A DNA stretch of 64,000 nucleotides from the NCBI GenBank assembly GCA_963768805.1, contig CAVYJI010000010.1, forward strand, positions 163,947 through 227,946, in the 5' to 3' direction. Numbering within the stretch: the first letter of the stretch is position 1; each line of letters starts with the position of its first letter. A program made the translations under genes and the position numbers. The notes under the pieces are model-generated. The model was not told the origin of the DNA. It saw only the letters and a list, made by a program, of their open reading frames with translations, and did no database searches. Of this stretch, positions 1 through 64,000 are shown piece after piece. The DNA comes from an uncultured Bacteroidales bacterium (GTDB lineage: Bacteria > Bacteroidota > Bacteroidia > Bacteroidales > FEN-979).

Positions 1-70
1 TGACAGCAGGTGAATATTCAACAGGAGGAGTTCCTGAAGTCGGCGATGCTTTCTGAAGGACAGATTATTT

Positions 71-1420
71 ATGCTTAAAAGACCCGGTTCTGTCAACGGA
101 ATCTTATGGTTTTTTTATAAAACCAAAAGGAAAGTTCACACATTGCGAATTAATGGTACACTCTTCCATAAAACTCTAAACAAGGATCACCCGAGAATTA
201 TCTCTTCTTCATGGCTGAAGAGGTCACGAAAATTGAGAAGGAAACTCCGCCATGCTTTCTTTTTTTTTCGTATAAGAACACTAAAAAGGCTTAATCGGAT
301 AATCGATGCTGAAATAAAGAAATTAAAGGAAAGCCGGCCAGCATACCACCAGAAGTTAAATAACACAGGCATTCCTCAGATTATTCCCAGGGAGTCATCA
401 AACCTTACCATCCGGGAACGCATTCATCGTTCAATCAGAATTACGAGGTTTATTGTTAAAAGAAAGATCTGTACAAAACATTCACCATCTGCACCATCTG
501 ATAAAAAGAACCCTGATAAATTCCGCAAACTTCGTTATCTGTATCGCACAGGTAAACTGCTTAAGATCAAAGTCCCACCATTAAAAGAATTCATTACCGG
601 GAATTTCTTTTTTCCAGGGATAAAAAAATACCTTTTCATAGTACTTAATTCTACTTTTATTTTTCTTCTAGCCTATCTTCTTGTTTTCCTGCTAAAAGAA
701 ATGGCTGTCGTCATCGCAGCCAAGAGTTTTAATATAAAATCTGTGATGATGTACTATGATGTTGTGTTACTCATCCGCAGCAGGGACTGGACATTTGATG
801 CCGTTCAGGTTATTTGTAGCATCGGACCCTTGATCTCATTCATACTAACATTGGTTACTATTGTAGTCTTTGCCATTTCAAGCCATGAAAATTGGACAAT
901 CCGCCTCCTTTTCATGTGGATCTTTTTTCATGCTTTTACAATGTCTGTAGGAGAAATGATCTTTGGCATATTATTAAACCAGGGATTCGGATGGGTCTTG
1001 GCATATCTCTATTTTGACGACGCCACCAAAATGTTGATCGTGATAGGACTTTTAGTAGGGATGCTGGCTGGCGGTTTATTACTGTCGCGATTCATATTAC
1101 TGACAGGAAATATCTATTTCAATTTCATAAAAAAAACTAACAGGGGCAGGTTTCTCATGTCACAGATCTTTTTCCCCTTTTTAATTGGAATAGGAATAAT
1201 CGCACTTGTCAAACAACCGCTTGAAAATGCTTATGAATTGTTTGTCGAAGGCTCAATGTTCCTGATACTTCTTCCGGCTTTAATTCGTGCCCGCCTTTCA
1301 AAAGATCTATTCTTCGATGAAGAACCAAGAAAAATTCGTATCAAATGGGTCTGGATACTGATATCTCTTATTGCATGGGTACTCTTCAGGATTTATTTCT
1401 GGATAGGAGTCAGGTTATAG
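71..1420 (+). CDS. Hypothetical polytopic membrane protein with very basic N-terminal region (possible degenerate M50-like peptidase fold)
   Basis: 449-aa ORF. About 180 K/R-rich residues precede roughly 7-8 hydrophobic segments. LLKEMAVVIAA and SIGPLIS resemble the M50-like HExxH and AGP positions without the His residues. True start uncertain. Confidence 0.6.
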   Translation: MLKRPGSVNGILWFFYKTKRKVHTLRINGTLFHKTLNKDHPRIISSSWLKRSRKLRRKLRHAFFFFRIRTLKRLNRIIDAEIKKLKESRPAYHQKLNNTGIPQIIPRESSNLTIRERIHRSIRITRFIVKRKICTKHSPSAPSDKKNPDKFRKLRYLYRTGKLLKIKVPPLKEFITGNFFFPGIKKYLFIVLNSTFIFLLAYLLVFLLKEMAVVIAAKSFNIKSVMMYYDVVLLIRSRDWTFDAVQVICSIGPLISFILTLVTIVVFAISSHENWTIRLLFMWIFFHAFTMSVGEMIFGILLNQGFGWVLAYLYFDDATKMLIVIGLLVGMLAGGLLLSRFILLTGNIYFNFIKKTNRGRFLMSQIFFPFLIGIGIIALVKQPLENAYELFVEGSMFLILLPALIRARLSKDLFFDEEPRKIRIKWVWILISLIAWVLFRIYFWIGVRL

Positions 1421-1462
1421 AAATTATTAATGCATCTTAAAACGAAGGTCAGCTGATTCTTG

Positions 1463-3193
1463 TTATTGAATTACCAGTTTATTTTCATAAATGGTCTCTC
1501 CGGCATCCAGTCTCAATAAATAAATACCTTTTTGATTTTGAGTAAAGTCAACATTGAAAAGTGCCCTATTCCCTGTCCTGTTCACAGTTCCTGTTTGTAA
1601 TAATCTGCCTGTCATATCATATAATGAGAATGTAAAAGAATTGATCCCCGGATCAGGAATAAGCATGTTAACATTACCATCAGATGGGTTGGGGTAGATA
1701 AAATTGATAGTGGTTTGAGTTTTATTCGTAACCCCGTAGTTAAGTGGAACCATTCTGACATTCAACCTTGTAGTATTACGGTTGGTAACATTGACACCGC
1801 TGATAGTCTTCGGATAATACCCGCTGCATGTGAATGTCAATGTCCACGTACCTTGGATAATCGGCCTATAATACCATCCGTTGGAATCATTTGAATATTC
1901 CCAGGAATTGTCGATATCATGTCCGGTTATCATAATCTGGGCATTTAATGGTAAACCCTTAAGAGTATCAGTGACCTGCCCGTTGATTCCAAAAGAAGAT
2001 TCTTCTATATAATTTAAAAAGGACCTTTTGTCATAGTTCCAATAACTTATTAGTGAATCAGCGGGCATAATAAAAATATCGGATAGTTCAATAGTCACTT
2101 CCCGGCCATAATGAAAATAGGTGGTATAATCCTGTCGTCCTCCTTCTACCTGGTACCATGCATAGCCATCGGTAATTCCATTATCAAATCCGGCCATATA
2201 ACCTGAGAAGCTATACATCTGGGCGGTATCGGCAAATTCGTGACTCACGAACTGGAACCAGGCATCATCAGCATGAAGTTTGGCCCAGGTATCCCAGGGA
2301 TAATTCACCACTTCGTCTCCGGCATGGAAATTGGCAGACATTACAAAATGATGAATGGAATCATAATGCATAAATGCTTTGGTTTCATCCTGCCAGGAAA
2401 GTCCGTCAGGATGTGGTCCAGCCTGAGGATCAGGGAAATTCCTGTTCAGATCAACCCCATTGGCATTGTACCGCTGTGCCCCATAAACCGTGTTATTCCC
2501 TCCGGCATAGGTGCCGTCAGGATTTGCCAGCGGATTAATATAGATCTGATAATTGTTCAGAAGATTAGTGATCCGTGGAACTGAGCCATAGCCACTTAGC
2601 AATGAATCAATCAAATGTAGCATCAGGATATAACCAACGGTTTCATTCCCATGCATTGTTGAAGTATAAAAGAATTCAGGTTTCACCCGGTTTACATTGA
2701 CACTGTCACTTAATTTAACTCCAAGCAGGAGCCTTCCTTGTGTGGTGTACCCTAATGTATCAAGTCTGCAGATGGATGGATTATTTGATGCAAAGGCTTG
2801 CATATATCCAACATACTGATCATACGTGGGATAAAAGTTCCAGATGATCCCTGAATATGGTTTCTCCTGGGGGCCTCCCATATAAAGGTCCGATTCACTC
2901 ACTAAAGATACTGGAGAAGGCAATAGTTTATAGTCGTACCCAAGATCAAGAAAATGGTCAAATTCTTTCCTGTTGGCATATGCAAGTACCAGATTCCCCT
3001 TCACATTCTCAATTGAAATTATTTTTGTCAAAACCTGGATTTCAGCCCTCTCCGATATCTGAAAAGAAAAATAGATCTCTTTTTTATTCTTGAACAAATC
3101 ATCAAGGATTTTTTGCTTATTATTCTGAGCATAAGCAGCAGGAATAAACGTAAAGAATGAAATCATTATCAGGAAAAGAAAGTTTCTTTTCAT
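1463..3193 (-). CDS. M14 family zinc carboxypeptidase with T9SS C-terminal sorting domain
   Basis: Signal peptide; MHGNE, RYNANGVDLNRNF, NFHAG and TIELS motifs; C-terminal IYPNP...GIYLLRL...KLVIQ. Confidence 0.9.
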   Translation of the reverse strand: MKRNFLFLIMISFFTFIPAAYAQNNKQKILDDLFKNKKEIYFSFQISERAEIQVLTKIISIENVKGNLVLAYANRKEFDHFLDLGYDYKLLPSPVSLVSESDLYMGGPQEKPYSGIIWNFYPTYDQYVGYMQAFASNNPSICRLDTLGYTTQGRLLLGVKLSDSVNVNRVKPEFFYTSTMHGNETVGYILMLHLIDSLLSGYGSVPRITNLLNNYQIYINPLANPDGTYAGGNNTVYGAQRYNANGVDLNRNFPDPQAGPHPDGLSWQDETKAFMHYDSIHHFVMSANFHAGDEVVNYPWDTWAKLHADDAWFQFVSHEFADTAQMYSFSGYMAGFDNGITDGYAWYQVEGGRQDYTTYFHYGREVTIELSDIFIMPADSLISYWNYDKRSFLNYIEESSFGINGQVTDTLKGLPLNAQIMITGHDIDNSWEYSNDSNGWYYRPIIQGTWTLTFTCSGYYPKTISGVNVTNRNTTRLNVRMVPLNYGVTNKTQTTINFIYPNPSDGNVNMLIPDPGINSFTFSLYDMTGRLLQTGTVNRTGNRALFNVDFTQNQKGIYLLRLDAGETIYENKLVIQ

Positions 3194-4089
3194 TCTTTAT
3201 TAATTTGTTCAAGCTGTTTTTTAATGAGCTTATGTACATCTTTATTAACAGGAACCAGCGGCAAACGAACAATATCTTCACAAAGATTCATAAGGTTCAG
3301 TGCTGCTTTGATTCCGCCAGGACTGCCATCAAGGAATAGGGCATTAATAAGCTCAATGAGCTCAAAATGTATTTTACGTGCAAAAATGAAATCCCCATTC
3401 AGTCCCAACCTGACCATTTCTGAGAATTTTCCTGGAAAGGCATTTGCTACTACGGAGATAACGCCATCAGCTCCCGCCGCTAGCAAGGGTAAAGTGATAG
3501 AATCATCACCTGATATTACTAGAAAACCTTCCGGCCGATGTTTCAGCAAATGAAATATCTGATCAAAACTCCCGGATGCTTCTTTTATCCCGATTATATT
3601 CTTGAATTCGAGAGCAAGTCTCAGCGTTGTGGAAGCTGAAATGTTGCTGGAAGTTCGACTGGGCACCGTATATAAGATTACCGGTACAGGACTGGTTTCC
3701 GCGACGATTTTAAAATGCTGATAAATCCCCTCCTGTGTAGGCTTATTATAATATGGACAAACTGATAATATGGCATCAATATCCTTAAAAGGTGTTCCTT
3801 CAATTGAAAGGACGAGGTCAGAAGTATTATTTCCTCCCAATCCAAGAACTAGCGGAACCCGGTGATCAATTCGTTCAACTGCAAATTCGATCAGCGTCTT
3901 TTTTTCCAGTTTTGAAAGTGTTGAAGATTCCCCGGTGGTTCCAAGCAAAACGATATATTCCACTCCATTGGAGATAACATGGTTCAGAATCTTTTCAAAA
4001 GCAAGAAAATCAATGGCGTTTGATTTTGTGAAGGGGGTCACAATCGCAACACCAGTTCCACGTAATTTATCCTGGATTTTTTTCGTCAT
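3190..4089 (-). CDS. dapA: 4-hydroxy-tetrahydrodipicolinate synthase
   Basis: GVAIVTPF, GTTGES, PYYNKPTQEG, ILYTVPSRT and GIKEASG motifs. Confidence 0.95.
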   Translation of the reverse strand: MTKKIQDKLRGTGVAIVTPFTKSNAIDFLAFEKILNHVISNGVEYIVLLGTTGESSTLSKLEKKTLIEFAVERIDHRVPLVLGLGGNNTSDLVLSIEGTPFKDIDAILSVCPYYNKPTQEGIYQHFKIVAETSPVPVILYTVPSRTSSNISASTTLRLALEFKNIIGIKEASGSFDQIFHLLKHRPEGFLVISGDDSITLPLLAAGADGVISVVANAFPGKFSEMVRLGLNGDFIFARKIHFELIELINALFLDGSPGGIKAALNLMNLCEDIVRLPLVPVNKDVHKLIKKQLEQINKE

Positions 4090-4624
4090 TGTTTATAATC
4101 GTTAAATAATGTGTGATTTGCCTGATAAATTCAGAAACAGGAGTCGATGATTTAATATTAAGCATTATATCGTAACACGAAGTGCTGCCTTCTGAATAAC
4201 GGCCTATCCGGCACATTGACATGGAAAGTCCGGAAATGTACTTCAAAGGCAGACTGTCTTTCATATCCAGGTCAATCAAAAGATCAAAATCGTTTTTAAT
4301 GAAATCTATTAACTTCTGCTTAGCTGGCTTATAAAACCAATTTACATCATTCATTGAAAAAAAATCATACGATAATTTGGGCAGGAAACGACTGATAAGG
4401 TTCTTGTTCACAACAAATCCCAATGCCTTGACCTCTTTGCGATCATGCTGTAATTGGGTCACAAATTCAGAGATCAGATCATAATCAGTAACTGTGTCAA
4501 GATTATAAAGAATGCCGATTTTCTTTGCAACTCTAAGGTTTGTAAGTTTCCGGGTCCTGTTGATCTTTTTCATTTCTTTCCGAAAATAGTACAACCCAAT
4601 TAATGACCGGATCTTCCTTAACAT
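4067..4624 (-). CDS. Conserved Bacteroidota hypothetical protein upstream of dapA (DUF6913-like)
   Basis: 185-aa ORF with FDLLIDL motif; overlaps the dapA start; TATCTTTG promoter on the minus strand at 4657-4664. Confidence 0.7.
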   Translation of the reverse strand: MLRKIRSLIGLYYFRKEMKKINRTRKLTNLRVAKKIGILYNLDTVTDYDLISEFVTQLQHDRKEVKALGFVVNKNLISRFLPKLSYDFFSMNDVNWFYKPAKQKLIDFIKNDFDLLIDLDMKDSLPLKYISGLSMSMCRIGRYSEGSTSCYDIMLNIKSSTPVSEFIRQITHYLTIINNDEKNPG

Positions 4625-4862
4625 AAAAATTGTCTCATTGCTTCATTAATACTGAACAAAGATAACGTTTCCGCAGGACATATATTTGATAATTTACTTT
4701 TTTTAACAACAGTAAAATGTTAAAACCTGAAAAATTAAATTGTTTTCACATCAGGAGGCTGGGAATTGACTCCTCATCCGCCAGAAGTGGATTGAAGCGA
4801 TTTTCAACAAAAAGTAAAAGAGAAATAAAAGAGGCGTATATTTGCAAAAATTAAAAGGTTCA

Positions 4863-5939
4863 TTGAAAACACTTTCCATTGGAGATCTTAGGATCTCAAT
4901 TCCAATCATTCAAGGAGGTATGGGTGTAGGAGTTTCTTTATCAGGTCTTGCATCTGCAGTTGCGAATGAAGGAGGTGTCGGGGTTATTTCCAGTGCAGGA
5001 TTAGGACTTCTTTACCGTGACTTTTCCACAAATTTTCTTGAAGCCAGTATTTATGGATTGAAAGAAGAGATCAGGCTCGCACGAAAGCAAACGAAGGGAG
5101 TGATAGGAGTCAACATCATGGTTGCTATGTCGAATTTTGTCGATATGGTAAAAACTTCTATCTCAGAAAAGGTGGATATTATTTTTTCGGGGGCAGGCAT
5201 GCCCCTTGAATTGCCATCATTCTTAAAAAGAGACAGCATTACTAAGCTGGTTCCAATAGTGTCCTCCTCAAGGGCGGCAAAACTGATCTGTGAGAAATGG
5301 CAATCGCATTACGACTACCTTCCTGATGCTATCGTTGTCGAAGGACCAAAAGCAGGCGGGCACCTGGGCTTTAAAACAGAACAAATAGAGGATGAAAATT
5401 ACGCACTTGAGAAATTGATCCCCGATGTAGTGAAGGAAGTAAGCCATTTTGAAGAAAAATACAATCAGCAAATCCCTGTTATAGCTGCAGGTGGTATCTA
5501 TACCGGTGAAGATATATACGACATCATGAAGCTTGGTGCTTCCGGTGTTCAGATGGGAACGATCTTCGTTACCACTAATGAATGTGATGCTTCACAGAAC
5601 TTCAAACAGACCTATATCGACGCTAAAAAAGAAGATATCGGAATCATTAAAAGCCCTGTTGGTATGCCGGGACGCGCTATTTTCAATGATTTCCTTGAAA
5701 AGGTCAGACAGGGCAAGAAGCAACCCATCATATGCCCATTCAAATGCATCAAGACTTGTGAGGTGTCATCGAGCCCATATTGCATTATAACTGCTCTGAT
5801 CAATGCGGTGAAAGGCAATTTTAATTCCGGATATGCCTTTGCCGGTTCAAATGCCTTCAGGGCAACTTCAATAACTTCAGTAAAGGAGACCTTTGTAAAA
5901 CTTATAAATGAATTTAAAGAGAAGAAGGGTAAGGAATAG
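4863..5939 (+). CDS. Nitronate monooxygenase/FabK/FabX-family FMN oxidoreductase with C-terminal Cys cluster
   Basis: IIQGGMGVGVS, VVEGPKAGGHLG, PVIAAGGI and CPFKCIKTC...YCI. Start moved to TTG 4863 because a TATATTTG promoter (4837-4844) overlaps the upstream TTG at 4842. Confidence 0.85.
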   Translation: MKTLSIGDLRISIPIIQGGMGVGVSLSGLASAVANEGGVGVISSAGLGLLYRDFSTNFLEASIYGLKEEIRLARKQTKGVIGVNIMVAMSNFVDMVKTSISEKVDIIFSGAGMPLELPSFLKRDSITKLVPIVSSSRAAKLICEKWQSHYDYLPDAIVVEGPKAGGHLGFKTEQIEDENYALEKLIPDVVKEVSHFEEKYNQQIPVIAAGGIYTGEDIYDIMKLGASGVQMGTIFVTTNECDASQNFKQTYIDAKKEDIGIIKSPVGMPGRAIFNDFLEKVRQGKKQPIICPFKCIKTCEVSSSPYCIITALINAVKGNFNSGYAFAGSNAFRATSITSVKETFVKLINEFKEKKGKE

Positions 5940-5995
5940 CAAGAGATAGTTTCCTTTCGTACCTTTACCGGCACATTTAACCAATACATTTTTCA

Positions 5996-6760
5996 GTGTT
6001 ACTCACTTTTCTTGGAACTGGAACTTCACAAGGAATCCCTGTCATAGCATGCGATTGCAATGTTTGCCAGTCGACAGATCTTAAAGATAAGCGGCTGCGT
6101 TCGTCTGTGATCATTGAAACTGAAGGAAAATTTATAATCATCGACTGTGGTCCTGATTTTCGCCAGCAGATGTTGCGTGAAAACATCCGGTCAGCTGATG
6201 CAATCCTGATTACACATGCACATAAAGATCACATCGGTGGACTGGATGATGTAAGGGCATTCAATTATATTCTTCAGAAACCTGTTGATATTTATGCCTC
6301 AGGTGAGGTACAGAAGGCAATAAAAAGGGAATTTTCATATGCATTTGGCGAAGAAAAATATCCCGGAGTACCTGAGATCAACTTACATCTGATCGACAAC
6401 CATCAGTTTAATATATCCTCCTTAGCAGTCATCCCCATAAAAGTACTTCACTTCAAAGATCACTTTGTTTTCGGTTTCAGGATTGGCGATCTTACTTATA
6501 TCACCGATGCCGTCGAAATTCCTGAAGAAGAAATGAAAAAGATAGCTGGATCCCGCGTGATAGTGATCAATGCTTTAAGAAAGAAAAAACATTATTCGCA
6601 TTTTAACCTGCAAGAGGCGATCTCTATTCTTGAAAGATTAAAACCTGAGCGTGGATATCTAACACACATAAGCCACCAAATGGGCCGCCATGAAGACATG
6701 CAGAAAGAACTCCCTTCCTTTATCAGACTGGCTTACGATGGATTGAAAGTAGAACTTTAA
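5996..6760 (+). CDS. MBL-fold metallo-hydrolase (PhnP-like)
   Basis: LGTGTSQGIP, CDCNVC, THAHKDHIGG (HxHxDH) and THISH motifs. Confidence 0.9.
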   Translation: MLLTFLGTGTSQGIPVIACDCNVCQSTDLKDKRLRSSVIIETEGKFIIIDCGPDFRQQMLRENIRSADAILITHAHKDHIGGLDDVRAFNYILQKPVDIYASGEVQKAIKREFSYAFGEEKYPGVPEINLHLIDNHQFNISSLAVIPIKVLHFKDHFVFGFRIGDLTYITDAVEIPEEEMKKIAGSRVIVINALRKKKHYSHFNLQEAISILERLKPERGYLTHISHQMGRHEDMQKELPSFIRLAYDGLKVEL

Positions 6761-8391
6761 GTACTCTTCTTCCTGACCATCTTCAGTGTCAGAAGATTCA
6801 TCGGATCAGCATCCATCCCTTCAATATCATTCCCCACAAAACGCAATACCTGGTCATAATACAAAACTACGACAGGCGCATCATTCATCATCATCTCCTC
6901 CAGCCTGTGGTAATATTCAAAACGGACAGAATCGTTTATACATGCCATGGCTTTTTCAAAAAGTGCATCGAACTCTTTATTGTAAAAGTGCGTATAATTT
7001 GGTCCTTGAGGAGAGAAATTCTTGCCATAAAACAGGGAAAGATAATTTTCAGCATCGGGATAATCGGCGATCCAGGAACCCCGAAAAAAAGGCAGTTTTG
7101 CTTGCGCTTTCATTTCTTTTAGTGCAGCCGGCGGAGAAATATCAATTTTAATTTCAATACCGATTTCTCCTGTTTTATATTGAATGTATTTACAAATATC
7201 CAGGTAATCTGATGTGGTGGAAAGGGTTATCGGAGGCAGGCCACGACCGCCCGGGTACCCGGCTTCTTCAAGCAATCTCCTGGCCTTTTCAGGGTTATAA
7301 TCATAGTAAACTGATGTGGAATCGAAAGAAGGCATCCCTTTGGGAATTATCCCATTCAATCCAGGGATCCCAATATTATTCCGTAGAAAGTTTATCATTT
7401 TTCTCCGGTCAAATGAATAATTGATAGCCTGCCTGACCTGCTTGAACCTGAGAGGACTGTCTTTTCCTGACGCAGTAAAAGTATCAACTAGGAAACCCAG
7501 GTATTCGGTATTCAGGTATGGCTGGGCAATCAGTCTGAATTTCCCGTTGAATTCAGGTTTTAATTTACCATCCCTGGTAAGAAGGTTATCCTTGTATCCT
7601 GGATCTATTCCAGACATAAAATCCAATTTCCCATTTAAGAATTCAAGAAAAGCAGATTGTTTATCAGCCAGGAATGTAATTGCGATGGCATCAAGATATG
7701 GCAGTCTGTATCCATGATCAAATTCAAAATAGTTTGGGTTTCTGTCCAAAACAAGCTTGACACCTTCTTTCCAGATCTTGAATCTGAATGGGCCCGTGCC
7801 AACAGGATTCTTCCTGAAATCATTTCCGAACTTTTCAATAGCTTCATGCGGTACAACAGAACAATACAAGGTTGTTAATATCCCGAGAAAAGGCGGAAAT
7901 GGTTTTTGAAGCCGGATAATAAAAGTCGAATCATTAACATCGTAAAAGGAAAATCGTTCTTTGATCTTTTCTACATTGTTAAAAATCCAGGCTCCGGGCG
8001 ATGCGACCCTCTGATCTACTATGCGTGCAAAGCTAAAGACGACATCTGATGCAACCACCCTCCTGCCCTTTCCTCCTGAAAATACAGGTGAATCATGAAA
8101 ACAGACATCCTTTCTCAAATGAAAGATGTATTCCCTGCCATCCTTTGAAATTTCCCACGATTTTGCTAAACATGGCAAAATATCAAGGTGTGTTCCCAGT
8201 TGAACCAGACCATTAAAAATCTGGTGAGTAGCCCAGATATTTGCCTGATCGCGGGCATAAGCAGGATCCAGTGAGGTGATGTTTGCAGCCTCGTTATAAC
8301 GGAATACCGTTTTATCATGATCCAGGTCATTATGCACTGAACAACCCGTGATAATTAATAATGCAAAACAGGTAATAACGAATCTTTTCAT
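6757..8391 (-). CDS. ABC transporter family-5 (peptide/nickel) substrate-binding lipoprotein
   Basis: Lipobox (IITGC); SLDPA, LAKSWEIS, PVGTGPF, VRQAINY and WIADYPDAENYL motifs. Confidence 0.9.
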   Translation of the reverse strand: MKRFVITCFALLIITGCSVHNDLDHDKTVFRYNEAANITSLDPAYARDQANIWATHQIFNGLVQLGTHLDILPCLAKSWEISKDGREYIFHLRKDVCFHDSPVFSGGKGRRVVASDVVFSFARIVDQRVASPGAWIFNNVEKIKERFSFYDVNDSTFIIRLQKPFPPFLGILTTLYCSVVPHEAIEKFGNDFRKNPVGTGPFRFKIWKEGVKLVLDRNPNYFEFDHGYRLPYLDAIAITFLADKQSAFLEFLNGKLDFMSGIDPGYKDNLLTRDGKLKPEFNGKFRLIAQPYLNTEYLGFLVDTFTASGKDSPLRFKQVRQAINYSFDRRKMINFLRNNIGIPGLNGIIPKGMPSFDSTSVYYDYNPEKARRLLEEAGYPGGRGLPPITLSTTSDYLDICKYIQYKTGEIGIEIKIDISPPAALKEMKAQAKLPFFRGSWIADYPDAENYLSLFYGKNFSPQGPNYTHFYNKEFDALFEKAMACINDSVRFEYYHRLEEMMMNDAPVVVLYYDQVLRFVGNDIEGMDADPMNLLTLKMVRKKST

Positions 8392-8498
8392 CTTTAATCA
8401 ATCCCTGCAGTTCGACAAATGTAGGAATTTTAATCATTCCCTATCTTCTGCATTCATTAACGGGTATCTTGCATCCATCTTCATTTTCAATTAGTTAA

Positions 8499-8600
8499 CG
8501 ATCGTCCTTCCGTCTTGTCTTCAGTTGATCTATAATCAACCTTCGATCAACCTATACTCTCCCTTCTCTATCCAATATCGTACCCAAAATCAGTTTCGTT
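8499..8600. repeat. Degenerate 11-bp-period tandem repeat
   Basis: Units TCTTCAGTTGA, TCTATAATCAA, CCTTCGATCAA, CCTATACTCTC and CCTTCTCTATC start at 8518, 8529, 8540, 8551 and 8562. Confidence 0.55.
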
Positions 8601-8824
8601 CTCCTGGTCCAGGTAAAAAATGAAAGATTATTATCGTATGGTCTCAGCTTTTACTCTACAGACTACATTCCCACATCTTCCATATTGGGCTCTCATTATT
8701 GTATTATCATCTGCTATTGCAATATAATATTATTTTTGATTTTGGAAAAAAGTCAAACAAAATTCCTGTGACCCCACCTGATTTTAATGTAATTTTGTTC
8801 GTTAAAACCCTAACCTCCTTGAGA

Positions 8825-10822
8825 ATGAAAAAATTTATCCTGCTATGTTTAATAGGCCTGTTTGCATCCTCTTTGGTACACTCCCAGGAACCAAGAAGAG
8901 ACGGTGCATATTATTGCTCAAAAAAGAAAACAGCAATGAGCCGGAAAAGCCTTGAAATATTGAAAGAGGCATTTACCGGAGGACCTAAGCATAACTATGA
9001 TGTGTTAAGCTATACGATGAACCTGAATATTTATAACAGTTTTTTCAATCCCTTCCCGAAAAATTATGCTGCCACGAACATTATCCTGGCTAAAGCCGAT
9101 TCTGCACTTAATTTTATTGACCTGGATGCAAACACAATTTCATTAAAAATTGATTCTGTAAGTATGGCTGGCGTGTCTTTCACTCATAGCAATAATATTC
9201 TTACTGTACAACTTGACCGGTCGTACAACCCCGGCGAAGAATTCCAGGTTAAGGTTTATTATCATCATAATAATGTCTCGGATACTGCTTTTTACGCAAA
9301 TGGTGGCCACGTATTTACAGATTGCGAACCTGAAGGTGCACGCAAATGGTTTCCATGCTGGGATAAACCATCAGATAAAGCATTGCTCGACATTACTGTA
9401 AAGGTCCCTGCAGAAGCAAGGTGCGGATCCAACGGTGCCCTTGTTGATTCTACCATAAATGGAGATACCCTTACCTACCACTGGGCAAGTGCACAACCCC
9501 TGGCAACTTACCTTATGGTACTGACTGCACGCATGAATTACAACATTGATATTATCTACTGGCATAAGATAAATAATCCTAATGACAGTATCCCGCTGCG
9601 ATTCTATTTTAACCCTGGCGAAAACCCTGAGTATATTGAAAGCATCCTGCCTGGTATGGCAACCTACTATTCCCAGAACTATATTGAACACCCCTTTCAG
9701 AAAAACGGTTTTGCCACTTTGGACAACGAATTCATCTGGGGAGGGATGGAAAACCAGACGCTCACAAGCCTGTGCCCGGATTGCTGGATCGAATATCTTG
9801 TATCTCATGAATTTTGCCATCAATGGTTTGGAGATATGATCACCTGCGGCACCTGGGCAGATATCTGGCTCAATGAAGGATTTGCTACTTGGTCGGAATC
9901 TTTCTGGGTTGAAAAAACAGCAGGCTATTCAGTGTACCTCAGTGAGATACAGACCGATGCTTCAACCTATTTTACACAAAACCCGGGTTGGGCCATCTCT
10001 GTTCCTGAATGGGCCATCAACACCCCCTCCGTAGATACTTTGTTCAACTACGCCATTACTTACGAGAAAGGGGCCTGTATCCTCCACCAGATCCGCTATC
10101 TTCTTGGCGATACACTCTTTTTTCAATTGCTTCCTGCTTATTGTTCGGACACAAACCTAAAATTCAAATCTGCCACAATTGCAGATTTTAACGCAAAAGT
10201 CAACCAGGTGACCGGGGCAAATTATGATTGGTATTTCACTGATTGGATCTATCAACCTAACCATCCCACGTACCAGAATAAGTATAGTTTTGATAGTATC
10301 GGACTCAATTTGTGGCAGGTGAATTTCCTGGCGTCACAGGTACAGATTCATCCGGCATTCTTCAGGATGATGCTGAATTTCCGCGTGACCTTTGCAGATT
10401 CTTCATATACGAACTTCAGGGCTATGAATGATGTAAACAACCAGCTCTTCACCTGGATGTTTGACAAAAAACCTGTCAGATTCGAATTTGATCCCGATGA
10501 TGAGATCGTACTTAAACAGGGAACTACGGAGCTTGGAATCTCAGAACCCGTTGCCCTTGAAGACTTCATTCTGTACCAGAATATTCCAAACCCGGCAACC
10601 CATGAAACGAAAATCGTTTATGAATTAATGAAAGATTCACACGTTCACCTCGATATTATAGATATCACCGGAAAGATAATTGCTTCCCCTCTCGACGAAT
10701 ACGCTGTTAAAGGAAAACACTGGGTTGACGTTGACTGCTCAAGGTTCACACCGGGCAGCTATTATTATTCGATGCAAGCTGGTGATCACAAGCAAACACG
10801 ACGAATGATCCTCACAAAATAA
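8825..10822 (+). CDS. M1 family aminopeptidase with T9SS C-terminal domain
   Basis: Signal peptide from ATG 8825, preceded by TAATTTTG at 8790-8797; GGMEN, HEFCH-x18-E and YEKG motifs; C-terminal QNIPNP...YYYSM. Confidence 0.9.
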   Translation: MKKFILLCLIGLFASSLVHSQEPRRDGAYYCSKKKTAMSRKSLEILKEAFTGGPKHNYDVLSYTMNLNIYNSFFNPFPKNYAATNIILAKADSALNFIDLDANTISLKIDSVSMAGVSFTHSNNILTVQLDRSYNPGEEFQVKVYYHHNNVSDTAFYANGGHVFTDCEPEGARKWFPCWDKPSDKALLDITVKVPAEARCGSNGALVDSTINGDTLTYHWASAQPLATYLMVLTARMNYNIDIIYWHKINNPNDSIPLRFYFNPGENPEYIESILPGMATYYSQNYIEHPFQKNGFATLDNEFIWGGMENQTLTSLCPDCWIEYLVSHEFCHQWFGDMITCGTWADIWLNEGFATWSESFWVEKTAGYSVYLSEIQTDASTYFTQNPGWAISVPEWAINTPSVDTLFNYAITYEKGACILHQIRYLLGDTLFFQLLPAYCSDTNLKFKSATIADFNAKVNQVTGANYDWYFTDWIYQPNHPTYQNKYSFDSIGLNLWQVNFLASQVQIHPAFFRMMLNFRVTFADSSYTNFRAMNDVNNQLFTWMFDKKPVRFEFDPDDEIVLKQGTTELGISEPVALEDFILYQNIPNPATHETKIVYELMKDSHVHLDIIDITGKIIASPLDEYAVKGKHWVDVDCSRFTPGSYYYSMQAGDHKQTRRMILTK

Positions 10823-10849
10823 CCCTGACCAAATTTATTGAACCTGTAT

Positions 10850-12805
10850 ATGAAAAGAACCCGGCTCTTTTTTCTGGGATTGTCGTTACTTGTATCTGCA
10901 GGATCACAGGCACAAACCATCAGGTTGAAATCATCTATAAAACAGGTGGATACTTCCCATTACTACATGAAACATTCCTATGATGTTCTTAAGTATTGGC
11001 TGAATGTTGATCTTTATCATTGTTATCAGAGTCCTTATTCTACTGAATTTTCTGCAATCGAGGTAATCACCTTTAAGGTCGATTCTGCATTGAATTCAAT
11101 TCGCCTTAACGCAGTAAACTCCTCACTCCATATTGATTCAGTAGGGTTGAATGCGATCTCCTTCCTGCATGCCAATGATACTTTGAATATCCGTCTTGAT
11201 CGGACTTATCAGACGGGTAGTCTGGTGAACGTAAAGATCTTTTACAGGCATCAAAAAATCTCGGATCACGCTGTTTATTCTGACGGGGGCTTCCTTTTTA
11301 CTGATAATCCGCCGGAAGGCGCACGTAAATGGTTCCCCTGCTGGGACCGTCCTTCTGATAAAGCCCTTCTTGACCTGACTGCAAAAGTACCATTGAATGT
11401 AAGACTGGGATCGAATGGAAGTCTGGCCGATTCTTTAATAAGAGATGATACCATTTATTATCATTGGGTCAGCCGTGATCTCATCGCGACCTATCTTATC
11501 TCAATGACATCAGAAGTCAATTTTGCATTGGATATTGAATATTGGCATAAATTTTATCAGCCGAAAGACAGTATCCCGGTAAGATTTTATTTCCAATCCA
11601 TGCAGACTCCTGATTCCATAAAAGAAGCTGTCAAATCAATGACTGATTTTTATTCAAAGCTTTTTGGAGAATATCCTTTTGAGAAGATTGGGTTCGCTTC
11701 CTTGAATAGTTCGTTTCCCTGGGGAGGTATGGAAAATCAGACAATGATCAACCTGGCCTCAAATGGTTGGAAGGAAGGATTGATCTCCCATGAATTTGCT
11801 CACCAATGGTTCGGGGACCTCATTACATGCGGAACGTGGGCTGATATCTGGCTGAATGAAAGCTTTGCAACATATTGTGAATCATTGTGGCTTGAACATA
11901 GTTTGGGCAAACAGTCTTACAGGATGTTTCTTGAGAATAGGGCCAATCGTTACCTTGCCAACAACCCGGAGTTCGCCATATTCAATCCTTCCTGGGCAAT
12001 TCATACTCCTGACATTAATCTGCTTTATAACACACCAGTGATCTATGATAAGGGAGCTTGTATTCTTCACCAATTGAGGTACGTTACAGGAGATAGTGTC
12101 TTTTTCCATATACTAAAGGCCTATGCCACAGATACGGATTTTATATTCGGAAATGCAGTCACCAGCGATTTTATAGCCAGGACAAATGAGATAAGCGGAT
12201 CAAACCTTGATTGGTTCTTTGATGAATGGCTGAGGTCCCCGGGTCATCCCCTCTATTCAAATTCATTTGAGATCAGAAATGCAGGAGCAGGAAAATGGGA
12301 CTTAACACTACTTGTTTCACAAAATCAGAAAAACTCTGCTTTTTTTAAGATGCCTGTCCAGGTTAAAGTTGTATTTGTAGATTCTACCTTTTCAATGTTC
12401 AGGATAATCAATGACATGAATGACCAGATGTATGATTTCGTTTTTACAAAACAACCAGTCCGTCTTATCTTTGACCCTTTACGGAATATTCTGCTAAAAC
12501 ATGCCATAATAACCAGGGGGATCGAACCTTCTTACTTCAATACCGGATTTCGTCTTTTTCAGAATGAACCTGACACATTAAAAAAATCAACCACGATTAA
12601 ATATCAACTGCCGAAACCGTCATCGGTCAGGATAAGCGTGGTTGATTCGACTGGCAAGGAAGTCCTGCCTTTGCTTTTCAGGAAAAAGGATGCCGGTATT
12701 TTCACCTGCACGATAAGCTCCAAAAACCTCCCATCTGGAAATTACTTCTATAAAATGGAGGCGGAGAACTATAATGACACAAGAAGGTTGGTCGTAATCA
12801 AATGA
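10850..12805 (+). CDS. M1 family aminopeptidase paralog with (divergent) T9SS C-terminal domain
   Basis: Signal peptide; GGMEN, HEFAH-x18-E and YDKG motifs; shares long identical peptides with the upstream gene (e.g. PEGARKWFPCWD, ITCGTWADIWLNE). Confidence 0.9.
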   Translation: MKRTRLFFLGLSLLVSAGSQAQTIRLKSSIKQVDTSHYYMKHSYDVLKYWLNVDLYHCYQSPYSTEFSAIEVITFKVDSALNSIRLNAVNSSLHIDSVGLNAISFLHANDTLNIRLDRTYQTGSLVNVKIFYRHQKISDHAVYSDGGFLFTDNPPEGARKWFPCWDRPSDKALLDLTAKVPLNVRLGSNGSLADSLIRDDTIYYHWVSRDLIATYLISMTSEVNFALDIEYWHKFYQPKDSIPVRFYFQSMQTPDSIKEAVKSMTDFYSKLFGEYPFEKIGFASLNSSFPWGGMENQTMINLASNGWKEGLISHEFAHQWFGDLITCGTWADIWLNESFATYCESLWLEHSLGKQSYRMFLENRANRYLANNPEFAIFNPSWAIHTPDINLLYNTPVIYDKGACILHQLRYVTGDSVFFHILKAYATDTDFIFGNAVTSDFIARTNEISGSNLDWFFDEWLRSPGHPLYSNSFEIRNAGAGKWDLTLLVSQNQKNSAFFKMPVQVKVVFVDSTFSMFRIINDMNDQMYDFVFTKQPVRLIFDPLRNILLKHAIITRGIEPSYFNTGFRLFQNEPDTLKKSTTIKYQLPKPSSVRISVVDSTGKEVLPLLFRKKDAGIFTCTISSKNLPSGNYFYKMEAENYNDTRRLVVIK

Positions 12806-12832
12806 TCATTCAGTATTCCCTCAGGTCATGAA

Positions 12833-15289
12833 TTATATAAAATGGACTGGATCCTTCACTTTACCCTTCAGTAATGCCAGGTTATTCACTTCAGCCATTT
12901 CGCTTATGTAATGGAAGGTAAGTCCTTTAATATAATCAGGCATTATGTCTTCGATTTCTTTTTTATTGTCACTAGATAGTACAATATCTTTTATATCTGC
13001 TCTTTTGGCAGCAAGTATCTTTTCTTTGATCCCTCCCACCGGCAATACCCTTCCCCTTAGTGTGATCTCTCCTGTCATTGCCATTTTCTCCCTGACTTTC
13101 CGTTGTGTAAATGCAGAAGCAAGTGCAGTAAACATTGTAATGCCCGCAGAAGGCCCGTCTTTAGGAGTAGCTCCTTCAGGAACATGGATATGCACATTCC
13201 ATTTGCTGAATACTTCCGGGTCGATCTCAAAGACAGCTGCATGCGCTTTCAGATAGGCCAGTGCTATAGTTGCAGATTCCTTCATTACATCACCGAGGTT
13301 CCCCGTCAGGGTAAGGTCTCCTTTCCCTTTGCTGAGGCTCACTTCCACAAATAATATTTCTCCTCCTACAGAGGTCCAGGCGAGGCCTGTAACGACGCCT
13401 GCAATGTCATTATTAATCGCTTTTTCTGCCTGAAAGATAGGTGGCCCCATGATCTTGCGCAGATCGTCTTTCGACAGGTTCTTTTTGAATTTCTCGTTCG
13501 TTACAATTGATCGGGCTTTGTTGCGGATGACCTTTGCAATCGTTTTTTCAAGGCTCCGCACTCCTGCTTCACGGGTGTAATCGTCGATAATATCCTTCAG
13601 GAATTCGGTGCTGAATACCATCTGGTTCATTTTCACCCCATGTTCTGCCATTTGTTTAGGCACCAGGTGTCGGGTCGCAATCTGTACCTTTTCCTCAAGG
13701 AGATAACCAGGCAATTCAATTACTTCCATACGGTCACGAAGTGCAGGATGAACAGTTGTGAGCGTATTGGCGGTCGCTATGAACATAATCCGTGAAAGGT
13801 CGAATTCTGTTTCAAGAAAATTATCATAAAAAGCAGAATTCTGCTCAGGATCCAGGACCTCAAGCAAAGCAGCCTGCGGGTCACCATTGATATTCATTCC
13901 CATTACTTTGTCGATCTCGTCAAGGACAAATACCGGGTTGGATGATTTGACTTTTTTCAGGCTCTGTATGATCCGGCCGGGCATAGCCCCGATGTATGTC
14001 TTACGGTGTCCCCGCAACTCCGCTTCATCTCTTAGCCCACCCAATGACATACGGGTGTATTTTCTCCCCAACGCTCTTGCGATTGACCTTCCAAGAGAGG
14101 TCTTTCCGACTCCCGGTGGCCCTACAAGGCAAAGGATCGGTGATTTAAAGTCCTTTTTAAGTTTTATGACCGAAAGGTATTCCAGGATACGTTCTTTGAC
14201 TTTTTCCAGGCCAAAATGGTCCTCATCAAGTACTTGCTGGGCATGATGCAAGTCTAGATTATCATCGGTAAATTCACCCCAGGGAAGCTGGACGAGAGTT
14301 TCCAAATAATTGGTCTGGATCGAATATTCAGCTGCGGCAGGGTGCATTCGTTGAAGTTTGTTTATCTCCCTCTCAAATATCTCCGCAACCTCCTTTGACC
14401 ATTTCTTATCTTTGGCCTGGTCTTTCAGTGTATTTATTTCCTGGGCATTCTGGTTTCCGCCAAGTTCTTCCTGAATGGTCTTGAGTTGCTGGTTCAAAAG
14501 ATAATCTCGCTGTTGTTTGTCAAGATCTATCTTGACCTTGCTTTGTATCTGCTGTTTCAGGTCCAGTACCTGCAATTCACGCGTAAGATATTTAAGAACG
14601 CTGTTAGCCCGCTCCGAAAGATCGTGCACTTCAAGCAGTTTTTGCTTTTCTTCAAGTTCAATATTAAGATTGGAAGAAATAAAATGGACGACAAATGCAG
14701 GGCTTTCAATATTTTTGATCGCAAATGCTGCCTCTGAAGGAATATTTGGCGACTTGTTGACTATCTGAATGGCAAGGTCTTTCAGGGAAGAGATCAGCGC
14801 AGAAAACTCTTTGGTTGTAGATGAGACCTTCGGAGGCCTGTCGAATGGAGTAACTTTGGCTTTTATATAAGGCTCTGTCTGTAACGGTTCATTGATCGTA
14901 AATCTTCTTTTCCCCTGGATGATCGCAGTATTGCTTCCATCAGGCATCTGGAGGATCTTTAAAATATAGGCAACAGTGCCGACTAGATTCAGGTCCTTGA
15001 ATTCAGGATCTTCGATACCTGCATCTTTTTGTGCAACAGCTCCGATGATCCTGTCAGCTTTATAATAGTCCCTGATCAACTTTATCGATTTATCCCTCCC
15101 CACAGTGATAGGAATAACAACACCGGGAAACAGTACTGTATTCCGCAGAGGTAGGATCGGCAGGATTTCAGGGATCTCTTCTGAATTCATTGCTTCTTCA
15201 TCTTCTGAAGATAAAAGAGGAATGAATTCAGTTTCAGGATCGAGGATATCTGAGAAATATAGGGTTTGTTCTTTCAAAGGATTTTTCAT
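12833..15289 (-). CDS. lon: ATP-dependent Lon protease
   Basis: N-domain [11 protein letters not shown], Walker [16 protein letters not shown], catalytic PKDGPSAG and GGIKEK. Confidence 0.97.
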
Positions 15290-15406
15290 AATAATTAAGT
15301 CAAAATGTCATGGAATGTACATTGGATTAAAGTATCCACGCTTATCAATTTGCATGCCAAGTATCGGGAAAGCAGGAAATGTGAAAATATCTTCAGGTAC
15401 GATTAC

Positions 15407-16597
15407 TTACATCCGTCTGTTCTTCAGTGTCAGGCGGTAAATATCAGTCAGGAGTGCACGTTCGGTTTCGTCAAATGTTATCCCACGCCTTTTGAATACC
15501 GCTTCAGCTACCTCAAGTGCCTTTTCCAGTTTGTAACCGGAATGACCGGTTGTACCTCCCCAGGTAAAAGAAGGGATAAAATTACGCTGAAACCCGGGGC
15601 CAAATATGTTAGAATTCACGCCAACAACAGTCCCCGTATTGAACATGGTGGCAATACCTGACTTGGAATGGTCACCCATAATAAGTCCGCAGAATTGCAG
15701 ATGTGTATTGACGAAGGTCTGCTTGCTGTAACTCCAGAGCCTGACACAATCGTATGTGTTTTTAAGGTTTGAAGTATTTGTGTCTGCACCCAGGTTACAC
15801 CATTCGGCAATGACAGAATGTCCGAGAAAACCGTCGTGCGCTTTATTAGAGTATCCGAATATCATTGAATTGTTAACCTCTCCTCCGACCCGTGAATAAG
15901 GGCCAATGGTCGTAGGTCCATAAAGTTTAGCAAGCATCTTTACTTGTGCGTGATCACAAATAGCGATAGGGCCACGAAGCATAGAGCCTTCCATTACTTC
16001 AGCGCCTTCACCGATATACACAGGACCATTAGTTGTATTGAGAACAGCGCAATTTACCTTTGCGCCTTTCTCAAGAAAGACCTGGTTATCTCCCAGGACA
16101 ACATTGGTTTTATTGAGAGGATATGATTTTCTGCCTTTGGTCAAAAAGTCAAAATCTTCACGGAGTGCGATATCATTTTTGGAAAAGATCTCCCATGTAT
16201 GGCTTACCTGTAACGGACGTTCTTTCACCTCGAGTTCTTGGATCCCTTCCGCGGGTGGGTCACCGGGTCTATCAAGTTCTTCGGCTGACATGTGCAGCGC
16301 TATGATGGTTTCGCCTGAAATGATGGTTTGCCCCGGCTCTAACTTCTGCACAAGTTCGATGATTTCATCTGTTGGGCAAACAGAACCATTGATAAGCACA
16401 TTGGTATCCTCTTTTATTGTGGGGTATTTCCGTGAAAGGTAATTATCGGTCAGAGATGATGTTTTAGCATTAAGGCGCTTTTCCCATTTTTCACGGATAG
16501 TCAGGATCCCTATCCTTATATCTCCAACCGGGCGCATAAAAGTCAACGGGAGAAGGGTTGTCCTGACGTTACTTTCGTCAAAGAGGATATAATTCAT
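15407..16597 (-). CDS. GlmU-family protein (sugar nucleotidyltransferase-like N-domain plus hexapeptide repeats)
   Basis: LLPLTFMRPVGDIRIGILTIREKW; SNKAHDGFLGHSVIAEWCNLGA; left-handed beta-helix repeats. Confidence 0.85.
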   Translation of the reverse strand: MNYILFDESNVRTTLLPLTFMRPVGDIRIGILTIREKWEKRLNAKTSSLTDNYLSRKYPTIKEDTNVLINGSVCPTDEIIELVQKLEPGQTIISGETIIALHMSAEELDRPGDPPAEGIQELEVKERPLQVSHTWEIFSKNDIALREDFDFLTKGRKSYPLNKTNVVLGDNQVFLEKGAKVNCAVLNTTNGPVYIGEGAEVMEGSMLRGPIAICDHAQVKMLAKLYGPTTIGPYSRVGGEVNNSMIFGYSNKAHDGFLGHSVIAEWCNLGADTNTSNLKNTYDCVRLWSYSKQTFVNTHLQFCGLIMGDHSKSGIATMFNTGTVVGVNSNIFGPGFQRNFIPSFTWGGTTGHSGYKLEKALEVAEAVFKRRGITFDETERALLTDIYRLTLKNRRM

Positions 16598-16683
16598 ATT
16601 CGTTCAAAGTGTTTGTAGAGTAGTTCCGATTTTCCATAATAAAATAATAACGGCTAAGTTAGGAATTATTGCCTGATAAGATA

Positions 16684-16718
16684 AAAAAAAGCCCCCTTTT
16701 TTATAAAAAAGGAGGCTA
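16684..16718 (-). terminator. Intrinsic terminator downstream of rpmE2
   Basis: Hairpin AGCCCCCTTTTTT-AT-AAAAAAGGAGGCT preceded on + by an A-run, which is the U-tract on the minus strand. Confidence 0.7.
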
Positions 16719-16738
16719 TAATATCTGATTTACCCTTC

Positions 16739-17008
16739 TCACTCTTTGTTTTTCTTCTCAATATGTTTGGAGTACCTGTTGTTGAATTTATCCACGCGGC
16801 CGGCTGTATCGATCAGTTTCATTTTTCCCGTATAAAACGGATGGGAAGTATGTGAAATTTCAAGCTTTACCAATGGGTATTCGAGACCGTCTTCCCAGAT
16901 GATGGTTTCCTTGGTCTGGACTGTCGATTTTGAAAGAAATGAATAGTCGTTAGACATATCCTTAAAGACAACCAGTCTGTATTCTTTCGGATGAATATCT
17001 TTTTTCAT
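16739..17008 (-). CDS. rpmE2: 50S ribosomal protein L31 type B
   Basis: [17 protein letters not shown]...SHPFYTGK...DTAGRVDKF; no CxxC motifs; minus-strand promoter TACTTTTG at 17037-17044. Confidence 0.95.
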
Positions 17009-17102
17009 TTTATTAACGGATTTCAAATTCAGCGTGCAAAAGTAAAGGTTTTATTCGAATAATCAACAATTCAGAATGGAAAATTTTTAACTCAGAATAA
17101 AT

Positions 17103-18158
17103 CTATCTCAATCCAAGTAGGAACTTCATGGTATCGATCCCATCAGCATAATCTGATAATCCTGGCGTTTGCGCTTTCCCTGGCTGGCAGGAATACAGGG
17201 GGATTTCTTTTTTACATACTGTAACCTGGATTTCATTTTGTTTAACCAGAAGCTGATCAAGAAGCTGATTAATATCAGTATAATATTCATAGTATAAAAC
17301 AGATGGCGGTGAAGCAATGGCCTTGTTTTCCATCAAAAGTACAAAACCATTATCCATCACCGGGATTTGATTCAGCTGAAAAACTGAGCGGTAATAATCA
17401 TGATTGTTCATCCATTTATGATGCGTGGAGAAGCTTAAGTATCGCTGGAAAGCGTCGAACAGTGGTTCAAAATCATATCCCTCTGGAACATAAAGTTTTG
17501 ATACATTCCTGCATCCCAAACCAAAATAATGAAAGATATCATCTGCCAATCCACAAAATTCCTGTTGATTTTCATCACCGGCAATAATTGCTATGCCATT
17601 ACGATTCTGTCGAATGATATGCGGGACTTTTGAAAAATAGTAATTGAAATAATTTGCAGAATTGTTACTGCCTGTTGCAATAACGGCATCAAACCCCGAG
17701 AGCAGCTCTTTTGTGAATGTGATCCTGTCTTTCAACTCATTATTAAAATGAGCCAAAATGTTTGCAAGGGCAGGTAACAGTTCTGTGTCATCTGAAGAAA
17801 GCCTGCCGGTGAAACGATTTCCTGAAAGGATGACCGAAAGAAAATCATGAAAGCCTACCAAAGGTAAATTGCCTGCCATTATTACAGCCACATTTTTAAG
17901 TGCAGGATGGTTACCGGCGAAAGAAGTATAAGGCTCCAGCCATCTCTCCATGTTTTCCTTGTTGAGAGTGACACCCCATACTCGGAGCGCATATTCGATA
18001 GCTTCGCGTGTAAACCATTGATTCATCAGGTTTGCTTGTTGGATTGCAGTTTCCAGTCTTGAAAACAATGGGTCTCCCCCCCTGTCTTTTTCATCCAGAA
18101 AATCTCCAAGGAACTTGCCGAGTAATGCAAAAGGGTCTATTCTGCTTTTCCAATCCAT
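17103..18158 (-). CDS. Acyl-CoA reductase (LuxC-like, Bacteroidota type)
   Basis: IMAGNLPLVGFHD, VIATGSNNS and YFGLGCRNVSKLYVP motifs. Confidence 0.85.
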   Translation of the reverse strand: MDWKSRIDPFALLGKFLGDFLDEKDRGGDPLFSRLETAIQQANLMNQWFTREAIEYALRVWGVTLNKENMERWLEPYTSFAGNHPALKNVAVIMAGNLPLVGFHDFLSVILSGNRFTGRLSSDDTELLPALANILAHFNNELKDRITFTKELLSGFDAVIATGSNNSANYFNYYFSKVPHIIRQNRNGIAIIAGDENQQEFCGLADDIFHYFGLGCRNVSKLYVPEGYDFEPLFDAFQRYLSFSTHHKWMNNHDYYRSVFQLNQIPVMDNGFVLLMENKAIASPPSVLYYEYYTDINQLLDQLLVKQNEIQVTVCKKEIPLYSCQPGKAQTPGLSDYADGIDTMKFLLGLR

Positions 18159-18234
18159 CCTGTTATCTTTCCTGCAAATTTAACCGAATAAAAATAATGA
18201 ATTAACTTTGGACGTTTTGTAATAAACGACACTT

Positions 18235-19140
18235 ATGTTTACTCGTTGCCTGGCCTCCTTCCTGTTCTTCCTTACCGCTTTTTCACTTTCCCTGCAATCA
18301 CAGGAACATCTTAATTTATCAATTCTGGAAGATTCTTTAGCATCTGTTCAAAGAAAAATCATGAAGAGTGAGAATGATTCTGCCAGGCAATCTCTCAATT
18401 TCTGTTTCAAAAAAACTCTGAAAGCCGCGATCGAACTGCCAGGATCATTTGTTTATTCGTTCGATTCACTGAAGAAACTTGCCAAAATGACTTCCGGTGA
18501 TAAAAGATTCAGGATCTATAACTGGAACCTTCCCGTCACCGATGGCTCAAACCTCTATTTCTGCTTTTTACAGATCATAGATAAAAAGAATAAAAATAAT
18601 TTCAGGATTATTGAACTTAAAGACCGTTCGGACTCCATTCCTGACCCTGAACATAGCATATTAAACTCAAATAGCTGGTATGGTGCCTTGTATTACAAGA
18701 TCATTACGAAAAACTCTGTAAATGGTATGATCTATACACTTCTTGGATGGGAGGGTAAAAATCGGACTGAGATGCAGAAAATCATAGAAGTTCTTTCTTT
18801 CGATAATAATTACTTGCCTCATTTCGGGGAAACAATATTCAATAAATATAAAGACGGACAAAATAAACGCGTGATCTTCAGATATTCACCACTTGCTACG
18901 ATGGCGTTACGCTATGAAGAACAAGCCATTTCAAAAGGAAAAAAATGGAATGCCTCGCGTCAGACTTTTCAGGAAAGTCATTCAAAAGCCTCTATGATCG
19001 TTTGCGACCGGCTTATCTTGGCTGAGACAACAGAAAGCAAGTTACCTGTATTCGTTCCGGCAGGAGATGTTTACGATGGGTTTCTATTCCAAAATAACCG
19101 TTGGAATTTTATCCAGGGAGTCGATGCCAGGAATAAGTAA
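18235..19140 (+). CDS. Hypothetical exported protein
   Basis: 301-aa ORF with signal peptide and WYGALYY and YTLLGW motifs; TAACTTTG promoter at 18203-18210. Confidence 0.7.
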   Translation: MFTRCLASFLFFLTAFSLSLQSQEHLNLSILEDSLASVQRKIMKSENDSARQSLNFCFKKTLKAAIELPGSFVYSFDSLKKLAKMTSGDKRFRIYNWNLPVTDGSNLYFCFLQIIDKKNKNNFRIIELKDRSDSIPDPEHSILNSNSWYGALYYKIITKNSVNGMIYTLLGWEGKNRTEMQKIIEVLSFDNNYLPHFGETIFNKYKDGQNKRVIFRYSPLATMALRYEEQAISKGKKWNASRQTFQESHSKASMIVCDRLILAETTESKLPVFVPAGDVYDGFLFQNNRWNFIQGVDARNK

Positions 19141-19186
19141 ATCCCTTGCATTTGTAGTACATTCAATTATTTTTTTTATCAGATTA

Positions 19187-19219
19187 TTTGATTTTAATTG
19201 CTATTTTATTTTATCTTTG
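19187..19219 (+). promoter_or_regulatory. Bacteroidota sigma-A promoter for the serC operon
   Basis: TTTG (19187-19190), a 21-nt spacer, then TATCTTTG (19212-19219), matching the -33/-7 consensus. Confidence 0.75.
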
Positions 19220-19282
19220 TTTTTTTCTTTGGCATAAAAATCAACAACATAAATATATTTAACATTCTAACACTAAATCACT

Positions 19283-20353
19283 ATGAAGAAGCACAATTTT
19301 AATGCGGGTCCTTCCGTACTGCCAAGAATTGCCATAGAGAATTCCGCAAAAGCTATCCTTGACCTGAATGGCATCGGAATGTCATTGCTCGAGATATCAC
19401 ATCGAAGTAAGGATTTTCAGGCCATCATTGATGAAGCTGTTGCATTGTTCAAAGAATTACTGAACATTCCTGCAAATTACCATGTTTTATTTCTTGGAGG
19501 AGGTGCCAGCCTTCAGTTTTGCATGGTCCCTTATAATCTTCTGAAGACCAAGGCAGCCTACCTTGAAACAGGTTCATGGGCGCAGAAAGCCATTAAAGAG
19601 GCTAAACTTTTTGGCCCGGTAGAAGTCGTCGCATCATCCTCAGACAAGAATTTTACATACGTGCCGAAGAATTATACAATCCCGGCTGATGCAGATTATT
19701 TCCATATAACAACGAACAATACGATTTTCGGATCTGAGCTACATACAGATATTGATAGCCCGGTTCCCTTGGTTGCTGATATGTCCTCAGATATTCTTAG
19801 CCGTCCGGTGGATGTATCCAAATATGCCCTGATCTATGGAGGAGCTCAGAAGAACCTCGGACCAGCAGGCGTGACATTTGTGATCATCCGTGAAGATATC
19901 CTGGGTAAGGTAGACCGCCCAATTCCTACAATGCTCAATTACAAGACCCACATAAAGGAAGGATCACTTTTCAATACACCACCATGTTTTGCAATTTATA
20001 CATGTCTGGAAACCCTGAAATGGATCAAGAACCTTGGCGGCGTTCTTAAAATGGAAGAAATGAATCAAAAGAAAGCAAAGCTTCTTTATGATACCATTGA
20101 CAAAAGCAAGATCTTCACCGGGACAGTTGAAAAAGATTCACGCTCTCTGATGAACATCTGTTTTGTCCTGAAAGAACAATATAAAGACAAGGAAGATGCA
20201 TTCATGGAATTAGCAAAGTCAAAAGGCATGGTTGGTATCAAAGGGCACAGGTCGGTTGGAGGATTCCGTGCTTCAGTTTACAACGCATGTCCTATAGAAA
20301 GCGTCCAGGCACTTATCGATGCCATGAATGAATTTGAAAAAGCAAACGTATAA
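19283..20353 (+). CDS. serC: Phosphoserine aminotransferase
   Basis: NFNAGPS, EISHRS, ADMSS, PLP lysine in GAQKNLGP and [11 protein letters not shown]. Confidence 0.97.
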
Positions 20354-20388
20354 TCCATATTCTGATAAAAAACTAAAATCGCTATAAT

Positions 20389-21312
20389 ATGACGAAAGTA
20401 CTGATTGCTACGGATAAACCCTTTGCACCGATTGCCGTGAAAGGTATCCGCAAGGTTGTTGAAGAGGCCGGTTTCGAATTGGTCTTACTCGAGAATTATA
20501 CCAGCCAGGATGATTTCATTCACGCTGTTGCCGATGTTGATGCAGTGATAATCAGGAGTGACAAAGCCGATAAAACAGTCATCAGCAGCGGAAAGAATTT
20601 AAAGATCATCGTCAGAGCCGGTGCAGGATATGACAATATTGACTTACAGGCAGCGACTGAAAAAGGCGTTTGTGCGATGAATACCCCTGGTCAGAATTCA
20701 AATGCCGTTGCAGAACTTGCCCTCGGGATGATGGTTTATCATGCACGAAACTTTTTTAATGGGAAATCAGGTTTTGAGCTGAAAGATAAAAAACTCGGAA
20801 TACATGCTTATGGGTATGTCGGAAAGAATGTTGCACGTATAGCCCATGGGTTCGGGATGAAAGTATTTGCTTTCGACCCATTCATTCCCAAAACGGATAT
20901 TGAGAAAGATGGCGTAATTGCAGTTGACTCAGCAGAAGAGCTTTACAGCACCTGTAACTATGTCTCGCTGCATATTCCAGCCAATAGCCAGACCAAACAG
21001 TCTATTAATTATGCACTGTTATCCAAAATGCCTGCACCAGCCGTACTTGTAAATACAGCCAGGGCAGAGGTGATACAGGAAGCTGATCTCCTTAAAATAT
21101 TCGCTGACAGGAAAGACTTTGCTTATCTCTCAGATGTGGAACCTGCAAATAAAGTCGAACTGGAAGCGAACTTTAAGGGTCGTTATTTCATTACTCCCAA
21201 GAAAATGGGTGCTCAGACCGAAGAAGCCAACATCAATGCAGGCATTGCTGCGGCAAAACAAATTGTGAATTTTCTGAAAAATGGTGATAGGACATTCCAG
21301 GTAAACAAGTGA
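20389..21312 (+). CDS. serA: D-3-phosphoglycerate dehydrogenase (short type)
   Basis: RAGAGYDNID, NTPGQNSNAVAEL and VNTARAEV motifs; directly follows serC. Confidence 0.85.
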   Translation: MTKVLIATDKPFAPIAVKGIRKVVEEAGFELVLLENYTSQDDFIHAVADVDAVIIRSDKADKTVISSGKNLKIIVRAGAGYDNIDLQAATEKGVCAMNTPGQNSNAVAELALGMMVYHARNFFNGKSGFELKDKKLGIHAYGYVGKNVARIAHGFGMKVFAFDPFIPKTDIEKDGVIAVDSAEELYSTCNYVSLHIPANSQTKQSINYALLSKMPAPAVLVNTARAEVIQEADLLKIFADRKDFAYLSDVEPANKVELEANFKGRYFITPKKMGAQTEEANINAGIAAAKQIVNFLKNGDRTFQVNK

Positions 21313-21398
21313 ACTTATTTGATCTTTTTTGTCAACATTATGTCTCGAAGTAAATCATACACCTGCCGAACTTAGTATTCACTTTATTGACCTTTGCT

Positions 21399-21830
21399 AT
21401 GGACATCGAACAAGAAAAACCCACGACTTTCTTCAGGTTTGAAGATCTAAGGATCTACCATAAAGCACTCGAATATACCGAAACGGTATATTCGATGAGC
21501 CGGAATGTGAAAGACGATTCTTATGCACGGTATTTTTTTGAACGCTTTCTGACTTCTGCGACTAGTATTGCTACGAATATTGCAGAAGGATCATCGCGGA
21601 ACAAGAGTCAATTTGTATATTACCTTAAAATGGCGAAAAGTTCTGTGAGGGAATGTGTAGTACTTTCAACACTGGCGTTAAACCAAAAGTTCATAACGGC
21701 GGAGGTGTTTGACAGCTCTAAGAACCACCTGATGGAAATGACAAAAATGATCGGAGCCTTGATCGGTTCTCTACAGCGAAGCGTGAGACCCGGCGAACCA
21801 GGAGCGGAAGAGGACGAAGACAATGGTTAA
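21399..21830 (+). CDS. Four-helix-bundle protein (23S rRNA IVP/bAvd-like family)
   Basis: FRFEDLRIYHKAL...SATSIATNIAEGSSR...YLKMAKSSVRECV family signature. Confidence 0.85.
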   Translation: MDIEQEKPTTFFRFEDLRIYHKALEYTETVYSMSRNVKDDSYARYFFERFLTSATSIATNIAEGSSRNKSQFVYYLKMAKSSVRECVVLSTLALNQKFITAEVFDSSKNHLMEMTKMIGALIGSLQRSVRPGEPGAEEDEDNG

Positions 21831-21896
21831 TGTTCTTTGTCTGGATTAATTTCCGCGCTTATCACCCGATTCATTTATTTTAAAAAAAATATCTTT

Positions 21897-23144
21897 ATGG
21901 CGATATTAAAGGCTTTCAGAGGACTCAGACCTCCGAAGGAAATTGTTAAAGATTTAGCTTCCCGTCCTTATGACGTACTAGACTCTGAAGAAGCAAGAGT
22001 AGAAGCCAGTGGAAACCCTTATTCTCTTTATCACATCATTAAACCTGAAATTGACCTTCCATGCGGGATAGATTGTCATTCGCAACAAGTCTATGACAAA
22101 GCAAGGGAAAATTTTAACCTGTTTTGTGAAAAGGGATGGTTTGTGCAGGATCCTGATGATTACCTGTATATCTATGCACAAACGATGAACAATAAGACTC
22201 AATATGGTGTTGTGGGCTGTGCAGGAGTAGAAGATTACATGAATGGTATCATCAGGAAGCATGAACTTACCCGCAAGGATAAAGAAGAAGACCGTATGAA
22301 ACATGTGCGCATCACCAATGCAAACATGGAACCTGTTTTCTTCACTTATCCTGCTGTACCCAAAATTGATGCAATCGTGGCCAAATTCGTCAAAGAGAAT
22401 GCCCCGGAATATGATTTTGTTGCTGCCGATGGGATCGGGCATCATTTCTGGGTAGTCAAAGATAAGATCCTCATTGGGAAGATCGTGCAGCTTTTTGCAA
22501 AGATCCCATATACATACGTTGCGGATGGGCACCACCGCACTGCCGCAGCTGCTCTGGTCGGAAATGAGAAGAAACAAAATAACCCGAACCATACCGGGGC
22601 TGAAGAATATAATTATTTCCTCGCTGTTCATTTTCCGGATAACCAGCTCAGCATCATTGATTACAACAGGCTAGTCAAAGACCTTAACGGACTGACTTCA
22701 AAACAATTCCTGGACAAGCTCGCCTTCAATTTCAGTATTGAAGAGAAAGGTAAAGCGATCTATAAGCCTGACCGGCTTCATAATTTTAGTCTTTATCTTG
22801 ACGGAACCTGGTATTCCCTTACAGCAAAGCCAGATACATTTGTTGATACTGACCCTATTGGTGTCCTTGATGTAACCATCCTTTCACGTCTTGTCCTCGA
22901 TCATATACTGGATATTAAAGATCTTAGAACATCTACACGTATAGATTTCGTGGGTGGGATACGTGGTCTTTGCGAACTTTCAAAGCGCGTTGACAGCGGA
23001 GAGATGAGAGCAGCTTTTGCCCTTTACCCTGTTTCGATGAAACAACTGATCGACATCGCCGATTCAGGGAACATCATGCCACCTAAGACAACATGGTTTG
23101 AGCCCAAACTGAGAAGCGGACTGGTTGTACATTCATTAGAATAG
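21897..23144 (+). CDS. DUF1015 family protein
   Basis: ASRPYDV, RKHELTR, YVADGHHRTAAA and MPPKTTWFEPKLRSGL motifs; usual neighbour of serC/serA. Confidence 0.9.
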   Translation: MAILKAFRGLRPPKEIVKDLASRPYDVLDSEEARVEASGNPYSLYHIIKPEIDLPCGIDCHSQQVYDKARENFNLFCEKGWFVQDPDDYLYIYAQTMNNKTQYGVVGCAGVEDYMNGIIRKHELTRKDKEEDRMKHVRITNANMEPVFFTYPAVPKIDAIVAKFVKENAPEYDFVAADGIGHHFWVVKDKILIGKIVQLFAKIPYTYVADGHHRTAAAALVGNEKKQNNPNHTGAEEYNYFLAVHFPDNQLSIIDYNRLVKDLNGLTSKQFLDKLAFNFSIEEKGKAIYKPDRLHNFSLYLDGTWYSLTAKPDTFVDTDPIGVLDVTILSRLVLDHILDIKDLRTSTRIDFVGGIRGLCELSKRVDSGEMRAAFALYPVSMKQLIDIADSGNIMPPKTTWFEPKLRSGLVVHSLE

Positions 23145-23149
23145 ACCTG

Positions 23150-25012
23150 CTAATCGCCCATATATTCTCCGAATACTCCCTGGAGGAAAGCCTTTCCTTC
23201 AGTAAGTATTGAATCTTTGATCTCAGGTCTTATCTCCAGGAAATGATAATAATTTGTGCTGGCATCAAAAGAGAAATAAGCATCAGGACGAATCCATCCA
23301 TCACCGTCTTCAGTTGAAAAATAGGCAAATTCAGGTGTATAAGGATTGAAAAGGTTCTTACTCCAGTGAAATTGTTTATGATCAATCCCCAGCTGAGCAA
23401 GAAGCGTAGCGGCAATATCCTGTTGGTTGCCAAGTTTATGCCAACGTTTTCCCCGGAATTCATCCCTGATTACATTCCCATAAAACAATAAGGGTATTTT
23501 ATGATATTCTTTCGACTGAGGATCCCAGTTCCTGTATGAATTATGGCTATGGTCGGCAACCAATATAAATAAAGTATTGTTATACCAGGGCTGTTTTGCG
23601 ACTTTCTCAAAATATTCTCCCAGGCAATGGTCAGTGTAGTAAGCTGCATTTATGTAATTGTGCTCATTATCTCCCCATGTCAGTGGTTTCTTATAAGGCT
23701 GGTCCCAGGGCGAATGTGTACTGACAGTGAACAGTGCAGAAAAGAAAGGCTGCTTTTGATTTTCAAGATCGTGCATCTGATAATCCAGGGTATATTGGTC
23801 ATGGATACCAAGCTTCCCTCTTGGGATATTTTCTGGAAAATCGGCTCCTTCCATGATCTTGTCGAAGTTGTTAAAAATGATATAACTCTTAATATTCCCA
23901 TAGATCAACTGCCCTCCAAAATAAAATGAAGTCGAATAGCCCTCCTTTTGCAGAACCTGTGGTAGACTGGGTAGTTTAACGAATTTGTCAGGTTGCACAG
24001 TGATCGAGGAGATGGGATGTGCAGGAAATCCCCCGAAGATAGATGCCATCCCTTGTTCCGAGCGAGATCCCGGGGCATAGATGTGATCTAAGAGAATGCC
24101 GTTCTTTTCAAGTTTCTTAAACTCAGGAGTAATTCCTGATTCTCCTCCCAAATCTTCAATAAGGTCGGCCGACCAGCTTTCAAGGATCAGGATTACTATG
24201 TTGGGATGCGAAGTTTTCAGAATAGAAATGGTAGTATCCTTTCTGGTTTGATATATTTCCTTGATCTCCAATGCTGCTTTCCTGGAATCCATAAATATAT
24301 ATGGATTCAGGTTAAAATTCGGCAGGTTTTCAAAGATGCTGATATAGAGGTTAAAAAAATCATTCACTGAAGCGATATTCACGATATTGTGCTTCGAATA
24401 ATAGGATTCACTTTGATTGATAGGGATCTGCTGTATGCCTCCACGCATTCCAATGAACATCAGTGGTGGGGTGAAAAGTAGGAAAATAAGGCTGAAGAGA
24501 TAGTTCCTTTTCTCCCGGATGATGTCAACTGCGAAAAATTTGATGTAGGCAAAAAATCCGGCAAGAAACATAAACAGGAAAAGAAAAACAAGGAGTATGA
24601 ATATCCCTGATTCTGATGAATTGTATATTTCTGATGGATGACTCAGATACTTTATCACTTTGTAAGTCAGCTTTGTTTTCCATTCGCTATATATTCCAAT
24701 CTCGCCGGCAGCAGTCAATGCATAAGCAAAACAAAGGATGGCAGTATAAACTTTGTTTACCATGTTGATCCACTTGGGACTGTATAACGATTGCACCAGT
24801 AGAATAATGAAGGGGATCACCATAATATAACAGGCTGTTGCGAAATCGAGACGCAGTGCTTTTAATGGCATAGGTAAAATACCTGCAAGCGGTACTTTTT
24901 CAACCAGGATAAGCCGAAGATGATAGATTAAAAATATGATCCTGGTAAAATTGAAAAATACGATCCAGAAAAGAAACTGACGAAAAAGCGAGAAAAGAAC
25001 CTTCTTTACCAT
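23150..25012 (-). CDS. LTA synthase / sulfatase-family membrane protein
   Basis: About 5 N-terminal TM helices, then NIVILILESW, STHSPW and VADH sulfatase-like motifs. Confidence 0.88.
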   Translation of the reverse strand: MVKKVLFSLFRQFLFWIVFFNFTRIIFLIYHLRLILVEKVPLAGILPMPLKALRLDFATACYIMVIPFIILLVQSLYSPKWINMVNKVYTAILCFAYALTAAGEIGIYSEWKTKLTYKVIKYLSHPSEIYNSSESGIFILLVFLFLFMFLAGFFAYIKFFAVDIIREKRNYLFSLIFLLFTPPLMFIGMRGGIQQIPINQSESYYSKHNIVNIASVNDFFNLYISIFENLPNFNLNPYIFMDSRKAALEIKEIYQTRKDTTISILKTSHPNIVILILESWSADLIEDLGGESGITPEFKKLEKNGILLDHIYAPGSRSEQGMASIFGGFPAHPISSITVQPDKFVKLPSLPQVLQKEGYSTSFYFGGQLIYGNIKSYIIFNNFDKIMEGADFPENIPRGKLGIHDQYTLDYQMHDLENQKQPFFSALFTVSTHSPWDQPYKKPLTWGDNEHNYINAAYYTDHCLGEYFEKVAKQPWYNNTLFILVADHSHNSYRNWDPQSKEYHKIPLLFYGNVIRDEFRGKRWHKLGNQQDIAATLLAQLGIDHKQFHWSKNLFNPYTPEFAYFSTEDGDGWIRPDAYFSFDASTNYYHFLEIRPEIKDSILTEGKAFLQGVFGEYMGD

Positions 25013-25127
25013 ATGAATAAAAAGTTAAAGTTACATTATATCTTGAAAAACTTTTAATTAAATATTTTAGTATCTAATGAGAAAAAATCAAATTGTATCT
25101 TTGTTGATGACCTTGCCTTATCCTCTT

Positions 25128-25790
25128 ATGATCAATATAAAGAAGAACCTTGATTCCTTATATGCTGAGATCCCCCAGAATGTCAAGCTGATCGCCGTAT
25201 CCAAGATGCAGTCAATAGAGAGAATCCTGGAGGCATATACGGCCGGTCAAAGAAGATTTGGAGAAAACAAGGTCCAGGACCTTATTGCAAAACAGCCGCT
25301 GTTGCCAAATGATATCGAATGGCATTTTATCGGGCATCTCCAGACCAATAAAGTAAAATTTATTGCCCCTTTCATACATGTGGTCCAAAGCATCGACAGC
25401 ATGAAATTGCTTAAGGAACTTGACATGGAAGCGAAAAGGAATGGCCGAGTCATTGCCTGTATGTTACAGTTCCACATTGCAACAGAAGAAACTAAATTCG
25501 GCTTCAACTATGACGAAGCGAGTGACCTCCTGTCATCCGAAGAATTCAAGGCGTTAAAGCATGTCTGTATTACCGGGGTGATGGGAATGGCGACATTCAC
25601 CACAGATGTGAAACTAATACAAATTGAATTCAGGACATTAAAAGATTATTTCGATGCTTTGTCTAATGAATATTTTCCCTCGGACCCGGGATTCAAAGAG
25701 ATCTCTATGGGTATGTCAGGCGATTTCCGTTTAGCGATCAAACAGGGAAGCACTATGGTGAGGATCGGGAGTGCAATTTTTAGTGAATGA
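25128..25790 (+). CDS. yggS: YggS family PLP-binding protein
   Basis: LIAVSK, FGENKVQ, WHFIGHLQTNK, SMGMSGD and GSTMVRIGSAIF motifs; TATCTTTG at 25096-25103 supports the start at 25128. Confidence 0.92.
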   Translation: MINIKKNLDSLYAEIPQNVKLIAVSKMQSIERILEAYTAGQRRFGENKVQDLIAKQPLLPNDIEWHFIGHLQTNKVKFIAPFIHVVQSIDSMKLLKELDMEAKRNGRVIACMLQFHIATEETKFGFNYDEASDLLSSEEFKALKHVCITGVMGMATFTTDVKLIQIEFRTLKDYFDALSNEYFPSDPGFKEISMGMSGDFRLAIKQGSTMVRIGSAIFSE

Positions 25791-25806
25791 ATATTAAACT
25801 TATAAA

Positions 25807-26943
25807 ATGAAGAAAACACAAATTCTTATCATTATCCTGGGGTGGTCACTGGGAACAGGATGGGCAAATGCACAGAACATGGTCCCTAAAAAATGCTATC
25901 TCCATCTGCTGGGGACCATTAATAAGGATTATCCTGTTGAGATGAACCTTGTCAAGATCAATGATACAATTTATGGGGATTACTCATTTATCCAACAGGG
26001 GAAAGCTCCGTCTGGTAAAGAAAACAGTGACAATAGCATCCTTTTTAGTGGCAGGATGAGTTCCAGTGATGCTTTCACAATAAACGAACTGAATGCTGTC
26101 CAGGGAAGTGTGTTCAAAGGAAGGTTCGCCAACAGTGAGTCTATAACAGGAACCTTCGAGAGTCAAAATGGAAGTAAGCTCCCCTTTGATCTGACTGAAA
26201 AATACCCCCAAGGCAGTATCGCGATGAATGTTTATTACCGTAAGGCCTTCACACCGCTTGTCAAGAAACCGGGATCGCCCACTGCAAGCATTCAACTGGG
26301 AATGCTTCTGCCGGGTGAATCTGCCAATCCCCTGATCTCAGATTCACTGATCCACCTGATGCTGGTGAAATTCACCGGTAAACAGGTCAGAATAAACCAA
26401 CCAGAAAAGCTTCTGGACGGCATGGTACAATTTTATTTTGAAAATTACCTTTCCGGGAATGAGGCTATTTACAAAGAATCTATGGCTTCAAGTTTTTACT
26501 GGCAATCTCTGAAATTCCTGCACATTCTTATGAACGGATCACATATCCTGAGTTTTTACATTGATCATTATGCATTCACAGGTGGCGCACACGGACTGCA
26601 AACCAGGGAGTTTACATCAGTAAATTTATGGACCGGCAAGGAGATTGGGATGAAAGATATCTTCAAAGAGAATACTCAAGCACAGTTAAGTAAGATAATC
26701 AGTGATAAAATCCATTTAAAAATCAACATTCCTTCTGAACAAAACCTCAGGGATGCAGGATTCTATACTGATACGATCGAACCACCCGATAACTTCTATA
26801 TCACCCGTAAGGGGATCGGTTTTTATTATAATCAATATGATATTGCACCCTATGCATCAGGGGCGTTCGATATCTTCATCCCATTCGTTGAATTGAATGA
26901 TCTGCTTGTAGGAGGCGGTATCATAAGAGAATTGTACAGATAG
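25807..26943 (+). CDS. Exported DUF3298/DUF4163 (RsiV/PdaC-like) protein
   Basis: Signal peptide; FTGGAHG and FYYNQYDIAPYASG motifs. Confidence 0.8.
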   Translation: MKKTQILIIILGWSLGTGWANAQNMVPKKCYLHLLGTINKDYPVEMNLVKINDTIYGDYSFIQQGKAPSGKENSDNSILFSGRMSSSDAFTINELNAVQGSVFKGRFANSESITGTFESQNGSKLPFDLTEKYPQGSIAMNVYYRKAFTPLVKKPGSPTASIQLGMLLPGESANPLISDSLIHLMLVKFTGKQVRINQPEKLLDGMVQFYFENYLSGNEAIYKESMASSFYWQSLKFLHILMNGSHILSFYIDHYAFTGGAHGLQTREFTSVNLWTGKEIGMKDIFKENTQAQLSKIISDKIHLKINIPSEQNLRDAGFYTDTIEPPDNFYITRKGIGFYYNQYDIAPYASGAFDIFIPFVELNDLLVGGGIIRELYR

Positions 26944-26959
26944 AAAGAGAACCGTATTC

Positions 26960-27874
26960 TTAATGTTCAACATTCCAGTAAGAAATATCAAGGTTCACTG
27001 TTTTTGCTTCGGCACGAATAAACCTGTCCTTACCGTGAATGTCTTTCATGACAACTACGTTATCAAAACCGGTTGAAAGAAGGAGTTCCCTTATAGGCTT
27101 ACCAAACCTTTCATTGATCTCAAGATAGAGCGACCCGGGGCGCAGAAGGTGCTGAAATGCGAATTCCTCAATCACTTTGTAAAACTTCAGCGGGTCATCA
27201 TCAGGTACGAACAGCGCTTCATGGGGTTCATAACTGACAACATTCGGATGCATCGACAAACGCTCACTTTGCAGGACATAAGGAGGATTGCTTACAATGA
27301 TCATATAACCCGGAAAAGTATTCCAGTTCTGCCGGTCAAGGATATCTGCCATGAAATATTTGATGCTGCAGTGATTCAGAACAGCGTTTTCACCGGCGAG
27401 ATTTAATGCTACCTCTGAGATATCTATGCCAGTGGTATCAATACCGGGCATTCGCTTTTTAATTGTAACAGGGATGCATCCTGAACCTGTGCCAATATCA
27501 AGTAGCGACAGGTTTTCGTATTGCCGGTGGTTGTAATCACTTAGCACCAATGCTACCAGTTCCTCAGTCTCAGGTCTTGGAATGAGAACACCTTCACAGA
27601 CCTTTATTTTCGTATCAAAGAAGTGCGTCACACCGGTAATATATTGTATCGGTTTATTATCCTGAAGCTGCTGCAATGCTTCCCAAAATCGCAGTACCTC
27701 CTCCCCTCTCAATGACTTTTTGCTTTCCATATGAACATCTGCTTTGGTCCAGCCCATCCATTCCTCAAAAAGGATATACACAAACTGTGTGATTTCTTCC
27801 TGGCTATAGTTCTTTGCAAGTTTCCGCCTGAACTCCTCAAGGATTATTTTTACTGTTACAAGATCATTTTCCAT
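26960..27874 (-). CDS. prmC: Release factor glutamine methyltransferase
   Basis: PIQYITG, VLIPRPETEEL, LDIGTGSGCI and SNPPY motifs. Confidence 0.95.
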   Translation of the reverse strand: MENDLVTVKIILEEFRRKLAKNYSQEEITQFVYILFEEWMGWTKADVHMESKKSLRGEEVLRFWEALQQLQDNKPIQYITGVTHFFDTKIKVCEGVLIPRPETEELVALVLSDYNHRQYENLSLLDIGTGSGCIPVTIKKRMPGIDTTGIDISEVALNLAGENAVLNHCSIKYFMADILDRQNWNTFPGYMIIVSNPPYVLQSERLSMHPNVVSYEPHEALFVPDDDPLKFYKVIEEFAFQHLLRPGSLYLEINERFGKPIRELLLSTGFDNVVVMKDIHGKDRFIRAEAKTVNLDISYWNVEH

Positions 27875-27926
27875 ACCCCGAAGGTAAATAAAATGTATCT
27901 TCGCAAGTAAATACCGGGTCCCTGAA

Positions 27927-28538
27927 ATGTTTCCTGATGATACTTACCTGACAATCGCTTCTTCTTCCAAAGGCATTTACAAAGAAAAAGGCAGTAAATT
28001 TATTGCATTCGCATTTCCTGTATCTTCTGAAGATGCTGTCAAGATGTGTCTGTTCGAGATGAGGAAAGAGTACCATGATGCACGGCATCACTGTTACGCA
28101 TATTGTCTGCAGTATGATAAATCGACCCGGCGGACGAATGATGACGGAGAACCCTCAGGTACAGCAGGGAAACCTATCTTTGGCCAGATACAGTCGAATG
28201 ATCTTACGAATATCCTCATTGTAGTAATTCGCTATTTCGGAGGCATAAAGCTTGGAATACCGGGATTAATCAATGCATACAGAACTGCCGCGAAGGAGGC
28301 CATTGGAAATGCCACCATGGTCACAAGAACTGTAGAAGAAATTTATGAGGTTTGTTTTGAATATCCCTTAATGAATGATGTAATGAAAATATTAAAAGAA
28401 GAACATGCTTACATCATTGAACAGGAGTCTGAGAACACCTGTAAAATAAGGTTCTCCATAAGACTCTCCCTTGGCACGAAGATTATTGGCAGGTTGCAAA
28501 AGATCCAGGGGATAAAGATCAACTTCTTATCTCGGTGA
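27927..28538 (+). CDS. yigZ: YigZ/IMPACT family protein
   Basis: KGSKF, ARHHCYAY, DDGEPSGTAGKP and RYFGGIKLG motifs. Confidence 0.92.
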   Translation: MFPDDTYLTIASSSKGIYKEKGSKFIAFAFPVSSEDAVKMCLFEMRKEYHDARHHCYAYCLQYDKSTRRTNDDGEPSGTAGKPIFGQIQSNDLTNILIVVIRYFGGIKLGIPGLINAYRTAAKEAIGNATMVTRTVEEIYEVCFEYPLMNDVMKILKEEHAYIIEQESENTCKIRFSIRLSLGTKIIGRLQKIQGIKINFLSR

Positions 28539-28945
28539 ACAAGTTGTTAACATAATCTGATGCAATTTATAATAAGTCCAAGTTATAACAAAGTCGATTA
28601 ATCTCAAATTTTAACTAATTGTATATGAACAATATTCAAACTTACATTTTGATAAAAAAAGGTACAATATCGTTTAAAACATCTTCAAGTATAATGAGTT
28701 GCTAAACGCAATCATCAGATAAAAAAAAACACGGGTAATTGAGTAAAAACGGGCATTCTCAAATAAAAAATTTTTATAAAACAAGTCAAAAATATTTTTT
28801 TTTTAAACTTTTTTTTTAAATATTTGTTAATCGAAATCAGAACATCGCAACCTTGCGGATTTTTGCTTGCAGACTAAATCCAACACTCTAAATCATAGTA
28901 TATAAGAAAGAAATTTGAATATATTCTCTTGACGGTAATTTGTTA

Positions 28946-30376
28946 ATGGAAAAGAATACGCTAGAAGTTTGGGAAAATTGCCTTAAGATTATAAAGGACA
29001 ATATTAATTATCAAAGTTTCAAGACCTGGTTCCTTCCAATAAAGCCTGTACAGCTTAAGGATAATGTTCTGACTATACAGGTCCCCAGCCAGTTCTTTTA
29101 TGAATGGCTGGAAGAGCATTTTATCGGATTGCTAAAGAAGACGATCAAGAAGGAACTGGGACCAGAGGGTCGCCTGGAGTACAGTATTATAATGGATAAT
29201 ACAGACCCCGGCCCTTATACTGTTAATATTCCTACAGGTGAAAAGAAAGCCCTTGTAAATCCTTCTGTATCTATGCCTATAGACCTTAACAGGGGTAATT
29301 CGAAAGAGATCCCCAACCCATTTATCATACCCGGCCTTAAAAAAATACGTGTCAATTCCCAGCTGATCGAGAGCTATTCTTTCGACAATTTCGTGGAAGG
29401 AGATTGTAACCGGCTGGCCCGTTCGGCAGGTTATGCCGTTGCCAACAACCCTGGAAAGACTTCCTTTAACCCATTGTTGATATACAGTGGTACAGGACTT
29501 GGAAAGACCCACCTGTCTCATGCCATCGGCTTGCAGGTTAAAAATAATTTTCCTGAGAAGACGGTCCTTTACGTGACGACAGACCAGTTCATGAACCAGT
29601 TCATCGATTCTGTCAAAAACAACAACCAGAACGATTTTATTCATTTCTACCAGATGATCGATGTGCTTATCATCGATGATATCCATAACCTTGCAGGGAA
29701 AGAGAAGACACAGGATGTATTTTTCCATATATTCAATCATCTTCACCAGAAGAGCAACCAGATCATATTGACTTCTGATAAACCTCCTGTGGAAATGAAA
29801 GGCATAGAACCCCGCTTGCTTTCCCGCTTTAAATGGGGACTCTCAGCTGATCTTCAGATCCCTGACCTCGAAACACGTATCGCAATCCTTCAAAAGAAAC
29901 TTTATAACGACGGGATTGATATTCCAAATGAAGTAGTTGAATACCTTGCATACTGCATCAATACGAACATCCGTGAGCTGGAAGGCGCACTGATCTCACT
30001 CCTGGCCCAATCATCGCTGAACAAGAAAACCATCACGCTCGATCTTGCCAGGCAAATGATAGATAAATTCGTAAAGAACACTTCCCGCGAAATCTCCATA
30101 GACTACATTCAGAAAGTGGTATGTGACTATTTCAACATCCCCATCGAGATGATCCATTCCAAGACGAGGAAACGTGAGATCGTCCAGGCACGGCAGCTTT
30201 CAATGTACTTCTCAAAAAAGCATACCAAGGCTTCACTTGCCAGCATAGGACTGCATTGCGGGAATAAAGACCATGCGACTGTGCTTCATGCATGCAGGAC
30301 CGTCAATAACCTCGTGGAAACCGACAAGCAGTTCCGTACGTTCGTTGAGGAACTGGATAAGAAGATTAAATTGTGA
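28946..30376 (+). CDS. dnaA: Chromosomal replication initiator DnaA
   Basis: YSFDNFVEG, GTGLGKTHL, LIIDDIH, RLLSRF, NIRELEGAL and KDHATVLHAC motifs. Confidence 0.98.
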   Translation: MEKNTLEVWENCLKIIKDNINYQSFKTWFLPIKPVQLKDNVLTIQVPSQFFYEWLEEHFIGLLKKTIKKELGPEGRLEYSIIMDNTDPGPYTVNIPTGEKKALVNPSVSMPIDLNRGNSKEIPNPFIIPGLKKIRVNSQLIESYSFDNFVEGDCNRLARSAGYAVANNPGKTSFNPLLIYSGTGLGKTHLSHAIGLQVKNNFPEKTVLYVTTDQFMNQFIDSVKNNNQNDFIHFYQMIDVLIIDDIHNLAGKEKTQDVFFHIFNHLHQKSNQIILTSDKPPVEMKGIEPRLLSRFKWGLSADLQIPDLETRIAILQKKLYNDGIDIPNEVVEYLAYCINTNIRELEGALISLLAQSSLNKKTITLDLARQMIDKFVKNTSREISIDYIQKVVCDYFNIPIEMIHSKTRKREIVQARQLSMYFSKKHTKASLASIGLHCGNKDHATVLHACRTVNNLVETDKQFRTFVEELDKKIKL

Positions 30377-30864
30377 AGATCCTCTTTGTCTGTACCGGAA
30401 ATATCTGCCGGTCACCAATGGCTGAAGGCATTCTAAAAGAAAAACTAAAAGAGCTGAATTACCCAGCAATCGTTGATTCCGCCGGATTCGAGAATTTTCA
30501 TACCGGCGATCCAGCAGATGAAAGAGCGGTGATCACTCTCCAAAAGAAAGGTATTGATATTACAGATCATGTTGCACGGATGTTCTCTGTAGAGGATTTC
30601 GACCTGTTCGACAGGATCTATGTTATGGATTCCTTTCATTATTCGAATGTCAACCAGATGGCACGTAATGAAAAGGATATGAAAAAGGTCGATTACATCA
30701 TGAATGTTGTTACTCCCGGCTTTAACCAAAATGTGAGAGATCCCTGGTATGACGGATTCCCCGCTTTTGAAAAAGTATATGAGCAGCTGAATATTGCCTG
30801 CAGTATCCTTGCAGAAGAAATTGTTGCAGGCTCCAAATTGAAGAATCGCAGTAAATCCAAATAG
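30373..30864 (+). CDS. Low-molecular-weight protein-tyrosine phosphatase
   Basis: VCTGNICRSP P-loop; DSAG and DPWY motifs; GTG start overlaps the dnaA stop. Confidence 0.93.
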   Translation: MKILFVCTGNICRSPMAEGILKEKLKELNYPAIVDSAGFENFHTGDPADERAVITLQKKGIDITDHVARMFSVEDFDLFDRIYVMDSFHYSNVNQMARNEKDMKKVDYIMNVVTPGFNQNVRDPWYDGFPAFEKVYEQLNIACSILAEEIVAGSKLKNRSKSK

Positions 30865-30872
30865 GCGTCATT

Positions 30873-31832
30873 CTGGATACATCGCTCCATAATCCTCCCA
30901 CAGCAGAAGATATTCTGCAGGCAGCCCATCGCATCAGGCCTTATATTAACCGTACACCCATCATGACTTCTTCTACCCTGAACCGGATGACAGGAGCAGA
31001 ACTATATTTTAAATGTGAAAACTTTCAGAAAGTGGGCGCATTTAAAGCAAGGGGCGCCGCAAATGCAGTATTCTCGCTCAATGAATCTCAAACCGGAAAT
31101 GGAGTGTGCACGCACTCATCCGGTAACCATGCCCAGGCACTTGCCTGGGCTGCTTCGTTAAGAAACATGCCGGCCTACATAGTGATGCCTGAAAATTCAT
31201 CTGCAGTAAAGATCAATGCTGTCAGGGATTACGGTGGTTTGATTACCTTTTGTGAACCCACCCTTGAGGCAAGGGAGAAGACACTGAAAGATATTATTTC
31301 AGTCACTAATGCAATCGAAATCCACCCTTATAATAATCTTCGCATCATTGCAGGACAGGCGACGGCAGCAGCTGAACTATTTGAAGACACTGATAAACCT
31401 GATATACTGCTCGTACCGGTCGGAGGCGGGGGATTGCTGAGCGGCTCTGCGTTGGCTGCCTTTTATTTTGCACATGGGACGAAAGTCATTGCGGCCGAAC
31501 CTGAACAGGCCAACGATGCCTGGCTGTCGTTCAACCAAAAGAAATTTGTGCCCTCCCTTCATCCCGATACAATCGCGGATGGACTCAGGACTTCGCTGGG
31601 CAGCCTTACCCTGCCGATCATCCTTAACTATGTAGAAAATATCATTACGGTCTCTGAAGAATCCATCATCCATGCGATGCGTTTGGTATGGGAAAGAATG
31701 AAGATCCTGATAGAAACTTCCTCAGCGGTTCCTGTTGCAGCTTTACTGAGCGGGAAGTTAGATGTAAAAGGTAAAAAAGTCGGAGTGATCTTATCCGGAG
31801 GGAACGTCGATCCTGATCATTTACCATGGTAA
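30873..31832 (+). CDS. PLP-dependent serine/threonine dehydratase / serine racemase-family enzyme (probable non-canonical start)
   Basis: KCENFQKVGAFKARGA, HSSGNHAQ, VGGGGLLSG and SGGNVD motifs. The conserved N-terminus (PTAEDILQAAHRIRPYINRTP) lies in frame upstream of ATG 30963. Confidence 0.85.
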   Translation: MDTSLHNPPTAEDILQAAHRIRPYINRTPIMTSSTLNRMTGAELYFKCENFQKVGAFKARGAANAVFSLNESQTGNGVCTHSSGNHAQALAWAASLRNMPAYIVMPENSSAVKINAVRDYGGLITFCEPTLEAREKTLKDIISVTNAIEIHPYNNLRIIAGQATAAAELFEDTDKPDILLVPVGGGGLLSGSALAAFYFAHGTKVIAAEPEQANDAWLSFNQKKFVPSLHPDTIADGLRTSLGSLTLPIILNYVENIITVSEESIIHAMRLVWERMKILIETSSAVPVAALLSGKLDVKGKKVGVILSGGNVDPDHLPW

Positions 31833-31834
31833 AC

Positions 31835-32542
31835 ATGAAAAAAGGAACATTATATCTTGTACCCTCTTTCCTTGGTGAGAGCTCAATAAGTGATGTGTTT
31901 CCAATTGTAAACAGTGAGATCATCAGCAGGATTAAGTACTTTATTGTAGAGGAGATCAGGACGGCAAGACGGTTCCTTAAGAAAGTTTATCCTGAGATTG
32001 ATATCGACAGTCTGACCATTACAGTTTATAATGAGCACAGCAGTGTTAATGATGCATCCACTCTTCTTGAACCACTGTTCAAAGGCCAGGATGCGAGCAT
32101 CATTTCTGAAGCAGGTGTCCCATGTATTGCAGATCCAGGGTCTCAGATAGTCCGGATGGCGCATGAATCAGGAATCAGGGTGGTTCCATTGGTAGGCCCT
32201 TCCTCTCTCCTGCTTGGACTGATGGCCTCGGGGTTCAACGGTCAGAGTTTTGTGTTCCATGGTTACCTGCCAATAGATAAACCAGCGAGGACAAGGCGAC
32301 TCAAGGAAATTGAACAGGACATTTATAAAAAAGACCAGACACAGATCTTTATTGAGACACCTTACAGGAACCTCCAGCTTTTCCAGACAATTACAGAGAC
32401 CTGCCAGGGATCGACATTGCTTTGCCTTGCCATTTCACTGACCACTTCGGAAGAGAGGATTATAACACATCCTTTAGCTGAATGGAAAAAGAAGAAACCT
32501 GATTTAAATAAAAAACCAATTGTATTTTTGCTATACAAGTAA
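31835..32542 (+). CDS. SAM-dependent methyltransferase, tetrapyrrole-methylase/RsmI-like
   Basis: GTLYLVP, SEAGVPCIADPG, PLVGPSS and FIETPYRN motifs. Confidence 0.88.
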   Translation: MKKGTLYLVPSFLGESSISDVFPIVNSEIISRIKYFIVEEIRTARRFLKKVYPEIDIDSLTITVYNEHSSVNDASTLLEPLFKGQDASIISEAGVPCIADPGSQIVRMAHESGIRVVPLVGPSSLLLGLMASGFNGQSFVFHGYLPIDKPARTRRLKEIEQDIYKKDQTQIFIETPYRNLQLFQTITETCQGSTLLCLAISLTTSEERIITHPLAEWKKKKPDLNKKPIVFLLYK

Positions 32543-32617
32543 CATCCAATAGATAATATGACAAATCAGGGGGATCTATTTTACATTTTATACTTTAAAA
32601 TCAATAATAGCTGAATT

Positions 32618-33514
32618 TTGGAAAAGGTATTATCCATCCAGGGAATCTCAAAGAAATACGGCAGAATACAAGCCGTCAATGGTCTTTTTACAGAGATTCA
32701 TAAAGGACAGGTGTTTGGCCTGCTGGGGCCGAACGGAAGCGGCAAGACCACTACTCTCAGTATCCTCCTTGACCTGATAAGACAGGATACAGGAACCTTC
32801 GAATGGTTCGGGAAGCCACCAAACAAAGAAAGCAGAAAGCGCATAGGTTCTGTTATAGAAAACCCGAATTTCTTTCCCTATCTTAGTGCTACAAGAAACC
32901 TTAAGATCGTTGCGGATATCAAGGATAAACCATACAATGACATCGATGAAGTGCTTCAGATCGCTGGCCTTTATGACCGCAGGAATGACCGTTTCCGCAC
33001 TTATTCCTACGGGATGAAGCAACGCCTGGCCGTCGCATCAGCTCTGCTGGGAAGCCCCGAGGTGCTCATCCTCGACGAGCCGACCAACGGATTGGATCCT
33101 CAGGGGATTGCACAAATGCGTGACCTGATCAGAGTTGTAGCACAAAAAGGCATCACCATCATCCTGGCCAGTCATCTGCTGGATGAAGTCCAGAAGATTT
33201 GCTCACACGTAGCCGTACTGAACAAAGGCAAAAAATTGTTCGACGGTGAAGTGAAGGAAGTATTAGCAGTTTCAGAGCTACTCGAGATTGCTGCCAGTGA
33301 CATGGACCAGCTCCAAAAAGCCATTACAACGCACCCGGGTTTTGCTTCAATCGTGAGATCAGATGAAAAGTGGCTGGTTTATTTCAAGGATCAGATAAAG
33401 CCTGCAGAAGTCAACGAATTCCTTTATAGACAAGGCATTGTGCTGACCCATCTATGCGAACGTAAAAGGACGCTGGAACAACATTTCCTGGAACTCTTAC
33501 ACGATAATACATGA
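32618..33514 (+). CDS. ABC transporter ATP-binding protein
   Basis: GPNGSGKTT, YSYGMKQRL, LDEPTNGLD and SHLL motifs. Confidence 0.93.
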   Translation: MEKVLSIQGISKKYGRIQAVNGLFTEIHKGQVFGLLGPNGSGKTTTLSILLDLIRQDTGTFEWFGKPPNKESRKRIGSVIENPNFFPYLSATRNLKIVADIKDKPYNDIDEVLQIAGLYDRRNDRFRTYSYGMKQRLAVASALLGSPEVLILDEPTNGLDPQGIAQMRDLIRVVAQKGITIILASHLLDEVQKICSHVAVLNKGKKLFDGEVKEVLAVSELLEIAASDMDQLQKAITTHPGFASIVRSDEKWLVYFKDQIKPAEVNEFLYRQGIVLTHLCERKRTLEQHFLELLHDNT

Positions 33515-33517
33515 TCA

Positions 33518-34348
33518 ATGGTCAAGCTGCTGAAGATTGAATTGAAAAAAATCATGACCTACAAGGTCTTCTGGATCCTGATGGGGCTATACTTCACGTT
33601 CCTCATCCTGGGGATCCTGATGGCCGGGTTCACGATCAATAACTGGATCGATAACCTCAATCAACATAGTCCTATCCCCTTCCCTCATGTGAGGTTCTAT
33701 TTTTTTCCCGATGTCTGGCAGAACATAACCTTCTTTGCCAGTATCCGGTTTGTACTGATCCTTCCTGCCATTGTGGTGATCATCCTGATCACCAACGAAT
33801 TTACGAATAAAACGATCAGGCAGAACATTGTCAATGGCATGAGCCGCCAGGAATTCCTGCTATCAAAACTGCAACTGATCTTCCTTATCTCCTTACTCAT
33901 AACATTCATTCTTATCCTGAGCATACTTATCCTTGGCATTGCCAATACTGATGGTTTTAACCTGCCGATGATGCTCAAGAAGATGAGTTTTGCAGGCGGC
34001 TTCTTTATCCAGATGTTCAGCTTCCTGATATTTGCCTTCTTTACGGGTTTTCTTTTAAGAAACACCGGCTTATCGATTGCATTCTTCACTCTTTATGCAA
34101 TCATCATCGAGCCGGTCCTTTATTTTATCCTCAAAATACCAAAACTTCAACCAAATAATATTTCCCGCTTCCTTCCGGTCAGTTCCGTCGTCCGTATCGT
34201 CGAGTACCCTTACTTCCCGATACTTAAAAAGATCATAGGGTTAAATATCCAGGAACAATTGTCCCTGCTTGATTGCGCCGTTCCATTAATCTACTCCATA
34301 CTGATGATAGGAATTGTTTTCCGGATACTCTCCAGGAAAGACCTGTAG
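33518..34348 (+). CDS. ABC-2 type transporter permease
   Basis: About 6 TM helices; ITNEFTNKTIRQNIVNGMSR; follows the ATPase. Confidence 0.88.
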   Translation: MVKLLKIELKKIMTYKVFWILMGLYFTFLILGILMAGFTINNWIDNLNQHSPIPFPHVRFYFFPDVWQNITFFASIRFVLILPAIVVIILITNEFTNKTIRQNIVNGMSRQEFLLSKLQLIFLISLLITFILILSILILGIANTDGFNLPMMLKKMSFAGGFFIQMFSFLIFAFFTGFLLRNTGLSIAFFTLYAIIIEPVLYFILKIPKLQPNNISRFLPVSSVVRIVEYPYFPILKKIIGLNIQEQLSLLDCAVPLIYSILMIGIVFRILSRKDL

Positions 34349-34404
34349 TGGTGGCAAACCTGGTAAAGATCCTCAAATTCAACGATAACCCAAAAACAAT
34401 CAGC

Positions 34405-37359
34405 ATGAAAAAGAATGGATGGTTTGAATTCATCGAAGGATACCCGTGGTATAAAGGAGAAGGTAATTATCCTTTACGCGCTTATTCAGAATACATGCCT
34501 CCAGTAAGGATTGGGATCTCGCCTTACAAAGGAGAAGCCGATCAGAGGATATTCGATATTCACGACCCCTATGGCTGGAAGATCTCAGAATTTGAAGAAG
34601 AATTCCAGCTGAGGCCCGGACTTGAAATTACAGGAAAACAGATACTTGAACACGTTGTTCAAATGGGGAGTGGTAAATTTCCGCCACATCTTGCCGGGCA
34701 CAAGCAAAAAAACCTTATCGGAAATCTTTTCTGGCCGAATGAAATTGCATCACAGACAGGGTGGCAGGAAAACGAAAGGTACGTTTCTTTATTGCCAATG
34801 GCACTGTCAAAAACAAATGACGATAAAGGAAGGGTCCGTTGGACATTTTTCGGGGCCAGTGAGCAGGGCCCTGAGAAAGCTTTCTGGAAATCATTCTATG
34901 ATGAACCAGGTAAGGAAATCCCGGCAGAAGTCTTTATATCGCTGATGCAATGGATCCTCAAGAATGCTTATGGAATACATGTTGAAAACGGAGAGCATTT
35001 GAAAAGCCTAGGATTCAGGATCCTGTCCACAGGAGATTTTTATCCATTTACCTATTGGAAGATGGAATCACTTCCATCCTGGACCAAGGGATATCTGATA
35101 AAAGACGAAGATGACCTTTCTAACATAAAATACCTGCTGACATTCCGTCCATTCAGTAAGCTGCCTGCTGTTGCACAGGAGCGTTACCTTGCAGGGAAGT
35201 TAGCATTGCTGCCCTTTCCAGGGAGCCTGATGATGTGGGGAAGCCAGGAGTATATCAGGCTTCAGAAGACACAGTACAATGCAATCCAGATGCCTATGCT
35301 GGGCCTGGTGAAAAGGAATGAAGACCTCCACGGGATCCGCGTCCCTCAATCGGGCTGGCTTCATGAACCTAAAGCTGCCGGGGAAAAAGCAGATATCCTG
35401 GAGCACTTTATCATCAATACCTATATACGCACAAACCGCTGGGACAGAGTACACAGAAATGAAGATGCCCTGCTCGTCAGCAAAGAAGTTGATCCTGTTG
35501 TGCAAACGCTTTTCAGCACTAACCTTAAATCCCTCGATCTTTACAATAAGCCCATGGCACGTAACAGCCAGTTGTTGCATGAATCGCTGGAATTGTTGCT
35601 GGATGGCCCGAGGGCAGGGAGAAAAACTATTGGCGAGGCCGAGTTAAAAGTGATCAATGGCGGTTTATTCCGATACCGGTTCTTTTTCCCTCCCATGCAG
35701 GCAGGGATTTATGAGACCTGGTGGCACCGGCCAATGGTCGGATGCCTCTCCAAAGATAGAAACAGCATCGTCATCTCCCCGGAAACGATCACAGGATACC
35801 TGACAGCCTATTCTGCCGAAAAACCAGATCCTGCAAACACCATAGAACTCTGGCCGAGGTTTCAGAGACGGGAATTGCAGCTTTCAATCCTGAATAATTT
35901 TAATCCTGAGCACGATCATTACCTCCATCAAACATCCCTGAACTTAATCGCCCTTCTGGAAAGCTGGGAACAATTAGGTAAACAACCTCTGGATGCAGAA
36001 TTCGCACGACATATAATAAGGATACCAAAGGATGAAAGCATGGTAGGATGGCTCGCTTCATTCCCGGGAAGGTCAAAGGATCAAAAAAAAGCAGAATCAA
36101 TCAAAATCGCAATATCTTCCATTTTAAAGCCTGTTACCGTCGAACATGAAGTTCCGAATCACCTGACATTCAGCGATACGGCAAGTCGTACCTATGAAGA
36201 AGCTTACTGGAACCAGATCCTTTACCTGTCTCATGGGAAGTTCATCAACAAAGACAATGCAGATGTGGTCCATGATACGCAGACATTAAAGTATGCGGCT
36301 CATCCCCACAGGGATCTTGAAATGCTTGGAGAATATCTTATTGGCAGGTATCGTGAAGAGGTCCGACTTGCGGGTATGGAAAGCGAAGCAGAGGTCGGGG
36401 AATTGCCTTTTCGCTGGGAAACTGATTTTGAGTTTCATGATTATGGCGGATGGAAAGCCAACCAGGATGGTTCTGCATCTGAAAGGAACATTTTACTGAT
36501 CATTCCCGGCAAAAACCGGAGCGAAGCCGTCGTCATGTCAGATCATTATGACACAGCCTACATGGAAGATGTTTATGATGGCAAAGGCGCCAATGCCGGG
36601 GCCAGGCTGTCAGCCGCAGGCGCTGACGATAATCATTCAGCCACCTCTACCCTCCTGCTTGCTGCACCTATCTATCTCAGGATGGCCAAAGAAGGGTTGC
36701 TCGAGCGGGATATCTGGCTGTTGCACCTTACCGGTGAAGAGTTCCCTTCTGATTGCATGGGGGCCCGTAATTTCTGCCAGAATGCAATCCAGCAGACACT
36801 GAAATTGCACAAGACTGACGGCACAATAAAAGATCTTTCTGGTATTGATATAAAAGGTGTTGTTTTGATGGACATGATCGCACACAACCGTGAAAGCGGC
36901 CGGGACATCTTCCAGATAGCACCAGGGAACTCCCCGGCATCACTCAGGCTTTCATTCCAGGCTTTCCAGGCATGCCGTTCATGGAATGTACACGCTAAGA
37001 AATGGAATGAGTCTCCTGACAGAAAAGGATGCGGGCGGGGAAAAAGAACGACTGACGGTGTGACCATTCCGCCGAAGGCTTTGCACCTCCTCCCTGATGC
37101 AGAGGTACGTACCTGGAAAGATCCGCACAGCACGCTTTATAATACGGATGGCATCATTTTTTCAGATACAGGAATTCCTGTTATCCTTTTCATGGAGAAT
37201 TATGATATCAGTCGCCAGGGTTATCATGACACCCATGATACAATGGAAAATATAGATCTTGACTATGGGGCGGCAATATCAGCTATTGCAATTGAAACAA
37301 TAGCAAGGGTTGCGACTTTGAAAGATACTGAAACACTGGTGGAAAAATATTTTATTTAG
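34405..37359 (+). CDS. Large cytoplasmic protein with C-terminal M28 metallopeptidase domain and uncharacterised N-terminal region
   Basis: C-terminal DHYDT, GADDNHS, GEEF, MDMIAH and YHDTHD motifs. About 690 N-terminal residues unrecognised. No signal peptide from ATG 34405. Confidence 0.8.
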   Translation: MKKNGWFEFIEGYPWYKGEGNYPLRAYSEYMPPVRIGISPYKGEADQRIFDIHDPYGWKISEFEEEFQLRPGLEITGKQILEHVVQMGSGKFPPHLAGHKQKNLIGNLFWPNEIASQTGWQENERYVSLLPMALSKTNDDKGRVRWTFFGASEQGPEKAFWKSFYDEPGKEIPAEVFISLMQWILKNAYGIHVENGEHLKSLGFRILSTGDFYPFTYWKMESLPSWTKGYLIKDEDDLSNIKYLLTFRPFSKLPAVAQERYLAGKLALLPFPGSLMMWGSQEYIRLQKTQYNAIQMPMLGLVKRNEDLHGIRVPQSGWLHEPKAAGEKADILEHFIINTYIRTNRWDRVHRNEDALLVSKEVDPVVQTLFSTNLKSLDLYNKPMARNSQLLHESLELLLDGPRAGRKTIGEAELKVINGGLFRYRFFFPPMQAGIYETWWHRPMVGCLSKDRNSIVISPETITGYLTAYSAEKPDPANTIELWPRFQRRELQLSILNNFNPEHDHYLHQTSLNLIALLESWEQLGKQPLDAEFARHIIRIPKDESMVGWLASFPGRSKDQKKAESIKIAISSILKPVTVEHEVPNHLTFSDTASRTYEEAYWNQILYLSHGKFINKDNADVVHDTQTLKYAAHPHRDLEMLGEYLIGRYREEVRLAGMESEAEVGELPFRWETDFEFHDYGGWKANQDGSASERNILLIIPGKNRSEAVVMSDHYDTAYMEDVYDGKGANAGARLSAAGADDNHSATSTLLLAAPIYLRMAKEGLLERDIWLLHLTGEEFPSDCMGARNFCQNAIQQTLKLHKTDGTIKDLSGIDIKGVVLMDMIAHNRESGRDIFQIAPGNSPASLRLSFQAFQACRSWNVHAKKWNESPDRKGCGRGKRTTDGVTIPPKALHLLPDAEVRTWKDPHSTLYNTDGIIFSDTGIPVILFMENYDISRQGYHDTHDTMENIDLDYGAAISAIAIETIARVATLKDTETLVEKYFI

Positions 37360-37426
37360 ACCATATACAAATAACGAGAACCATATTATCTTTGTCGTTT
37401 ATTCACAGAAATTTAAACTTAACAGT

Positions 37427-37864
37427 ATGAAAACGACAATGAAAATAATATTACTTGCAGTGGTTCTACTTATAGGTACCCGCACTATTGCACAGGATCG
37501 TGTTTATAAAGACGGCTCAGTATGGACTGTCTCATTAATAAAGACGACATACGGAATGAATGATGAGTATCTTACAAACTTAAAATCAACATGGAAAGCG
37601 TTGCATGATGAAGCTTTGAAGCAGGGTTTGATCCTTTCTTATAAAATCCTCGCCGGTGATGTTGCAAATCCGCAAGATTGGGACATCATGCTTTTGGTGG
37701 AATATAAAAACCTGGCCAGCATGGAAGGCACGGATGATAAATGGGCTGCAATTTATAAGAAAGTAATCGGGGATGCGGCTGCCACGAAACAACTAATGGA
37801 CACCCGGGTATCCATGCGAACAATTTTTGGTGAAAAACTGATGAGGGAGGTAGTTTACAACTAA
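37427..37864 (+). CDS. Small exported hypothetical protein
   Basis: Signal peptide, 145 aa; own TATCTTTG promoter at 37387-37394. Confidence 0.75.
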   Translation: MKTTMKIILLAVVLLIGTRTIAQDRVYKDGSVWTVSLIKTTYGMNDEYLTNLKSTWKALHDEALKQGLILSYKILAGDVANPQDWDIMLLVEYKNLASMEGTDDKWAAIYKKVIGDAAATKQLMDTRVSMRTIFGEKLMREVVYN

Positions 37865-37968
37865 TAACCTATGCAAATAAAAAAGAGTGTGGATCGAAAG
37901 TCAAATTATCTTTTATAGAATTGATTTTTAGAAAGTACTCTCGCAGGAGGGTTTAAGTAAACCGAAGC

Positions 37969-38011
37969 AAAAAGAAGGCGACTCGACTTATGAGTCACCT
38001 TCTTTTTTTTT
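37969..38011. terminator. Probable bidirectional intrinsic terminator
   Basis: AAAAAGAAGGCGACTC-loop-GAGTCACCTTCTTTTTTTTT between convergent genes. Confidence 0.8.
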
Positions 38012-38068
38012 GACGGCAAATCACGTGTATGAACCCCAGGCAAGTCGTGGAACTCAATCCTCTCGGGA

Positions 38069-38491
38069 TCATTTTAAGGCGTTGTCAATTTCTGATTTAA
38101 GGGTTGCCTTGAATTTTCCCGGGTTACTTTTGCCGTAGTCAAAGGCAAAACGGGTAAGGTCCTTAGAGATCTCTTTGCCATTTTCCAGTCTGACGATATA
38201 AAGCGCCTGGGCATTGATATCAAATTTTGAAACGACCGCGAGATTGGCTTTGTCTTCGGTATTCAGCACTTTGAATAGTATGGTCCCATTGGCTGTCTCT
38301 TTTGCAAAATATGTTTGCATCACGGCTTTGGTATTCGCCTCGATGGACTGGTCAATCGGACACCGTTCAGAGGGATGGAAGTAATATACCTGCACTTTTG
38401 ACGGACTACTCCCCTGCCCTTTTGTTTGAGACCAGGCTATCGGGGGTCCAATCATGACCATCACAAGGGATAGAATCAGAATGTTTTTCAT
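38069..38491 (-). CDS. Exported thioredoxin-like protein (ArsF/nitrophenyl nitroreductase-subunit family)
   Basis: Signal peptide; VQVYYFHPSERCPIDQSIE resembles the family VxxYFHxxxRCxTCxxIE motif but lacks the second Cys. Confidence 0.7.
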   Translation of the reverse strand: MKNILILSLVMVMIGPPIAWSQTKGQGSSPSKVQVYYFHPSERCPIDQSIEANTKAVMQTYFAKETANGTILFKVLNTEDKANLAVVSKFDINAQALYIVRLENGKEISKDLTRFAFDYGKSNPGKFKATLKSEIDNALK

Positions 38492-38717
38492 AGTAGAGAA
38501 GATTTTACTTCATGCGCTCGATTTGTTTCCGAGATAAGATGCATGCAGACTTAACGATGATGTTTATCAGGACTTCAAAGATAAGACTTTTTATTTTTAG
38601 TGGTATTGATGCGATTTGATGAACTGTCTCTTGTTTATGAGGGAGTACTTTCCAAGTAGACTAATATTGAATGGAAAATATTTTGTAATTATGCAGTAAA
38701 ATCAAAAATTATGTCAT

Positions 38718-38915
38718 ATGGCAATTGCAGATGATAATGTTTTAGTAAGGAACTTTCATGGGAGGATCGGGGGGCTGATCATACGGGTGGTTGCAGGAAA
38801 GACGGTTGCTTCCGTAGTCCCTGATTATAAGAACAGGAAGTGGAGCAAGGCACAGAAGGCCAACCGAATGCGTTTCGGCAAGGGAGTGAAATATGCAAGG
38901 TATGTCTGTTTATAA
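38718..38915 (+). pseudogene. Probable truncated remnant of a Bacteroidota basic hypothetical protein
   Basis: MAIADDNVLVRNFHGRIGG...GKTV...SKAQKANRMRF...VKYAR resembles the N-terminus of a longer family (from recall) but stops after 65 aa and runs into repeats. Confidence 0.5.
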
Positions 38916-38929
38916 AAAAGTGATCAAAA

Positions 38930-39052
38930 AACGAGAATTTGGACCTGATCGATGGTATCCATGGAAGGGATATAGATTGAATAAAGCTAAAGTACATGTT
39001 AGTCGGAGGCAGGACGGAGGCAGGGCGGAGACAGGGCGGAGGGAGACTAAGG
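38930..39052. repeat. 11-bp-period G-rich tandem repeat
   Basis: CGGAG starts at 39004, 39015, 39026 and 39037 (CGGAGGCAGGA/CGGAGGCAGGG/CGGAGACAGGG/CGGAGGGAGAC), with degenerate units upstream. Confidence 0.7.
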
Positions 39053-39117
39053 AAAATCCGGAAGTAAAAGTAGCTATCTGATGAAGTGGTTAACCGGCGG
39101 GGCACAAGGTCAAAGTA

Positions 39118-39150
39118 AATTACGAATTACGAATTACGAATTACGAATTA
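39118..39150. repeat. Heptamer tandem repeat (AATTACG)x4.7
   Basis: Four exact AATTACG copies plus AATTA. Confidence 0.9.
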
Positions 39151-39297
39151 GTCATTTCAAGTGCGAAGTGTTAGCTGAGAAATATTTTGCTCGTTAAAAA
39201 CGAGCAGTGAGTCGGCACGCGTCACAGACGAGCGACAGCTGAAGCATAAGGTCATAGGGTTAGAAGGTGAAGGGTAAATGAGGAATGATAAGGTTTG

Positions 39298-39696
39298 TTA
39301 TTTTTCGTCCCGGAACAAAAGGTCAATTTCTCCTTTTTCGCGAATGCATTCCATTAACTTGTTCTTCAGTTTCCAGCAGGTCATCTGGCGAAGGTCCATC
39401 TGGCGGGACAATTCATAAGTGGATACAGCAGGATCTTTGCATACCATATATATCATCCTGAAAGCTTCGGGAAGGGGTATCCTGCAGCGATGAAATATGG
39501 TATGGGCAGTAGCTGACTCTTCATGCTTGCAGCGTGTGCAGCGCCGGGAATAAGGGGTTTTACCATTGCAAAAGTTTTTGTTTCCGCAGTTCCGGCAGGT
39601 GTATCCTTCAACCCACTTCTGACCAGCAATTAATTTAAGGCATGCTTCTTTTGAATCGAATGACCTGATCTCAATTTTATCAAAAGGAATTTTCAT
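39298..39696 (-). mobile_element. IS1595-type transposase zinc-ribbon/HTH protein without a DDE domain
   Basis: ACLKLIAGQKWVEGYTCRNCG...RCTRCKHEESATAHTIFH; only 132 aa; no catalytic domain or terminal inverted repeats seen. Confidence 0.7.
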
Positions 39697-39933
39697 ATTT
39701 TCTTCGATAAGTTGTCACTGAAAGTCTGTTTGAGGCAGAAAGATCTTGATTCTCACGAATTAAAACGGCTGATTAATTTCAACTTAGCAACAAAGATAAA
39801 AATAAATAGTGATACTTATGCGATTTATTATTAAAAATATTTTATCTTTGCAGTGAAATTTAAAACCGGCATTTTATAAAAAATTACAGCCAAAATAAGA
39901 TTAAATATTGTTTAACTCTCTAATAATCATTTT

Positions 39934-40299
39934 ATGACACTTGAGCATCTGACAAAACAGACATTTCTTGATAAAGTCTTCAATTATGAGGTAAATCAGG
40001 ACTGGAAATTTGAAGGCGATTTGCCATGCATTATCGATTTTTACGCTGACTGGTGCGGACCCTGTAAGGTGGTAGCGCCCCTGCTGGAAGAACTTTCGGC
40101 AGAGTACTCAGGTAAAATCAACATTTACAAGATAGATACTGAAGCGGAACAGGAACTTGCCTCTGCCTTTGGAATCAGAAGCATTCCTTCAATGCTTTTC
40201 TGTCCAAAAGAGGGGCAGCCACAAATGGCGGTTGGCGCTTTACCAAAAGATTCACTGAAGCAAGCGATCAATGATTTGTTGTTAAAGGAACAGAACTAA
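39934..40299 (+). CDS. trxA: Thioredoxin
   Basis: DFYADWCGPCK and GIRSIP motifs; TATCTTTG promoter at 39843-39850. Confidence 0.93.
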   Translation: MTLEHLTKQTFLDKVFNYEVNQDWKFEGDLPCIIDFYADWCGPCKVVAPLLEELSAEYSGKINIYKIDTEAEQELASAFGIRSIPSMLFCPKEGQPQMAVGALPKDSLKQAINDLLLKEQN

Positions 40300-40370
40300 C
40301 AAGCGTTTCCCGGGATTAGTTCCATTTTCTTTATCATCATACCGGAAAAATCGTGACGCGTAACGCGAAG

Positions 40371-40406
40371 ATTTGAAAATTTGGAGATTTGGAGATTTGG
40401 AGATTT
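40371..40406. repeat. Octamer tandem repeat ATTTG(G/A)A(G/A) x4
   Basis: ATTTGAAA ATTTGGAG ATTTGGAG ATTTGGAG ATTT. Confidence 0.8.
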
Positions 40407-40464
40407 TCTGTTTTTGTTACCACAGAAAACGGTCAACATATTTCAGGCAAGGACGGTTTAACTC

Positions 40465-41868
40465 TTATTGCTTCACAAACTTCCCCACTTCCACAATCCT
40501 ATCATTAGTTAGTCGCACGAAATAAACTCCGCTGGGCAGAGCGCTTATGTCAATCTGTGTTTTTGGTGGTATAATCTGGCGCTTAATAAATTCCTGTCCC
40601 TCGATATCAACTATTGTAAGATTGCCGCCTTGTGACATCCCGGATAGGTCTACCGTTATTTTATCTGTCGCTGGATTAGGATAGATAGATAACCTTGATT
40701 CCTGTAACTTATTTATCCCGGCATAGACTGAATCATATTTCATTACTGTTGGTTTTATTGTATCTAAGGAATATCTTCCTCCATAAGCGACGCAGGGTTT
40801 ACCAGTTAAATCAAAAGCCAGGCTTGTATAATCAGCTTCCCCTGCTGAAAAATCAGATGGACCCACATTCACCCAATTGTTTCCATCAAATCTCATAACT
40901 GTTGCTTTGCCCGAATGATTAGAATCTGCATAAGCTACAAAGAGCTGACCATCAGTCGGTCTGAAGGCAAGGCTTGTATAATTAATCACACCTGCTGAAA
41001 AACCCTCAGTCCCTACATTGATCCAATTTGAACCGTCAAATTTCAATACTGTAGCTTTACTTTCATTACTACCATCACCATATCCCAAATATGGAAGAGT
41101 ATCAATTGGACTGAAAGCGAGACTTTCACAACATGTCTCTCCCATCGCTATACCTGATGAAGAACCTATATAAACCCAGCTATTCCCATCAAATTTCATA
41201 ACAACCGCATTTTGATTTAATTCAAAAGATGAAAATGCCACATATGGTAAACCGTCAGAAGGGCTGATGGCAAGGCTTGGATATGAACAACGGTCAATTT
41301 GAAGAAAACCACTTCCCACATACACCCAATTGGTGCCATCAAATTTCATTACTGCGATTTCCTCGGCAAATAAAGTACAATTAAAAGCGACATAGGGTTG
41401 TCCGGATGGACTGATAGCGAAACTTAAGTCAAGAACTGAACCATTTGGTGGTGTAAAGGATTCATATCCCACATCTACCCAGTTGTTTCCATTGAACATC
41501 ATTACAGTTGCTTCCCCATCTCGTCCATCAACAAATGCCACATAAGGCAAACTATCAATTGGATTAAATGCGAGCTTGGTATTAAATGCCTGATCCGTAG
41601 AAAAACCTGCTTTGCCAACATTCACCCAGTTACTCCCGTCAAATTTCATCACTGTTGCCCTTTCAGAATTCGCCCAATCTTGAAACGCTACATATGGCTC
41701 GCCCGATGGGCTAAATGCAAGGCTTGTAAATGCAACCCCTGATTGTGAAAACCCCGCATATCCAACATTCTTCCATGCATAATTCAGTGGAGAAGATTTG
41801 TACCAGGGTGATTGTGCACTGGCAACAACAGGGAACAAGAAAAGTAAAATACGGATAAGTCTTTTCAT
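40465..41868 (-). CDS. T9SS-secreted protein with seven ~50-aa repeats (putative beta-propeller)
   Basis: Signal peptide; seven WxxVG...SLAF...PYVAF...VMKFDG repeats; IYPNP...SGVYFVRL...KFVKQ C-terminal domain. Confidence 0.85.
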   Translation of the reverse strand: MKRLIRILLFLFPVVASAQSPWYKSSPLNYAWKNVGYAGFSQSGVAFTSLAFSPSGEPYVAFQDWANSERATVMKFDGSNWVNVGKAGFSTDQAFNTKLAFNPIDSLPYVAFVDGRDGEATVMMFNGNNWVDVGYESFTPPNGSVLDLSFAISPSGQPYVAFNCTLFAEEIAVMKFDGTNWVYVGSGFLQIDRCSYPSLAISPSDGLPYVAFSSFELNQNAVVMKFDGNSWVYIGSSSGIAMGETCCESLAFSPIDTLPYLGYGDGSNESKATVLKFDGSNWINVGTEGFSAGVINYTSLAFRPTDGQLFVAYADSNHSGKATVMRFDGNNWVNVGPSDFSAGEADYTSLAFDLTGKPCVAYGGRYSLDTIKPTVMKYDSVYAGINKLQESRLSIYPNPATDKITVDLSGMSQGGNLTIVDIEGQEFIKRQIIPPKTQIDISALPSGVYFVRLTNDRIVEVGKFVKQ

Positions 41869-42064
41869 ATGGTTATGGATTTTATTGCTTTACAAATTTC
41901 CCCACCTCGACAGACCTGTCATTGTTCTTCTTCAAAACAATGTGCACCACTATAGCCTAATTTTATGTGTGGAGTTCTAACAAAGTTACGCTTAATTATT
42001 TAAGCTACGTTTTCGAGGTATTTTTTCTCCAAATAATTTACTCTGTACTTTTGTTTGTATAAAA

Positions 42065-42100
42065 TAAAAAAGCCACTCACAAAAAATATTGCAAGTGGCT
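42065..42100 (-). terminator. Terminator downstream of tRNA-Arg
   Basis: AGCCACT...AGTGGCT stem with an adjacent A-run, which is the U-tract on the minus strand. Confidence 0.6.
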
Positions 42101-42107
42101 GATCTTC

Positions 42108-42184
42108 TGGTGACCCCAGAGGGAGTCAAACCCCCAACCTTCAGATCCGTAGTCTGACGCTCTATTCAGTTGAGCTATGGGGCC
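42108..42184 (-). tRNA. tRNA-Arg(ACG)
   Basis: Reverse complement GGCCCCATAGCTCAACTGAATAGAGCGTCAGACTACGGATCTGAAGGTTGGGGGTTTGACTCCCTCTGGGGTCACCA folds as a cloverleaf; anticodon ACG; encoded CCA. Confidence 0.95.
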
Positions 42185-42197
42185 GGATTTAATGTCA

Positions 42198-42286
42198 CAA
42201 AGGTAATTTTTTTTAAGTAATTGCAAAAACCTGTTACCAACATTATTGGCAAGGAGTTTTAAATCTCAGAAAATAACTTACCTTTG
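42198..42286. promoter_or_regulatory. Divergent -7 promoters for tRNA-Arg and the biosynthetic cluster
   Basis: TACCTTTG on minus (42198-42205) and TACCTTTG on plus (42279-42286). Confidence 0.6.
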
Positions 42287-42352
42287 CATACCTATCACTG
42301 GCTGGAGTGCTGAAAAGCCTTGTTTTACCTGGTAATAGCTAAAAAAGGTGTG

Positions 42353-43906
42353 ATGATCATAATCGGAAACCGTAAACTGACGATCGGCGATTTCTTCAAG
42401 GTGTTGTTTGAAGGTGAACGAGTAGACATTGATATAGAATCCCGTCGAAAAGTTGCTGAAGACTTTGAGTTCCTGAAAGAGTTTGCCAAGGGGAAAGTGA
42501 TCTATGGCATCAATACTGGCCTGGGGCCCATGGCCCAGATCAAGATCAACGACAACCGGGAACTGGAACTGCAATACAACCTGATACGAAGCCATGCAGC
42601 AGGTTGCGGTTCTCCCCTCCCCGATATTTATGCCAAAGCCACCATGCTTGCACGACTGAACACGTTGGTCCAGGCTAAATCAGGGATCCATCCCGAGGTT
42701 GTGGAGTTGCTGAAAGAGATGATCAACAGGGATATCAACCCTTATATCCCGGAACACGGAGGCGTGGGCGCCAGTGGTGACCTTGTCCAGTTAGCCCATC
42801 TGGCCGTGAACCTGATCGGTGAAGGAGAAGTATCATACAAAAGAGTTTTGCGTCCTACAGCTGAAGTTTTAAAAGAGGAAGGCCTGGCGCCCATCAAGAT
42901 GCACATCCGCGAAGGACTGGGGCTGATCAACGGAACTTCTGCCATGACCGGGATAGGGATGATCAATGCCATCCATGCACATAACCTGCTTGATTGGTCT
43001 ACCCTGGCTTCATCCATGATAACTGAGATCGTGGAATCATATGATGATCATTTTTCCGATGGGCTGAACAATGCAAAATCACATCACGGGCAAAGACAGG
43101 TTGCCCGGAACATGAAATTCATCCTCAGGGATAGCCAGCTGATCCGTCGCCGGGCAGATCATCTTTACAATAATGATAAAACAATTGAAGTTGAAGTTTT
43201 CAAGCACAAGGTGCAGGAATATTATTCCCTGCGCTGTGTTCCACAGGTACTGGGACCTGTAATGGATACTATATTATATTCCAACCATGTGCTTATGAAT
43301 GAAGTGAACTCCACAAGTGATAATCCTATCATTGACGGGGAACATCACAATGTTTACCATGGCGGTAATTTTCATGGTGATTATGTTGCCCTGGAAATGG
43401 ACAAGCTTAAGATTGCTATTACTAAGTTATCGATGCTTGCCGAAAGACAATTGAACTATTTAATGAATCCGAAGCTTAACGAGAAACTACCGCCGTTCGT
43501 AAATCTTGGCAGACTTGGTCTCAACCTTGGCATGCAGGGAGTTCAATTCACTGCGGTTTCAACGGTTGCCGAGAATCAGACACTTTCATTCCCTATGTAT
43601 ATCCACAGTATTACCAACAATAACGATAACCAGGATATTGTAAGCATGGGGACCAATGCTGCACTGATTGCGAAAAAGGTCATTGATAATACTTACCAGG
43701 TGCTGGCCATAGAGATGATCTCTATCCTCCAGGCCATTGACTATCTTCAGATCAAAGACAAATTATCTTCTTATTCATTCAGTAAATACATGGACCTGCG
43801 GCAGATCGTTCCGAAATTCACGGAAGATACGATCAAGTACAACGACATCCGCAACATCGAACAATATATCATGGAGAACAAACCTCAGTTTTCAGTAGAT
43901 GAATGA
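42353..43906 (+). CDS. Aromatic amino acid ammonia-lyase (HAL/PAL/TAL family; probable tyrosine ammonia-lyase)
   Basis: IYGINTG, LQYNLIRSH, MIO-forming GASGDL, YSLRCVPQ, GGNFHG and NQDIVSMG motifs; first gene of the cluster. Confidence 0.9.
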   Translation: MIIIGNRKLTIGDFFKVLFEGERVDIDIESRRKVAEDFEFLKEFAKGKVIYGINTGLGPMAQIKINDNRELELQYNLIRSHAAGCGSPLPDIYAKATMLARLNTLVQAKSGIHPEVVELLKEMINRDINPYIPEHGGVGASGDLVQLAHLAVNLIGEGEVSYKRVLRPTAEVLKEEGLAPIKMHIREGLGLINGTSAMTGIGMINAIHAHNLLDWSTLASSMITEIVESYDDHFSDGLNNAKSHHGQRQVARNMKFILRDSQLIRRRADHLYNNDKTIEVEVFKHKVQEYYSLRCVPQVLGPVMDTILYSNHVLMNEVNSTSDNPIIDGEHHNVYHGGNFHGDYVALEMDKLKIAITKLSMLAERQLNYLMNPKLNEKLPPFVNLGRLGLNLGMQGVQFTAVSTVAENQTLSFPMYIHSITNNNDNQDIVSMGTNAALIAKKVIDNTYQVLAIEMISILQAIDYLQIKDKLSSYSFSKYMDLRQIVPKFTEDTIKYNDIRNIEQYIMENKPQFSVDE

Positions 43907-43941
43907 GTCTGTTTTTCCATCACTAAACCAACAACGCTACG

Positions 43942-44670
43942 ATGAAATATGCGCTCGTAACCGGAGGTTCAAGAGGCATTGGAAGAGCTGTTTGCTGTAA
44001 GCTTGCAGAGATGGGTTTTTATATTCTGGTCAATTACAATTCCAGCCCGGAAGAAGCTGCAATCACCCTGAACCTGGTGAAGGAAAAAGGAAGCGATGGG
44101 GAACTTATCAAGTTCGATGTCGCCCTTAAGGAAGAAGTGGAAAAAGCGCTTAGTGACTGGCAAGCACACAATGAAGGAAAGACTATCCAGATATTGATTA
44201 ATAATGCAGGTATCCGGAGGGATGCCCTTTTGATGTGGATGAAGGATGAGGAGTGGGATGATGTTCTTAAAACCAACCTGGACGGGTTCTTTTATTGTAC
44301 AAGATTTCTCATAAAAGACATGCTGATCTCTAAATTCGGCAGGATTGTCAACGTGGTTTCACTATCAGGGATAAAAGGATTGCCGGGACAAGCCAATTAT
44401 TCTGCGGCTAAAGCAGGTATTATCGGAGCGACTAAAGCGCTGGCCCAAGAAGTTGCCAAGAAGAATGTGACCGTGAATGCTGTTGCACCCGGTTTCATAC
44501 AATCTGACATGACCAAGGACCTGGATGAGAACCAGCTCAGGACGATGATCCCGATGAACCGGTTTGGCAAGCCTGAAGAGGTTGCAGAAATTGTCGGGTT
44601 CCTGGCTTCTGAAAAAGCTTCTTATATTACGGGGGAGGTCATTAATGTGAACGGTGGCCTTTACACCTGA
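43942..44670 (+). CDS. fabG: 3-oxoacyl-ACP reductase
   Basis: TGGSRGIG, NNAG, NYSAAK and VNGG SDR motifs. Confidence 0.92.
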   Translation: MKYALVTGGSRGIGRAVCCKLAEMGFYILVNYNSSPEEAAITLNLVKEKGSDGELIKFDVALKEEVEKALSDWQAHNEGKTIQILINNAGIRRDALLMWMKDEEWDDVLKTNLDGFFYCTRFLIKDMLISKFGRIVNVVSLSGIKGLPGQANYSAAKAGIIGATKALAQEVAKKNVTVNAVAPGFIQSDMTKDLDENQLRTMIPMNRFGKPEEVAEIVGFLASEKASYITGEVINVNGGLYT

Positions 44671-44695
44671 TCATAAAAATAATGAGCATTTATAA

Positions 44696-45925
44696 ATGTC
44701 GATGAACAGGGTTGTCATTACCGGAATGGGTATATATTCTGTCATTGGGAAGGATCTCGGTGAGGTTAAGAATTCATTATACGAGGGAAGATCGGGGATT
44801 ATATTTGATCCGGTCCGCAAGGCAATAGGATTCCGTTCCGCACTCACCGGCACTGTTGAGCGTCCTGTCCTTAAGGGCATTCTCGACCGCCGCATGCGTG
44901 TAGGATTACCAGTCCAGGGTGAATATGCTTACATGGCAACTGTCGAGGCATTGCGTAATGCAGGTATCGATGCTGCTTTCATGGAAAAAAATGATGTAGG
45001 CATCCTTTACGGTAATGACAGTTCTGCTTTACCCGTCGTTGAATCGGTGGATATCCTGCGTCAGAAAAAAGACACCATGATGATCGGATCGGGATACATC
45101 TTTCAATCGATGAATTCCACCGTTTCGATGAACCTCTCAGTGATCTTTAAGTTCAGGGGGATCAATTTCACGGTCAGTGGCGCATGTGCCAGCGGATCAC
45201 ATGCCATAGGCATAGGGTTCCTTCTTATCCGTCAGGGTTTGCAAGAAGTAATTGTCTGCGGTGGCGCGCAGGAGATCAACGTTGAATCGACGGCGAGCTT
45301 CGATGCGCTGAATGCATTTTCCACACGCGAATCGGAACCTGAAAAAGCATCAAGGCCTTTTGACCGCGACCGTGACGGACTTGTTCCCAGCGGCGGAGCT
45401 GCAACGGTCATTCTGGAGAGTTATGAATCTGCGATCAGAAGAGGTGCAACGATCTTAGGTGAAGTGGTTGGTTATGGATTTTCTTCCAACGGCGAACATA
45501 TCTCCCTGCCAAATGTTGATGGTCCGGTCTCAGCCATGTCGCTGGCATTGAAAGACGCAGGGATGGATGCTTCAGATATCGATTATATCAATGCACATGC
45601 AACATCAACGCCTGCAGGAGATGAAAATGAAGCCAAAGCCATTGACCAGATTTTTGGCAAGTCACGTCCGCCGGTCTCAAGCACAAAATCGATGACAGGA
45701 CACGAGATGTGGATGGGTGGAGCGAGCGAGATCGTCTATTCCACGCTGATGATGAATAATGACTTCATTGCGCCAAATATTAATTTTGACAATCCTGATA
45801 AATACACTGAACTCCTGAATATTGCCTCGCATACAACCCAGGCTGAGATCAAGGCATTTCTGTCAAACTCTTTCGGATTCGGAGGAACCAACTCTTCCCT
45901 TATCGTCAGAAAAATTAATCAGTAA
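44696..45925 (+). CDS. Beta-ketoacyl-ACP synthase (KS)
   Basis: GACASGSH, NAHATST, KSMTGH and SFGFGG motifs (Cys-His-His intact). Confidence 0.92.
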   Translation: MSMNRVVITGMGIYSVIGKDLGEVKNSLYEGRSGIIFDPVRKAIGFRSALTGTVERPVLKGILDRRMRVGLPVQGEYAYMATVEALRNAGIDAAFMEKNDVGILYGNDSSALPVVESVDILRQKKDTMMIGSGYIFQSMNSTVSMNLSVIFKFRGINFTVSGACASGSHAIGIGFLLIRQGLQEVIVCGGAQEINVESTASFDALNAFSTRESEPEKASRPFDRDRDGLVPSGGAATVILESYESAIRRGATILGEVVGYGFSSNGEHISLPNVDGPVSAMSLALKDAGMDASDIDYINAHATSTPAGDENEAKAIDQIFGKSRPPVSSTKSMTGHEMWMGGASEIVYSTLMMNNDFIAPNINFDNPDKYTELLNIASHTTQAEIKAFLSNSFGFGGTNSSLIVRKINQ

Positions 45926-45970
45926 CTTCTTAAAAAAAACGTTATTTTTGCATCAAACTAACCGTGTTGC

Positions 45971-46222
45971 ATGATGCAAAATGAGGAGATCATAAAGAGA
46001 ATCAATCAGTTACTGATTGATGAAATCGAAATTGACGAAGAACAGATTTCCCCTTCAGCCGATCTGAAAAAAGACCTGGGAATAGACAGTCTTGATTTTG
46101 TTGATCTCTTCGTGATCATAGAGAATAATTTCGGTTTCAAGATGAAAGCCGAGGAGATGACCGATATAAAGAAGCTGGATGATTTTTATGCATATGTGAT
46201 CCGGAGAGTCAATCCAAATTAA
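45971..46222 (+). CDS. Acyl carrier protein
   Basis: Acidic 83-aa protein with LGIDSLD phosphopantetheine site. Confidence 0.93.
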   Translation: MMQNEEIIKRINQLLIDEIEIDEEQISPSADLKKDLGIDSLDFVDLFVIIENNFGFKMKAEEMTDIKKLDDFYAYVIRRVNPN

Positions 46223-46228
46223 CTGTTA

Positions 46229-48505
46229 ATGTCATCATGGAAAGGCAAAACACGAGGGGGCGTCCTGGGATATAAGATCTTCGTCTGGACCCTTAAGCAT
46301 TTTGGACTTTCTTTTGCCTATTTCCTTCTTATATTTGTCGTTACCTATTTCATATTCTCTTCAAGGAAAGCATTTCGCTCTATCTATTATTATTTTCACA
46401 GGATACTAAATTATAGCGTTCTTCATTCGTTGGGCAGTGTTTATCTGAATTATTATTATTTCGGGCAGATCATACTGGATAAGATAGCGATCCTGGCCGG
46501 GTTGCAGCAAAAGTTCACTTTCAATTTTGAAGGAGAGGAATATCTCCGCCAGATGGACAAGGGTGGCCTGCTTATCAGCGGGCATATCGGGAACTGGGAG
46601 ATTGCAGGGCAGTTGCTCAACCGGCTTGAAAAGAATATCAACATCATATTGTACGATGCAGAGCATGAGCAAATCAAAGGTTACTTATCGAATGTATTCA
46701 CTGAGCGCAAGGTCAATTTCATCATCATAAAGGAAGATTATTCACACTTGCAGGAGATCAGGGAAGCGCTGGAACGCCATGAGATCATAGCCATGCATGG
46801 CGATCGTTTCATAGAAGGAAATAAGGTATTCCAGGTGGATCTGCTGGGGAAGCCTGCCCTTTTTCCTGCAGGGCCCGTTAATCTCGCTGCTCGTTTCGGA
46901 GTGCCTGTCTCATATGTCTTTGCAGTAAAAGAGACCAGGAAGCACTATCATTTTTTTGCCACTCCATTACGAAATGTTGAATTTTCGACGAACCTGAAGA
47001 AAAGGGAGATCATCCTGAAAGAAGCAGTGGAGGCTTATGTTGCAGCGCTCGAGAAGATTGTAACCAGGTATCCGCTCCAGTGGTTCAACTATTATAAATT
47101 CTGGGATTTGCGGGAAAAGACCTCATATCCGGGAGCGCCTGGCAGAATAAAAAAAAGAAAATTACTTCTTGTTTCTTCAAATCAATGTGTTTTTCCTTAC
47201 CCGGTCTACCCTATCGGGCTTTCATATATCTATTCCTATCTTTCAGCAAGGTTACCTGACTTCGAGATCCGTATTTTCGATTTTAATTTTCATACCCTGG
47301 CATCTTTCCGTGAATTTCTTCTTGAGTTCAGGCCTGATTATACGGGTATCTCCCTGCGTAATATGGATGATGTGGACTCAACCCGAAAGACATGGTTTCT
47401 GAAGGGATACAAGGATATCATTGAGACGCTAAAAAATAGTGTGAGCACCCGCATCATTATCGGCGGATCTGCATTTTCCATATTCCCAATTGAATTATTC
47501 AAGTACTTTGAGCCTGACTTCGGTATCTGCGGTGAGGGGGAAGAAAGCATGTTTAACCTTCTCCAGTGCCTGGAAAATAAAACGGATCCCTCTTCCATAG
47601 AAGGACTGGTATACAGGAATTCAGAGGGGATCCAGATGAACCCTAGGAACCATTACCTGAAGCAGTTGGATCTTTCATTCGATATCGATCTTCTTGATTT
47701 TTACTGGAAAAAAAGCGGGATGCTTAACATTCAGAGTAAGCGGGGGTGCCCTCATAAATGTATTTATTGCACTTATCCTCTTATTGAAGGAAGAGAAGTC
47801 AGGACGCTGAATGCAGATAAAATTGTCGAGACCTTGTCCGAACTGTATTTTGACAAGGATATCAATTATGTTTTCTTTACAGATTCTGTCTTCAACATCA
47901 ATGATTCATTCAATATTGAGCTGGCTGAAAAAATACTGAAAGCACGTTTAAAAATCAAATGGGGCGCTTATTTTTCCCCTCACGGCCTGGACAGGCAGAC
48001 ATTGCAGCTTTATGCAGATGCAGGGCTGACCCACATAGAATTCGGGACAGAATCACTTTCTGATACCACTCTGAAAAATTATGGCAAGCATTTTACTGTA
48101 CAGGAAGTCGTTGATGTTTCAGATCTCTGCAATGAAATAGGGATCTATTTTTCTCATTTCCTGATCCTTTGCGGATATGGAGAGACGGAAGAAACGATCA
48201 ATGAAGGATTTGAGAACTCGAAGCGTTTCAACAATACGGTCTTCTTCCCTTATATCGGCATGCGTATCTATCCCGGTACCCGCCTGCAGGAGTTGGCTAT
48301 TAAAGACGGCGTAATCTCCTCTGAAGACGACTTACTGGAACCGGTATACTATCTGGCTAAAGGAATCAATTACAGCACTTTAAAAGAACGGGCTGATAAA
48401 ACAGGGAGAAGGTTTGTATTCCCTGATGAAGATGTCGTTACAGTGATGAATAAAATGAGGGCCCGGCAAAGAAAAGGAATGTTATGGCATCATCTGAAAA
48501 AATAA
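46229..48505 (+). CDS. Fusion: LpxL-like acyltransferase + B12-binding/radical SAM lipid-biosynthesis protein
   Basis: Residues ~1-292: WKGKTRGG, GHIGNWE, HGDRF, YPLQWFNYY. Residues ~310-758: LLLVSSN...PYPVYPIGL, IIGGSAFS, GEGE, RGCPHKCIYC, FTDSVFN, EFGTES. Confidence 0.88.
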   Translation: MSSWKGKTRGGVLGYKIFVWTLKHFGLSFAYFLLIFVVTYFIFSSRKAFRSIYYYFHRILNYSVLHSLGSVYLNYYYFGQIILDKIAILAGLQQKFTFNFEGEEYLRQMDKGGLLISGHIGNWEIAGQLLNRLEKNINIILYDAEHEQIKGYLSNVFTERKVNFIIIKEDYSHLQEIREALERHEIIAMHGDRFIEGNKVFQVDLLGKPALFPAGPVNLAARFGVPVSYVFAVKETRKHYHFFATPLRNVEFSTNLKKREIILKEAVEAYVAALEKIVTRYPLQWFNYYKFWDLREKTSYPGAPGRIKKRKLLLVSSNQCVFPYPVYPIGLSYIYSYLSARLPDFEIRIFDFNFHTLASFREFLLEFRPDYTGISLRNMDDVDSTRKTWFLKGYKDIIETLKNSVSTRIIIGGSAFSIFPIELFKYFEPDFGICGEGEESMFNLLQCLENKTDPSSIEGLVYRNSEGIQMNPRNHYLKQLDLSFDIDLLDFYWKKSGMLNIQSKRGCPHKCIYCTYPLIEGREVRTLNADKIVETLSELYFDKDINYVFFTDSVFNINDSFNIELAEKILKARLKIKWGAYFSPHGLDRQTLQLYADAGLTHIEFGTESLSDTTLKNYGKHFTVQEVVDVSDLCNEIGIYFSHFLILCGYGETEETINEGFENSKRFNNTVFFPYIGMRIYPGTRLQELAIKDGVISSEDDLLEPVYYLAKGINYSTLKERADKTGRRFVFPDEDVVTVMNKMRARQRKGMLWHHLKK

Positions 48506-48924
48506 TAGTGACTGAAGGGACAATAGGACAATACATCCCGCAAAAGCCTCCGATCGTTATGATCGGGAAGCTGATTGATGTAACCGATACCCAAACTACT
48601 ACTTCACTGGTTATCCAGGAGGATAATCTGTTTTGCAGTGAAGGATTTTTAAGAGAGCCGGGCCTTATTGAAAACATAGCCCAGACTGCAGCAGCCGGCA
48701 AAGGGTACGTTTCGAAAATGGCAGGGAAAGAGCCTCCGGTCGGATTTATAGGGGGGTTGAGAGATCTGAAGATCCATGAACTTCCCAGGGTGGGTAGTGA
48801 AATCAGAACGGAAGTCACGTTGTTACATAAAGTCTTAGAAGCAACTGTTGTAAATGGAAAAGTCTATCTCGGTGACCGGTGCATTGCAGAATGCGAATTG
48901 AAGATATTCTTGCTACCAACCTGA
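48484..48924 (+). CDS. Hotdog-fold 3-hydroxyacyl-ACP dehydratase
   Basis: IPQKPPIVMI, GLIENIAQTAAA and VGFIGG motifs. Confidence 0.8.
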   Translation: MASSEKIIVTEGTIGQYIPQKPPIVMIGKLIDVTDTQTTTSLVIQEDNLFCSEGFLREPGLIENIAQTAAAGKGYVSKMAGKEPPVGFIGGLRDLKIHELPRVGSEIRTEVTLLHKVLEATVVNGKVYLGDRCIAECELKIFLLPT

Positions 48925-49016
48925 ATTCACACGAAGCAAAATAAGAGGTGACCCGAGTTATGAATTTCGTTACCTTCGCATTTTAAAAAAGCAAGTTTAA
49001 CTTAATAGCGATTCAA

Positions 49017-49412
49017 ATGGAACAAGAATCAAATCCTGTTTACAAAAACCAGGCCTATGGCCAGTTCAGGGAACTTTTCTATTCTTATGGAGAAAGCGGC
49101 AGTTTTGAAAAACGCGTAGGATACCATGGAGAATCTGACAGGGTCACCCTTCAGCAAGCATGGGATCTTTTCAATGACCGGATTGAAGAAGCCAGGCAGA
49201 AAGTCAAAGCCGGGTTAGCCAGCCCGATTTTATATTACATGGAAAAAACACTTGTAACACCAATGGATCTTTCAATGCATGCTGGCATCATGGTTTGGAG
49301 AGTTAAACGTCACCTTAAACCAAAGGTATTTAACCGTCTCAGCGAGAAGACTTTGAAAAAATACACTGAAGTCTTCAACATCACACTCGAACAATTAAAA
49401 AATATTGATTAA
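49017..49412 (+). CDS. Hypothetical protein of flexirubin-type clusters (possible C-terminal HTH)
   Basis: SPILYYME...WRVKRHLKP...LKKYTEVF motifs; precedes the BtrH-like gene; TACCTTCG promoter-like site at 48971-48978. Confidence 0.7.
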   Translation: MEQESNPVYKNQAYGQFRELFYSYGESGSFEKRVGYHGESDRVTLQQAWDLFNDRIEEARQKVKAGLASPILYYMEKTLVTPMDLSMHAGIMVWRVKRHLKPKVFNRLSEKTLKKYTEVFNITLEQLKNID

Positions 49413-49428
49413 TTAAACCGTTCATATA

Positions 49429-50448
49429 ATGGAAAACAACAAAATTATGATAGATTATAAACACCGCCAGGCTGGTCATTGCGAAAGCGGTGCTACTTCA
49501 AATCTTTTTAACTTTTATGGTGTCGAAATGTCAGAACCGATGGCGTTCGGGATTGGGAACGGGTTGTATTTCAGCTACCTCCCCTTTCTGAAACTTCAGT
49601 TTGCCCCGATGATTTCATTTCGTAACCTGCCTAATACGGTATTTCACCGGTCGATGAAGTACCTGGGCGTGGATGCCACCGTGATCAAGAATTTCAAGGA
49701 ACCAAAGGAGTCGATGGCTGTGCTTGACCAGAACCTTGAAAAAGGAATTCCAACCGGCATGCAGGTTGGCGTTTTCAACCTGACCTTTTTCCCTCCTGAA
49801 TACCGGATGCATTACAATATGCATAACATTGTAGCTTTTGGCAAAGAAGGCAACGATTACTGGGTCAGTGATACCGTGATGGAATTTCCACAGCGGATCT
49901 CTTTTGAAGATCTTCAGAGGGTGCGTTGGGCAAAAGGAGCCTTTGCTCCCAAAGGAAAGATGTACTGGATCAATAATGTAAAAAAAGAGCTGGATATCAA
50001 GTCGGCAGTTGAAAAAGGGATAAAGAAGACGGTATATGAAATGATCAAGGTCCCCTTTCCCCTTATCGGAGTCAAAGGGATCCATTGGCTTGCAAAGGAC
50101 CTGAAGAAATGGCCGAAGAAGCATGGTAATGAAACTGCATCTTTTTACCTTGGTCAGATCATACGCATGTCGGAAGATTTCGGGACAGGCGGGGCCGGAT
50201 TCAGGTATATTTATGGGGCATTTCTTAAAGAAGCAGGAGAAAAATTCAACAACCCTGATCTGACCGCTGCTTCAGTCATGATGGGCAATGCTGCCAATCG
50301 TTGGAGGGAATTTACTTATATTGGTGCCCGCAATTGCAAGAATCGGTCAAAGCCTGAAGAAGATTACGGAAAACTCAGCAATATGCTGCATGAGATTGCA
50401 GATATGGAAAAAGATGTCTACGTAAAACTGGATAAAATAAAGTTCTAA
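49429..50448 (+). CDS. BtrH N-terminal domain / DUF4872 protein (papain-like fold)
   Basis: HCESG, SEPMAFGIG, HNIV and GTGGAGFRYIY motifs. Confidence 0.82.
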   Translation: MENNKIMIDYKHRQAGHCESGATSNLFNFYGVEMSEPMAFGIGNGLYFSYLPFLKLQFAPMISFRNLPNTVFHRSMKYLGVDATVIKNFKEPKESMAVLDQNLEKGIPTGMQVGVFNLTFFPPEYRMHYNMHNIVAFGKEGNDYWVSDTVMEFPQRISFEDLQRVRWAKGAFAPKGKMYWINNVKKELDIKSAVEKGIKKTVYEMIKVPFPLIGVKGIHWLAKDLKKWPKKHGNETASFYLGQIIRMSEDFGTGGAGFRYIYGAFLKEAGEKFNNPDLTAASVMMGNAANRWREFTYIGARNCKNRSKPEEDYGKLSNMLHEIADMEKDVYVKLDKIKF

Positions 50449-51201
50449 ATGGCTGAAGATCCCATTATTGAAATTAAAAAACTCAGTAAAAGATACAAAG
50501 GGTCGGATGAACCTGCCTTAGATAATATTACGCTGGATATTTATCCTTTTGAAATATTTGGTCTTCTCGGGCCAAACGGAGCAGGAAAGACCACTACGAT
50601 CTCTATCCTATGCGGCTTATTCAAACCGACTTCAGGAAATGTTGTTATTGACGGTTTCAATCTCAGCAGCGAACTCGAACAGATCAAGCAGGTGATCGGC
50701 GTGGTACCCCAGGATATTGCCCTCTACCCTACCCTTACTGCCCTGGAGAATCTTACATTTTTTGGAAATATGTATGGCCTTAGGGGCAGAGCACTGAAAG
50801 ATCTGATCATGGATCGCTTAGCTGCATTCGGTCTTGAAAGGTTTGCCAGGAAAAAGATCTCTACTTTTTCAGGTGGAATGAAACGCAGGGTTAACCTACT
50901 AGCAGGATTACTACATAGCCCAAAGATATTGTTCCTGGATGAGCCTACGGTGGGCATAGATGTTCAGTCAAAGATCGTCATCCTTGATTTTCTGCATAAA
51001 ATAAACAAGAAAGGGACCACTATCATCTATACCTCTCATTATATGGAAGAAGCGGAGAACCTCTGCACCCGCGTGTCCATCCTGGATCGTGGAAAGATCA
51101 TCTCAACCGGTAACCCTAAGGAACTGGTGGCTGATCACCCTGAATTCAAAAATCTCGAGAACCTCTTCCTGGCTTTAACGGGAAAAGAGTTAAGGGATTA
51201 A
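50449..51201 (+). CDS. ABC transporter ATP-binding protein
   Basis: GPNGAGKTT, FSGGMKRR, LDEPTVG and SHYMEE motifs. Confidence 0.93.
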   Translation: MAEDPIIEIKKLSKRYKGSDEPALDNITLDIYPFEIFGLLGPNGAGKTTTISILCGLFKPTSGNVVIDGFNLSSELEQIKQVIGVVPQDIALYPTLTALENLTFFGNMYGLRGRALKDLIMDRLAAFGLERFARKKISTFSGGMKRRVNLLAGLLHSPKILFLDEPTVGIDVQSKIVILDFLHKINKKGTTIIYTSHYMEEAENLCTRVSILDRGKIISTGNPKELVADHPEFKNLENLFLALTGKELRD

Positions 51202-51250
51202 AGCATATACAGAGTACCTCGTAAAAACTTAATTCGCACTGTCGAACCGG

Positions 51251-52552
51251 ATGTTTAAATTTATCTCAGCTGTCAGGAAAGAGTACCTTTTATTGCTTAG
51301 GGATAAAGCAGGAATTACCATTCTTTTCCTGATGCCAATGGTATTGATAGTAATCATGTCACTTATGCAGGAGGTCGGTTGGGATGCCATTGCAAAGGAA
51401 CCCAATGTTCATGTCCTGTTTGTAAACAATGACGCTGACAGTCTAGGGATCAACATGGAAAAAGGGCTTCGTTCATCCGGCTTCTTTGATGTGATCGATT
51501 CAGTAAATCATGTCCCGGTAACACAAGAATCGGCCAGGGCTGCGGTGAAAAAAGGCGATTACCTGATCGCTATTGTGGTCCCAAAGGGTATCACGCAAAC
51601 GATGAGGGCCAATGTGCGTGTGGCCGTTGCAAAGACACTGGCCGGCTTTGGAATGTTCAATCCGATGCTTTTGAACAATATAGTCCAGAAAGAAGTTGAC
51701 ACTGTTACTTTATTCTTCGACCCGACTATCAGGAAAGCCTTTAAAAATGCAGTTGTCAGTTCAATCAAGGAGTTCAATTACCAGAGTGAGACTGGAATGG
51801 TATTCAGGTCATTCAACACTGAGATGGCAAAACAATTCCCGGCATATAAGCCGCCGGATATTGAATACAGGGAAGTTCTCCGGTTCAAGGAAGTTTTCCC
51901 TAATTACAAGCAGGAGGAAGAGATCCCTACTACGGTTCAGCACAATGTCCCTGCATGGGCAATCTTCGCAATGTTCTTTATTATTATCCCGCTTACGGGG
52001 AGCATGATCAAAGAACGTGAAGAAGGAAGCCTGTCACGTCTGATGGCGATGCCTGTTTCTTATATTAAACTTCTTCTGGCAAGGGTTGCAATCTATTTTG
52101 TAGTATGCCTGGTACAATCCCTCCTGATGATTTTTTCAGGGATCTTCATCCTGCCGCTCTTTCATATTCCCATGCTGATAATCGGCAATCATATTCCTGA
52201 ACTGGCCGTTATGATCATTGTCACTGCGCTTGCAGCACTAGGTTATGGCCTGCTTGTAGGAACAATTGCAAATACCCACCAGCAGGCAGCCGCTTTCGGG
52301 GCAGTTTCGATTATCATCCTTGCCGCTATGGGAGGCTTATGGGTGCCTGTTTACCTGATGCCGACGGTAATGCGTCACATAGCTGTATTCAGTCCTCTTA
52401 ATTGGGCCATAAGTGGTTTTTACAATATCTTCCTGCGACATGGAGGATTTGCCACTATCCTTAATCCTGCCATCAAATTGCTGATATTTTTTCTCATATC
52501 GGTCTTTATTACTTACCTATACAGGAGAATTAAAAGCCCACTCAATATATAA
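51251..52552 (+). CDS. ABC-2 transporter permease
   Basis: KEYLLLLRD, a large periplasmic loop, QHNVPAW, GGLWVP and SPLNW; about 6 TM helices. Confidence 0.9.
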   Translation: MFKFISAVRKEYLLLLRDKAGITILFLMPMVLIVIMSLMQEVGWDAIAKEPNVHVLFVNNDADSLGINMEKGLRSSGFFDVIDSVNHVPVTQESARAAVKKGDYLIAIVVPKGITQTMRANVRVAVAKTLAGFGMFNPMLLNNIVQKEVDTVTLFFDPTIRKAFKNAVVSSIKEFNYQSETGMVFRSFNTEMAKQFPAYKPPDIEYREVLRFKEVFPNYKQEEEIPTTVQHNVPAWAIFAMFFIIIPLTGSMIKEREEGSLSRLMAMPVSYIKLLLARVAIYFVVCLVQSLLMIFSGIFILPLFHIPMLIIGNHIPELAVMIIVTALAALGYGLLVGTIANTHQQAAAFGAVSIIILAAMGGLWVPVYLMPTVMRHIAVFSPLNWAISGFYNIFLRHGGFATILNPAIKLLIFFLISVFITYLYRRIKSPLNI

Positions 52553-52553
52553 T

Positions 52554-52970
52554 ATGGAACTCATCGACCGGAAAGAAGTTACAGTAAGATTCGGAGAAGT
52601 CGATTCCATGTCAATCGTATGGCATGGAAATTATCTTAAGTACTTTGAAGATGGCCGGGAATCCTTCGGTGCAAAATATAACCTTGGTTACCTGGATGTT
52701 CACAGGCATAATGTCATGATTCCTATTGTCAAAGTGACTTGTGATTTTAAAAAGCCCCTGGTCTATGGCGATGCTGCCATTATCGAGACAAGGTTCATTA
52801 ACACGGAAGCTGCAAAGATCCTTTTTGAATATTCGGTATACAGGAAAAGTGATCTGGAGCTAATGGCTACAGGCACTTCAATGCAGGTCTTCCTGACACC
52901 GGAAAAAGAGTTGTTGCTCACGGCGCCGGAATTTTTTATTGGCTGGAAGAAAAAATGGGGACTTTTGTGA
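52554..52970 (+). CDS. Acyl-CoA/ACP thioesterase (4HBT family)
   Basis: VRFGEVDSMSIVWHGNYLKYFEDGRE. Confidence 0.9.
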   Translation: MELIDRKEVTVRFGEVDSMSIVWHGNYLKYFEDGRESFGAKYNLGYLDVHRHNVMIPIVKVTCDFKKPLVYGDAAIIETRFINTEAAKILFEYSVYRKSDLELMATGTSMQVFLTPEKELLLTAPEFFIGWKKKWGLL

Positions 52971-52981
52971 ATGATAAGATA

Positions 52982-54148
52982 ATGAAGAACATCTATATAG
53001 CAGGAGATAATATTGTTAATTCCCTCGGTTTTTCCACCACAGAAGTAATCAGAAAGGTGGAATCCGGCAGGACAGGATTAGATAAGAACGATGACCGTTC
53101 GCTGACATCTGCAGCTTTGCCTCTCTCTCTCGTAGATACTGAATTATTGACCTCAAAGTTCGGTGAGGTATTAGGCAAACGCCACCCGGATATGAATGAA
53201 AATGAATTTACCCGCCTGGAAAAGATGTTCATCGTTTCTATCGATCGTGCCTTAGAAAAAACAGAAAAAGATATTTATGGAGACAATTCCCTCCTTATAA
53301 TATCCAGTACCAAAGGTAATATCGATCTGCTTGAAGCAGGGAAAAGTGAATTTGCGGATCCTGAACGGATCTACCTTTGGAAGATGGCCGACCTGATCGG
53401 GTCATTCTTCAGGTTTGCCAACAGGCCTGTGGTGGTCTCGAATGCCTGTATCTCAGGTATCCTTGCATTGAGCATTGCAGCGAGGATGATCGATGCGGGG
53501 TTGTATGATCATGTTGTAATAGCAGGAGGTGACTTGCTTTCAGAATTTGTCATTTCAGGATTTCTCTCATTCCAGGCCCTAAGTCCCGAACCTTGCAGGC
53601 CGTTTGATATTGCCAGGAATGGTCTCTCACTTGGGGAAGGATGTGGCACACTGGTACTTTCATCCATATTAAAAAAATCGACTTTAATAACAGTTTCAGG
53701 ATCAGCTATCACCAATGATGCCAATCACATATCAGGGCCTTCGCTTACTGGGGAAGAGCTTGCCTTGGCCATGATGCGGTCTATGAATGAAGCATTATTA
53801 AATCCGGATGAAATAGATTTCATTTCCGCCCATGGAACAGCTACCCTTTACAATGATGAGATGGAGTCAAAAGCAATTAAAATTGCCGGTTTGCAACCAG
53901 TCCCTGTAAACAGTTTCAAAGGCTATTGGGGACATACGCTGGGAGCAGCAGGTGTGATTGAATCTATTGCGACGATCCGCTCAATGGAGGACAATCTGTT
54001 ATTCAGTTCTGCCGGATATGATGAACCTGGTACGCCTGTTCTCCTGAACGTGGTCAGGAAAAATACCAGGGTAGAATTGCAGAACTGTCTTAAAACCGCA
54101 TCCGGATTTGGCGGGTGCAATGCAGCAATGGTTTTCCATAAGATATAA
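52982..54148 (+). CDS. Beta-ketoacyl synthase
   Basis: SNACISG, SAHGTAT, GHTLGAAG and SGFGG motifs. Confidence 0.9.
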   Translation: MKNIYIAGDNIVNSLGFSTTEVIRKVESGRTGLDKNDDRSLTSAALPLSLVDTELLTSKFGEVLGKRHPDMNENEFTRLEKMFIVSIDRALEKTEKDIYGDNSLLIISSTKGNIDLLEAGKSEFADPERIYLWKMADLIGSFFRFANRPVVVSNACISGILALSIAARMIDAGLYDHVVIAGGDLLSEFVISGFLSFQALSPEPCRPFDIARNGLSLGEGCGTLVLSSILKKSTLITVSGSAITNDANHISGPSLTGEELALAMMRSMNEALLNPDEIDFISAHGTATLYNDEMESKAIKIAGLQPVPVNSFKGYWGHTLGAAGVIESIATIRSMEDNLLFSSAGYDEPGTPVLLNVVRKNTRVELQNCLKTASGFGGCNAAMVFHKI

Positions 54149-54161
54149 TCGTTAAAAAAGA

Positions 54162-54821
54162 ATGGCCGAATCCTGTTACATAACTCATTCGAACATCATC
54201 CGCAAGAATGCAGTAATACGGAATGATAAAGTCGAGCCAATCAATGAAATTTTTGTTAATTTTGGAGCCTTCATTAAAACACTTTATAAAAAGGAAATGA
54301 TCAGTTATCCTAAGTTTTATAAGATGGATAATCTGAGCAAATTGGGGTTCCTGGGTGCTGAGATGCTTTTTAATGAGGCTTCGTTCTTTGACCGGTACAG
54401 AAAAGAAGATATTGGTATTTTGATCATGAATTCAAGTTCGAGCCTGGATACTGATCTGTCCTATAACGAAACGATCAAAGATAAATCCAATTATTATCCA
54501 AGCCCTTCTCTTTTTGTATATACACTGGCCAATATTGTGATAGGAGAAATCTGTATCAGGCATAAGATCAAAGGCGAAAATGCATTTTTCGTTTCTGATC
54601 ATTTTGAACCGGCAAAGATCAAAGAACTGGTAAGTTTAATGCTCGACAAAGATCATGCACAGGTTTGTCTTTGCGGATGGGTTGAAGTCCTGAAAGATGA
54701 ATTCGAATCGGTGCTTTTCCTTGTCGAAAAAGAAAAAAACATATTAGAACATCTTTTTAGGGGTGAATATTTACCTTTTAACATTGAGAGTCTGACACAA
54801 TTGTATCAAAACAACCAATAA
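54162..54821 (+). CDS. Truncated KS N-terminal-domain / chain-length-factor-like protein
   Basis: YPKFYKMDNLSKLG and PSPSLFVYTLANIVIGEI motifs; no recognisable catalytic triad. Confidence 0.8.
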   Translation: MAESCYITHSNIIRKNAVIRNDKVEPINEIFVNFGAFIKTLYKKEMISYPKFYKMDNLSKLGFLGAEMLFNEASFFDRYRKEDIGILIMNSSSSLDTDLSYNETIKDKSNYYPSPSLFVYTLANIVIGEICIRHKIKGENAFFVSDHFEPAKIKELVSLMLDKDHAQVCLCGWVEVLKDEFESVLFLVEKEKNILEHLFRGEYLPFNIESLTQLYQNNQ

Positions 54822-54826
54822 AACCT

Positions 54827-55084
54827 ATGGACGAACTGATTGATAAACTGAAGCAAGAAGTCATACAACAGTTGAACCTTGAAGATATTTCAGCTGCGGA
54901 TATTGATCCGGATTCCCCATTGTTCGGGGAGGGGCTTGGGCTGGATTCGATCGATGCCCTTGAACTTATCGTTCTACTGGAAAAGAATTACGGGATTAAG
55001 ATAGAAGACCCCAAAGACGGGAAAAAAATATTTTACTCCATCCGCACAATGGCTGAGTTTATTACAGAGCATAAAAAAACCTGA
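54827..55084 (+). CDS. Acyl carrier protein
   Basis: LFGEGLGLDSIDALE. Confidence 0.93.
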   Translation: MDELIDKLKQEVIQQLNLEDISAADIDPDSPLFGEGLGLDSIDALELIVLLEKNYGIKIEDPKDGKKIFYSIRTMAEFITEHKKT

Positions 55085-55087
55085 TAA

Positions 55088-56290
55088 ATGGCGCGACGGA
55101 TCTTTGTTACCGGATTAGGTATCATCACCGGCATCGGCAATGATCTCGCAGAAACCAAAGATTCCCTTTTTCATTTAAGGTCGGGTATTGGAAAGATCCG
55201 ATTCCTGGAAACCAATCTCAGGGATGAGATCCCTGTTTCTGAGGTAAAGTGCTCACTTGAGGAATGTTTTCATCTTGCAGGGATCCCCGTGACCGAAGGA
55301 TATTCACGCAATGCTTTACTGGGAATCATAGCTTCCAAACAAGCTTTTCAGGATGCCCGAATTGGGGATCTCCCCAACAGGCGTACCGGACTCATTTCTG
55401 CGACGACAGTAGGCGGAATGGATCGCTGTGAATTATTTTACCAGGATTTCCTGGCGAATGACAATAAGAACATTTATATTGACTCCTACGATTGTGCAGA
55501 CAGTACTGAAAAGATAGCAGATCTGCTAAAAATCAAAGATTATATAACCACTATAAGCACGGCTTGTTCCTCCTCTGCCAATGCCATCCAACTCGGAGCA
55601 CGAATGATCAGGAACGGCGATCTTGACCGGGTTGTTGCAGGGGGTACAGAGACCCTTACCAAATTTCATCTTGATGGCTTTAATTCATTGAAGATACTGG
55701 ATAAGGAACTTTGCAAACCTTTCGATGAGAAGAGGAATGGAATTAACCTTGGGGAAGGCGCAGCATATATTGTTCTTGAATCTGAAGAATCGGTGGATCA
55801 TTCCGGTGAAAGTGTGATCTGTGAACTTACCGGCTGGGGGAATTCCTGTGAGGCGTTCCATCAGACTGCATCATCTCCGGATGGGATCGGCGCATATCTT
55901 GCCATGAAAAAAGCACTTGAAATGAGTGGGTTAAATGCAGAAGATATCCATTATATCAATGCACATGGAACAGGGACTGACAACAATGATGTTTCAGAGG
56001 GAACAGCAATAGAGAGACTCTTCAGTAACCGGATACCACCTGTCAGTTCTACAAAACCTTATACCGGTCATACAACAAGCGCTGCCGGTGCAACAGAAGC
56101 CATAATCTCTATACTTTGCCTGCTTGAACAGGTAATCTGGCCAAATCTGAATTTTTCAGAACCAATGAAGGAACTTAATTTCATTCCTGTCAAAAAACTA
56201 ATGACAGGGCTAAAGGTCGGCAATGTAATGACCAACTCATTTGGGTTTGGGGGGAATGATACAAGCTTGATCTTTTCGAGGGTTAAATAA
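55088..56290 (+). CDS. Beta-ketoacyl-ACP synthase (aryl-polyene-type KS)
   Basis: STACSSSAN, NAHGTGT, GHTTSAAG and SFGFGG motifs. Confidence 0.92.
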   Translation: MARRIFVTGLGIITGIGNDLAETKDSLFHLRSGIGKIRFLETNLRDEIPVSEVKCSLEECFHLAGIPVTEGYSRNALLGIIASKQAFQDARIGDLPNRRTGLISATTVGGMDRCELFYQDFLANDNKNIYIDSYDCADSTEKIADLLKIKDYITTISTACSSSANAIQLGARMIRNGDLDRVVAGGTETLTKFHLDGFNSLKILDKELCKPFDEKRNGINLGEGAAYIVLESEESVDHSGESVICELTGWGNSCEAFHQTASSPDGIGAYLAMKKALEMSGLNAEDIHYINAHGTGTDNNDVSEGTAIERLFSNRIPPVSSTKPYTGHTTSAAGATEAIISILCLLEQVIWPNLNFSEPMKELNFIPVKKLMTGLKVGNVMTNSFGFGGNDTSLIFSRVK

Positions 56291-56319
56291 TGGTAACCAA
56301 TTCATCAGGCAAATAACAG

Positions 56320-57381
56320 ATGTCAGCTTACATTAACGGTATCGGAATCATCTCTCCTCAGAAAACTGCGGAAGCGAATGATTTCCTTACAGAGATCATG
56401 GAATACGATGCTGATTACCTGAAGTGTATCGAACCTGTAAGTTATAAAGCCTATATTGACCCGATCCAGTCGCGGCGAATGAGCAGGCTGATCAAGATTG
56501 GCATTGCATCGGCAAAAATGTGCCTGAATGAGGCCGGGAGTGCCATGCCCGATGCTATTATAACTGGCACAGGGCTTGGAAGCGTAGAAGATACTGAGAG
56601 AATTCTTGGAACTATCCACCATGACCAGCCGTTCCTTAACCCTACTCCATTCATGCAATCGACCTATAACACGATAAGCTCACAGATCGCTATTCAGTTG
56701 AAATGCCATAATTATAATTCAACTTACGTTCACCGTACCTTTTCTTTTGAAAGCTGTCTCCAGGACGCATTGTTGCAGATCGCCGAAGGAACAGCAAAGG
56801 ATGTTCTTGCCGGGGGAATTGATGAGATGACCCTGAACCATCTTACCATCACAAGACGCCCTGGTCACTGGAAAAAAACGCAAGTCAGGAACCTTGAGAT
56901 GCTGAAATGGAATTCACCGGGGGCACTGGCAGGTGAAGGTGCAGGTTATTTCCTGCTTTCAGCAGAGAAAAATGACAGATCATATGCCTGCCTAAGAGCC
57001 GTAAAAACCCTTTATAAACCAGCAATTCCTGATGAACTCCTGCTTCGCCTGACCAGCATGCTTTCAGCATCCGGTCTGACTGCTCCTGATATTGACCTGT
57101 TGATATTGGGTATCAATGGCGATAACCGTTATGATCACTTCTATTATGAGTTGGCAGGGACGCTTTTCCCGTCCACCTGCATCGCTTATTTCAAACACCT
57201 CTGTGGTGAGTACCATACTGCTACCAGCTTTGCACTATGGCTAGCCGCAAATATCCTGAAAAGACAGACAATTCCTGCAATCATCAACATTAACAACCCA
57301 CTTCTTGGACCCGTCAGGAATATTTTAATCTACAACCAGTATTATAATGTGAATCATTCTTTTATCCTGATATCTCAATAA
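56320..57381 (+). CDS. Beta-ketoacyl synthase chain length factor
   Basis: RRMSRLIK, PTPFMQSTYN, GEGA and KHLCGEY motifs; catalytic-Cys motif not seen; follows the KS. Confidence 0.85.
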   Translation: MSAYINGIGIISPQKTAEANDFLTEIMEYDADYLKCIEPVSYKAYIDPIQSRRMSRLIKIGIASAKMCLNEAGSAMPDAIITGTGLGSVEDTERILGTIHHDQPFLNPTPFMQSTYNTISSQIAIQLKCHNYNSTYVHRTFSFESCLQDALLQIAEGTAKDVLAGGIDEMTLNHLTITRRPGHWKKTQVRNLEMLKWNSPGALAGEGAGYFLLSAEKNDRSYACLRAVKTLYKPAIPDELLLRLTSMLSASGLTAPDIDLLILGINGDNRYDHFYYELAGTLFPSTCIAYFKHLCGEYHTATSFALWLAANILKRQTIPAIININNPLLGPVRNILIYNQYYNVNHSFILISQ

Positions 57382-57435
57382 TTGCATGAATTTATCTTGA
57401 GATTGCAGATCGGGGGGAAGAACCAGTTGTGTATG

Positions 57436-58317
57436 TTATTTCCAGAAATTATAATAATTATGCCACTGCAGCGGATATTTTCGAGTTATCCTTTCAAGTT
57501 CAGCAACATACTCTTTTACAGAGTCAATCACCACGGCTGAACGTTCCATTGGATTTTTAGCAGGTGGAATGATCTTTAAAGGAGTGGCATAAAACCTATA
57601 TTTTCTGCGTGATTCTTTTAGAGCAAAAACATAAGAAACCGGAACATTGAAATAAGATGCCATATGCCATGGGCCTAACGGAAAAAGAGCAGGCTCACCT
57701 AAAAAATCAATTTTAACTGTTTGATTTCCATCTATAAACCTGTCGCCAAGAAAAGATACTAGTTCTTTATTCTCCAGGGCTTGTTTTATTTCAAACAAAT
57801 GTGAGAAGTCATTACCAATTTTGATAAAGTAAACATTCCGGTCGGTTATAACATCGGAAATGTACTCACTAATAGCTTGCCATTCAGCATCTATAATAAC
57901 CAAACTGATTTTCTTATCAAGAAAGTCGAGTGCTTTTCCTCCCACTTCCCAATTCCCGATATGACCGCTGATAAGTATACCTCCATCTCTCATTCGCAAC
58001 AAATCCTCTTTTCCTTCAAGGATAAAGTCGAATTTGTCCTTCAAGCCGGCCAGTACGGCGGTCCTGTCAATCAATCCCTGGCCCAACAGATAGTAATTCC
58101 TATAAATGCTTACGATTGATTTAACACGGTTATGTCCAAGACGTCCATGGAAAAAGTAAAATAATGATCCGAATGTCTTTTTAGATGTAAAAACAAAATA
58201 AGCAGAAACAAAAATTAACAGGAAATAGGCAAAATCAATTCCCAGGTGCATTATGGTCCAGACAAATATCCTGTATCCAAGAACGCTTCCTCTGCTTTTG
58301 CCTTCCCAGGTGGCCAT
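57436..58317 (-). CDS. Stand-alone LpxL-like acyltransferase (paralog of the N-domain of 46229)
   Basis: WEGKSRGS, GHIGNWE, LGDRF and YPLQWHNYYNFW motifs. Confidence 0.88.
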   Translation of the reverse strand: MATWEGKSRGSVLGYRIFVWTIMHLGIDFAYFLLIFVSAYFVFTSKKTFGSLFYFFHGRLGHNRVKSIVSIYRNYYLLGQGLIDRTAVLAGLKDKFDFILEGKEDLLRMRDGGILISGHIGNWEVGGKALDFLDKKISLVIIDAEWQAISEYISDVITDRNVYFIKIGNDFSHLFEIKQALENKELVSFLGDRFIDGNQTVKIDFLGEPALFPLGPWHMASYFNVPVSYVFALKESRRKYRFYATPLKIIPPAKNPMERSAVVIDSVKEYVAELERITRKYPLQWHNYYNFWK

Positions 58318-58393
58318 AATAATTAAAAAGGATTAGAATTTAATATAACAGATTGATGGTTATCACGACAATATCCGGAATTATAATATATTA

Positions 58394-58921
58394 TCAGACT
58401 TCCCCTTTCCCGGAAGAGAACCTGGGAAGCCAGCCTGGCACTTCCTGACAATATTCTTTCCAGCTCTCACCAAAACGACGCTCAAGCTGCGGCTCTTCAT
58501 AATTAGTCACGATTAAGTATATAATCCTGATCATAGCGATCAGCCATACCAGGAGAATAAAGTGGCCAAATGTGAGAATCTCACCAAAAACTATAATGAA
58601 CAATGCCCACATCATAGGGTTCCGCACATAACCATAAATATTGCGAGTCAGCATCTTTTTAGGTGCAGAAGTAACTAGAAAAGTTCCTTTTCCATACATG
58701 AACATCAACACCGCGCACCAGATGGCCAGGGCAGTACCCAACCACATAATAATTATCCCGGCAATTTCAACCCCGGGCACCCCAAAACCATCTTCAGTTT
58801 TTATCTTAATGACTTTCATTAAAAACTGAGGTATGATATAAAGTATGCAAAAGGGACCAACAAATCCATATAATGCTCCATCAATAACATGGATAAGGAA
58901 TCTAAGGATATGTTTAAGCAT
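58394..58921 (-). CDS. Isoprenylcysteine carboxyl methyltransferase / PEMT-family membrane protein
   Basis: TM helices; GKGT, IYGYVRNPM and EEPQLERRFGESWKEYCQEVPGWLPR motifs. Confidence 0.85.
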   Translation of the reverse strand: MLKHILRFLIHVIDGALYGFVGPFCILYIIPQFLMKVIKIKTEDGFGVPGVEIAGIIIMWLGTALAIWCAVLMFMYGKGTFLVTSAPKKMLTRNIYGYVRNPMMWALFIIVFGEILTFGHFILLVWLIAMIRIIYLIVTNYEEPQLERRFGESWKEYCQEVPGWLPRFSSGKGEV

Positions 58922-59017
58922 AAGGCACGGCTGTTAATATTTGTAAGTATTTCTCTGTAACTTTTGAATTCTCTACGAAATTATGACTTTTTGAAAAACA
59001 TCTCACCGATATTTGTG

Positions 59018-62000
59018 TTAAAATACTGAAATACCGCTTTCAAATGGCATGTGCATAATGAAAAACACATTGGAGGTTATTTTCTTTTGACCTATCATTT
59101 CAAATACCAGTCCATATTCCTCCGCTATTTCAGCGAGACTCTGAGCTGAAGTGAAATAAAGTTTTCCCGTTCCATCCTGAGTTTTATTGAATCGAATAAT
59201 TCTTGTGGAGAAAAATTCGGTGAATTTTGTATACTTATGTCTTCTTTGTTTATCTGAATTACCTTCCCTGATGAGGATCACGCCCCCCGGTTTAAGATTT
59301 CTAATGCAATCCTGCAGAAGTGATTTCTGTTTGTCATATGGAAGATAATGCAGAACATCACCAAGAAGAAATCCATCCTTCGGAGTTATTAGGTATTCAG
59401 TAATATCAGCATTTATAAAAGTGATCGCGCTGTCTTCCAGGTATCCATGTCTGGCGAAAGAGATCTTTTTTTCATCATAGTCGACACCAGTAATTATACG
59501 TTCATTGGATGTGAGCTTCAGCATATATGAAATGTAACCATACCCACAGCCAAGATCAAGGATCTCTCCTGTACCTGGCAACAGGTTACAATAAGTACTA
59601 AAATTGTTCTCAAGTGCCATTTTAACACGAAGGTACCATTCCAGGACAGGTCCTTTATAAACATAATTTAGTCTTAGGTTCAATGCATTATAAGCAGGTG
59701 TATTGTGCCTGGTCCTGAAAGAAAGATACTCTTCGATCAAATATTGACGGACTTGCTTTGTTCTGTCAGGGTAATTGTTTCCAAACGTTTGATCCTCAGG
59801 CGAAATCCTTGGCAGGATCCTGGTGAAAAGCTGGTTTGGCTTTCTCCAGAAAGTCTCTTCAGAATAAGAATCGCCACTTCCATATATAAGTACAGGAAGA
59901 ATATCAATCCCTAGTTTTTCTGCGATATAGAAGGCGCCAGGATAAAAGTCCTGAATATTACCATTTTTTGAACGGTGCCCTTCAGGGAAGATCAAAAAAG
60001 AGTAGCCGTCACATACCATCTGCTTCAGATAAGAAAGTGAATCGTCAATATTTTCTGGCTGACAGGCAAATCCTGCAAGCCTCATAGGTCGATAAACCCA
60101 GCCAGGGAATACCAAATCACCGGTCAATACAACAATCCTGGAGTGCAGCCCCAGAAGTGCAGGAATATCAATAAGTGATTGATGATTACAAATGATGATC
60201 GCCGGTTTTTGAAATGTTTCAGCCTCTTTATTTTCGACGGCATGATGCGATGGGAAATTCAATTGGATATAAAAGCAGCTAAGTGAACTGACGAGATGAT
60301 GAAAAACTTCTTGCTTACGTTTTTTCCGAACGGGCATCAAAGGGTTTATCAATCTCCTATAAACGACTAAAACGAAAGTGATAATTAAAAGAGGGATCCA
60401 GGTAAAAAGTAGAGAATGTAAAATAATCCTGGCGGTCAATGGGGAACTTCTCCTTTTCTGACGATCCAGCAAGATCCATCTGGCAATCAAAGATTGATAT
60501 GAGAAGGAAATAACAACGACACTTATAATTCCAACAATTGATAACAATGCAACAGAATTCAAGGCCGGGTGCCTGGCAAAGAAAAGCGCTCCGACACCTA
60601 TAAGCGTTGTAGACGATGAGAGAAGAATTGAAACCTGGTAAGTGCTCATATCATTCACCCCCGTCCTGTATTGGCTCAGAAGTCCCCGCATCATCAAGAT
60701 GCTGTAATCTACTCCCAAACCAAAAATAAAAGAAGAAATAATAATGTTGAAGATATTGAATCTGAGACCAGTGATCCCCATGAATCCGAGCGTGATCAAC
60801 CAACTGAAGAACATGGGCAGGGCAGTAATTATTGTTAGTTCGATCCGGCCTAGTGAGATCAGCAATAACAGGGTAACAACCAGCATTGACAAGGTGATCA
60901 ACAGTTCAAAATCATGTTTAACGGTTAGGACGAACCGTTCAGCGAGGCTCTGCCTGTCGAAAATGACCAGGTCAGGATCCGCTGAAAATGTTCTGTAAAC
61001 TGTTTGTTTTTCGGAATCTGTAACCCTGGCAATCCCCGATATCATGGTCATATAAGGAGTCTGGTTGATCCAATCTGAGAAAAGAAGATTGCGTAAGGCA
61101 TTGACCTGTCCAGCAGGGATAGACGAAAAATCAGTATTCAGCAGGGATCTGATCCCTGAAAATGCTCTTTCATTGTACCCAACCTGTTTTCCTTCTTTGA
61201 CCAACTGATTAAGAAGCAATTGTTTTCGCTCCGTTGTCCAGAATTCATTCCATTTATGCAACCTGTCAGCTTGCATAGAATCAGAAAGCAGGAGCTCATT
61301 AATCCCTGAAAAATCATGAATCTTTCTTTGTTTTTTAAGTGTTTCAAGCTTTTTCCGTGTAATCTCATTCCGTCTCAATGCGCTATTGAGATCCTTTCCC
61401 ACAGATACGATATATACATCCTTCAGCTTATTGCCAGAAAGCTGATCAAGATGTTTTTCAGCATTTCTCAAAAATTCCGGCATATAATTCAGAGTATTCA
61501 GGTCTTTTTCAAATGAAACCCTGCCGGCGAAAAAAAAGCTGACCACTACTGCCAATGCCAGTCCAGCCAGCAACCAGATTTTCTTTCCAAAATCGATTTC
61601 AGCAATCCTGTCGACAATGGTCCCCCTTACAACCTCATTTTCAGCAGGCAAGATCGACTTACCGAAAAACTGTGGCAGGATTATCAGTGCACACAATGAT
61701 GCCCCAAGCACACTGATGGAAGCAAACCAGCCCAGATCATGAAGAACATCCGAATCAAGAAAGGTCAGGCAGAGAAATACACCGATCGTAGTAATACTAC
61801 ACATAATTATGGTATGGGACATGTCAGTAATAACCTGTTCAACCGATTTCTTTTTCCTGTAATGGTTGACCATATACAAGGCATAGTCGATAATCAACCC
61901 AAGGATGACCGATCCAATCCCAAGTGCTATAAATGAGATCTTGCCATTGATCAGGTATAAGACAACCATGGCAAGTCCGCCACCGAAGAAAGCAGGGATA

Positions 62001-62902
62001 AACCCGAGCAGAGGGACCAGGAAATTCCTGAAGTACCATCCAAGCAACAGAATAATGAGAACAACAGCTATGCAAAGGGTCAATATGATATCCAGTTTTA
62101 TCTGGTAGGCATTTCCGACAGCTGTTGCAGCATATCCATAATATTCAATACGGACATGGCTTTTCTGACTTGAATCAAGGCCGATATATTTATTCAATCT
62201 TGAAATCAGAACAGAATTCTTATTGGTTTCAGTTGATGGATTGGCTGGTGTAATAAACATCAGAAGATGTTTTTTATCCCGGGAAAATACGCAGCCACTG
62301 TAAAGAATATAATGATCATCCTGCTGAAGTGATCTGAACCTTTTAGAAGCCATTCCTGAGATACCCAATGGATCTTTAATTATTCTTTGCTGAAGTACCA
62401 TACTGGCTGGTGAGTTCAATATTTTGAAGTTGTTGTTCAGCAGGGATCCAAGATGCCCGGGATTCATTAAACTATCAATTGATCTGTAATCAGTTTCATC
62501 CAGAAATAATGGCAAGTGTTTATCAATTACATTTTGGACATAATCAAACAGAGTGTCATTAAATTGCAGGAATACCTGGCGGATATATGTGGAATCAAGG
62601 CTTGACAAAAGACTGTCACGTAAGTTCTCCGCAGCAGCAATCAGGAGTTCAGGATTAGCTTCTGAAGTGGTATCAGCAAGTGAGAAATGAATGATCAACT
62701 TATCCGCAAATTTGAAATTCCGGATCACATATTCATAAGGACTAAGAGAATTGCTTCCTGGAGTTATACTTGTAATATCTTCTTCCAACCTGATCTTTGA
62801 AGCAAAAAAAAGTATTGCCCCAGCCACTATACCCAAAAAAAGAAAAAACACCCACCTGTTGTGATGAAAAAAACGATATATATTGATAAAGAATGTTGAC
62901 AT
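59018..62902 (-). CDS. Trifunctional MMPL transporter / PlsC acyltransferase / class I SAM methyltransferase
   Basis: Two MMPL halves (GLIIDY, GLGVDY), NHQSLID and FPEG PlsC motifs, and an ILDLGCGYG methyltransferase motif. Confidence 0.9.
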   Translation of the reverse strand: MSTFFINIYRFFHHNRWVFFLFLGIVAGAILFFASKIRLEEDITSITPGSNSLSPYEYVIRNFKFADKLIIHFSLADTTSEANPELLIAAAENLRDSLLSSLDSTYIRQVFLQFNDTLFDYVQNVIDKHLPLFLDETDYRSIDSLMNPGHLGSLLNNNFKILNSPASMVLQQRIIKDPLGISGMASKRFRSLQQDDHYILYSGCVFSRDKKHLLMFITPANPSTETNKNSVLISRLNKYIGLDSSQKSHVRIEYYGYAATAVGNAYQIKLDIILTLCIAVVLIILLLGWYFRNFLVPLLGFIPAFFGGGLAMVVLYLINGKISFIALGIGSVILGLIIDYALYMVNHYRKKKSVEQVITDMSHTIIMCSITTIGVFLCLTFLDSDVLHDLGWFASISVLGASLCALIILPQFFGKSILPAENEVVRGTIVDRIAEIDFGKKIWLLAGLALAVVVSFFFAGRVSFEKDLNTLNYMPEFLRNAEKHLDQLSGNKLKDVYIVSVGKDLNSALRRNEITRKKLETLKKQRKIHDFSGINELLLSDSMQADRLHKWNEFWTTERKQLLLNQLVKEGKQVGYNERAFSGIRSLLNTDFSSIPAGQVNALRNLLFSDWINQTPYMTMISGIARVTDSEKQTVYRTFSADPDLVIFDRQSLAERFVLTVKHDFELLITLSMLVVTLLLLISLGRIELTIITALPMFFSWLITLGFMGITGLRFNIFNIIISSFIFGLGVDYSILMMRGLLSQYRTGVNDMSTYQVSILLSSSTTLIGVGALFFARHPALNSVALLSIVGIISVVVISFSYQSLIARWILLDRQKRRSSPLTARIILHSLLFTWIPLLIITFVLVVYRRLINPLMPVRKKRKQEVFHHLVSSLSCFYIQLNFPSHHAVENKEAETFQKPAIIICNHQSLIDIPALLGLHSRIVVLTGDLVFPGWVYRPMRLAGFACQPENIDDSLSYLKQMVCDGYSFLIFPEGHRSKNGNIQDFYPGAFYIAEKLGIDILPVLIYGSGDSYSEETFWRKPNQLFTRILPRISPEDQTFGNNYPDRTKQVRQYLIEEYLSFRTRHNTPAYNALNLRLNYVYKGPVLEWYLRVKMALENNFSTYCNLLPGTGEILDLGCGYGYISYMLKLTSNERIITGVDYDEKKISFARHGYLEDSAITFINADITEYLITPKDGFLLGDVLHYLPYDKQKSLLQDCIRNLKPGGVILIREGNSDKQRRHKYTKFTEFFSTRIIRFNKTQDGTGKLYFTSAQSLAEIAEEYGLVFEMIGQKKITSNVFFIMHMPFESGISVF

Positions 62903-63113
62903 AATCTACTTCAACGCGGCCGGATTGCAAGTTTATTTTTTATGAAGCGGTAAAATTAAGCCAAAATCCACAATAGAAAAATTACTCACAAATTCATTAG
63001 CAAAATCAGCTTGTCCGCCTGATGCCCCTTCCTCCTGGATTTCAATTTTTCTGCTACCTTTGCAATCCGCAATAATACGAGAGTGCTGATTTTTAATCAA
63101 TAACCCAATCTTC

Positions 63114-64000
63114 ATGCCTCAAAGGGTTTACATAACCGGGATAGGGATCATATCCTCCATTGGAAACGATGCCGAGTCTGCTTTTACATCACTGGATGGA
63201 GAAAGATCAGGCATTGCCGGTATTACCCTTCTCGATACAAGCTTAAAGGATAAGCTGCCTGTTGCCGAGGTAAAATTATCCAATGAAGAGTTACTTGAAA
63301 TGACAGGCTTTAGCGGGAAAAAGAACCTCACCCGTACGGCCTGTCTGGGAATGATTGCAGCGCATGAAGCGATCAGATCGGCAGGTATAGATGATATCAA
63401 TGAATATCGCACCGGGCTTATCTCAGCCACTACGGTGGGTGGCATGGACCGCAGTGAGAATTTCTATAAAGTTTTCCTGGGCAATCCGGACAAAGGGCAC
63501 CTGATCGATATTGTAAACCACGACTGTGGCGATAGTACAGAACGAATCGCAGATTTTCTTGGAATAAACAGTTTCCTAACGACAATAAGTACAGCCTGCT
63601 CATCTTCAGCCAATTCCATAATGTTCGGTGCCCAGCTTATCAAAGCTGGATTTCTTGACCGCGTAATTGCCGGTGGTACTGATTCTGTGACAAAATTTAC
63701 ACTCAACGGATTTAACACACTTATGATCCTTGACAAAGATGGTTGCCGGCCATTTGATGAAAACCGGGCAGGGTTGACCCTTGGAGAAGGTGCATCGTAC
63801 ATTGTTCTGGAATCCGAAAGAGTGGTTAAAACCAAGGGTACAAGGGTGCTGGCAGAATTGAAAGGATATGGTAATGCCAATGATGCCTACCATCAGACAG
63901 CTTCTTCACCGGAAGGTACCGGGGCTTTTCTGGCAATGGAGAAAGCTTTCCAGGTCAGCGATCTTAAAGCTGAAGATATTGATTACGTGAATGTTCATGG
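63114..64000 (+). CDS. Beta-ketoacyl-ACP synthase, partial (runs off the window; absent from the ORF track)
   Basis: Hand translation from ATG 63114: MPQRVYITGIGIISSIG...ISATTVGGMDR...ISTACSSSANS...GEGA...YHQTASSPEG...YVNVH; paralog of 55088. Confidence 0.9.
   Translation, partial: MPQRVYITGIGIISSIGNDAESAFTSLDGERSGIAGITLLDTSLKDKLPVAEVKLSNEELLEMTGFSGKKNLTRTACLGMIAAHEAIRSAGIDDINEYRTGLISATTVGGMDRSENFYKVFLGNPDKGHLIDIVNHDCGDSTERIADFLGINSFLTTISTACSSSANSIMFGAQLIKAGFLDRVIAGGTDSVTKFTLNGFNTLMILDKDGCRPFDENRAGLTLGEGASYIVLESERVVKTKGTRVLAELKGYGNANDAYHQTASSPEGTGAFLAMEKAFQVSDLKAEDIDYVNVH

Follow-up and report, generated by a model that had tools for sequence, protein, structure and literature searches.

A flexirubin-type pigment-lipid gene cluster lacking both resorcinol-making genes, with a radical SAM gene in the FlxJ position, in an uncultured Bacteroidales bacterium

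The DNA analyzed here (the window) is a 64,000-nucleotide stretch of contig CAVYJI010000010.1 from an uncultured Bacteroidales bacterium (GCA_963768805.1). Sixteen ORFs, all on the plus strand and spaced by -22 to +92 nt, occupy positions 42320/42353-57381, and their assignment by Pfam and NCBIfam profile matches agrees with the TAL-to-CLF gene order proposed in an earlier, sequence-only reading. The first is the tyrosine ammonia-lyase FlxA (42353..43906; NF053541 827.6 bits, cut-off 700; Lyase_aromatic 539.6 bits), for which the ATG at 42353, 11 codons inside a TTG-started ORF (TTG 42320), is the likelier start. It is followed by the SDR ketoreductase FlxB (43942..44670; NF053542 404.7 bits, cut-off 340), the FabB/FabF-like ketosynthase KS1 (44696..45925; Pfam ketoacyl-synt N and C domains), in which alignment finds Cys-His-His intact (motifs GACASG, NAHATST and TGHEM), and ACP1 (45971..46222; PP-binding 45.4 bits). 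Next comes a 758-aa fusion. Its N-terminal domain is a membrane-anchored LpxL-type acyltransferase (46229..47150; Lip_A_acyltrans, residues 97-287) with a hydrophobic N-terminus and the motif HIGNWE at residues 119-124, sharing 47-52% identity with acyltransferases that stand alone (about 305 aa) in five of five darB-containing genomes; its C-terminal domain is of the B12-binding/radical SAM type (47159..48505, residues 311-756). The 3' end of the latter is overlapped by 22 nt by the 5' end of DH1 (48484..48924), a 146-aa hot-dog dehydratase that is weakly FabZ-like (PRK00006 FabZ 23.9 bits).

The ORF after DH1, previously read as hypothetical, is indeed present but can be named: it encodes a small DarG-family protein (49017..49412; NF053536 116.7 bits, cut-off 70), which at 116.4 bits falls below the cut-off of 170 for the narrower flexirubin_DarG equivalog. 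The C-terminal half of its predicted structure (pLDDT 83) is weakly Xre-HTH-like. Downstream are the BtrH-related acyltransferase DarH (49429..50448; NF053550 411.7 bits, cut-off 300; BtrH_N, DUF4872), an ABC transporter ATPase (50449..51201; ABC_tran 113.7 bits), an ABC-2 permease (51251..52552; ABC2_membrane_3 109.9 bits) and a 4HBT-fold thioesterase (52554..52970; 4HBT_2 58.1 bits; TIGR00051 74.2 bits, cut-off 68.7). The ketosynthase KS2 (52955..54148; Pfam match), again with Cys-His-His intact in the alignment, precedes KSn (54162..54821), a 219-aa protein resembling a KS N-terminal part (fabF model 29.5 bits, residues 24-149) that lacks the active-site Cys in the alignment and has orthologues in “classical” clusters as well. 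The series closes with ACP2 (54827..55084; PP-binding; PRK09184 86.3 bits, cut-off 70), the elongating ketosynthase KS3 (55088..56290; Pfam match, alignment) and its CLF-like partner (56320..57381; Ketoacyl-synt_2 31.1 bits), aligned without Cys (HRTFSF). The polyene set of type II KS/CLF, ACP, KR and DH is present, its catalytic residues having been checked.

On the minus strand follow AT2, a second LpxL-type acyltransferase (57436..58317; sharing 52% identity with the fusion's acyltransferase domain), a PEMT/ICMT-like membrane methyltransferase (58394..58921; PEMT 38.8 bits), and a 1294-aa fusion of MMPL/RND exporter, PlsC acyltransferase and class I methyltransferase (59018..62902), which is 39% identical to a 1291-aa protein of the cluster in genome G048 and has a second copy beyond the window (window-equivalent 80948-84814). 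A second elongating ketosynthase on the plus strand, KS3', is cut by the window end (63114..64000, continuing to window-equivalent 64322); downstream of it lie a CLF, a deacetylase, LolA2 (221.4 bits, cut-off 125), LolB2 (81.6 bits, cut-off 60) and a dehydratase. The cluster ends at neither 57381 nor 64000: the 15-kb segment makes up the 5' third of a supercluster about 55 kb long, which extends beyond the window end and spans FlxA (42353) to FlxY (window-equivalent position about 97.5 kb). By family membership, the supercluster contains FlxA, FlxB, FlxY, DarH, the DarG-family protein, LolA2 and LolB2, five intact ketosynthases, two CLF-like partners and at least four ACPs, along with hot-dog dehydratases, thioesterases, LpxL/PlsC-type acyltransferases, a GT2, a deacetylase and ABC/MMPL exporters. 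It also carries a second DarG/DarH/ACP set and, besides the acyltransferase-fused radical SAM gene, four more B12-radical SAM genes.

No DarA, DarB or CoA ligase is found among the window ORFs, as had been claimed. Taking the missing ligase for a difference in the pathway was mistaken: FlxY, a 4-coumarate-type CoA ligase, lies about 32 kb past the window end (L003:13176-14495; NF053551 718.7 bits, cut-off 520), and its presence there makes initiation classical. DarA and DarB, whose occurrence just beyond 64 kb or elsewhere in the genome would have refuted the earlier reading, were sought and found in neither place. In the whole genome the DarB HMM reached at best 80.7 bits (cut-off 550), a single DarA query (itself called DarA by its nearest Atlas clusters, 0.98) had no match, and a four-sequence DarA HMM reached no better than E 0.13, its positive control, a fragment left out of the build, scoring 110.7 bits; type III PKS (Chal_sti_synt_C) likewise had no match in the genome. 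Because these genes are absent, the acceptor should not be a DarAB-made 2,5-dialkylresorcinol, and the earlier view that the product is not classical flexirubin holds. The locus is a flexirubin-type pigment-lipid cluster that lacks both resorcinol-making genes. It is very improbable that the organism makes ordinary flexirubin from darAB genes missed in an assembly gap or present in divergent form. The assembly is in 20 contigs, and dar genes are described as unlinked from flx genes in Chitinophaga pinensis (PMC3992019), which would leave room for this; against it stand the completeness of 99.3%, three independent negative searches for DarB and DarA with a positive control, and the absence of DarB from all 15 same-family relatives, of which 13 have the acyltransferase plus the radical SAM gene.

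An aryl-polyene (APE)-type set, of the kind labelled ApeA-R, occurs in one locus here: a KS/CLF pair, ACPs, an LPLAT acyltransferase, a GT2, an MMPL exporter and a LolA-like protein. The lipid-forming APE clusters known from E. coli CFT073 and Xenorhabdus doucetiae have in common with it KS/CLF pairs, at least two ACPs, KR, hot-dog dehydratases, a thioesterase, LPLAT-type acyltransferases, GT2, LolA-like protein and MMPL exporter, and no resorcinol module is known from them either. The APE starter is 4-hydroxybenzoate, as against tyrosine-derived 4-coumarate here (TAL plus FlxY), and DarG/DarH, the ABC pair and the radical SAM enzymes, not known from these APE clusters, are present here.

The likeness to flexirubin clusters is closer. 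FlxA, FlxB, FlxY, DarH, LolA2 and LolB2 pass the NCBIfam flexirubin equivalog cut-offs, and the order TAL-KR-KS-ACP-AT-...-DH-...-TE-KS-ACP-KS-CLF-deacetylase-LolA is shared with the clusters of C. pinensis and Flavobacterium johnsoniae (PMC3992019). By the same comparison, the host genome differs in lacking DarA and DarB, in having a B12 radical SAM gene, fused to the acyltransferase, at the position otherwise taken by the FlxJ-like methyltransferase, which is missing, and in carrying the four further B12-radical SAM genes, an operon with a Cys-only StlD-like KAS III and the second DarG/DarH/ACP set. DarG, DarH and their ABC pair are retained, even duplicated, without DarAB. In Azoarcus sp. 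BH72, the arcuflavin (xanthomonadin-DAR hybrid) loci, whose parts are modular and dispersed as they are here, likewise have genes for a BtrH-like protein, a conserved small hypothetical and an ABC transporter beside the pigment genes (PMC3949708); the Azoarcus accessory genes flank darA-darB, whereas in the present genome the same genes persist without darAB.

The radical SAM domain of the fusion matches TIGR04072 (“ladderane-type”) over its full length at 418.6 bits (cut-off 360) and has the CxxxCxxC motif, as CPHKCIYC, at residues 507-514, in line with the earlier identification of a radical SAM enzyme; the family is a cobalamin-binding one. Among NCBIfam families, BzaD scores next (197 bits). 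Among solved structures the aromatic C-methylase TsrM is the best relative (6wte, E 8.3e-29). At E <= 0.001 the fusion shows no match to Pfam B12-binding. The N-terminal part aligns with the B12-domain region of TsrM (profile 6-158), and family membership suggests that the enzyme would use cobalamin. The fused form is also present in G087 and L046. Elsewhere the acyltransferase and radical SAM genes are separate, and 4-nt overlaps occur, which together with the fusion here argue that the two activities work together. An “anaerobe's version” is not implied for this organism: two genes for heme-copper oxidase subunit I are present in its genome, and NrdD was not found.

In three related loci (L107, L108, L110) the order is ACP1-AT-[FlxJ-like, about 355 aa]-DH1, and in a fourth (L109) it is AT-FlxJ-DarA; the radical SAM gene is directly 3' of the acyltransferase in 47 of 59 related loci, with DH1 directly 3' of it in 38, and no FlxJ homologue (E <= 1e-5) occurs among all ORFs of the 59. 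FlxJ-like genes, counted at 475-531 bits, all under the NCBIfam cut-off of 560, are present in six of eight radical SAM-negative genomes examined, and at 475 bits or more in none of the eight genomes of the order with TIGR04072 over cut-off; the best matches in the host genome reach 46 and 45.6 bits against the cut-off of 560. FlxJ's own role is one that we infer; the ring methyl of flexirubin is described as deriving from methionine, with one ring hydrogen lost (PMC3992019). We consider it probable, if well short of certain, that this is a type II PKS/FAS-like aryl-polyene supercluster of the flexirubin family in which a TIGR04072 radical SAM gene displaced FlxJ in situ, likely performing an equivalent methylation, and in which no DarAB-made acceptor is available. 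The enzyme's function as read here rests on position and distant similarity.

The sequence-only reading had placed the radical SAM and dehydratase genes where the resorcinol module is expected, and one possibility is that the radical SAM enzyme, with the dehydratase, stands in for the dialkylresorcinol module, building or enabling another scaffold for the aryl polyene. The distribution of the genes lends this some support. DarH is present in 14 of a sample of 81 genomes of the order, and these divide into six with the radical SAM gene and no DarB, five with DarB and no radical SAM gene, one with both and two with neither; DarB is found in one of eight radical SAM genomes vs. five of seven radical SAM-negative DarH genomes. 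Outside the order, all eight DarH genomes have DarB and none of the eight has TIGR04072 over cut-off. In the window, moreover, AT-rSAM-DH1 is directly upstream of DarG-DarH, where G025 has DarB-DH1. Several points nevertheless make such a substitution quite unlikely. Neither gene occupies the place of the resorcinol module: the slot is that of FlxJ, and DH1 is native to its position in darAB-containing and FlxJ-type clusters alike; the radical SAM gene and darA-darB share an operon in L028 and also in L049, where it is partly visible; G063, with FlxJ and DarH and neither DarB nor the radical SAM gene, unties the loss of DarB from the gain of the latter; and the sampled genomes are kin, so that the skew may reflect lineage history. 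The radical SAM-type variant is conserved through the host's family and scattered through its order.

The “ladderane-type” FASII/radical SAM clusters of Kuenenia stuttgartiensis and Desulfotalea psychrophila (PMC2649909; PMC13459092) share with the supercluster a TIGR04072 B12 radical SAM enzyme, a hot-dog dehydratase and an ACP dedicated to the pathway, divergent paralogues of FabF and a flavoenzyme resembling phytoene desaturase (here at L003:1763-3238; Amino_oxidase). They differ from it in that the present setting is a tyrosine-primed pigment cluster in a host with heme-copper oxidases. That the radical SAM gene here replaces a methyltransferase gene points to methylation rather than cyclobutane formation. 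No member of TIGR04072 is known to have a proven activity (PMC13459092).

Other features beyond the window invite further explanations. A second TIGR04072-like copy (L002:13732-15159) scores 327.1 bits, below the cut-off of 360, and a 377-aa KAS III distantly like StlD/DarB (L002:6794-7927) is the top DarB match of the genome and has StlD as its best solved relative over the full length (5gk0, E 3.8e-12). It lies in an operon of order TE2-ECH-ECH-KAS III, kept in four of five other genomes examined. This non-orthologous module, with a 3-hydroxyacyl-CoA dehydrogenase and B12-radical SAM enzymes, might make a resorcinol-like, carbocyclic or alcohol acceptor: 2-enoyl and 3-oxoacyl thioesters, both used by DarB (PMC13748660), would come from the crotonases and the dehydrogenase, and DarH would esterify the module's product with the polyene. 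Orthologues of the KAS III (63-73% identity) occur in six of the 81 genomes of the order, all six among the eight radical SAM genomes, and in none of the five with DarB and no radical SAM gene. We regard such a role as unlikely all the same. The scores are far under the family cut-offs (NF005293 99.9 bits vs. 450; 82.3 vs. 550), and of the Cys-His-Asn of the StlD/DarB family, all five aligned orthologues keep the Cys, with the catalytic His changed to Asn and the Asn shared by DarB and FabH changed to Tyr; G048 has the operon alongside DarAB; in G057 it is about 900 kb from the pigment genes; and its role may instead be acyl transfer or beta-branching.

Chance juxtaposition is similarly doubtful: a DAR-less aryl-polyene pigment would then merely adjoin one or two independent “ladderane-type” radical SAM fatty-acid cassettes serving an unrelated lipid. 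The parts are at four separate places on three contigs in G057, where a FabF-ACP-FabD-like-PNPOx-rSAM-rSAM cassette stands alone, and similar FASII/radical SAM clusters are described outside pigments (PMC2649909). In the window, however, AT-rSAM is embedded in the TAL-to-CLF operon (spacings 6 nt and -22 nt), and among the eight radical SAM genomes five have the second TIGR04072-like gene and six the KAS III.

The product would most likely be a pigment lipid of the aryl-polyene type that is primed with tyrosine, contains no dialkylresorcinol and has been modified by a cobalamin radical SAM enzyme, probably a methylase. Tyrosine would be deaminated and then activated, as in flexirubin, and the starter extended into an aryl polyene without enoyl reduction; acyltransferases would move the chain onto a lipid or alcohol acceptor, and the finished product would be exported to the outer membrane. 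Methylation would most likely take place at the aryl ring or a nearby carbon of an intermediate bound to ACP1 or the acyltransferase, and the radical SAM enzyme would build no resorcinol substitute. The methylase swap leaves unexplained the four further B12-radical SAM genes of the supercluster and the skew by which DarB is mostly missing from radical SAM genomes, which fits the resorcinol-substitution idea and may equally reflect shared descent. It also appears not to account for the acceptor of DarH in a cluster without DarAB, and the operon of the Cys-only StlD-like ketosynthase, seen in radical SAM genomes only, would fall outside it.

A further possibility is that the radical SAM-type clusters of these Bacteroidota specify a new class of outer-membrane aryl-polyene pigment, another acceptor taking the place of the dialkylresorcinol and being made by the strictly co-distributed TE-crotonase-crotonase-(Cys-only StlD-like KAS III) operon and cobalamin radical SAM enzymes, with the acyltransferase-fused TIGR04072 protein taking the FlxJ step by radical C-methylation or C-C coupling. 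We think this improbable; if true, a chemistry could for the first time be assigned to the “ladderane-type” radical SAM family. The exchange of a methyltransferase for a radical SAM enzyme offers in itself a simple route to testing the function of this long-puzzling enzyme family.

The gene order first read from the sequence alone was borne out by ORF listing, Pfam and NCBIfam. From 42320/42353 to 57381, entirely on the + strand, the core operon runs from the tyrosine ammonia-lyase FlxA (TAL; 827.6 bits, cut-off 700) through the SDR FlxB, ketosynthase KS1 and ACP1 to a 758-aa fusion of an LpxL-type acyltransferase (AT) with a TIGR04072 B12/radical SAM domain (rSAM; 418.6 bits, cut-off 360). 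There follow DH1 (a 146-aa, weakly FabZ-like hot-dog dehydratase), a DarG-family protein (initially read as hypothetical), the BtrH-like DarH, an ABC ATPase, an ABC-2 permease, a 4HBT thioesterase (TE), KS2, a 219-aa KS N-terminal-like protein (KSn), ACP2, KS3 and a chain-length-factor-like (CLF-like) partner, which ends at 57381. Gene spacings of -22 to +92 nt fit one operon. In alignments, Cys-His-His is complete in KS1, KS2, KS3, the next KS and one downstream FabF, and the catalytic Cys is absent from both CLF-like proteins and from KSn. The fusion carries the rSAM motif CPHKCIYC at residues 507-514, and its AT part has a hydrophobic N-terminus and the sequence HIGNWE, which we take to be the acyltransferase motif H-x4-D/E. 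No solved relative of DarH was found by sequence; for DarG, fold comparison brought up nothing beyond weak Xre-HTH-like matches (best E 5.7e-3; TM 0.7-0.8 when normalised to the target length, across ~59 residues).

The left border of the supercluster described below is marked by a tRNA-Arg gene (anticodon ACG; 42108-42184, - strand) located just ahead of the first cluster gene. About 2.6 kb upstream of the cluster, a 132-aa ORF (39298-39696, - strand) weakly matches an IS1595-type transposase zinc ribbon (22.8 bits, cut-off 25.4). The position of dnaA (28940-30376, + strand; Bac_DnaA 208.6 bits) and a cumulative GC skew minimum at ~34-36 kb suggest that replication may start no more than ~10 kb from the pigment cluster. 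Type IX secretion C-terminal sorting domains on three proteins (1463-3193, - strand; 8699-10822, + strand; 40465-41868, - strand), namely an M14 carboxypeptidase, an M1 peptidase and one of 467 aa, are consistent with a Bacteroidota host.

The sequence-only reading had noted that darA and darB, which encode the dialkylresorcinol module, are missing from the cluster, and this absence proved to be genome-wide. Over the whole of the genome under study (G000, in which the window is C10:163947-227946), the DarB model matched six weak KAS III-like places, the best of which (80.7 bits vs a cut-off of 550) is a 377-aa KAS III gene within the supercluster. For DarA, which no NCBIfam or Pfam model matches (NF053538, tried as a model, is a different family and matched nowhere), the query was a 313-aa gene adjoining DarB in a relative, whose nearest Atlas clusters carry the name DarA (0.98): it found nothing in G000, and an HMM built from four genes neighbouring DarB reached a best E of 0.13 against the six-frame translation of the genome, while a DarA fragment left out of HMM building as a control scored 110.7 bits. 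Nor was a type III PKS domain found in G000, which rules out that route to a resorcinol. None of 15 further genomes from the family (12 of them from the genus of G000) yielded DarB; 13 have the AT and rSAM genes, and the two that do not are 70% and 80% complete. Within the limits of an assembly of 20 contigs that is 99.3% complete, darA and darB are absent from G000. Their presence past 64 kb or elsewhere in the genome, which would have pointed to ordinary flexirubin, was looked for and not found, so this objection does not apply.

By its initiation, elongation and export genes the cluster is a member of the flexirubin/aryl-polyene family, lacking DarA, DarB and the flexirubin-family methyltransferase FlxJ among the genes tested for flexirubin membership. 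DarG, DarH and the ABC pair are kept without DarAB, DarG/DarH even in duplicate. DarH may esterify the polyene to an acceptor, as its likeness to BtrH suggests. The linkage of BtrH-like genes with darAB described for Azoarcus (PMC3949708) points to the same role.

One possibility, raised in the sequence-only reading, is that the radical SAM and dehydratase genes occupy the place of the resorcinol module, with the rSAM as its stand-in. Across a fixed set of 81 genomes from the order, one of them G000, DarH exceeds its cut-off in 14, DarB (E <= 1e-50) is found in seven and TIGR04072 exceeds its cut-off in eight. Six of the 14 DarH genomes have the rSAM without DarB (G000, G023, G042, G045, G057, G073), five have DarB without the rSAM (G007, G025, G055, G056, G080), one has both (G048) and two have neither (G005, 82% complete, and G063). 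A phylum-level sample (151 genomes) added eight DarH genomes, all from other orders: DarB is present in all eight (over cut-off in seven), and TIGR04072 exceeds its cut-off in none (best 118 bits). Such a skew is expected of a stand-in and counts as evidence for one. Three results nevertheless argue against a stand-in. Both modules share one locus in G048 (rSAM-DH1-TE-KS2-(159 aa)-DarA-DarB-DarG-DarH), and a further locus, L049, reads rSAM-DH1-...-KS2-DarA at a contig end; all five genomes with DarB and without rSAM have TAL and a stand-alone acyltransferase of ~305 aa (47-52% identity with fusion residues 1-297) that is not followed by an rSAM domain; and, decisively, what comes after this stand-alone acyltransferase is a FlxJ-like methyltransferase. 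The same five genomes rule out the rSAM as a universal part of flexirubin clusters.

The FlxJ-like protein, with Methyltransf_2 and dimerisation domains, matches NF053543 over its full length at 475-531 bits, always below the curated cut-off of 560. Gene orders in four loci of this type, TAL-FlxB-KS1-(ACP1)-AT-FlxJ-DH1 (L107, L108), KS1-ACP1-AT-FlxJ-DH1-TE-KS2... (L110) and AT-FlxJ-DarA (L109), show that DH1 is native to its place and that the variable slot is the one between AT and DH1, held by either FlxJ or the rSAM. Across 16 genomes of the order, FlxJ was found in none of the eight with TIGR04072 over cut-off (best 60 bits; 46 bits in G000), and a FlxJ-like gene is present in six of the eight without. 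G063, with FlxJ and DarH, lacks both DarB and the rSAM; losing DarB therefore does not depend on acquiring the rSAM. The proposed occupation of the resorcinol module's place was therefore not borne out: the dehydratase is native, the rSAM sits in the FlxJ slot, and it coexists with DarAB in G048.

Methionine is reported as the source of the flexirubin ring methyl, one ring hydrogen being lost, and ring methylation as differing between natural variants (PMC3992019); a figure legend of that paper gives just "MT" for the methyltransferase, and a FlxJ-like SAM methyltransferase would be the obvious candidate for this step. The favoured reading, from position and distant similarity, is that the rSAM would carry out a methylation equivalent to that of FlxJ, because it takes the FlxJ slot, because cobalamin-class rSAM enzymes are annotated mostly as methylases (PMC13459092), and because the tryptophan C2-methyltransferase TsrM (6wte, E 8.3e-29) comes first among its solved relatives, before AprD4, OxsB and CysS, and BzaD (197 bits) second among its NCBIfam families. 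No reaction is known to have been assigned to TIGR04072 in the years since 2009, when the family was connected with ladderane clusters. The 2026 review (PMC13459092) still counts ladderanes and the Jaw5 product as the sole ketoacyl lipids put forward as substrates of radical-SAM enzymes. A different role, as an anaerobe's substitute for an oxygen-dependent step, is ruled out for G000: heme-copper oxidase subunit I is encoded twice in the genome (G000:C10:298497-299828 and C13:149202-150536; COX1 matches of 495 and 214 bits) and NrdD was not found in it, so its rSAM genes are not explained as replacements in an obligate anaerobe. In this same genome, a single cluster has at least five genes for B12 radical SAM proteins.

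A pattern scan of one genome per species, based on an alignment of three rSAM domains, returned 59 loci, most of them titled "Bacteroidales bacterium" MAG; their ORFs were labelled by BLAST against G000 and G048 proteins, and they partly overlap the 81-genome sample, so that the two are not independent. AT is directly followed by the rSAM in 47 of the 59, with KS1-ACP1-AT-rSAM in 36 and rSAM directly followed by DH1 in 38; TAL is present in 29, DarG and DarH on the same strand in 19, DarA or DarB in two, and no ORF of these loci matched FlxJ at E <= 1e-5. The AT and rSAM are fused in a single one of the 59 (L046). Within the genus, the single-ORF fusion occurs in G000 and G087 (G083 has the same frame with one stop), and elsewhere the two are separate genes; in G057 they overlap by 4 nt. 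The fusion is therefore recent, and as a gene structure it argues for physical cooperation of the acyltransferase with the rSAM.

The cluster continues far past 57381. Still within the window, on the - strand, Pfam identifies a second LpxL-type acyltransferase, a PEMT-like methyltransferase and a 1294-aa MMPL-PlsC-methyltransferase fusion, and a further KS is truncated by the window end. Beyond it (loci L002 and L003; window-equivalent position = L002 position + 63053 or L003 position + 83053) come, in order, the remainder of this KS, a CLF, a polysaccharide deacetylase, LolA2 (221.4 bits, cut-off 125), LolB2 (81.6 bits, cut-off 60) and a FabA-like dehydratase; then TE2, two crotonases (ECH), the 377-aa KAS III, a 513-aa B12-rSAM protein and a 3-hydroxyacyl-CoA dehydrogenase; FabF, ACP, FabD-like and PNPOx-like genes and two more B12-rSAM genes on the - strand, one of which, at 327 bits on TIGR04072, is under cut-off; a GT2 and a second MMPL fusion; a phytoene-desaturase-like flavoenzyme, a C45 acyltransferase, the fifth B12-rSAM and an O-methyltransferase; and an ABC-2 permease, a second DarG-like/DarH pair and an ACP. 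The supercluster thus has four B12-rSAM genes beyond the AT-rSAM fusion. A CoA ligase, noted at first as missing, is indeed not inside the window, but FlxY (718.7 bits, cut-off 520) lies past its end at window-equivalent 96229-97548. With FlxY, the starter pathway is TAL plus 4-coumarate-CoA ligase, as shown in vitro for C. pinensis (PMC3992019).

Duplication is evident in several parts: the second acyltransferase is 52% identical to the AT domain of the fusion, the ~1290-aa MMPL-PlsC-methyltransferase exporter is present in the inverted segment at 57436-62902 (- strand) and again at window-equivalent 80948-84814 (+ strand), and KS/CLF pairs stand on both sides of that segment. The second DarG-like/DarH pair is diverged and adjoins the ACP, FlxY and a 241-aa protein without a family match, the whole block spanning L003:10611-14495 (window-equivalent 93664-97548); several relatives carry it upstream of their TAL gene, in divergent orientation. 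The sub-blocks are scattered over four places in G057, suggesting that a portion of the supercluster may be devoted to another lipid.

The KAS III (L002:6794-7927, window-equivalent 69847-70980) has as its best solved relative StlD, a DarB-type cyclase. DarB is described as condensing 3-oxoacyl with 2-enoyl thioesters (PMC13748660), and the KAS III operon could be a DarB-like module whose crotonases and hydroxyacyl-CoA dehydrogenase would supply such thioesters. Besides the kinship to StlD, this fits its strict co-distribution with the rSAM type: at 63-73% identity it occurs in six of the 81 order genomes, all among the eight with the rSAM, and TE2-ECH-ECH-KAS III is conserved in four of five other genomes examined. 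Against it, all five aligned orthologues have Cys-Asn-Tyr where DarB and FabH have Cys-His-Asn, and in G048 the operon coexists with DarAB.

In chemotaxonomy, flexirubin-type pigments are used to mark the Bacteroidota, and few kinds of biosynthetic cluster are commoner in Gram-negative bacteria than those for aryl polyenes; clusters joining aryl-polyene genes with rSAM enzymes are widely flagged "ladderane-type" and, to our knowledge, still uncharacterised. In the literature searched, the supplementary gene tables of PMC3992019 lying outside the search, no paper joining "flexirubin" and "radical SAM" was found. New here are the genome-wide and family-wide absence of darAB with DarG and DarH retained, the in-situ displacement of FlxJ by the rSAM and their mutual exclusivity, and the fusion of acyltransferase and rSAM, along with the operon of the Cys-only StlD-like KAS III; of the sequence-only reading, the observation is confirmed and the interpretation supported in part. 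An entire family and many uncultured relatives carry a variant unable to make the defining resorcinol ester, and since the rSAM sits exactly in the slot of the ordinary methyltransferase, the two being mutually exclusive, the question of what TIGR04072 does is turned into a simple experiment.

Follow-up and report, generated by a model that had tools for sequence, protein, structure and literature searches.

The open reading frame at positions 46229–48505 of the forward strand raises the question of whether two enzymes have genuinely become one protein and, if so, what the joined protein may do. The DNA analyzed, here called the window, is a stretch of 64,000 nucleotides from a soil Bacteroidales genome. 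The frame starts with ATG, runs for 758 aa without an internal stop, and consists of an acyltransferase, a linker and a B12-binding/radical SAM region. The acyltransferase domain (residues 1–292; 46229–47104, +) is of the LPLAT/LpxL-PatA fold, as judged by a Pfam PF03279 match and by Foldseek. The linker, DLREKTSYPGAPGRI, occupies residues 293–307 (47105–47149, +) and is followed by a TIGR04072 B12-binding/radical SAM domain (residues 311–756; 47159–48496, +), placed by the NCBIfam match and resembling TsrM in sequence and fold. An AF2 model of the whole protein displays two folded domains (mean pLDDT 73.9, pTM 0.53), and residues 293–307 are predicted to be disordered (pLDDT < 50).

The second domain has no methionine at its start. 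Codon 307 (47147–47149), the last of the linker, is ATA, whereas split relatives show the ATG of the radical-SAM gene at this position, and there is no other ATG there. In split congeners the acyltransferase stop and the radical-SAM ATG lie in another frame. The fusion thus differs from them by three changes: the stop is lost, the frames are joined and ATG has become ATA. Codon 294 is an in-frame TTG, from which the second half could be separately initiated. The uninterrupted frame, the short linker and the missing methionine had all been described in a first-pass annotation of this DNA and are found as described. A read check over the junction, also proposed there, is answered by contigs rather than raw reads: Logan contigs of run X2 (same study, another sample) span 47073–47600 and those of run X5 (another study, peat) span 47043–47340, both with 0 differences and 0 gaps over the junction. 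P0040, a fragment 97% identical to the fusion, has the same linker. With contigs of two other samples in agreement, one of them from another study, an assembly error at the junction can be dismissed. Two enzymes that have neighbouring genes of their own in most relatives are genuinely fused in frame here.

The acyltransferase half gives a Pfam match to Lip_A_acyltrans (PF03279) at residues 97–287 with 40.1 bits (cut-off 22.3). Foldseek aligns it with LpxM 5kn7 (E = 2.5e-11, TMt 0.62) and with PatA (TMt 0.63–0.69). The hydropathy maximum of the fusion protein is at residues 25–43, where the AF2 model shows a helix (10–44), and this N-terminal hydrophobic helix (about residues 25–43) is probably a membrane anchor. 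An HX4E motif, HIGNWE (H119 to E124; 46583–46600, +), is seen in the alignment of 30 fused homologues, with H119, G121, N122, W123 and E124 invariant in 30/30. We take HX4E to be the catalytic dyad, and the PDB title "LpxM ... catalytic residue substitution (E127A)" accords with such a role. An assignment as LpxL proper was rejected: the best equivalog yields 39.9 bits against 248 (NF006270), others are lower, and the half is far below the cut-off of every LpxL/PatA equivalog, leaving an LpxL-like fold only. A stand-alone paralogue of 293 aa is encoded on the opposite strand (57436–58317, −; PF03279, 35 bits). The resemblance of the first ~292 aa to this paralogue, pointed out in the first-pass annotation, amounts to 53% identity over residues 1–292 (154/292, E = 7e-121), and the end of the paralogue aligns at YPLQWHNYYNFW. 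The place of the acyltransferase after the ACP, the "FlxE" position, is that found in classical flexirubin clusters, with 31–49% identity.

The radical-SAM half matches TIGR04072 (NCBIfam) with 418.6 bits at residues 311–756, covering model positions 1–441 of 443; a profile search of the genome gives 420.5 bits. The score exceeds the cut-off of 360, and the family assignment, which the earlier reader had made from recall, is therefore correct. Radical_SAM (Pfam) is found at residues 505–659 with 70 bits. The CX3CX2C motif, CPHKCIYC (residues 507–514; 47747–47770, +), has C507, C511 and C514 invariant in aligned homologues. Of the B12-binding domain and CxxxCxxC core claimed earlier, the core is thus present and residues 312–467 align to the cobalamin domain of TsrM, but Pfam B12-binding (PF02310) gives no match on the fusion protein at E <= 0.01; PF02310 is present in precomputed domains of most homologues.

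The downstream cobalamin-binding motif G373-x-S375-x-R377 (47345–47359, +) aligns with TsrM G65-x-T67-x-R69, and G373, S375 and R377 are invariant in aligned homologues. D552-S553-V554 (47882–47890, +) is at the "GGE" motif position, where V554, invariant in 30/30 and 20/20 aligned sequences, aligns with TsrM Glu273. TsrM 6wte is also the best solved relative (E = 7e-24 by sequence over both domains, E = 3e-21 by fold). The nearest curated families after TIGR04072 are BzaD (197 bits), an aromatic C-methylase, and Trp 2-C-methyltransferase (115 bits). In TsrM, Arg69 lies under the cobalt without coordinating it and is tied to methyl transfer, Glu273 ligates the unique iron and blocks radical chemistry, and methylation of Trp at C2 is documented (PMC9204698, in part). 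TokK and CysS, by their entry titles, are class-B methylases acting on pantetheinylated substrates, a precedent for carrier-linked methylation. The cobalamin radical-SAM enzymes HpnJ, BchE, AprD4 and OxsB bring ring contraction, cyclisation and dehydration into the repertoire as well.

The fusion is situated in a flexirubin-like island of about 55 kb with the order FlxA, FlxB, KS, ACP, fusion, dehydratase, DarG-family, DarH. The island starts with the FlxA tyrosine ammonia-lyase (42320–43906, +; 827.6 bits, cut-off 700), followed by the FlxB SDR reductase (43942–44670, +; 404.7 bits, cut-off 340), a beta-ketoacyl-ACP synthase at the FlxC position (44696–45925, +; in 67/80 related loci) and an acyl carrier protein (45971–46222, +) for which ACP models give 52–60 bits, all below their curated cut-offs of 65–71. 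The ACP gene ends 6 nt upstream of the fusion and adjoins the pair in 69/80 loci; its product is probably the carrier of the substrate. On the 3′ side, the last 22 nt of the fusion are shared with the start of a FabZ-like dehydratase gene (48484–48924, +; weak FabZ match, in 78/80 loci). A DarG-family protein follows (49017–49412, +; DarG_fam 116.7 bits, cut-off 70), which does not reach the flexirubin_DarG equivalog (116.4 bits against 170), and then the BtrH-related acyltransferase DarH (49429–50448, +; 411.7 bits, cut-off 300; BtrH_N and DUF4872). The flexirubin transport proteins LolA2 (221.4 against 125) and LolB2 (81.6 against 60) are present. DarB is absent from the 99.3%-complete genome, where the best match has 80.7 bits against a cut-off of 550.

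Elsewhere the island contains KS paralogues, ACPs, FabZ-like dehydratases, a polysaccharide deacetylase, a phytoene-desaturase-like gene, three more B12 radical-SAM genes, two MMPL-PlsC-methyltransferase fusions, class I methyltransferase domains (59018–62902 and a second copy) and an ICMT-like methyltransferase. Further along, a distant StlD/DarB-family KSIII is directly followed by another B12 radical-SAM gene. The FlxA/FlxB, KS, ACP and dehydratase genes around the fusion confirm the lipid or polyene context suggested by the first-pass annotation. Its "ladderane island" label fits the history of the HMM name, but the setting is a Bacteroidales flexirubin-like aryl-polyene cluster and not an anammox one. 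TIGR04072 goes back to Kuenenia stuttgartiensis and Desulfotalea psychrophila, in whose FAS-like islands the family was first recognised. PMC2649909 (in part) names the radical-SAM pairs Kuste3343/DP1855 and Kuste3342/DP1853 and links the first members to clusters for polyunsaturated hydrocarbons and ladderanes.

The distribution of TIGR04072 is complementary to that of DarB. The fusion protein is matched in 24/24 genomes of the window's bacterial family, 22 of them strongly, and DarB is found in 0/24 at E <= 1e-30. In a sample of 300 other genomes over the phylum TIGR04072 was found in none; FlxA is above cut-off in 17, and of these 13 carry DarB and 0/17 carry TIGR04072. TIGR04072 as a general flexirubin ring methylase was therefore rejected, since flexirubin-cluster genomes elsewhere in the phylum lack it. 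As TIGR04072 accompanies a flexirubin-type cluster devoid of DarB, the product is probably a flexirubin-like lipid pigment unlike classical flexirubin. With the whole fused protein as query, the family comprises 911 cluster representatives at E <= 1e-30, with 556 confirmed stretches in species genomes. The relatives are labelled as Bacteroidales/Bacteroidota-type MAGs, save three bins that are probably mislabelled.

Among 80 related species loci, 11 show the fused form, 62 show the two genes split but adjacent, and 7 show no adjacent acyltransferase; in five of the last group (L084, L091, L092, L094, L096) the upstream DNA is present and contains none. The two are adjacent or fused in 73/80 loci, and the 7 exceptions show that coupling is not obligatory. 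The conserved gene order over the loci is FlxA-FlxB-KS-ACP-AT-rSAM-DH-DarG-DarH-ABC-ABC2-TE. Linker length and sequence vary among 41 aligned forms. In a tree of the radical-SAM domain (29 fused and 82 split rows) 6 fusion/fission changes are needed, at least 5 of which are forced by starred branches, and gathering the fused forms into one clade, as a single origin would require, is rejected (AU p = 2.2e-6). The two-domain architecture, sought in other genomes, is also found in a distant lineage as a 754-aa protein with 36% identity, and P0140 of another lineage unites TIGR04072 and FabZ in a single protein of 599 aa. The first-pass annotation had taken the fusion to be more singular than it is: full-length fused forms make up 38 among the 120 database matches listed, and the name [quoted passage not shown] is already in use for them at JGI. 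A literature search found no publication on the acyltransferase/TIGR04072 architecture, though databases already contain it.

These relatives bear on whether the fusion is an accident, i.e. a neutral loss of a stop between translationally coupled but independently acting genes, or an assembly error. We consider this very unlikely. The tree places the window's protein amid split forms: 9 rows out of the 10 in its starred clade are split, and P0042, the closest relative, is a split form with 87% identity. The window's own fusion is recent and may therefore be selectively neutral. Split loci have intergenic gaps of just a few codons, and one congener keeps the two genes apart by no more than an in-frame TAA, so that fusions are mutationally cheap. 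A run of eight A residues (47149–47156) in the junction region points the same way. However, the three changes at the junction are coordinated, the contigs of two other samples are identical, and one large clade retains the fusion in 29/29 rows while its linker diverges. The reappearance of the architecture at 36% identity and the adjacency kept in most loci also argue against an accident. Because this pair of neighbouring genes has been joined more than once among relatives, the enzymes probably act together, and the functional coupling proposed in the first-pass annotation is backed by the adjacent, fused and distant forms alike.

What the joined enzymes do is a matter of analogy. We give an even chance to the reading that the fusion is a cobalamin-dependent radical methylase coupled to chain off-loading in a flexirubin-like pigment cluster. 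Both halves and the overlapping FabZ-like dehydratase would act as a single assembly on the cytoplasmic side of the inner membrane, with the chain on the ACP encoded just upstream as its substrate. The radical-SAM half would most likely be a class-B cobalamin-dependent C-methyltransferase, in which SAM, bound at the open unique iron of the [4Fe-4S] cluster, would be cleaved to a 5′-deoxyadenosyl radical. This radical would activate a carbon of a pantetheine-bound aryl-polyene or acyl intermediate, and methylcobalamin would give its methyl group to that carbon, candidate sites being a carbon of the chain or the ring position ortho to the phenol. The acyltransferase half would then transfer the finished chain from the ACP to a hydroxyl acceptor. 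The literature search turned up no experimental work on any TIGR04072 member, and methylation by this half is therefore proposed by analogy. The methionine-derived ring methyl of flexirubin speaks for this reading; against it count the non-methylating reactions of other cobalamin radical-SAM enzymes and the island's class I and ICMT-like methyltransferases, which could themselves make the ring methyl.

Two other chemistries deserve weighing against chain off-loading with radical methylation. The radical-SAM half may not methylate at all and may instead carry out C–C bond formation, cyclisation, aromatisation or desaturation on the ACP-bound chain or the acceptor, supplying the DarA/DarB role in these largely anaerobic Bacteroidales. 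This is unlikely in our estimate, although the complementary distribution of TIGR04072 and DarB favors it, as does the classical cluster L107, in which darA-darB lie between acyltransferase and dehydratase, the slot held here by the radical-SAM gene. Of six classical clusters examined, only L107 shows this correspondence; the rest either carry DarB at another place or have the dehydratase directly after the acyltransferase. V554 would leave the iron site open to radical chemistry, cobalamin radical-SAM enzymes without methylating activity exist (PMC9204698, in part), and the first TIGR04072 clusters were of the polyunsaturated-hydrocarbon/ladderane type (PMC2649909, in part). On the other hand, the characterised proteins that come closest in score and in fold are methylases, the Arg under the cobalamin is tied to methyl transfer in TsrM (PMC9204698, in part), and the KSIII with its B12 radical-SAM neighbour is a better candidate for head-group chemistry. 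Decidedly unlikely, in turn, is an aryl-ring C-methylase making a 3-methyl-4-hydroxyphenyl polyene head, with the methyl passed to an aromatic sp2 carbon in the manner of TsrM/BzaD. It would agree with BzaD and Trp 2-C-methyltransferase as the best-scoring characterised families after TIGR04072, with the conserved R377, and with the ring methyl of flexirubin being methionine-derived (PMC3992019, in part). But TsrM Glu273, tied to the non-radical mechanism, is replaced by Val in every aligned sequence, 17/17 FlxA-positive genomes elsewhere in the phylum do without TIGR04072, and the island already has class I methyltransferase domains; these, or the ICMT-like methyltransferase, could be the makers of a ring methyl rather than the radical-SAM half.

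A wider and rather doubtful proposal is that an ACP-processing machine made up of TIGR04072, the FlxE-type acyltransferase and the FlxF-type FabZ-like dehydratase replaces the DarA/DarB dialkylresorcinol branch in a whole family of mostly anaerobic Bacteroidales. If true, these bacteria would make flexirubin-like membrane pigments of a class not yet described, in which cobalamin-dependent radical chemistry builds or decorates the chain or head group. Ladderanes and jawsamycin aside, this would be the first ketoacyl-type lipid to undergo radical-SAM tailoring. The natural fusions would then offer soluble, stoichiometric constructs for assaying the "ladderane-type" radical-SAM family. Since 2009 TIGR04072 has been discussed only as a candidate in ladderane and polyunsaturated-lipid islands. 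That it has repeatedly been fused to an acyltransferase, and in another lineage to a dehydratase, points to its partners and to a substrate that is probably ACP-bound. The fusions also assign the family to a pigment pathway that is tractable and has a visible phenotype. The complementarity with DarB suggests that "flexirubin-type" clusters mined from anaerobic Bacteroidales yield a product other than textbook flexirubin.

Among the closest known systems are the classical flexirubin clusters of Chitinophaga pinensis (flxA-flxY) and Flavobacterium johnsoniae, which have a similar gene order (PMC3992019, in part). FlxA, FlxB, KS, ACP, acyltransferase, dehydratase, DarG-family, DarH, the ABC pair, thioesterase, LolA2 and LolB2 are shared. 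However, the island here is without DarB, has a TIGR04072 gene inserted after the acyltransferase, and carries extra B12 radical-SAM genes and MMPL-PlsC-methyltransferase fusions. Ladderane-type islands with TIGR04072 show the same cobalamin domain and CX3CX2C core in a KS/ACP/FabZ-rich setting with a polysaccharide deacetylase, a phytoene-desaturase-like gene and B12 radical-SAM genes, whereas here the domain is fused to an acyltransferase in a FlxA (tyrosine-ammonia-lyase-primed) aryl-polyene cluster of Bacteroidales. TsrM (PDB 6wte/6wtf) shares the G-x-S/T-x-R motif that places Arg under the cobalamin, but its iron-ligating Glu273 is an invariant Val here, identity is ~20%, the C-terminal region differs, and it acts on free tryptophan where the present substrate is presumably lipid or ACP-bound. 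TokK/ThnK and CysS have the cobalamin plus radical-SAM architecture (fold matches E = 1e-12 to 2e-11), but with 16–18% identity, other C-terminal domains and roles in antibiotic rather than lipid pigment pathways. LpxL/LpxM and PatA resemble the acyltransferase half in Pfam match, HX4E, N-terminal hydrophobic helix and fold; the difference is that here the acyltransferase is encoded after an ACP in a pigment cluster.

The gene at 46229–48505 (+) starts with ATG and reads as a single open frame of 758 codons. The first-pass annotation had described it as an acyltransferase joined to a B12-binding/radical-SAM enzyme in one uninterrupted 758 aa open reading frame, and this is confirmed, the frame being open throughout. 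A Pfam HMM scan places Lip_A_acyltrans at residues 97–287 (40.1 bits, gathering threshold 22.3) and Radical_SAM at residues 505–659. The second half had been assigned to TIGR04072, the NCBIfam 'lipid biosynthesis B12-binding/radical SAM protein'; residues 311–756 score 418.6 bits against the curated cut-off of 360, and the match spans model positions 1–441 of 443. All motifs cited in that annotation are found in the fusion, the radical-SAM domain starts without a methionine as claimed, and the first 292 residues resemble the stand-alone acyltransferase at 57436–58317 (−) with 53% identity.

The acyltransferase half displays an invariant HX4E motif (H119...E124), a hydrophobic N-terminal helix and an LpxM/PatA-like fold, but scores far under every LpxL and PatA equivalog cut-off. 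It is an LPLAT-fold enzyme and not LpxL, an assignment rejected because of these low scores.

After TIGR04072, the next curated families for the radical-SAM half are BzaD (197 bits), tryptophan 2-C-methyltransferase (115) and the slr0320 family (101), with HpnJ, PhpK and BchE at about 80–90 bits; all are far under their own cut-offs. The closest solved structure is TsrM, the cobalamin-dependent tryptophan C2-methyltransferase (sequence E-value = 7e-24, fold E-value = 3e-21), followed by OxsB, MgmA, AprD4, TokK and CysS. The TsrM cobalamin motif G65-x-T67-x-R69 corresponds to G373-x-S375-x-R377 of the fusion, and TsrM D271-S272-E273 to D552-S553-V554, the fusion residues being invariant in the alignments. 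According to PMC9204698, Arg69 of TsrM leaves cobalamin without a ligand on its lower face and favours transfer of the methyl group, and Glu273 is a ligand of the unique iron, which explains the lack of radical chemistry. TIGR04072 homologues keep the arginine but have valine in place of Glu273. From these residues, the radical-SAM half would be expected to bind SAM on its cluster in the normal way, form a 5′-deoxyadenosyl radical and carry out a methylcobalamin-type transfer as in TokK and CysS; judging by the titles of their structure entries, the latter two act on pantetheinylated substrates. A protein-atlas search with the whole fusion gave only generic B12/radical-SAM clusters (score 0.84, under the 0.9 level).

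In congeners, the acyltransferase and the radical-SAM enzyme are separate genes: the acyltransferase stop is followed a few bases on by the ATG of the second gene (MNKRK, MDKRK, MERRK and similar). The second gene lies in another frame in most congeners; in one, an in-frame TAA divides the two genes. Relative to these, the window has lost the stop, the frames are joined, and the former ATG is now ATA within an A8 run at 47149–47156. There is no other ATG at the start of the radical-SAM domain; the sole other start codon of a conventional kind is a TTG in frame at codon 294. Logan contigs from two sequencing runs span the junction with 0 differences and 0 gaps and speak against an assembly artefact there: run X2 (47073–47600) belongs to the same study but a different sample, and run X5 (47043–47340) is a peat metagenome of a different study. 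These are assembled contigs rather than raw reads, and those of runs X6 and X7 stop short of the junction. A protein fragment of 97% identity (P0040) carries the identical linker. The AlphaFold model (30-row alignment; mean pLDDT 73.9, pTM 0.53) predicts two folded domains with a low-confidence stretch, 293–307, between them. The fusion in the window is very probably genuine. A complex prediction of residues 1–296 against 311–758, from a 30-row alignment and without controls, scored 0.00 where the mark is 0.32, a result that speaks neither for nor against an association of the two halves.

The congener with the in-frame TAA belongs to the same genus (loci L011/L020, G003:C6); with only this one codon between the two genes (…HRFE*QKMEKRR…), a fusion is one point mutation away. 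In two congeneric MAGs (L018 in G012:C9, and G011:C3), the radical-SAM gene has an open frame of 742–761 aa, but the matches to the acyltransferase are broken up over different frames; these are either assembly frameshift errors or decaying acyltransferase genes.

The two-domain architecture was also sought in other genomes and found. Of the best 120 database matches, 38 are at least 700 aa long with both domains, and several carry the JGI name 'predicted LPLAT superfamily acyltransferase/radical SAM superfamily enzyme'. Their linkers vary in length and sequence but keep the frame. Among 80 species-representative loci from GTDB genomes, the pair is fused in 11, the acyltransferase is a separate gene immediately upstream in 62, and no acyltransferase is adjacent in 7, counts that rest on genome samples in which kin are not independent. 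A locus was scored as fused if, going upstream from the radical-SAM match, the open frame extended without a change of frame as far as the acyltransferase match; three of the 11 reach a contig edge. In five of the seven loci lacking an adjacent acyltransferase, the radical-SAM gene directly follows ACP or FlxB; the other two (L082 and L098) begin so close to the end of a contig that no call can be made.

A maximum likelihood tree of the radical-SAM domain was built from 111 rows (29 fused, 82 split) without fragments or near-duplicates. Fourteen rows were left out (P0015, 17, 19, 21, 23, 26, 27, 28, 38, 39, 40, 41, 44 and 100), and P0124, P0125 and P0132 are absent because the motif pattern missed them. 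The fused/split state requires 6 changes on this tree, at least 5 of them forced by well-supported branches. A single clade of all fused forms is rejected by the AU test (p = 2.2e-6), with the group defined after the first tree had been inspected. Nine of the 10 rows in the supported clade that holds the window's protein are split forms, and P0042, the protein closest to it (87% identity), is split as well.

Three more forms came from an exhaustive HMMER search, run over 1.84 billion cluster representatives. P0125 (754 aa; TIGR04072 429.9 bits) has the architecture of the fusion at only 36% identity, P0140 (599 aa) has TIGR04072 followed by a C-terminal FabZ-like dehydratase, and P0133 (807 aa) carries a SPASM-type (NirJ/AhbD-like) radical-SAM domain N-terminal to TIGR04072. 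The acyltransferase fusions and P0140 thus show the radical-SAM enzyme joined, in different lineages, to the gene on either side of it. Nothing else argues as strongly for one substrate, presumably ACP-bound, that is shared by the acyltransferase, the radical-SAM enzyme and the dehydratase.

The surrounding biosynthetic island begins at 42320 in a MAG of 3.86 Mb that is 99.3% complete. It opens with FlxA tyrosine ammonia-lyase (827.6 bits, cut-off 700) and FlxB reductase (404.7 bits, cut-off 340), and a ketosynthase and an ACP precede the fusion. A FabZ-like dehydratase overlaps the end of the fusion by 22 nt and is followed by a DarG-family protein and the BtrH-related acyltransferase DarH (411.7 bits, cut-off 300), then by an ABC pair and a thioesterase. 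The window also holds two KS/CLF pairs, a second ACP, the acyltransferase paralogue and an ICMT-like methyltransferase. The 1294 aa protein at 59018–62902 (−) and a 1235 aa protein past the window end (L100:53-3760 = G000:C10:245053-248760) are both triple fusions, in which an MMPL/HpnN-like RND exporter is combined with two further domains, a PlsC-type 1-acylglycerol-3-phosphate acyltransferase and a class I SAM methyltransferase. PMC3992019 describes exporter and acyltransferase as separate genes of the classical flexirubin cluster. Just upstream of the island, 40465–41868 (−) encodes a 467 aa protein whose T9SS type A sorting domain (Por_Secre_tail) fits a Bacteroidota host.

The island runs about 25 kb past the window end (L099 = G000:C10:226000-245000, and L100). 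This part contains KS/CLF, a polysaccharide deacetylase, LolA2 and LolB2 of flexirubin type, a dehydratase, a thioesterase, two crotonases, a hydroxyacyl-CoA dehydrogenase, FabF, a FabD-like protein, a glycosyltransferase and a CrtD-like (phytoene-desaturase-like) desaturase. Three further B12-binding radical-SAM genes are found here: one of 513 aa, HpnJ-like, that directly follows the gene of a distant StlD/DarB-family KSIII; a TIGR04072-like paralogue, which with 327 bits stays under the cut-off; and one resembling HpnR. The gene composition recalls the islands of Kuenenia and Desulfotalea. The organism and the FlxA-primed context speak against a ladderane producer, and that reading was rejected.

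Across loci the conserved order is FlxA-FlxB-KS-ACP-AT-rSAM-DH-DarG-DarH-ABC-ABC2-TE. Among the 80 loci, many of them cut by contig ends, the neighbours found are dehydratase (78), DarG (70), ACP (69), KS (67), DarH (65), FlxB (60) and FlxA (53). The relatives are MAGs labelled, by record title, Bacteroidales, Prolixibacteraceae, Draconibacterium and Marinilabiliales. Three loci (L038, L052, L083) show a typical Bacteroidales cluster yet come from MAGs labelled Hyphomicrobiales, Thiohalospira sp. and Candidatus Egerieisoma sp.; these are likely mis-binned contigs or mislabelled bins. L020 (8693-10105) and many relatives carry an extra pair, a DarG-like protein (132 aa) and a BtrH/DUF4872 DarH-like protein (334 aa), between the dehydratase and DarG/DarH (about 1.9 kb from dehydratase to DarG); the window has one pair.

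DarB, the dialkylresorcinol synthase of classical clusters, was not found in the window's genome (top genome-wide match 80.7 bits, cut-off 550) or in any of the 24 genomes of its family at E ≤ 1e-30. Genome and family nonetheless have FlxA, FlxB, the DarG-family protein, DarH, LolA2 and LolB2. The fusion protein is matched in all 24 family genomes, with a strong radical-SAM match in 22, and the other two are 70–80% complete. None of 300 further genomes, sampled evenly across the phylum, has a TIGR04072 match at E ≤ 1e-60. FlxA is above cut-off in 17 of these, 13 of which have DarB at E ≤ 1e-100 (12 above cut-off), and in no FlxA-positive genome of the sample does TIGR04072 occur together with DarB.

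In five of six classical clusters, FlxA-FlxB-KS-ACP is followed by an acyltransferase 31–49% identical to the first domain of the fusion. Placement and identity thus make this domain the counterpart of the flexirubin-cluster acyltransferase. The dehydratase comes directly after the acyltransferase in L108, L111 and L112. In L107 a 300 aa gene, DarB (676.5 bits) and the dehydratase follow in turn; the 300 aa gene (L107:6180-7082), in the DarA slot, matches no family in NCBIfam or Pfam, and NF053538 and NF053537 were rejected as DarA models, being unrelated families. The 'FlxE position' was taken from gene order in other genomes and not from PMC3992019, whose Tables S4/S5 tabulate the annotation of each flx gene, FlxE included. 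No radical-SAM gene stands between acyltransferase and dehydratase in the six classical clusters; the gene is thus a lineage-specific addition that accompanies the absence of DarB. What the window shows is a true fusion of the flexirubin-cluster acyltransferase to the TIGR04072 enzyme, placed after the ACP and before the dehydratase of a conserved operon.

These two enzymes may form one membrane-associated unit with the dehydratase. In it the radical-SAM domain would act on an aryl-polyene or acyl chain carried by the ACP, cobalamin-dependent C-methylation being the most probable change, and the acyltransferase would afterwards off-load the chain onto a hydroxyl acceptor. Against this, the most likely mechanism, count the class I methyltransferase domains in the island, the five loci with no acyltransferase beside the radical-SAM gene, the young age of the window's own fusion, and the fact that no characterised member of TIGR04072 was found. 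A non-methylating radical reaction could instead make up for the absent DarA/DarB branch, in keeping with the distribution of DarB; set beside the conserved cobalamin arginine, this is unlikely. It is rather improbable that the radical-SAM half is specifically a ring C-methylase. With a split nearest relative, the window's fusion might be neutral, or else artefactual; given the matching contigs and the repeated changes of state on the tree, we consider this quite improbable.

The fusion offers a concrete way to test which partners and which substrate the 'ladderane-type' radical-SAM family has. No paper was found on this architecture, on TIGR04072 or on a radical-SAM or cobalamin enzyme with flexirubin, and the fusion is in none of the best 20 of 64 matches, by title and abstract, on aryl polyenes, radical SAM and ladderanes. 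The architecture itself is not unseen, being already in public databases under automatic names. The arrangement suggests that in anaerobic Bacteroidales the flexirubin-type clusters yield a product other than that of the classical clusters. No new kind of system is involved: a known acyltransferase and a known radical-SAM family are repeatedly fused in a flexirubin-cluster variant that lacks DarB.
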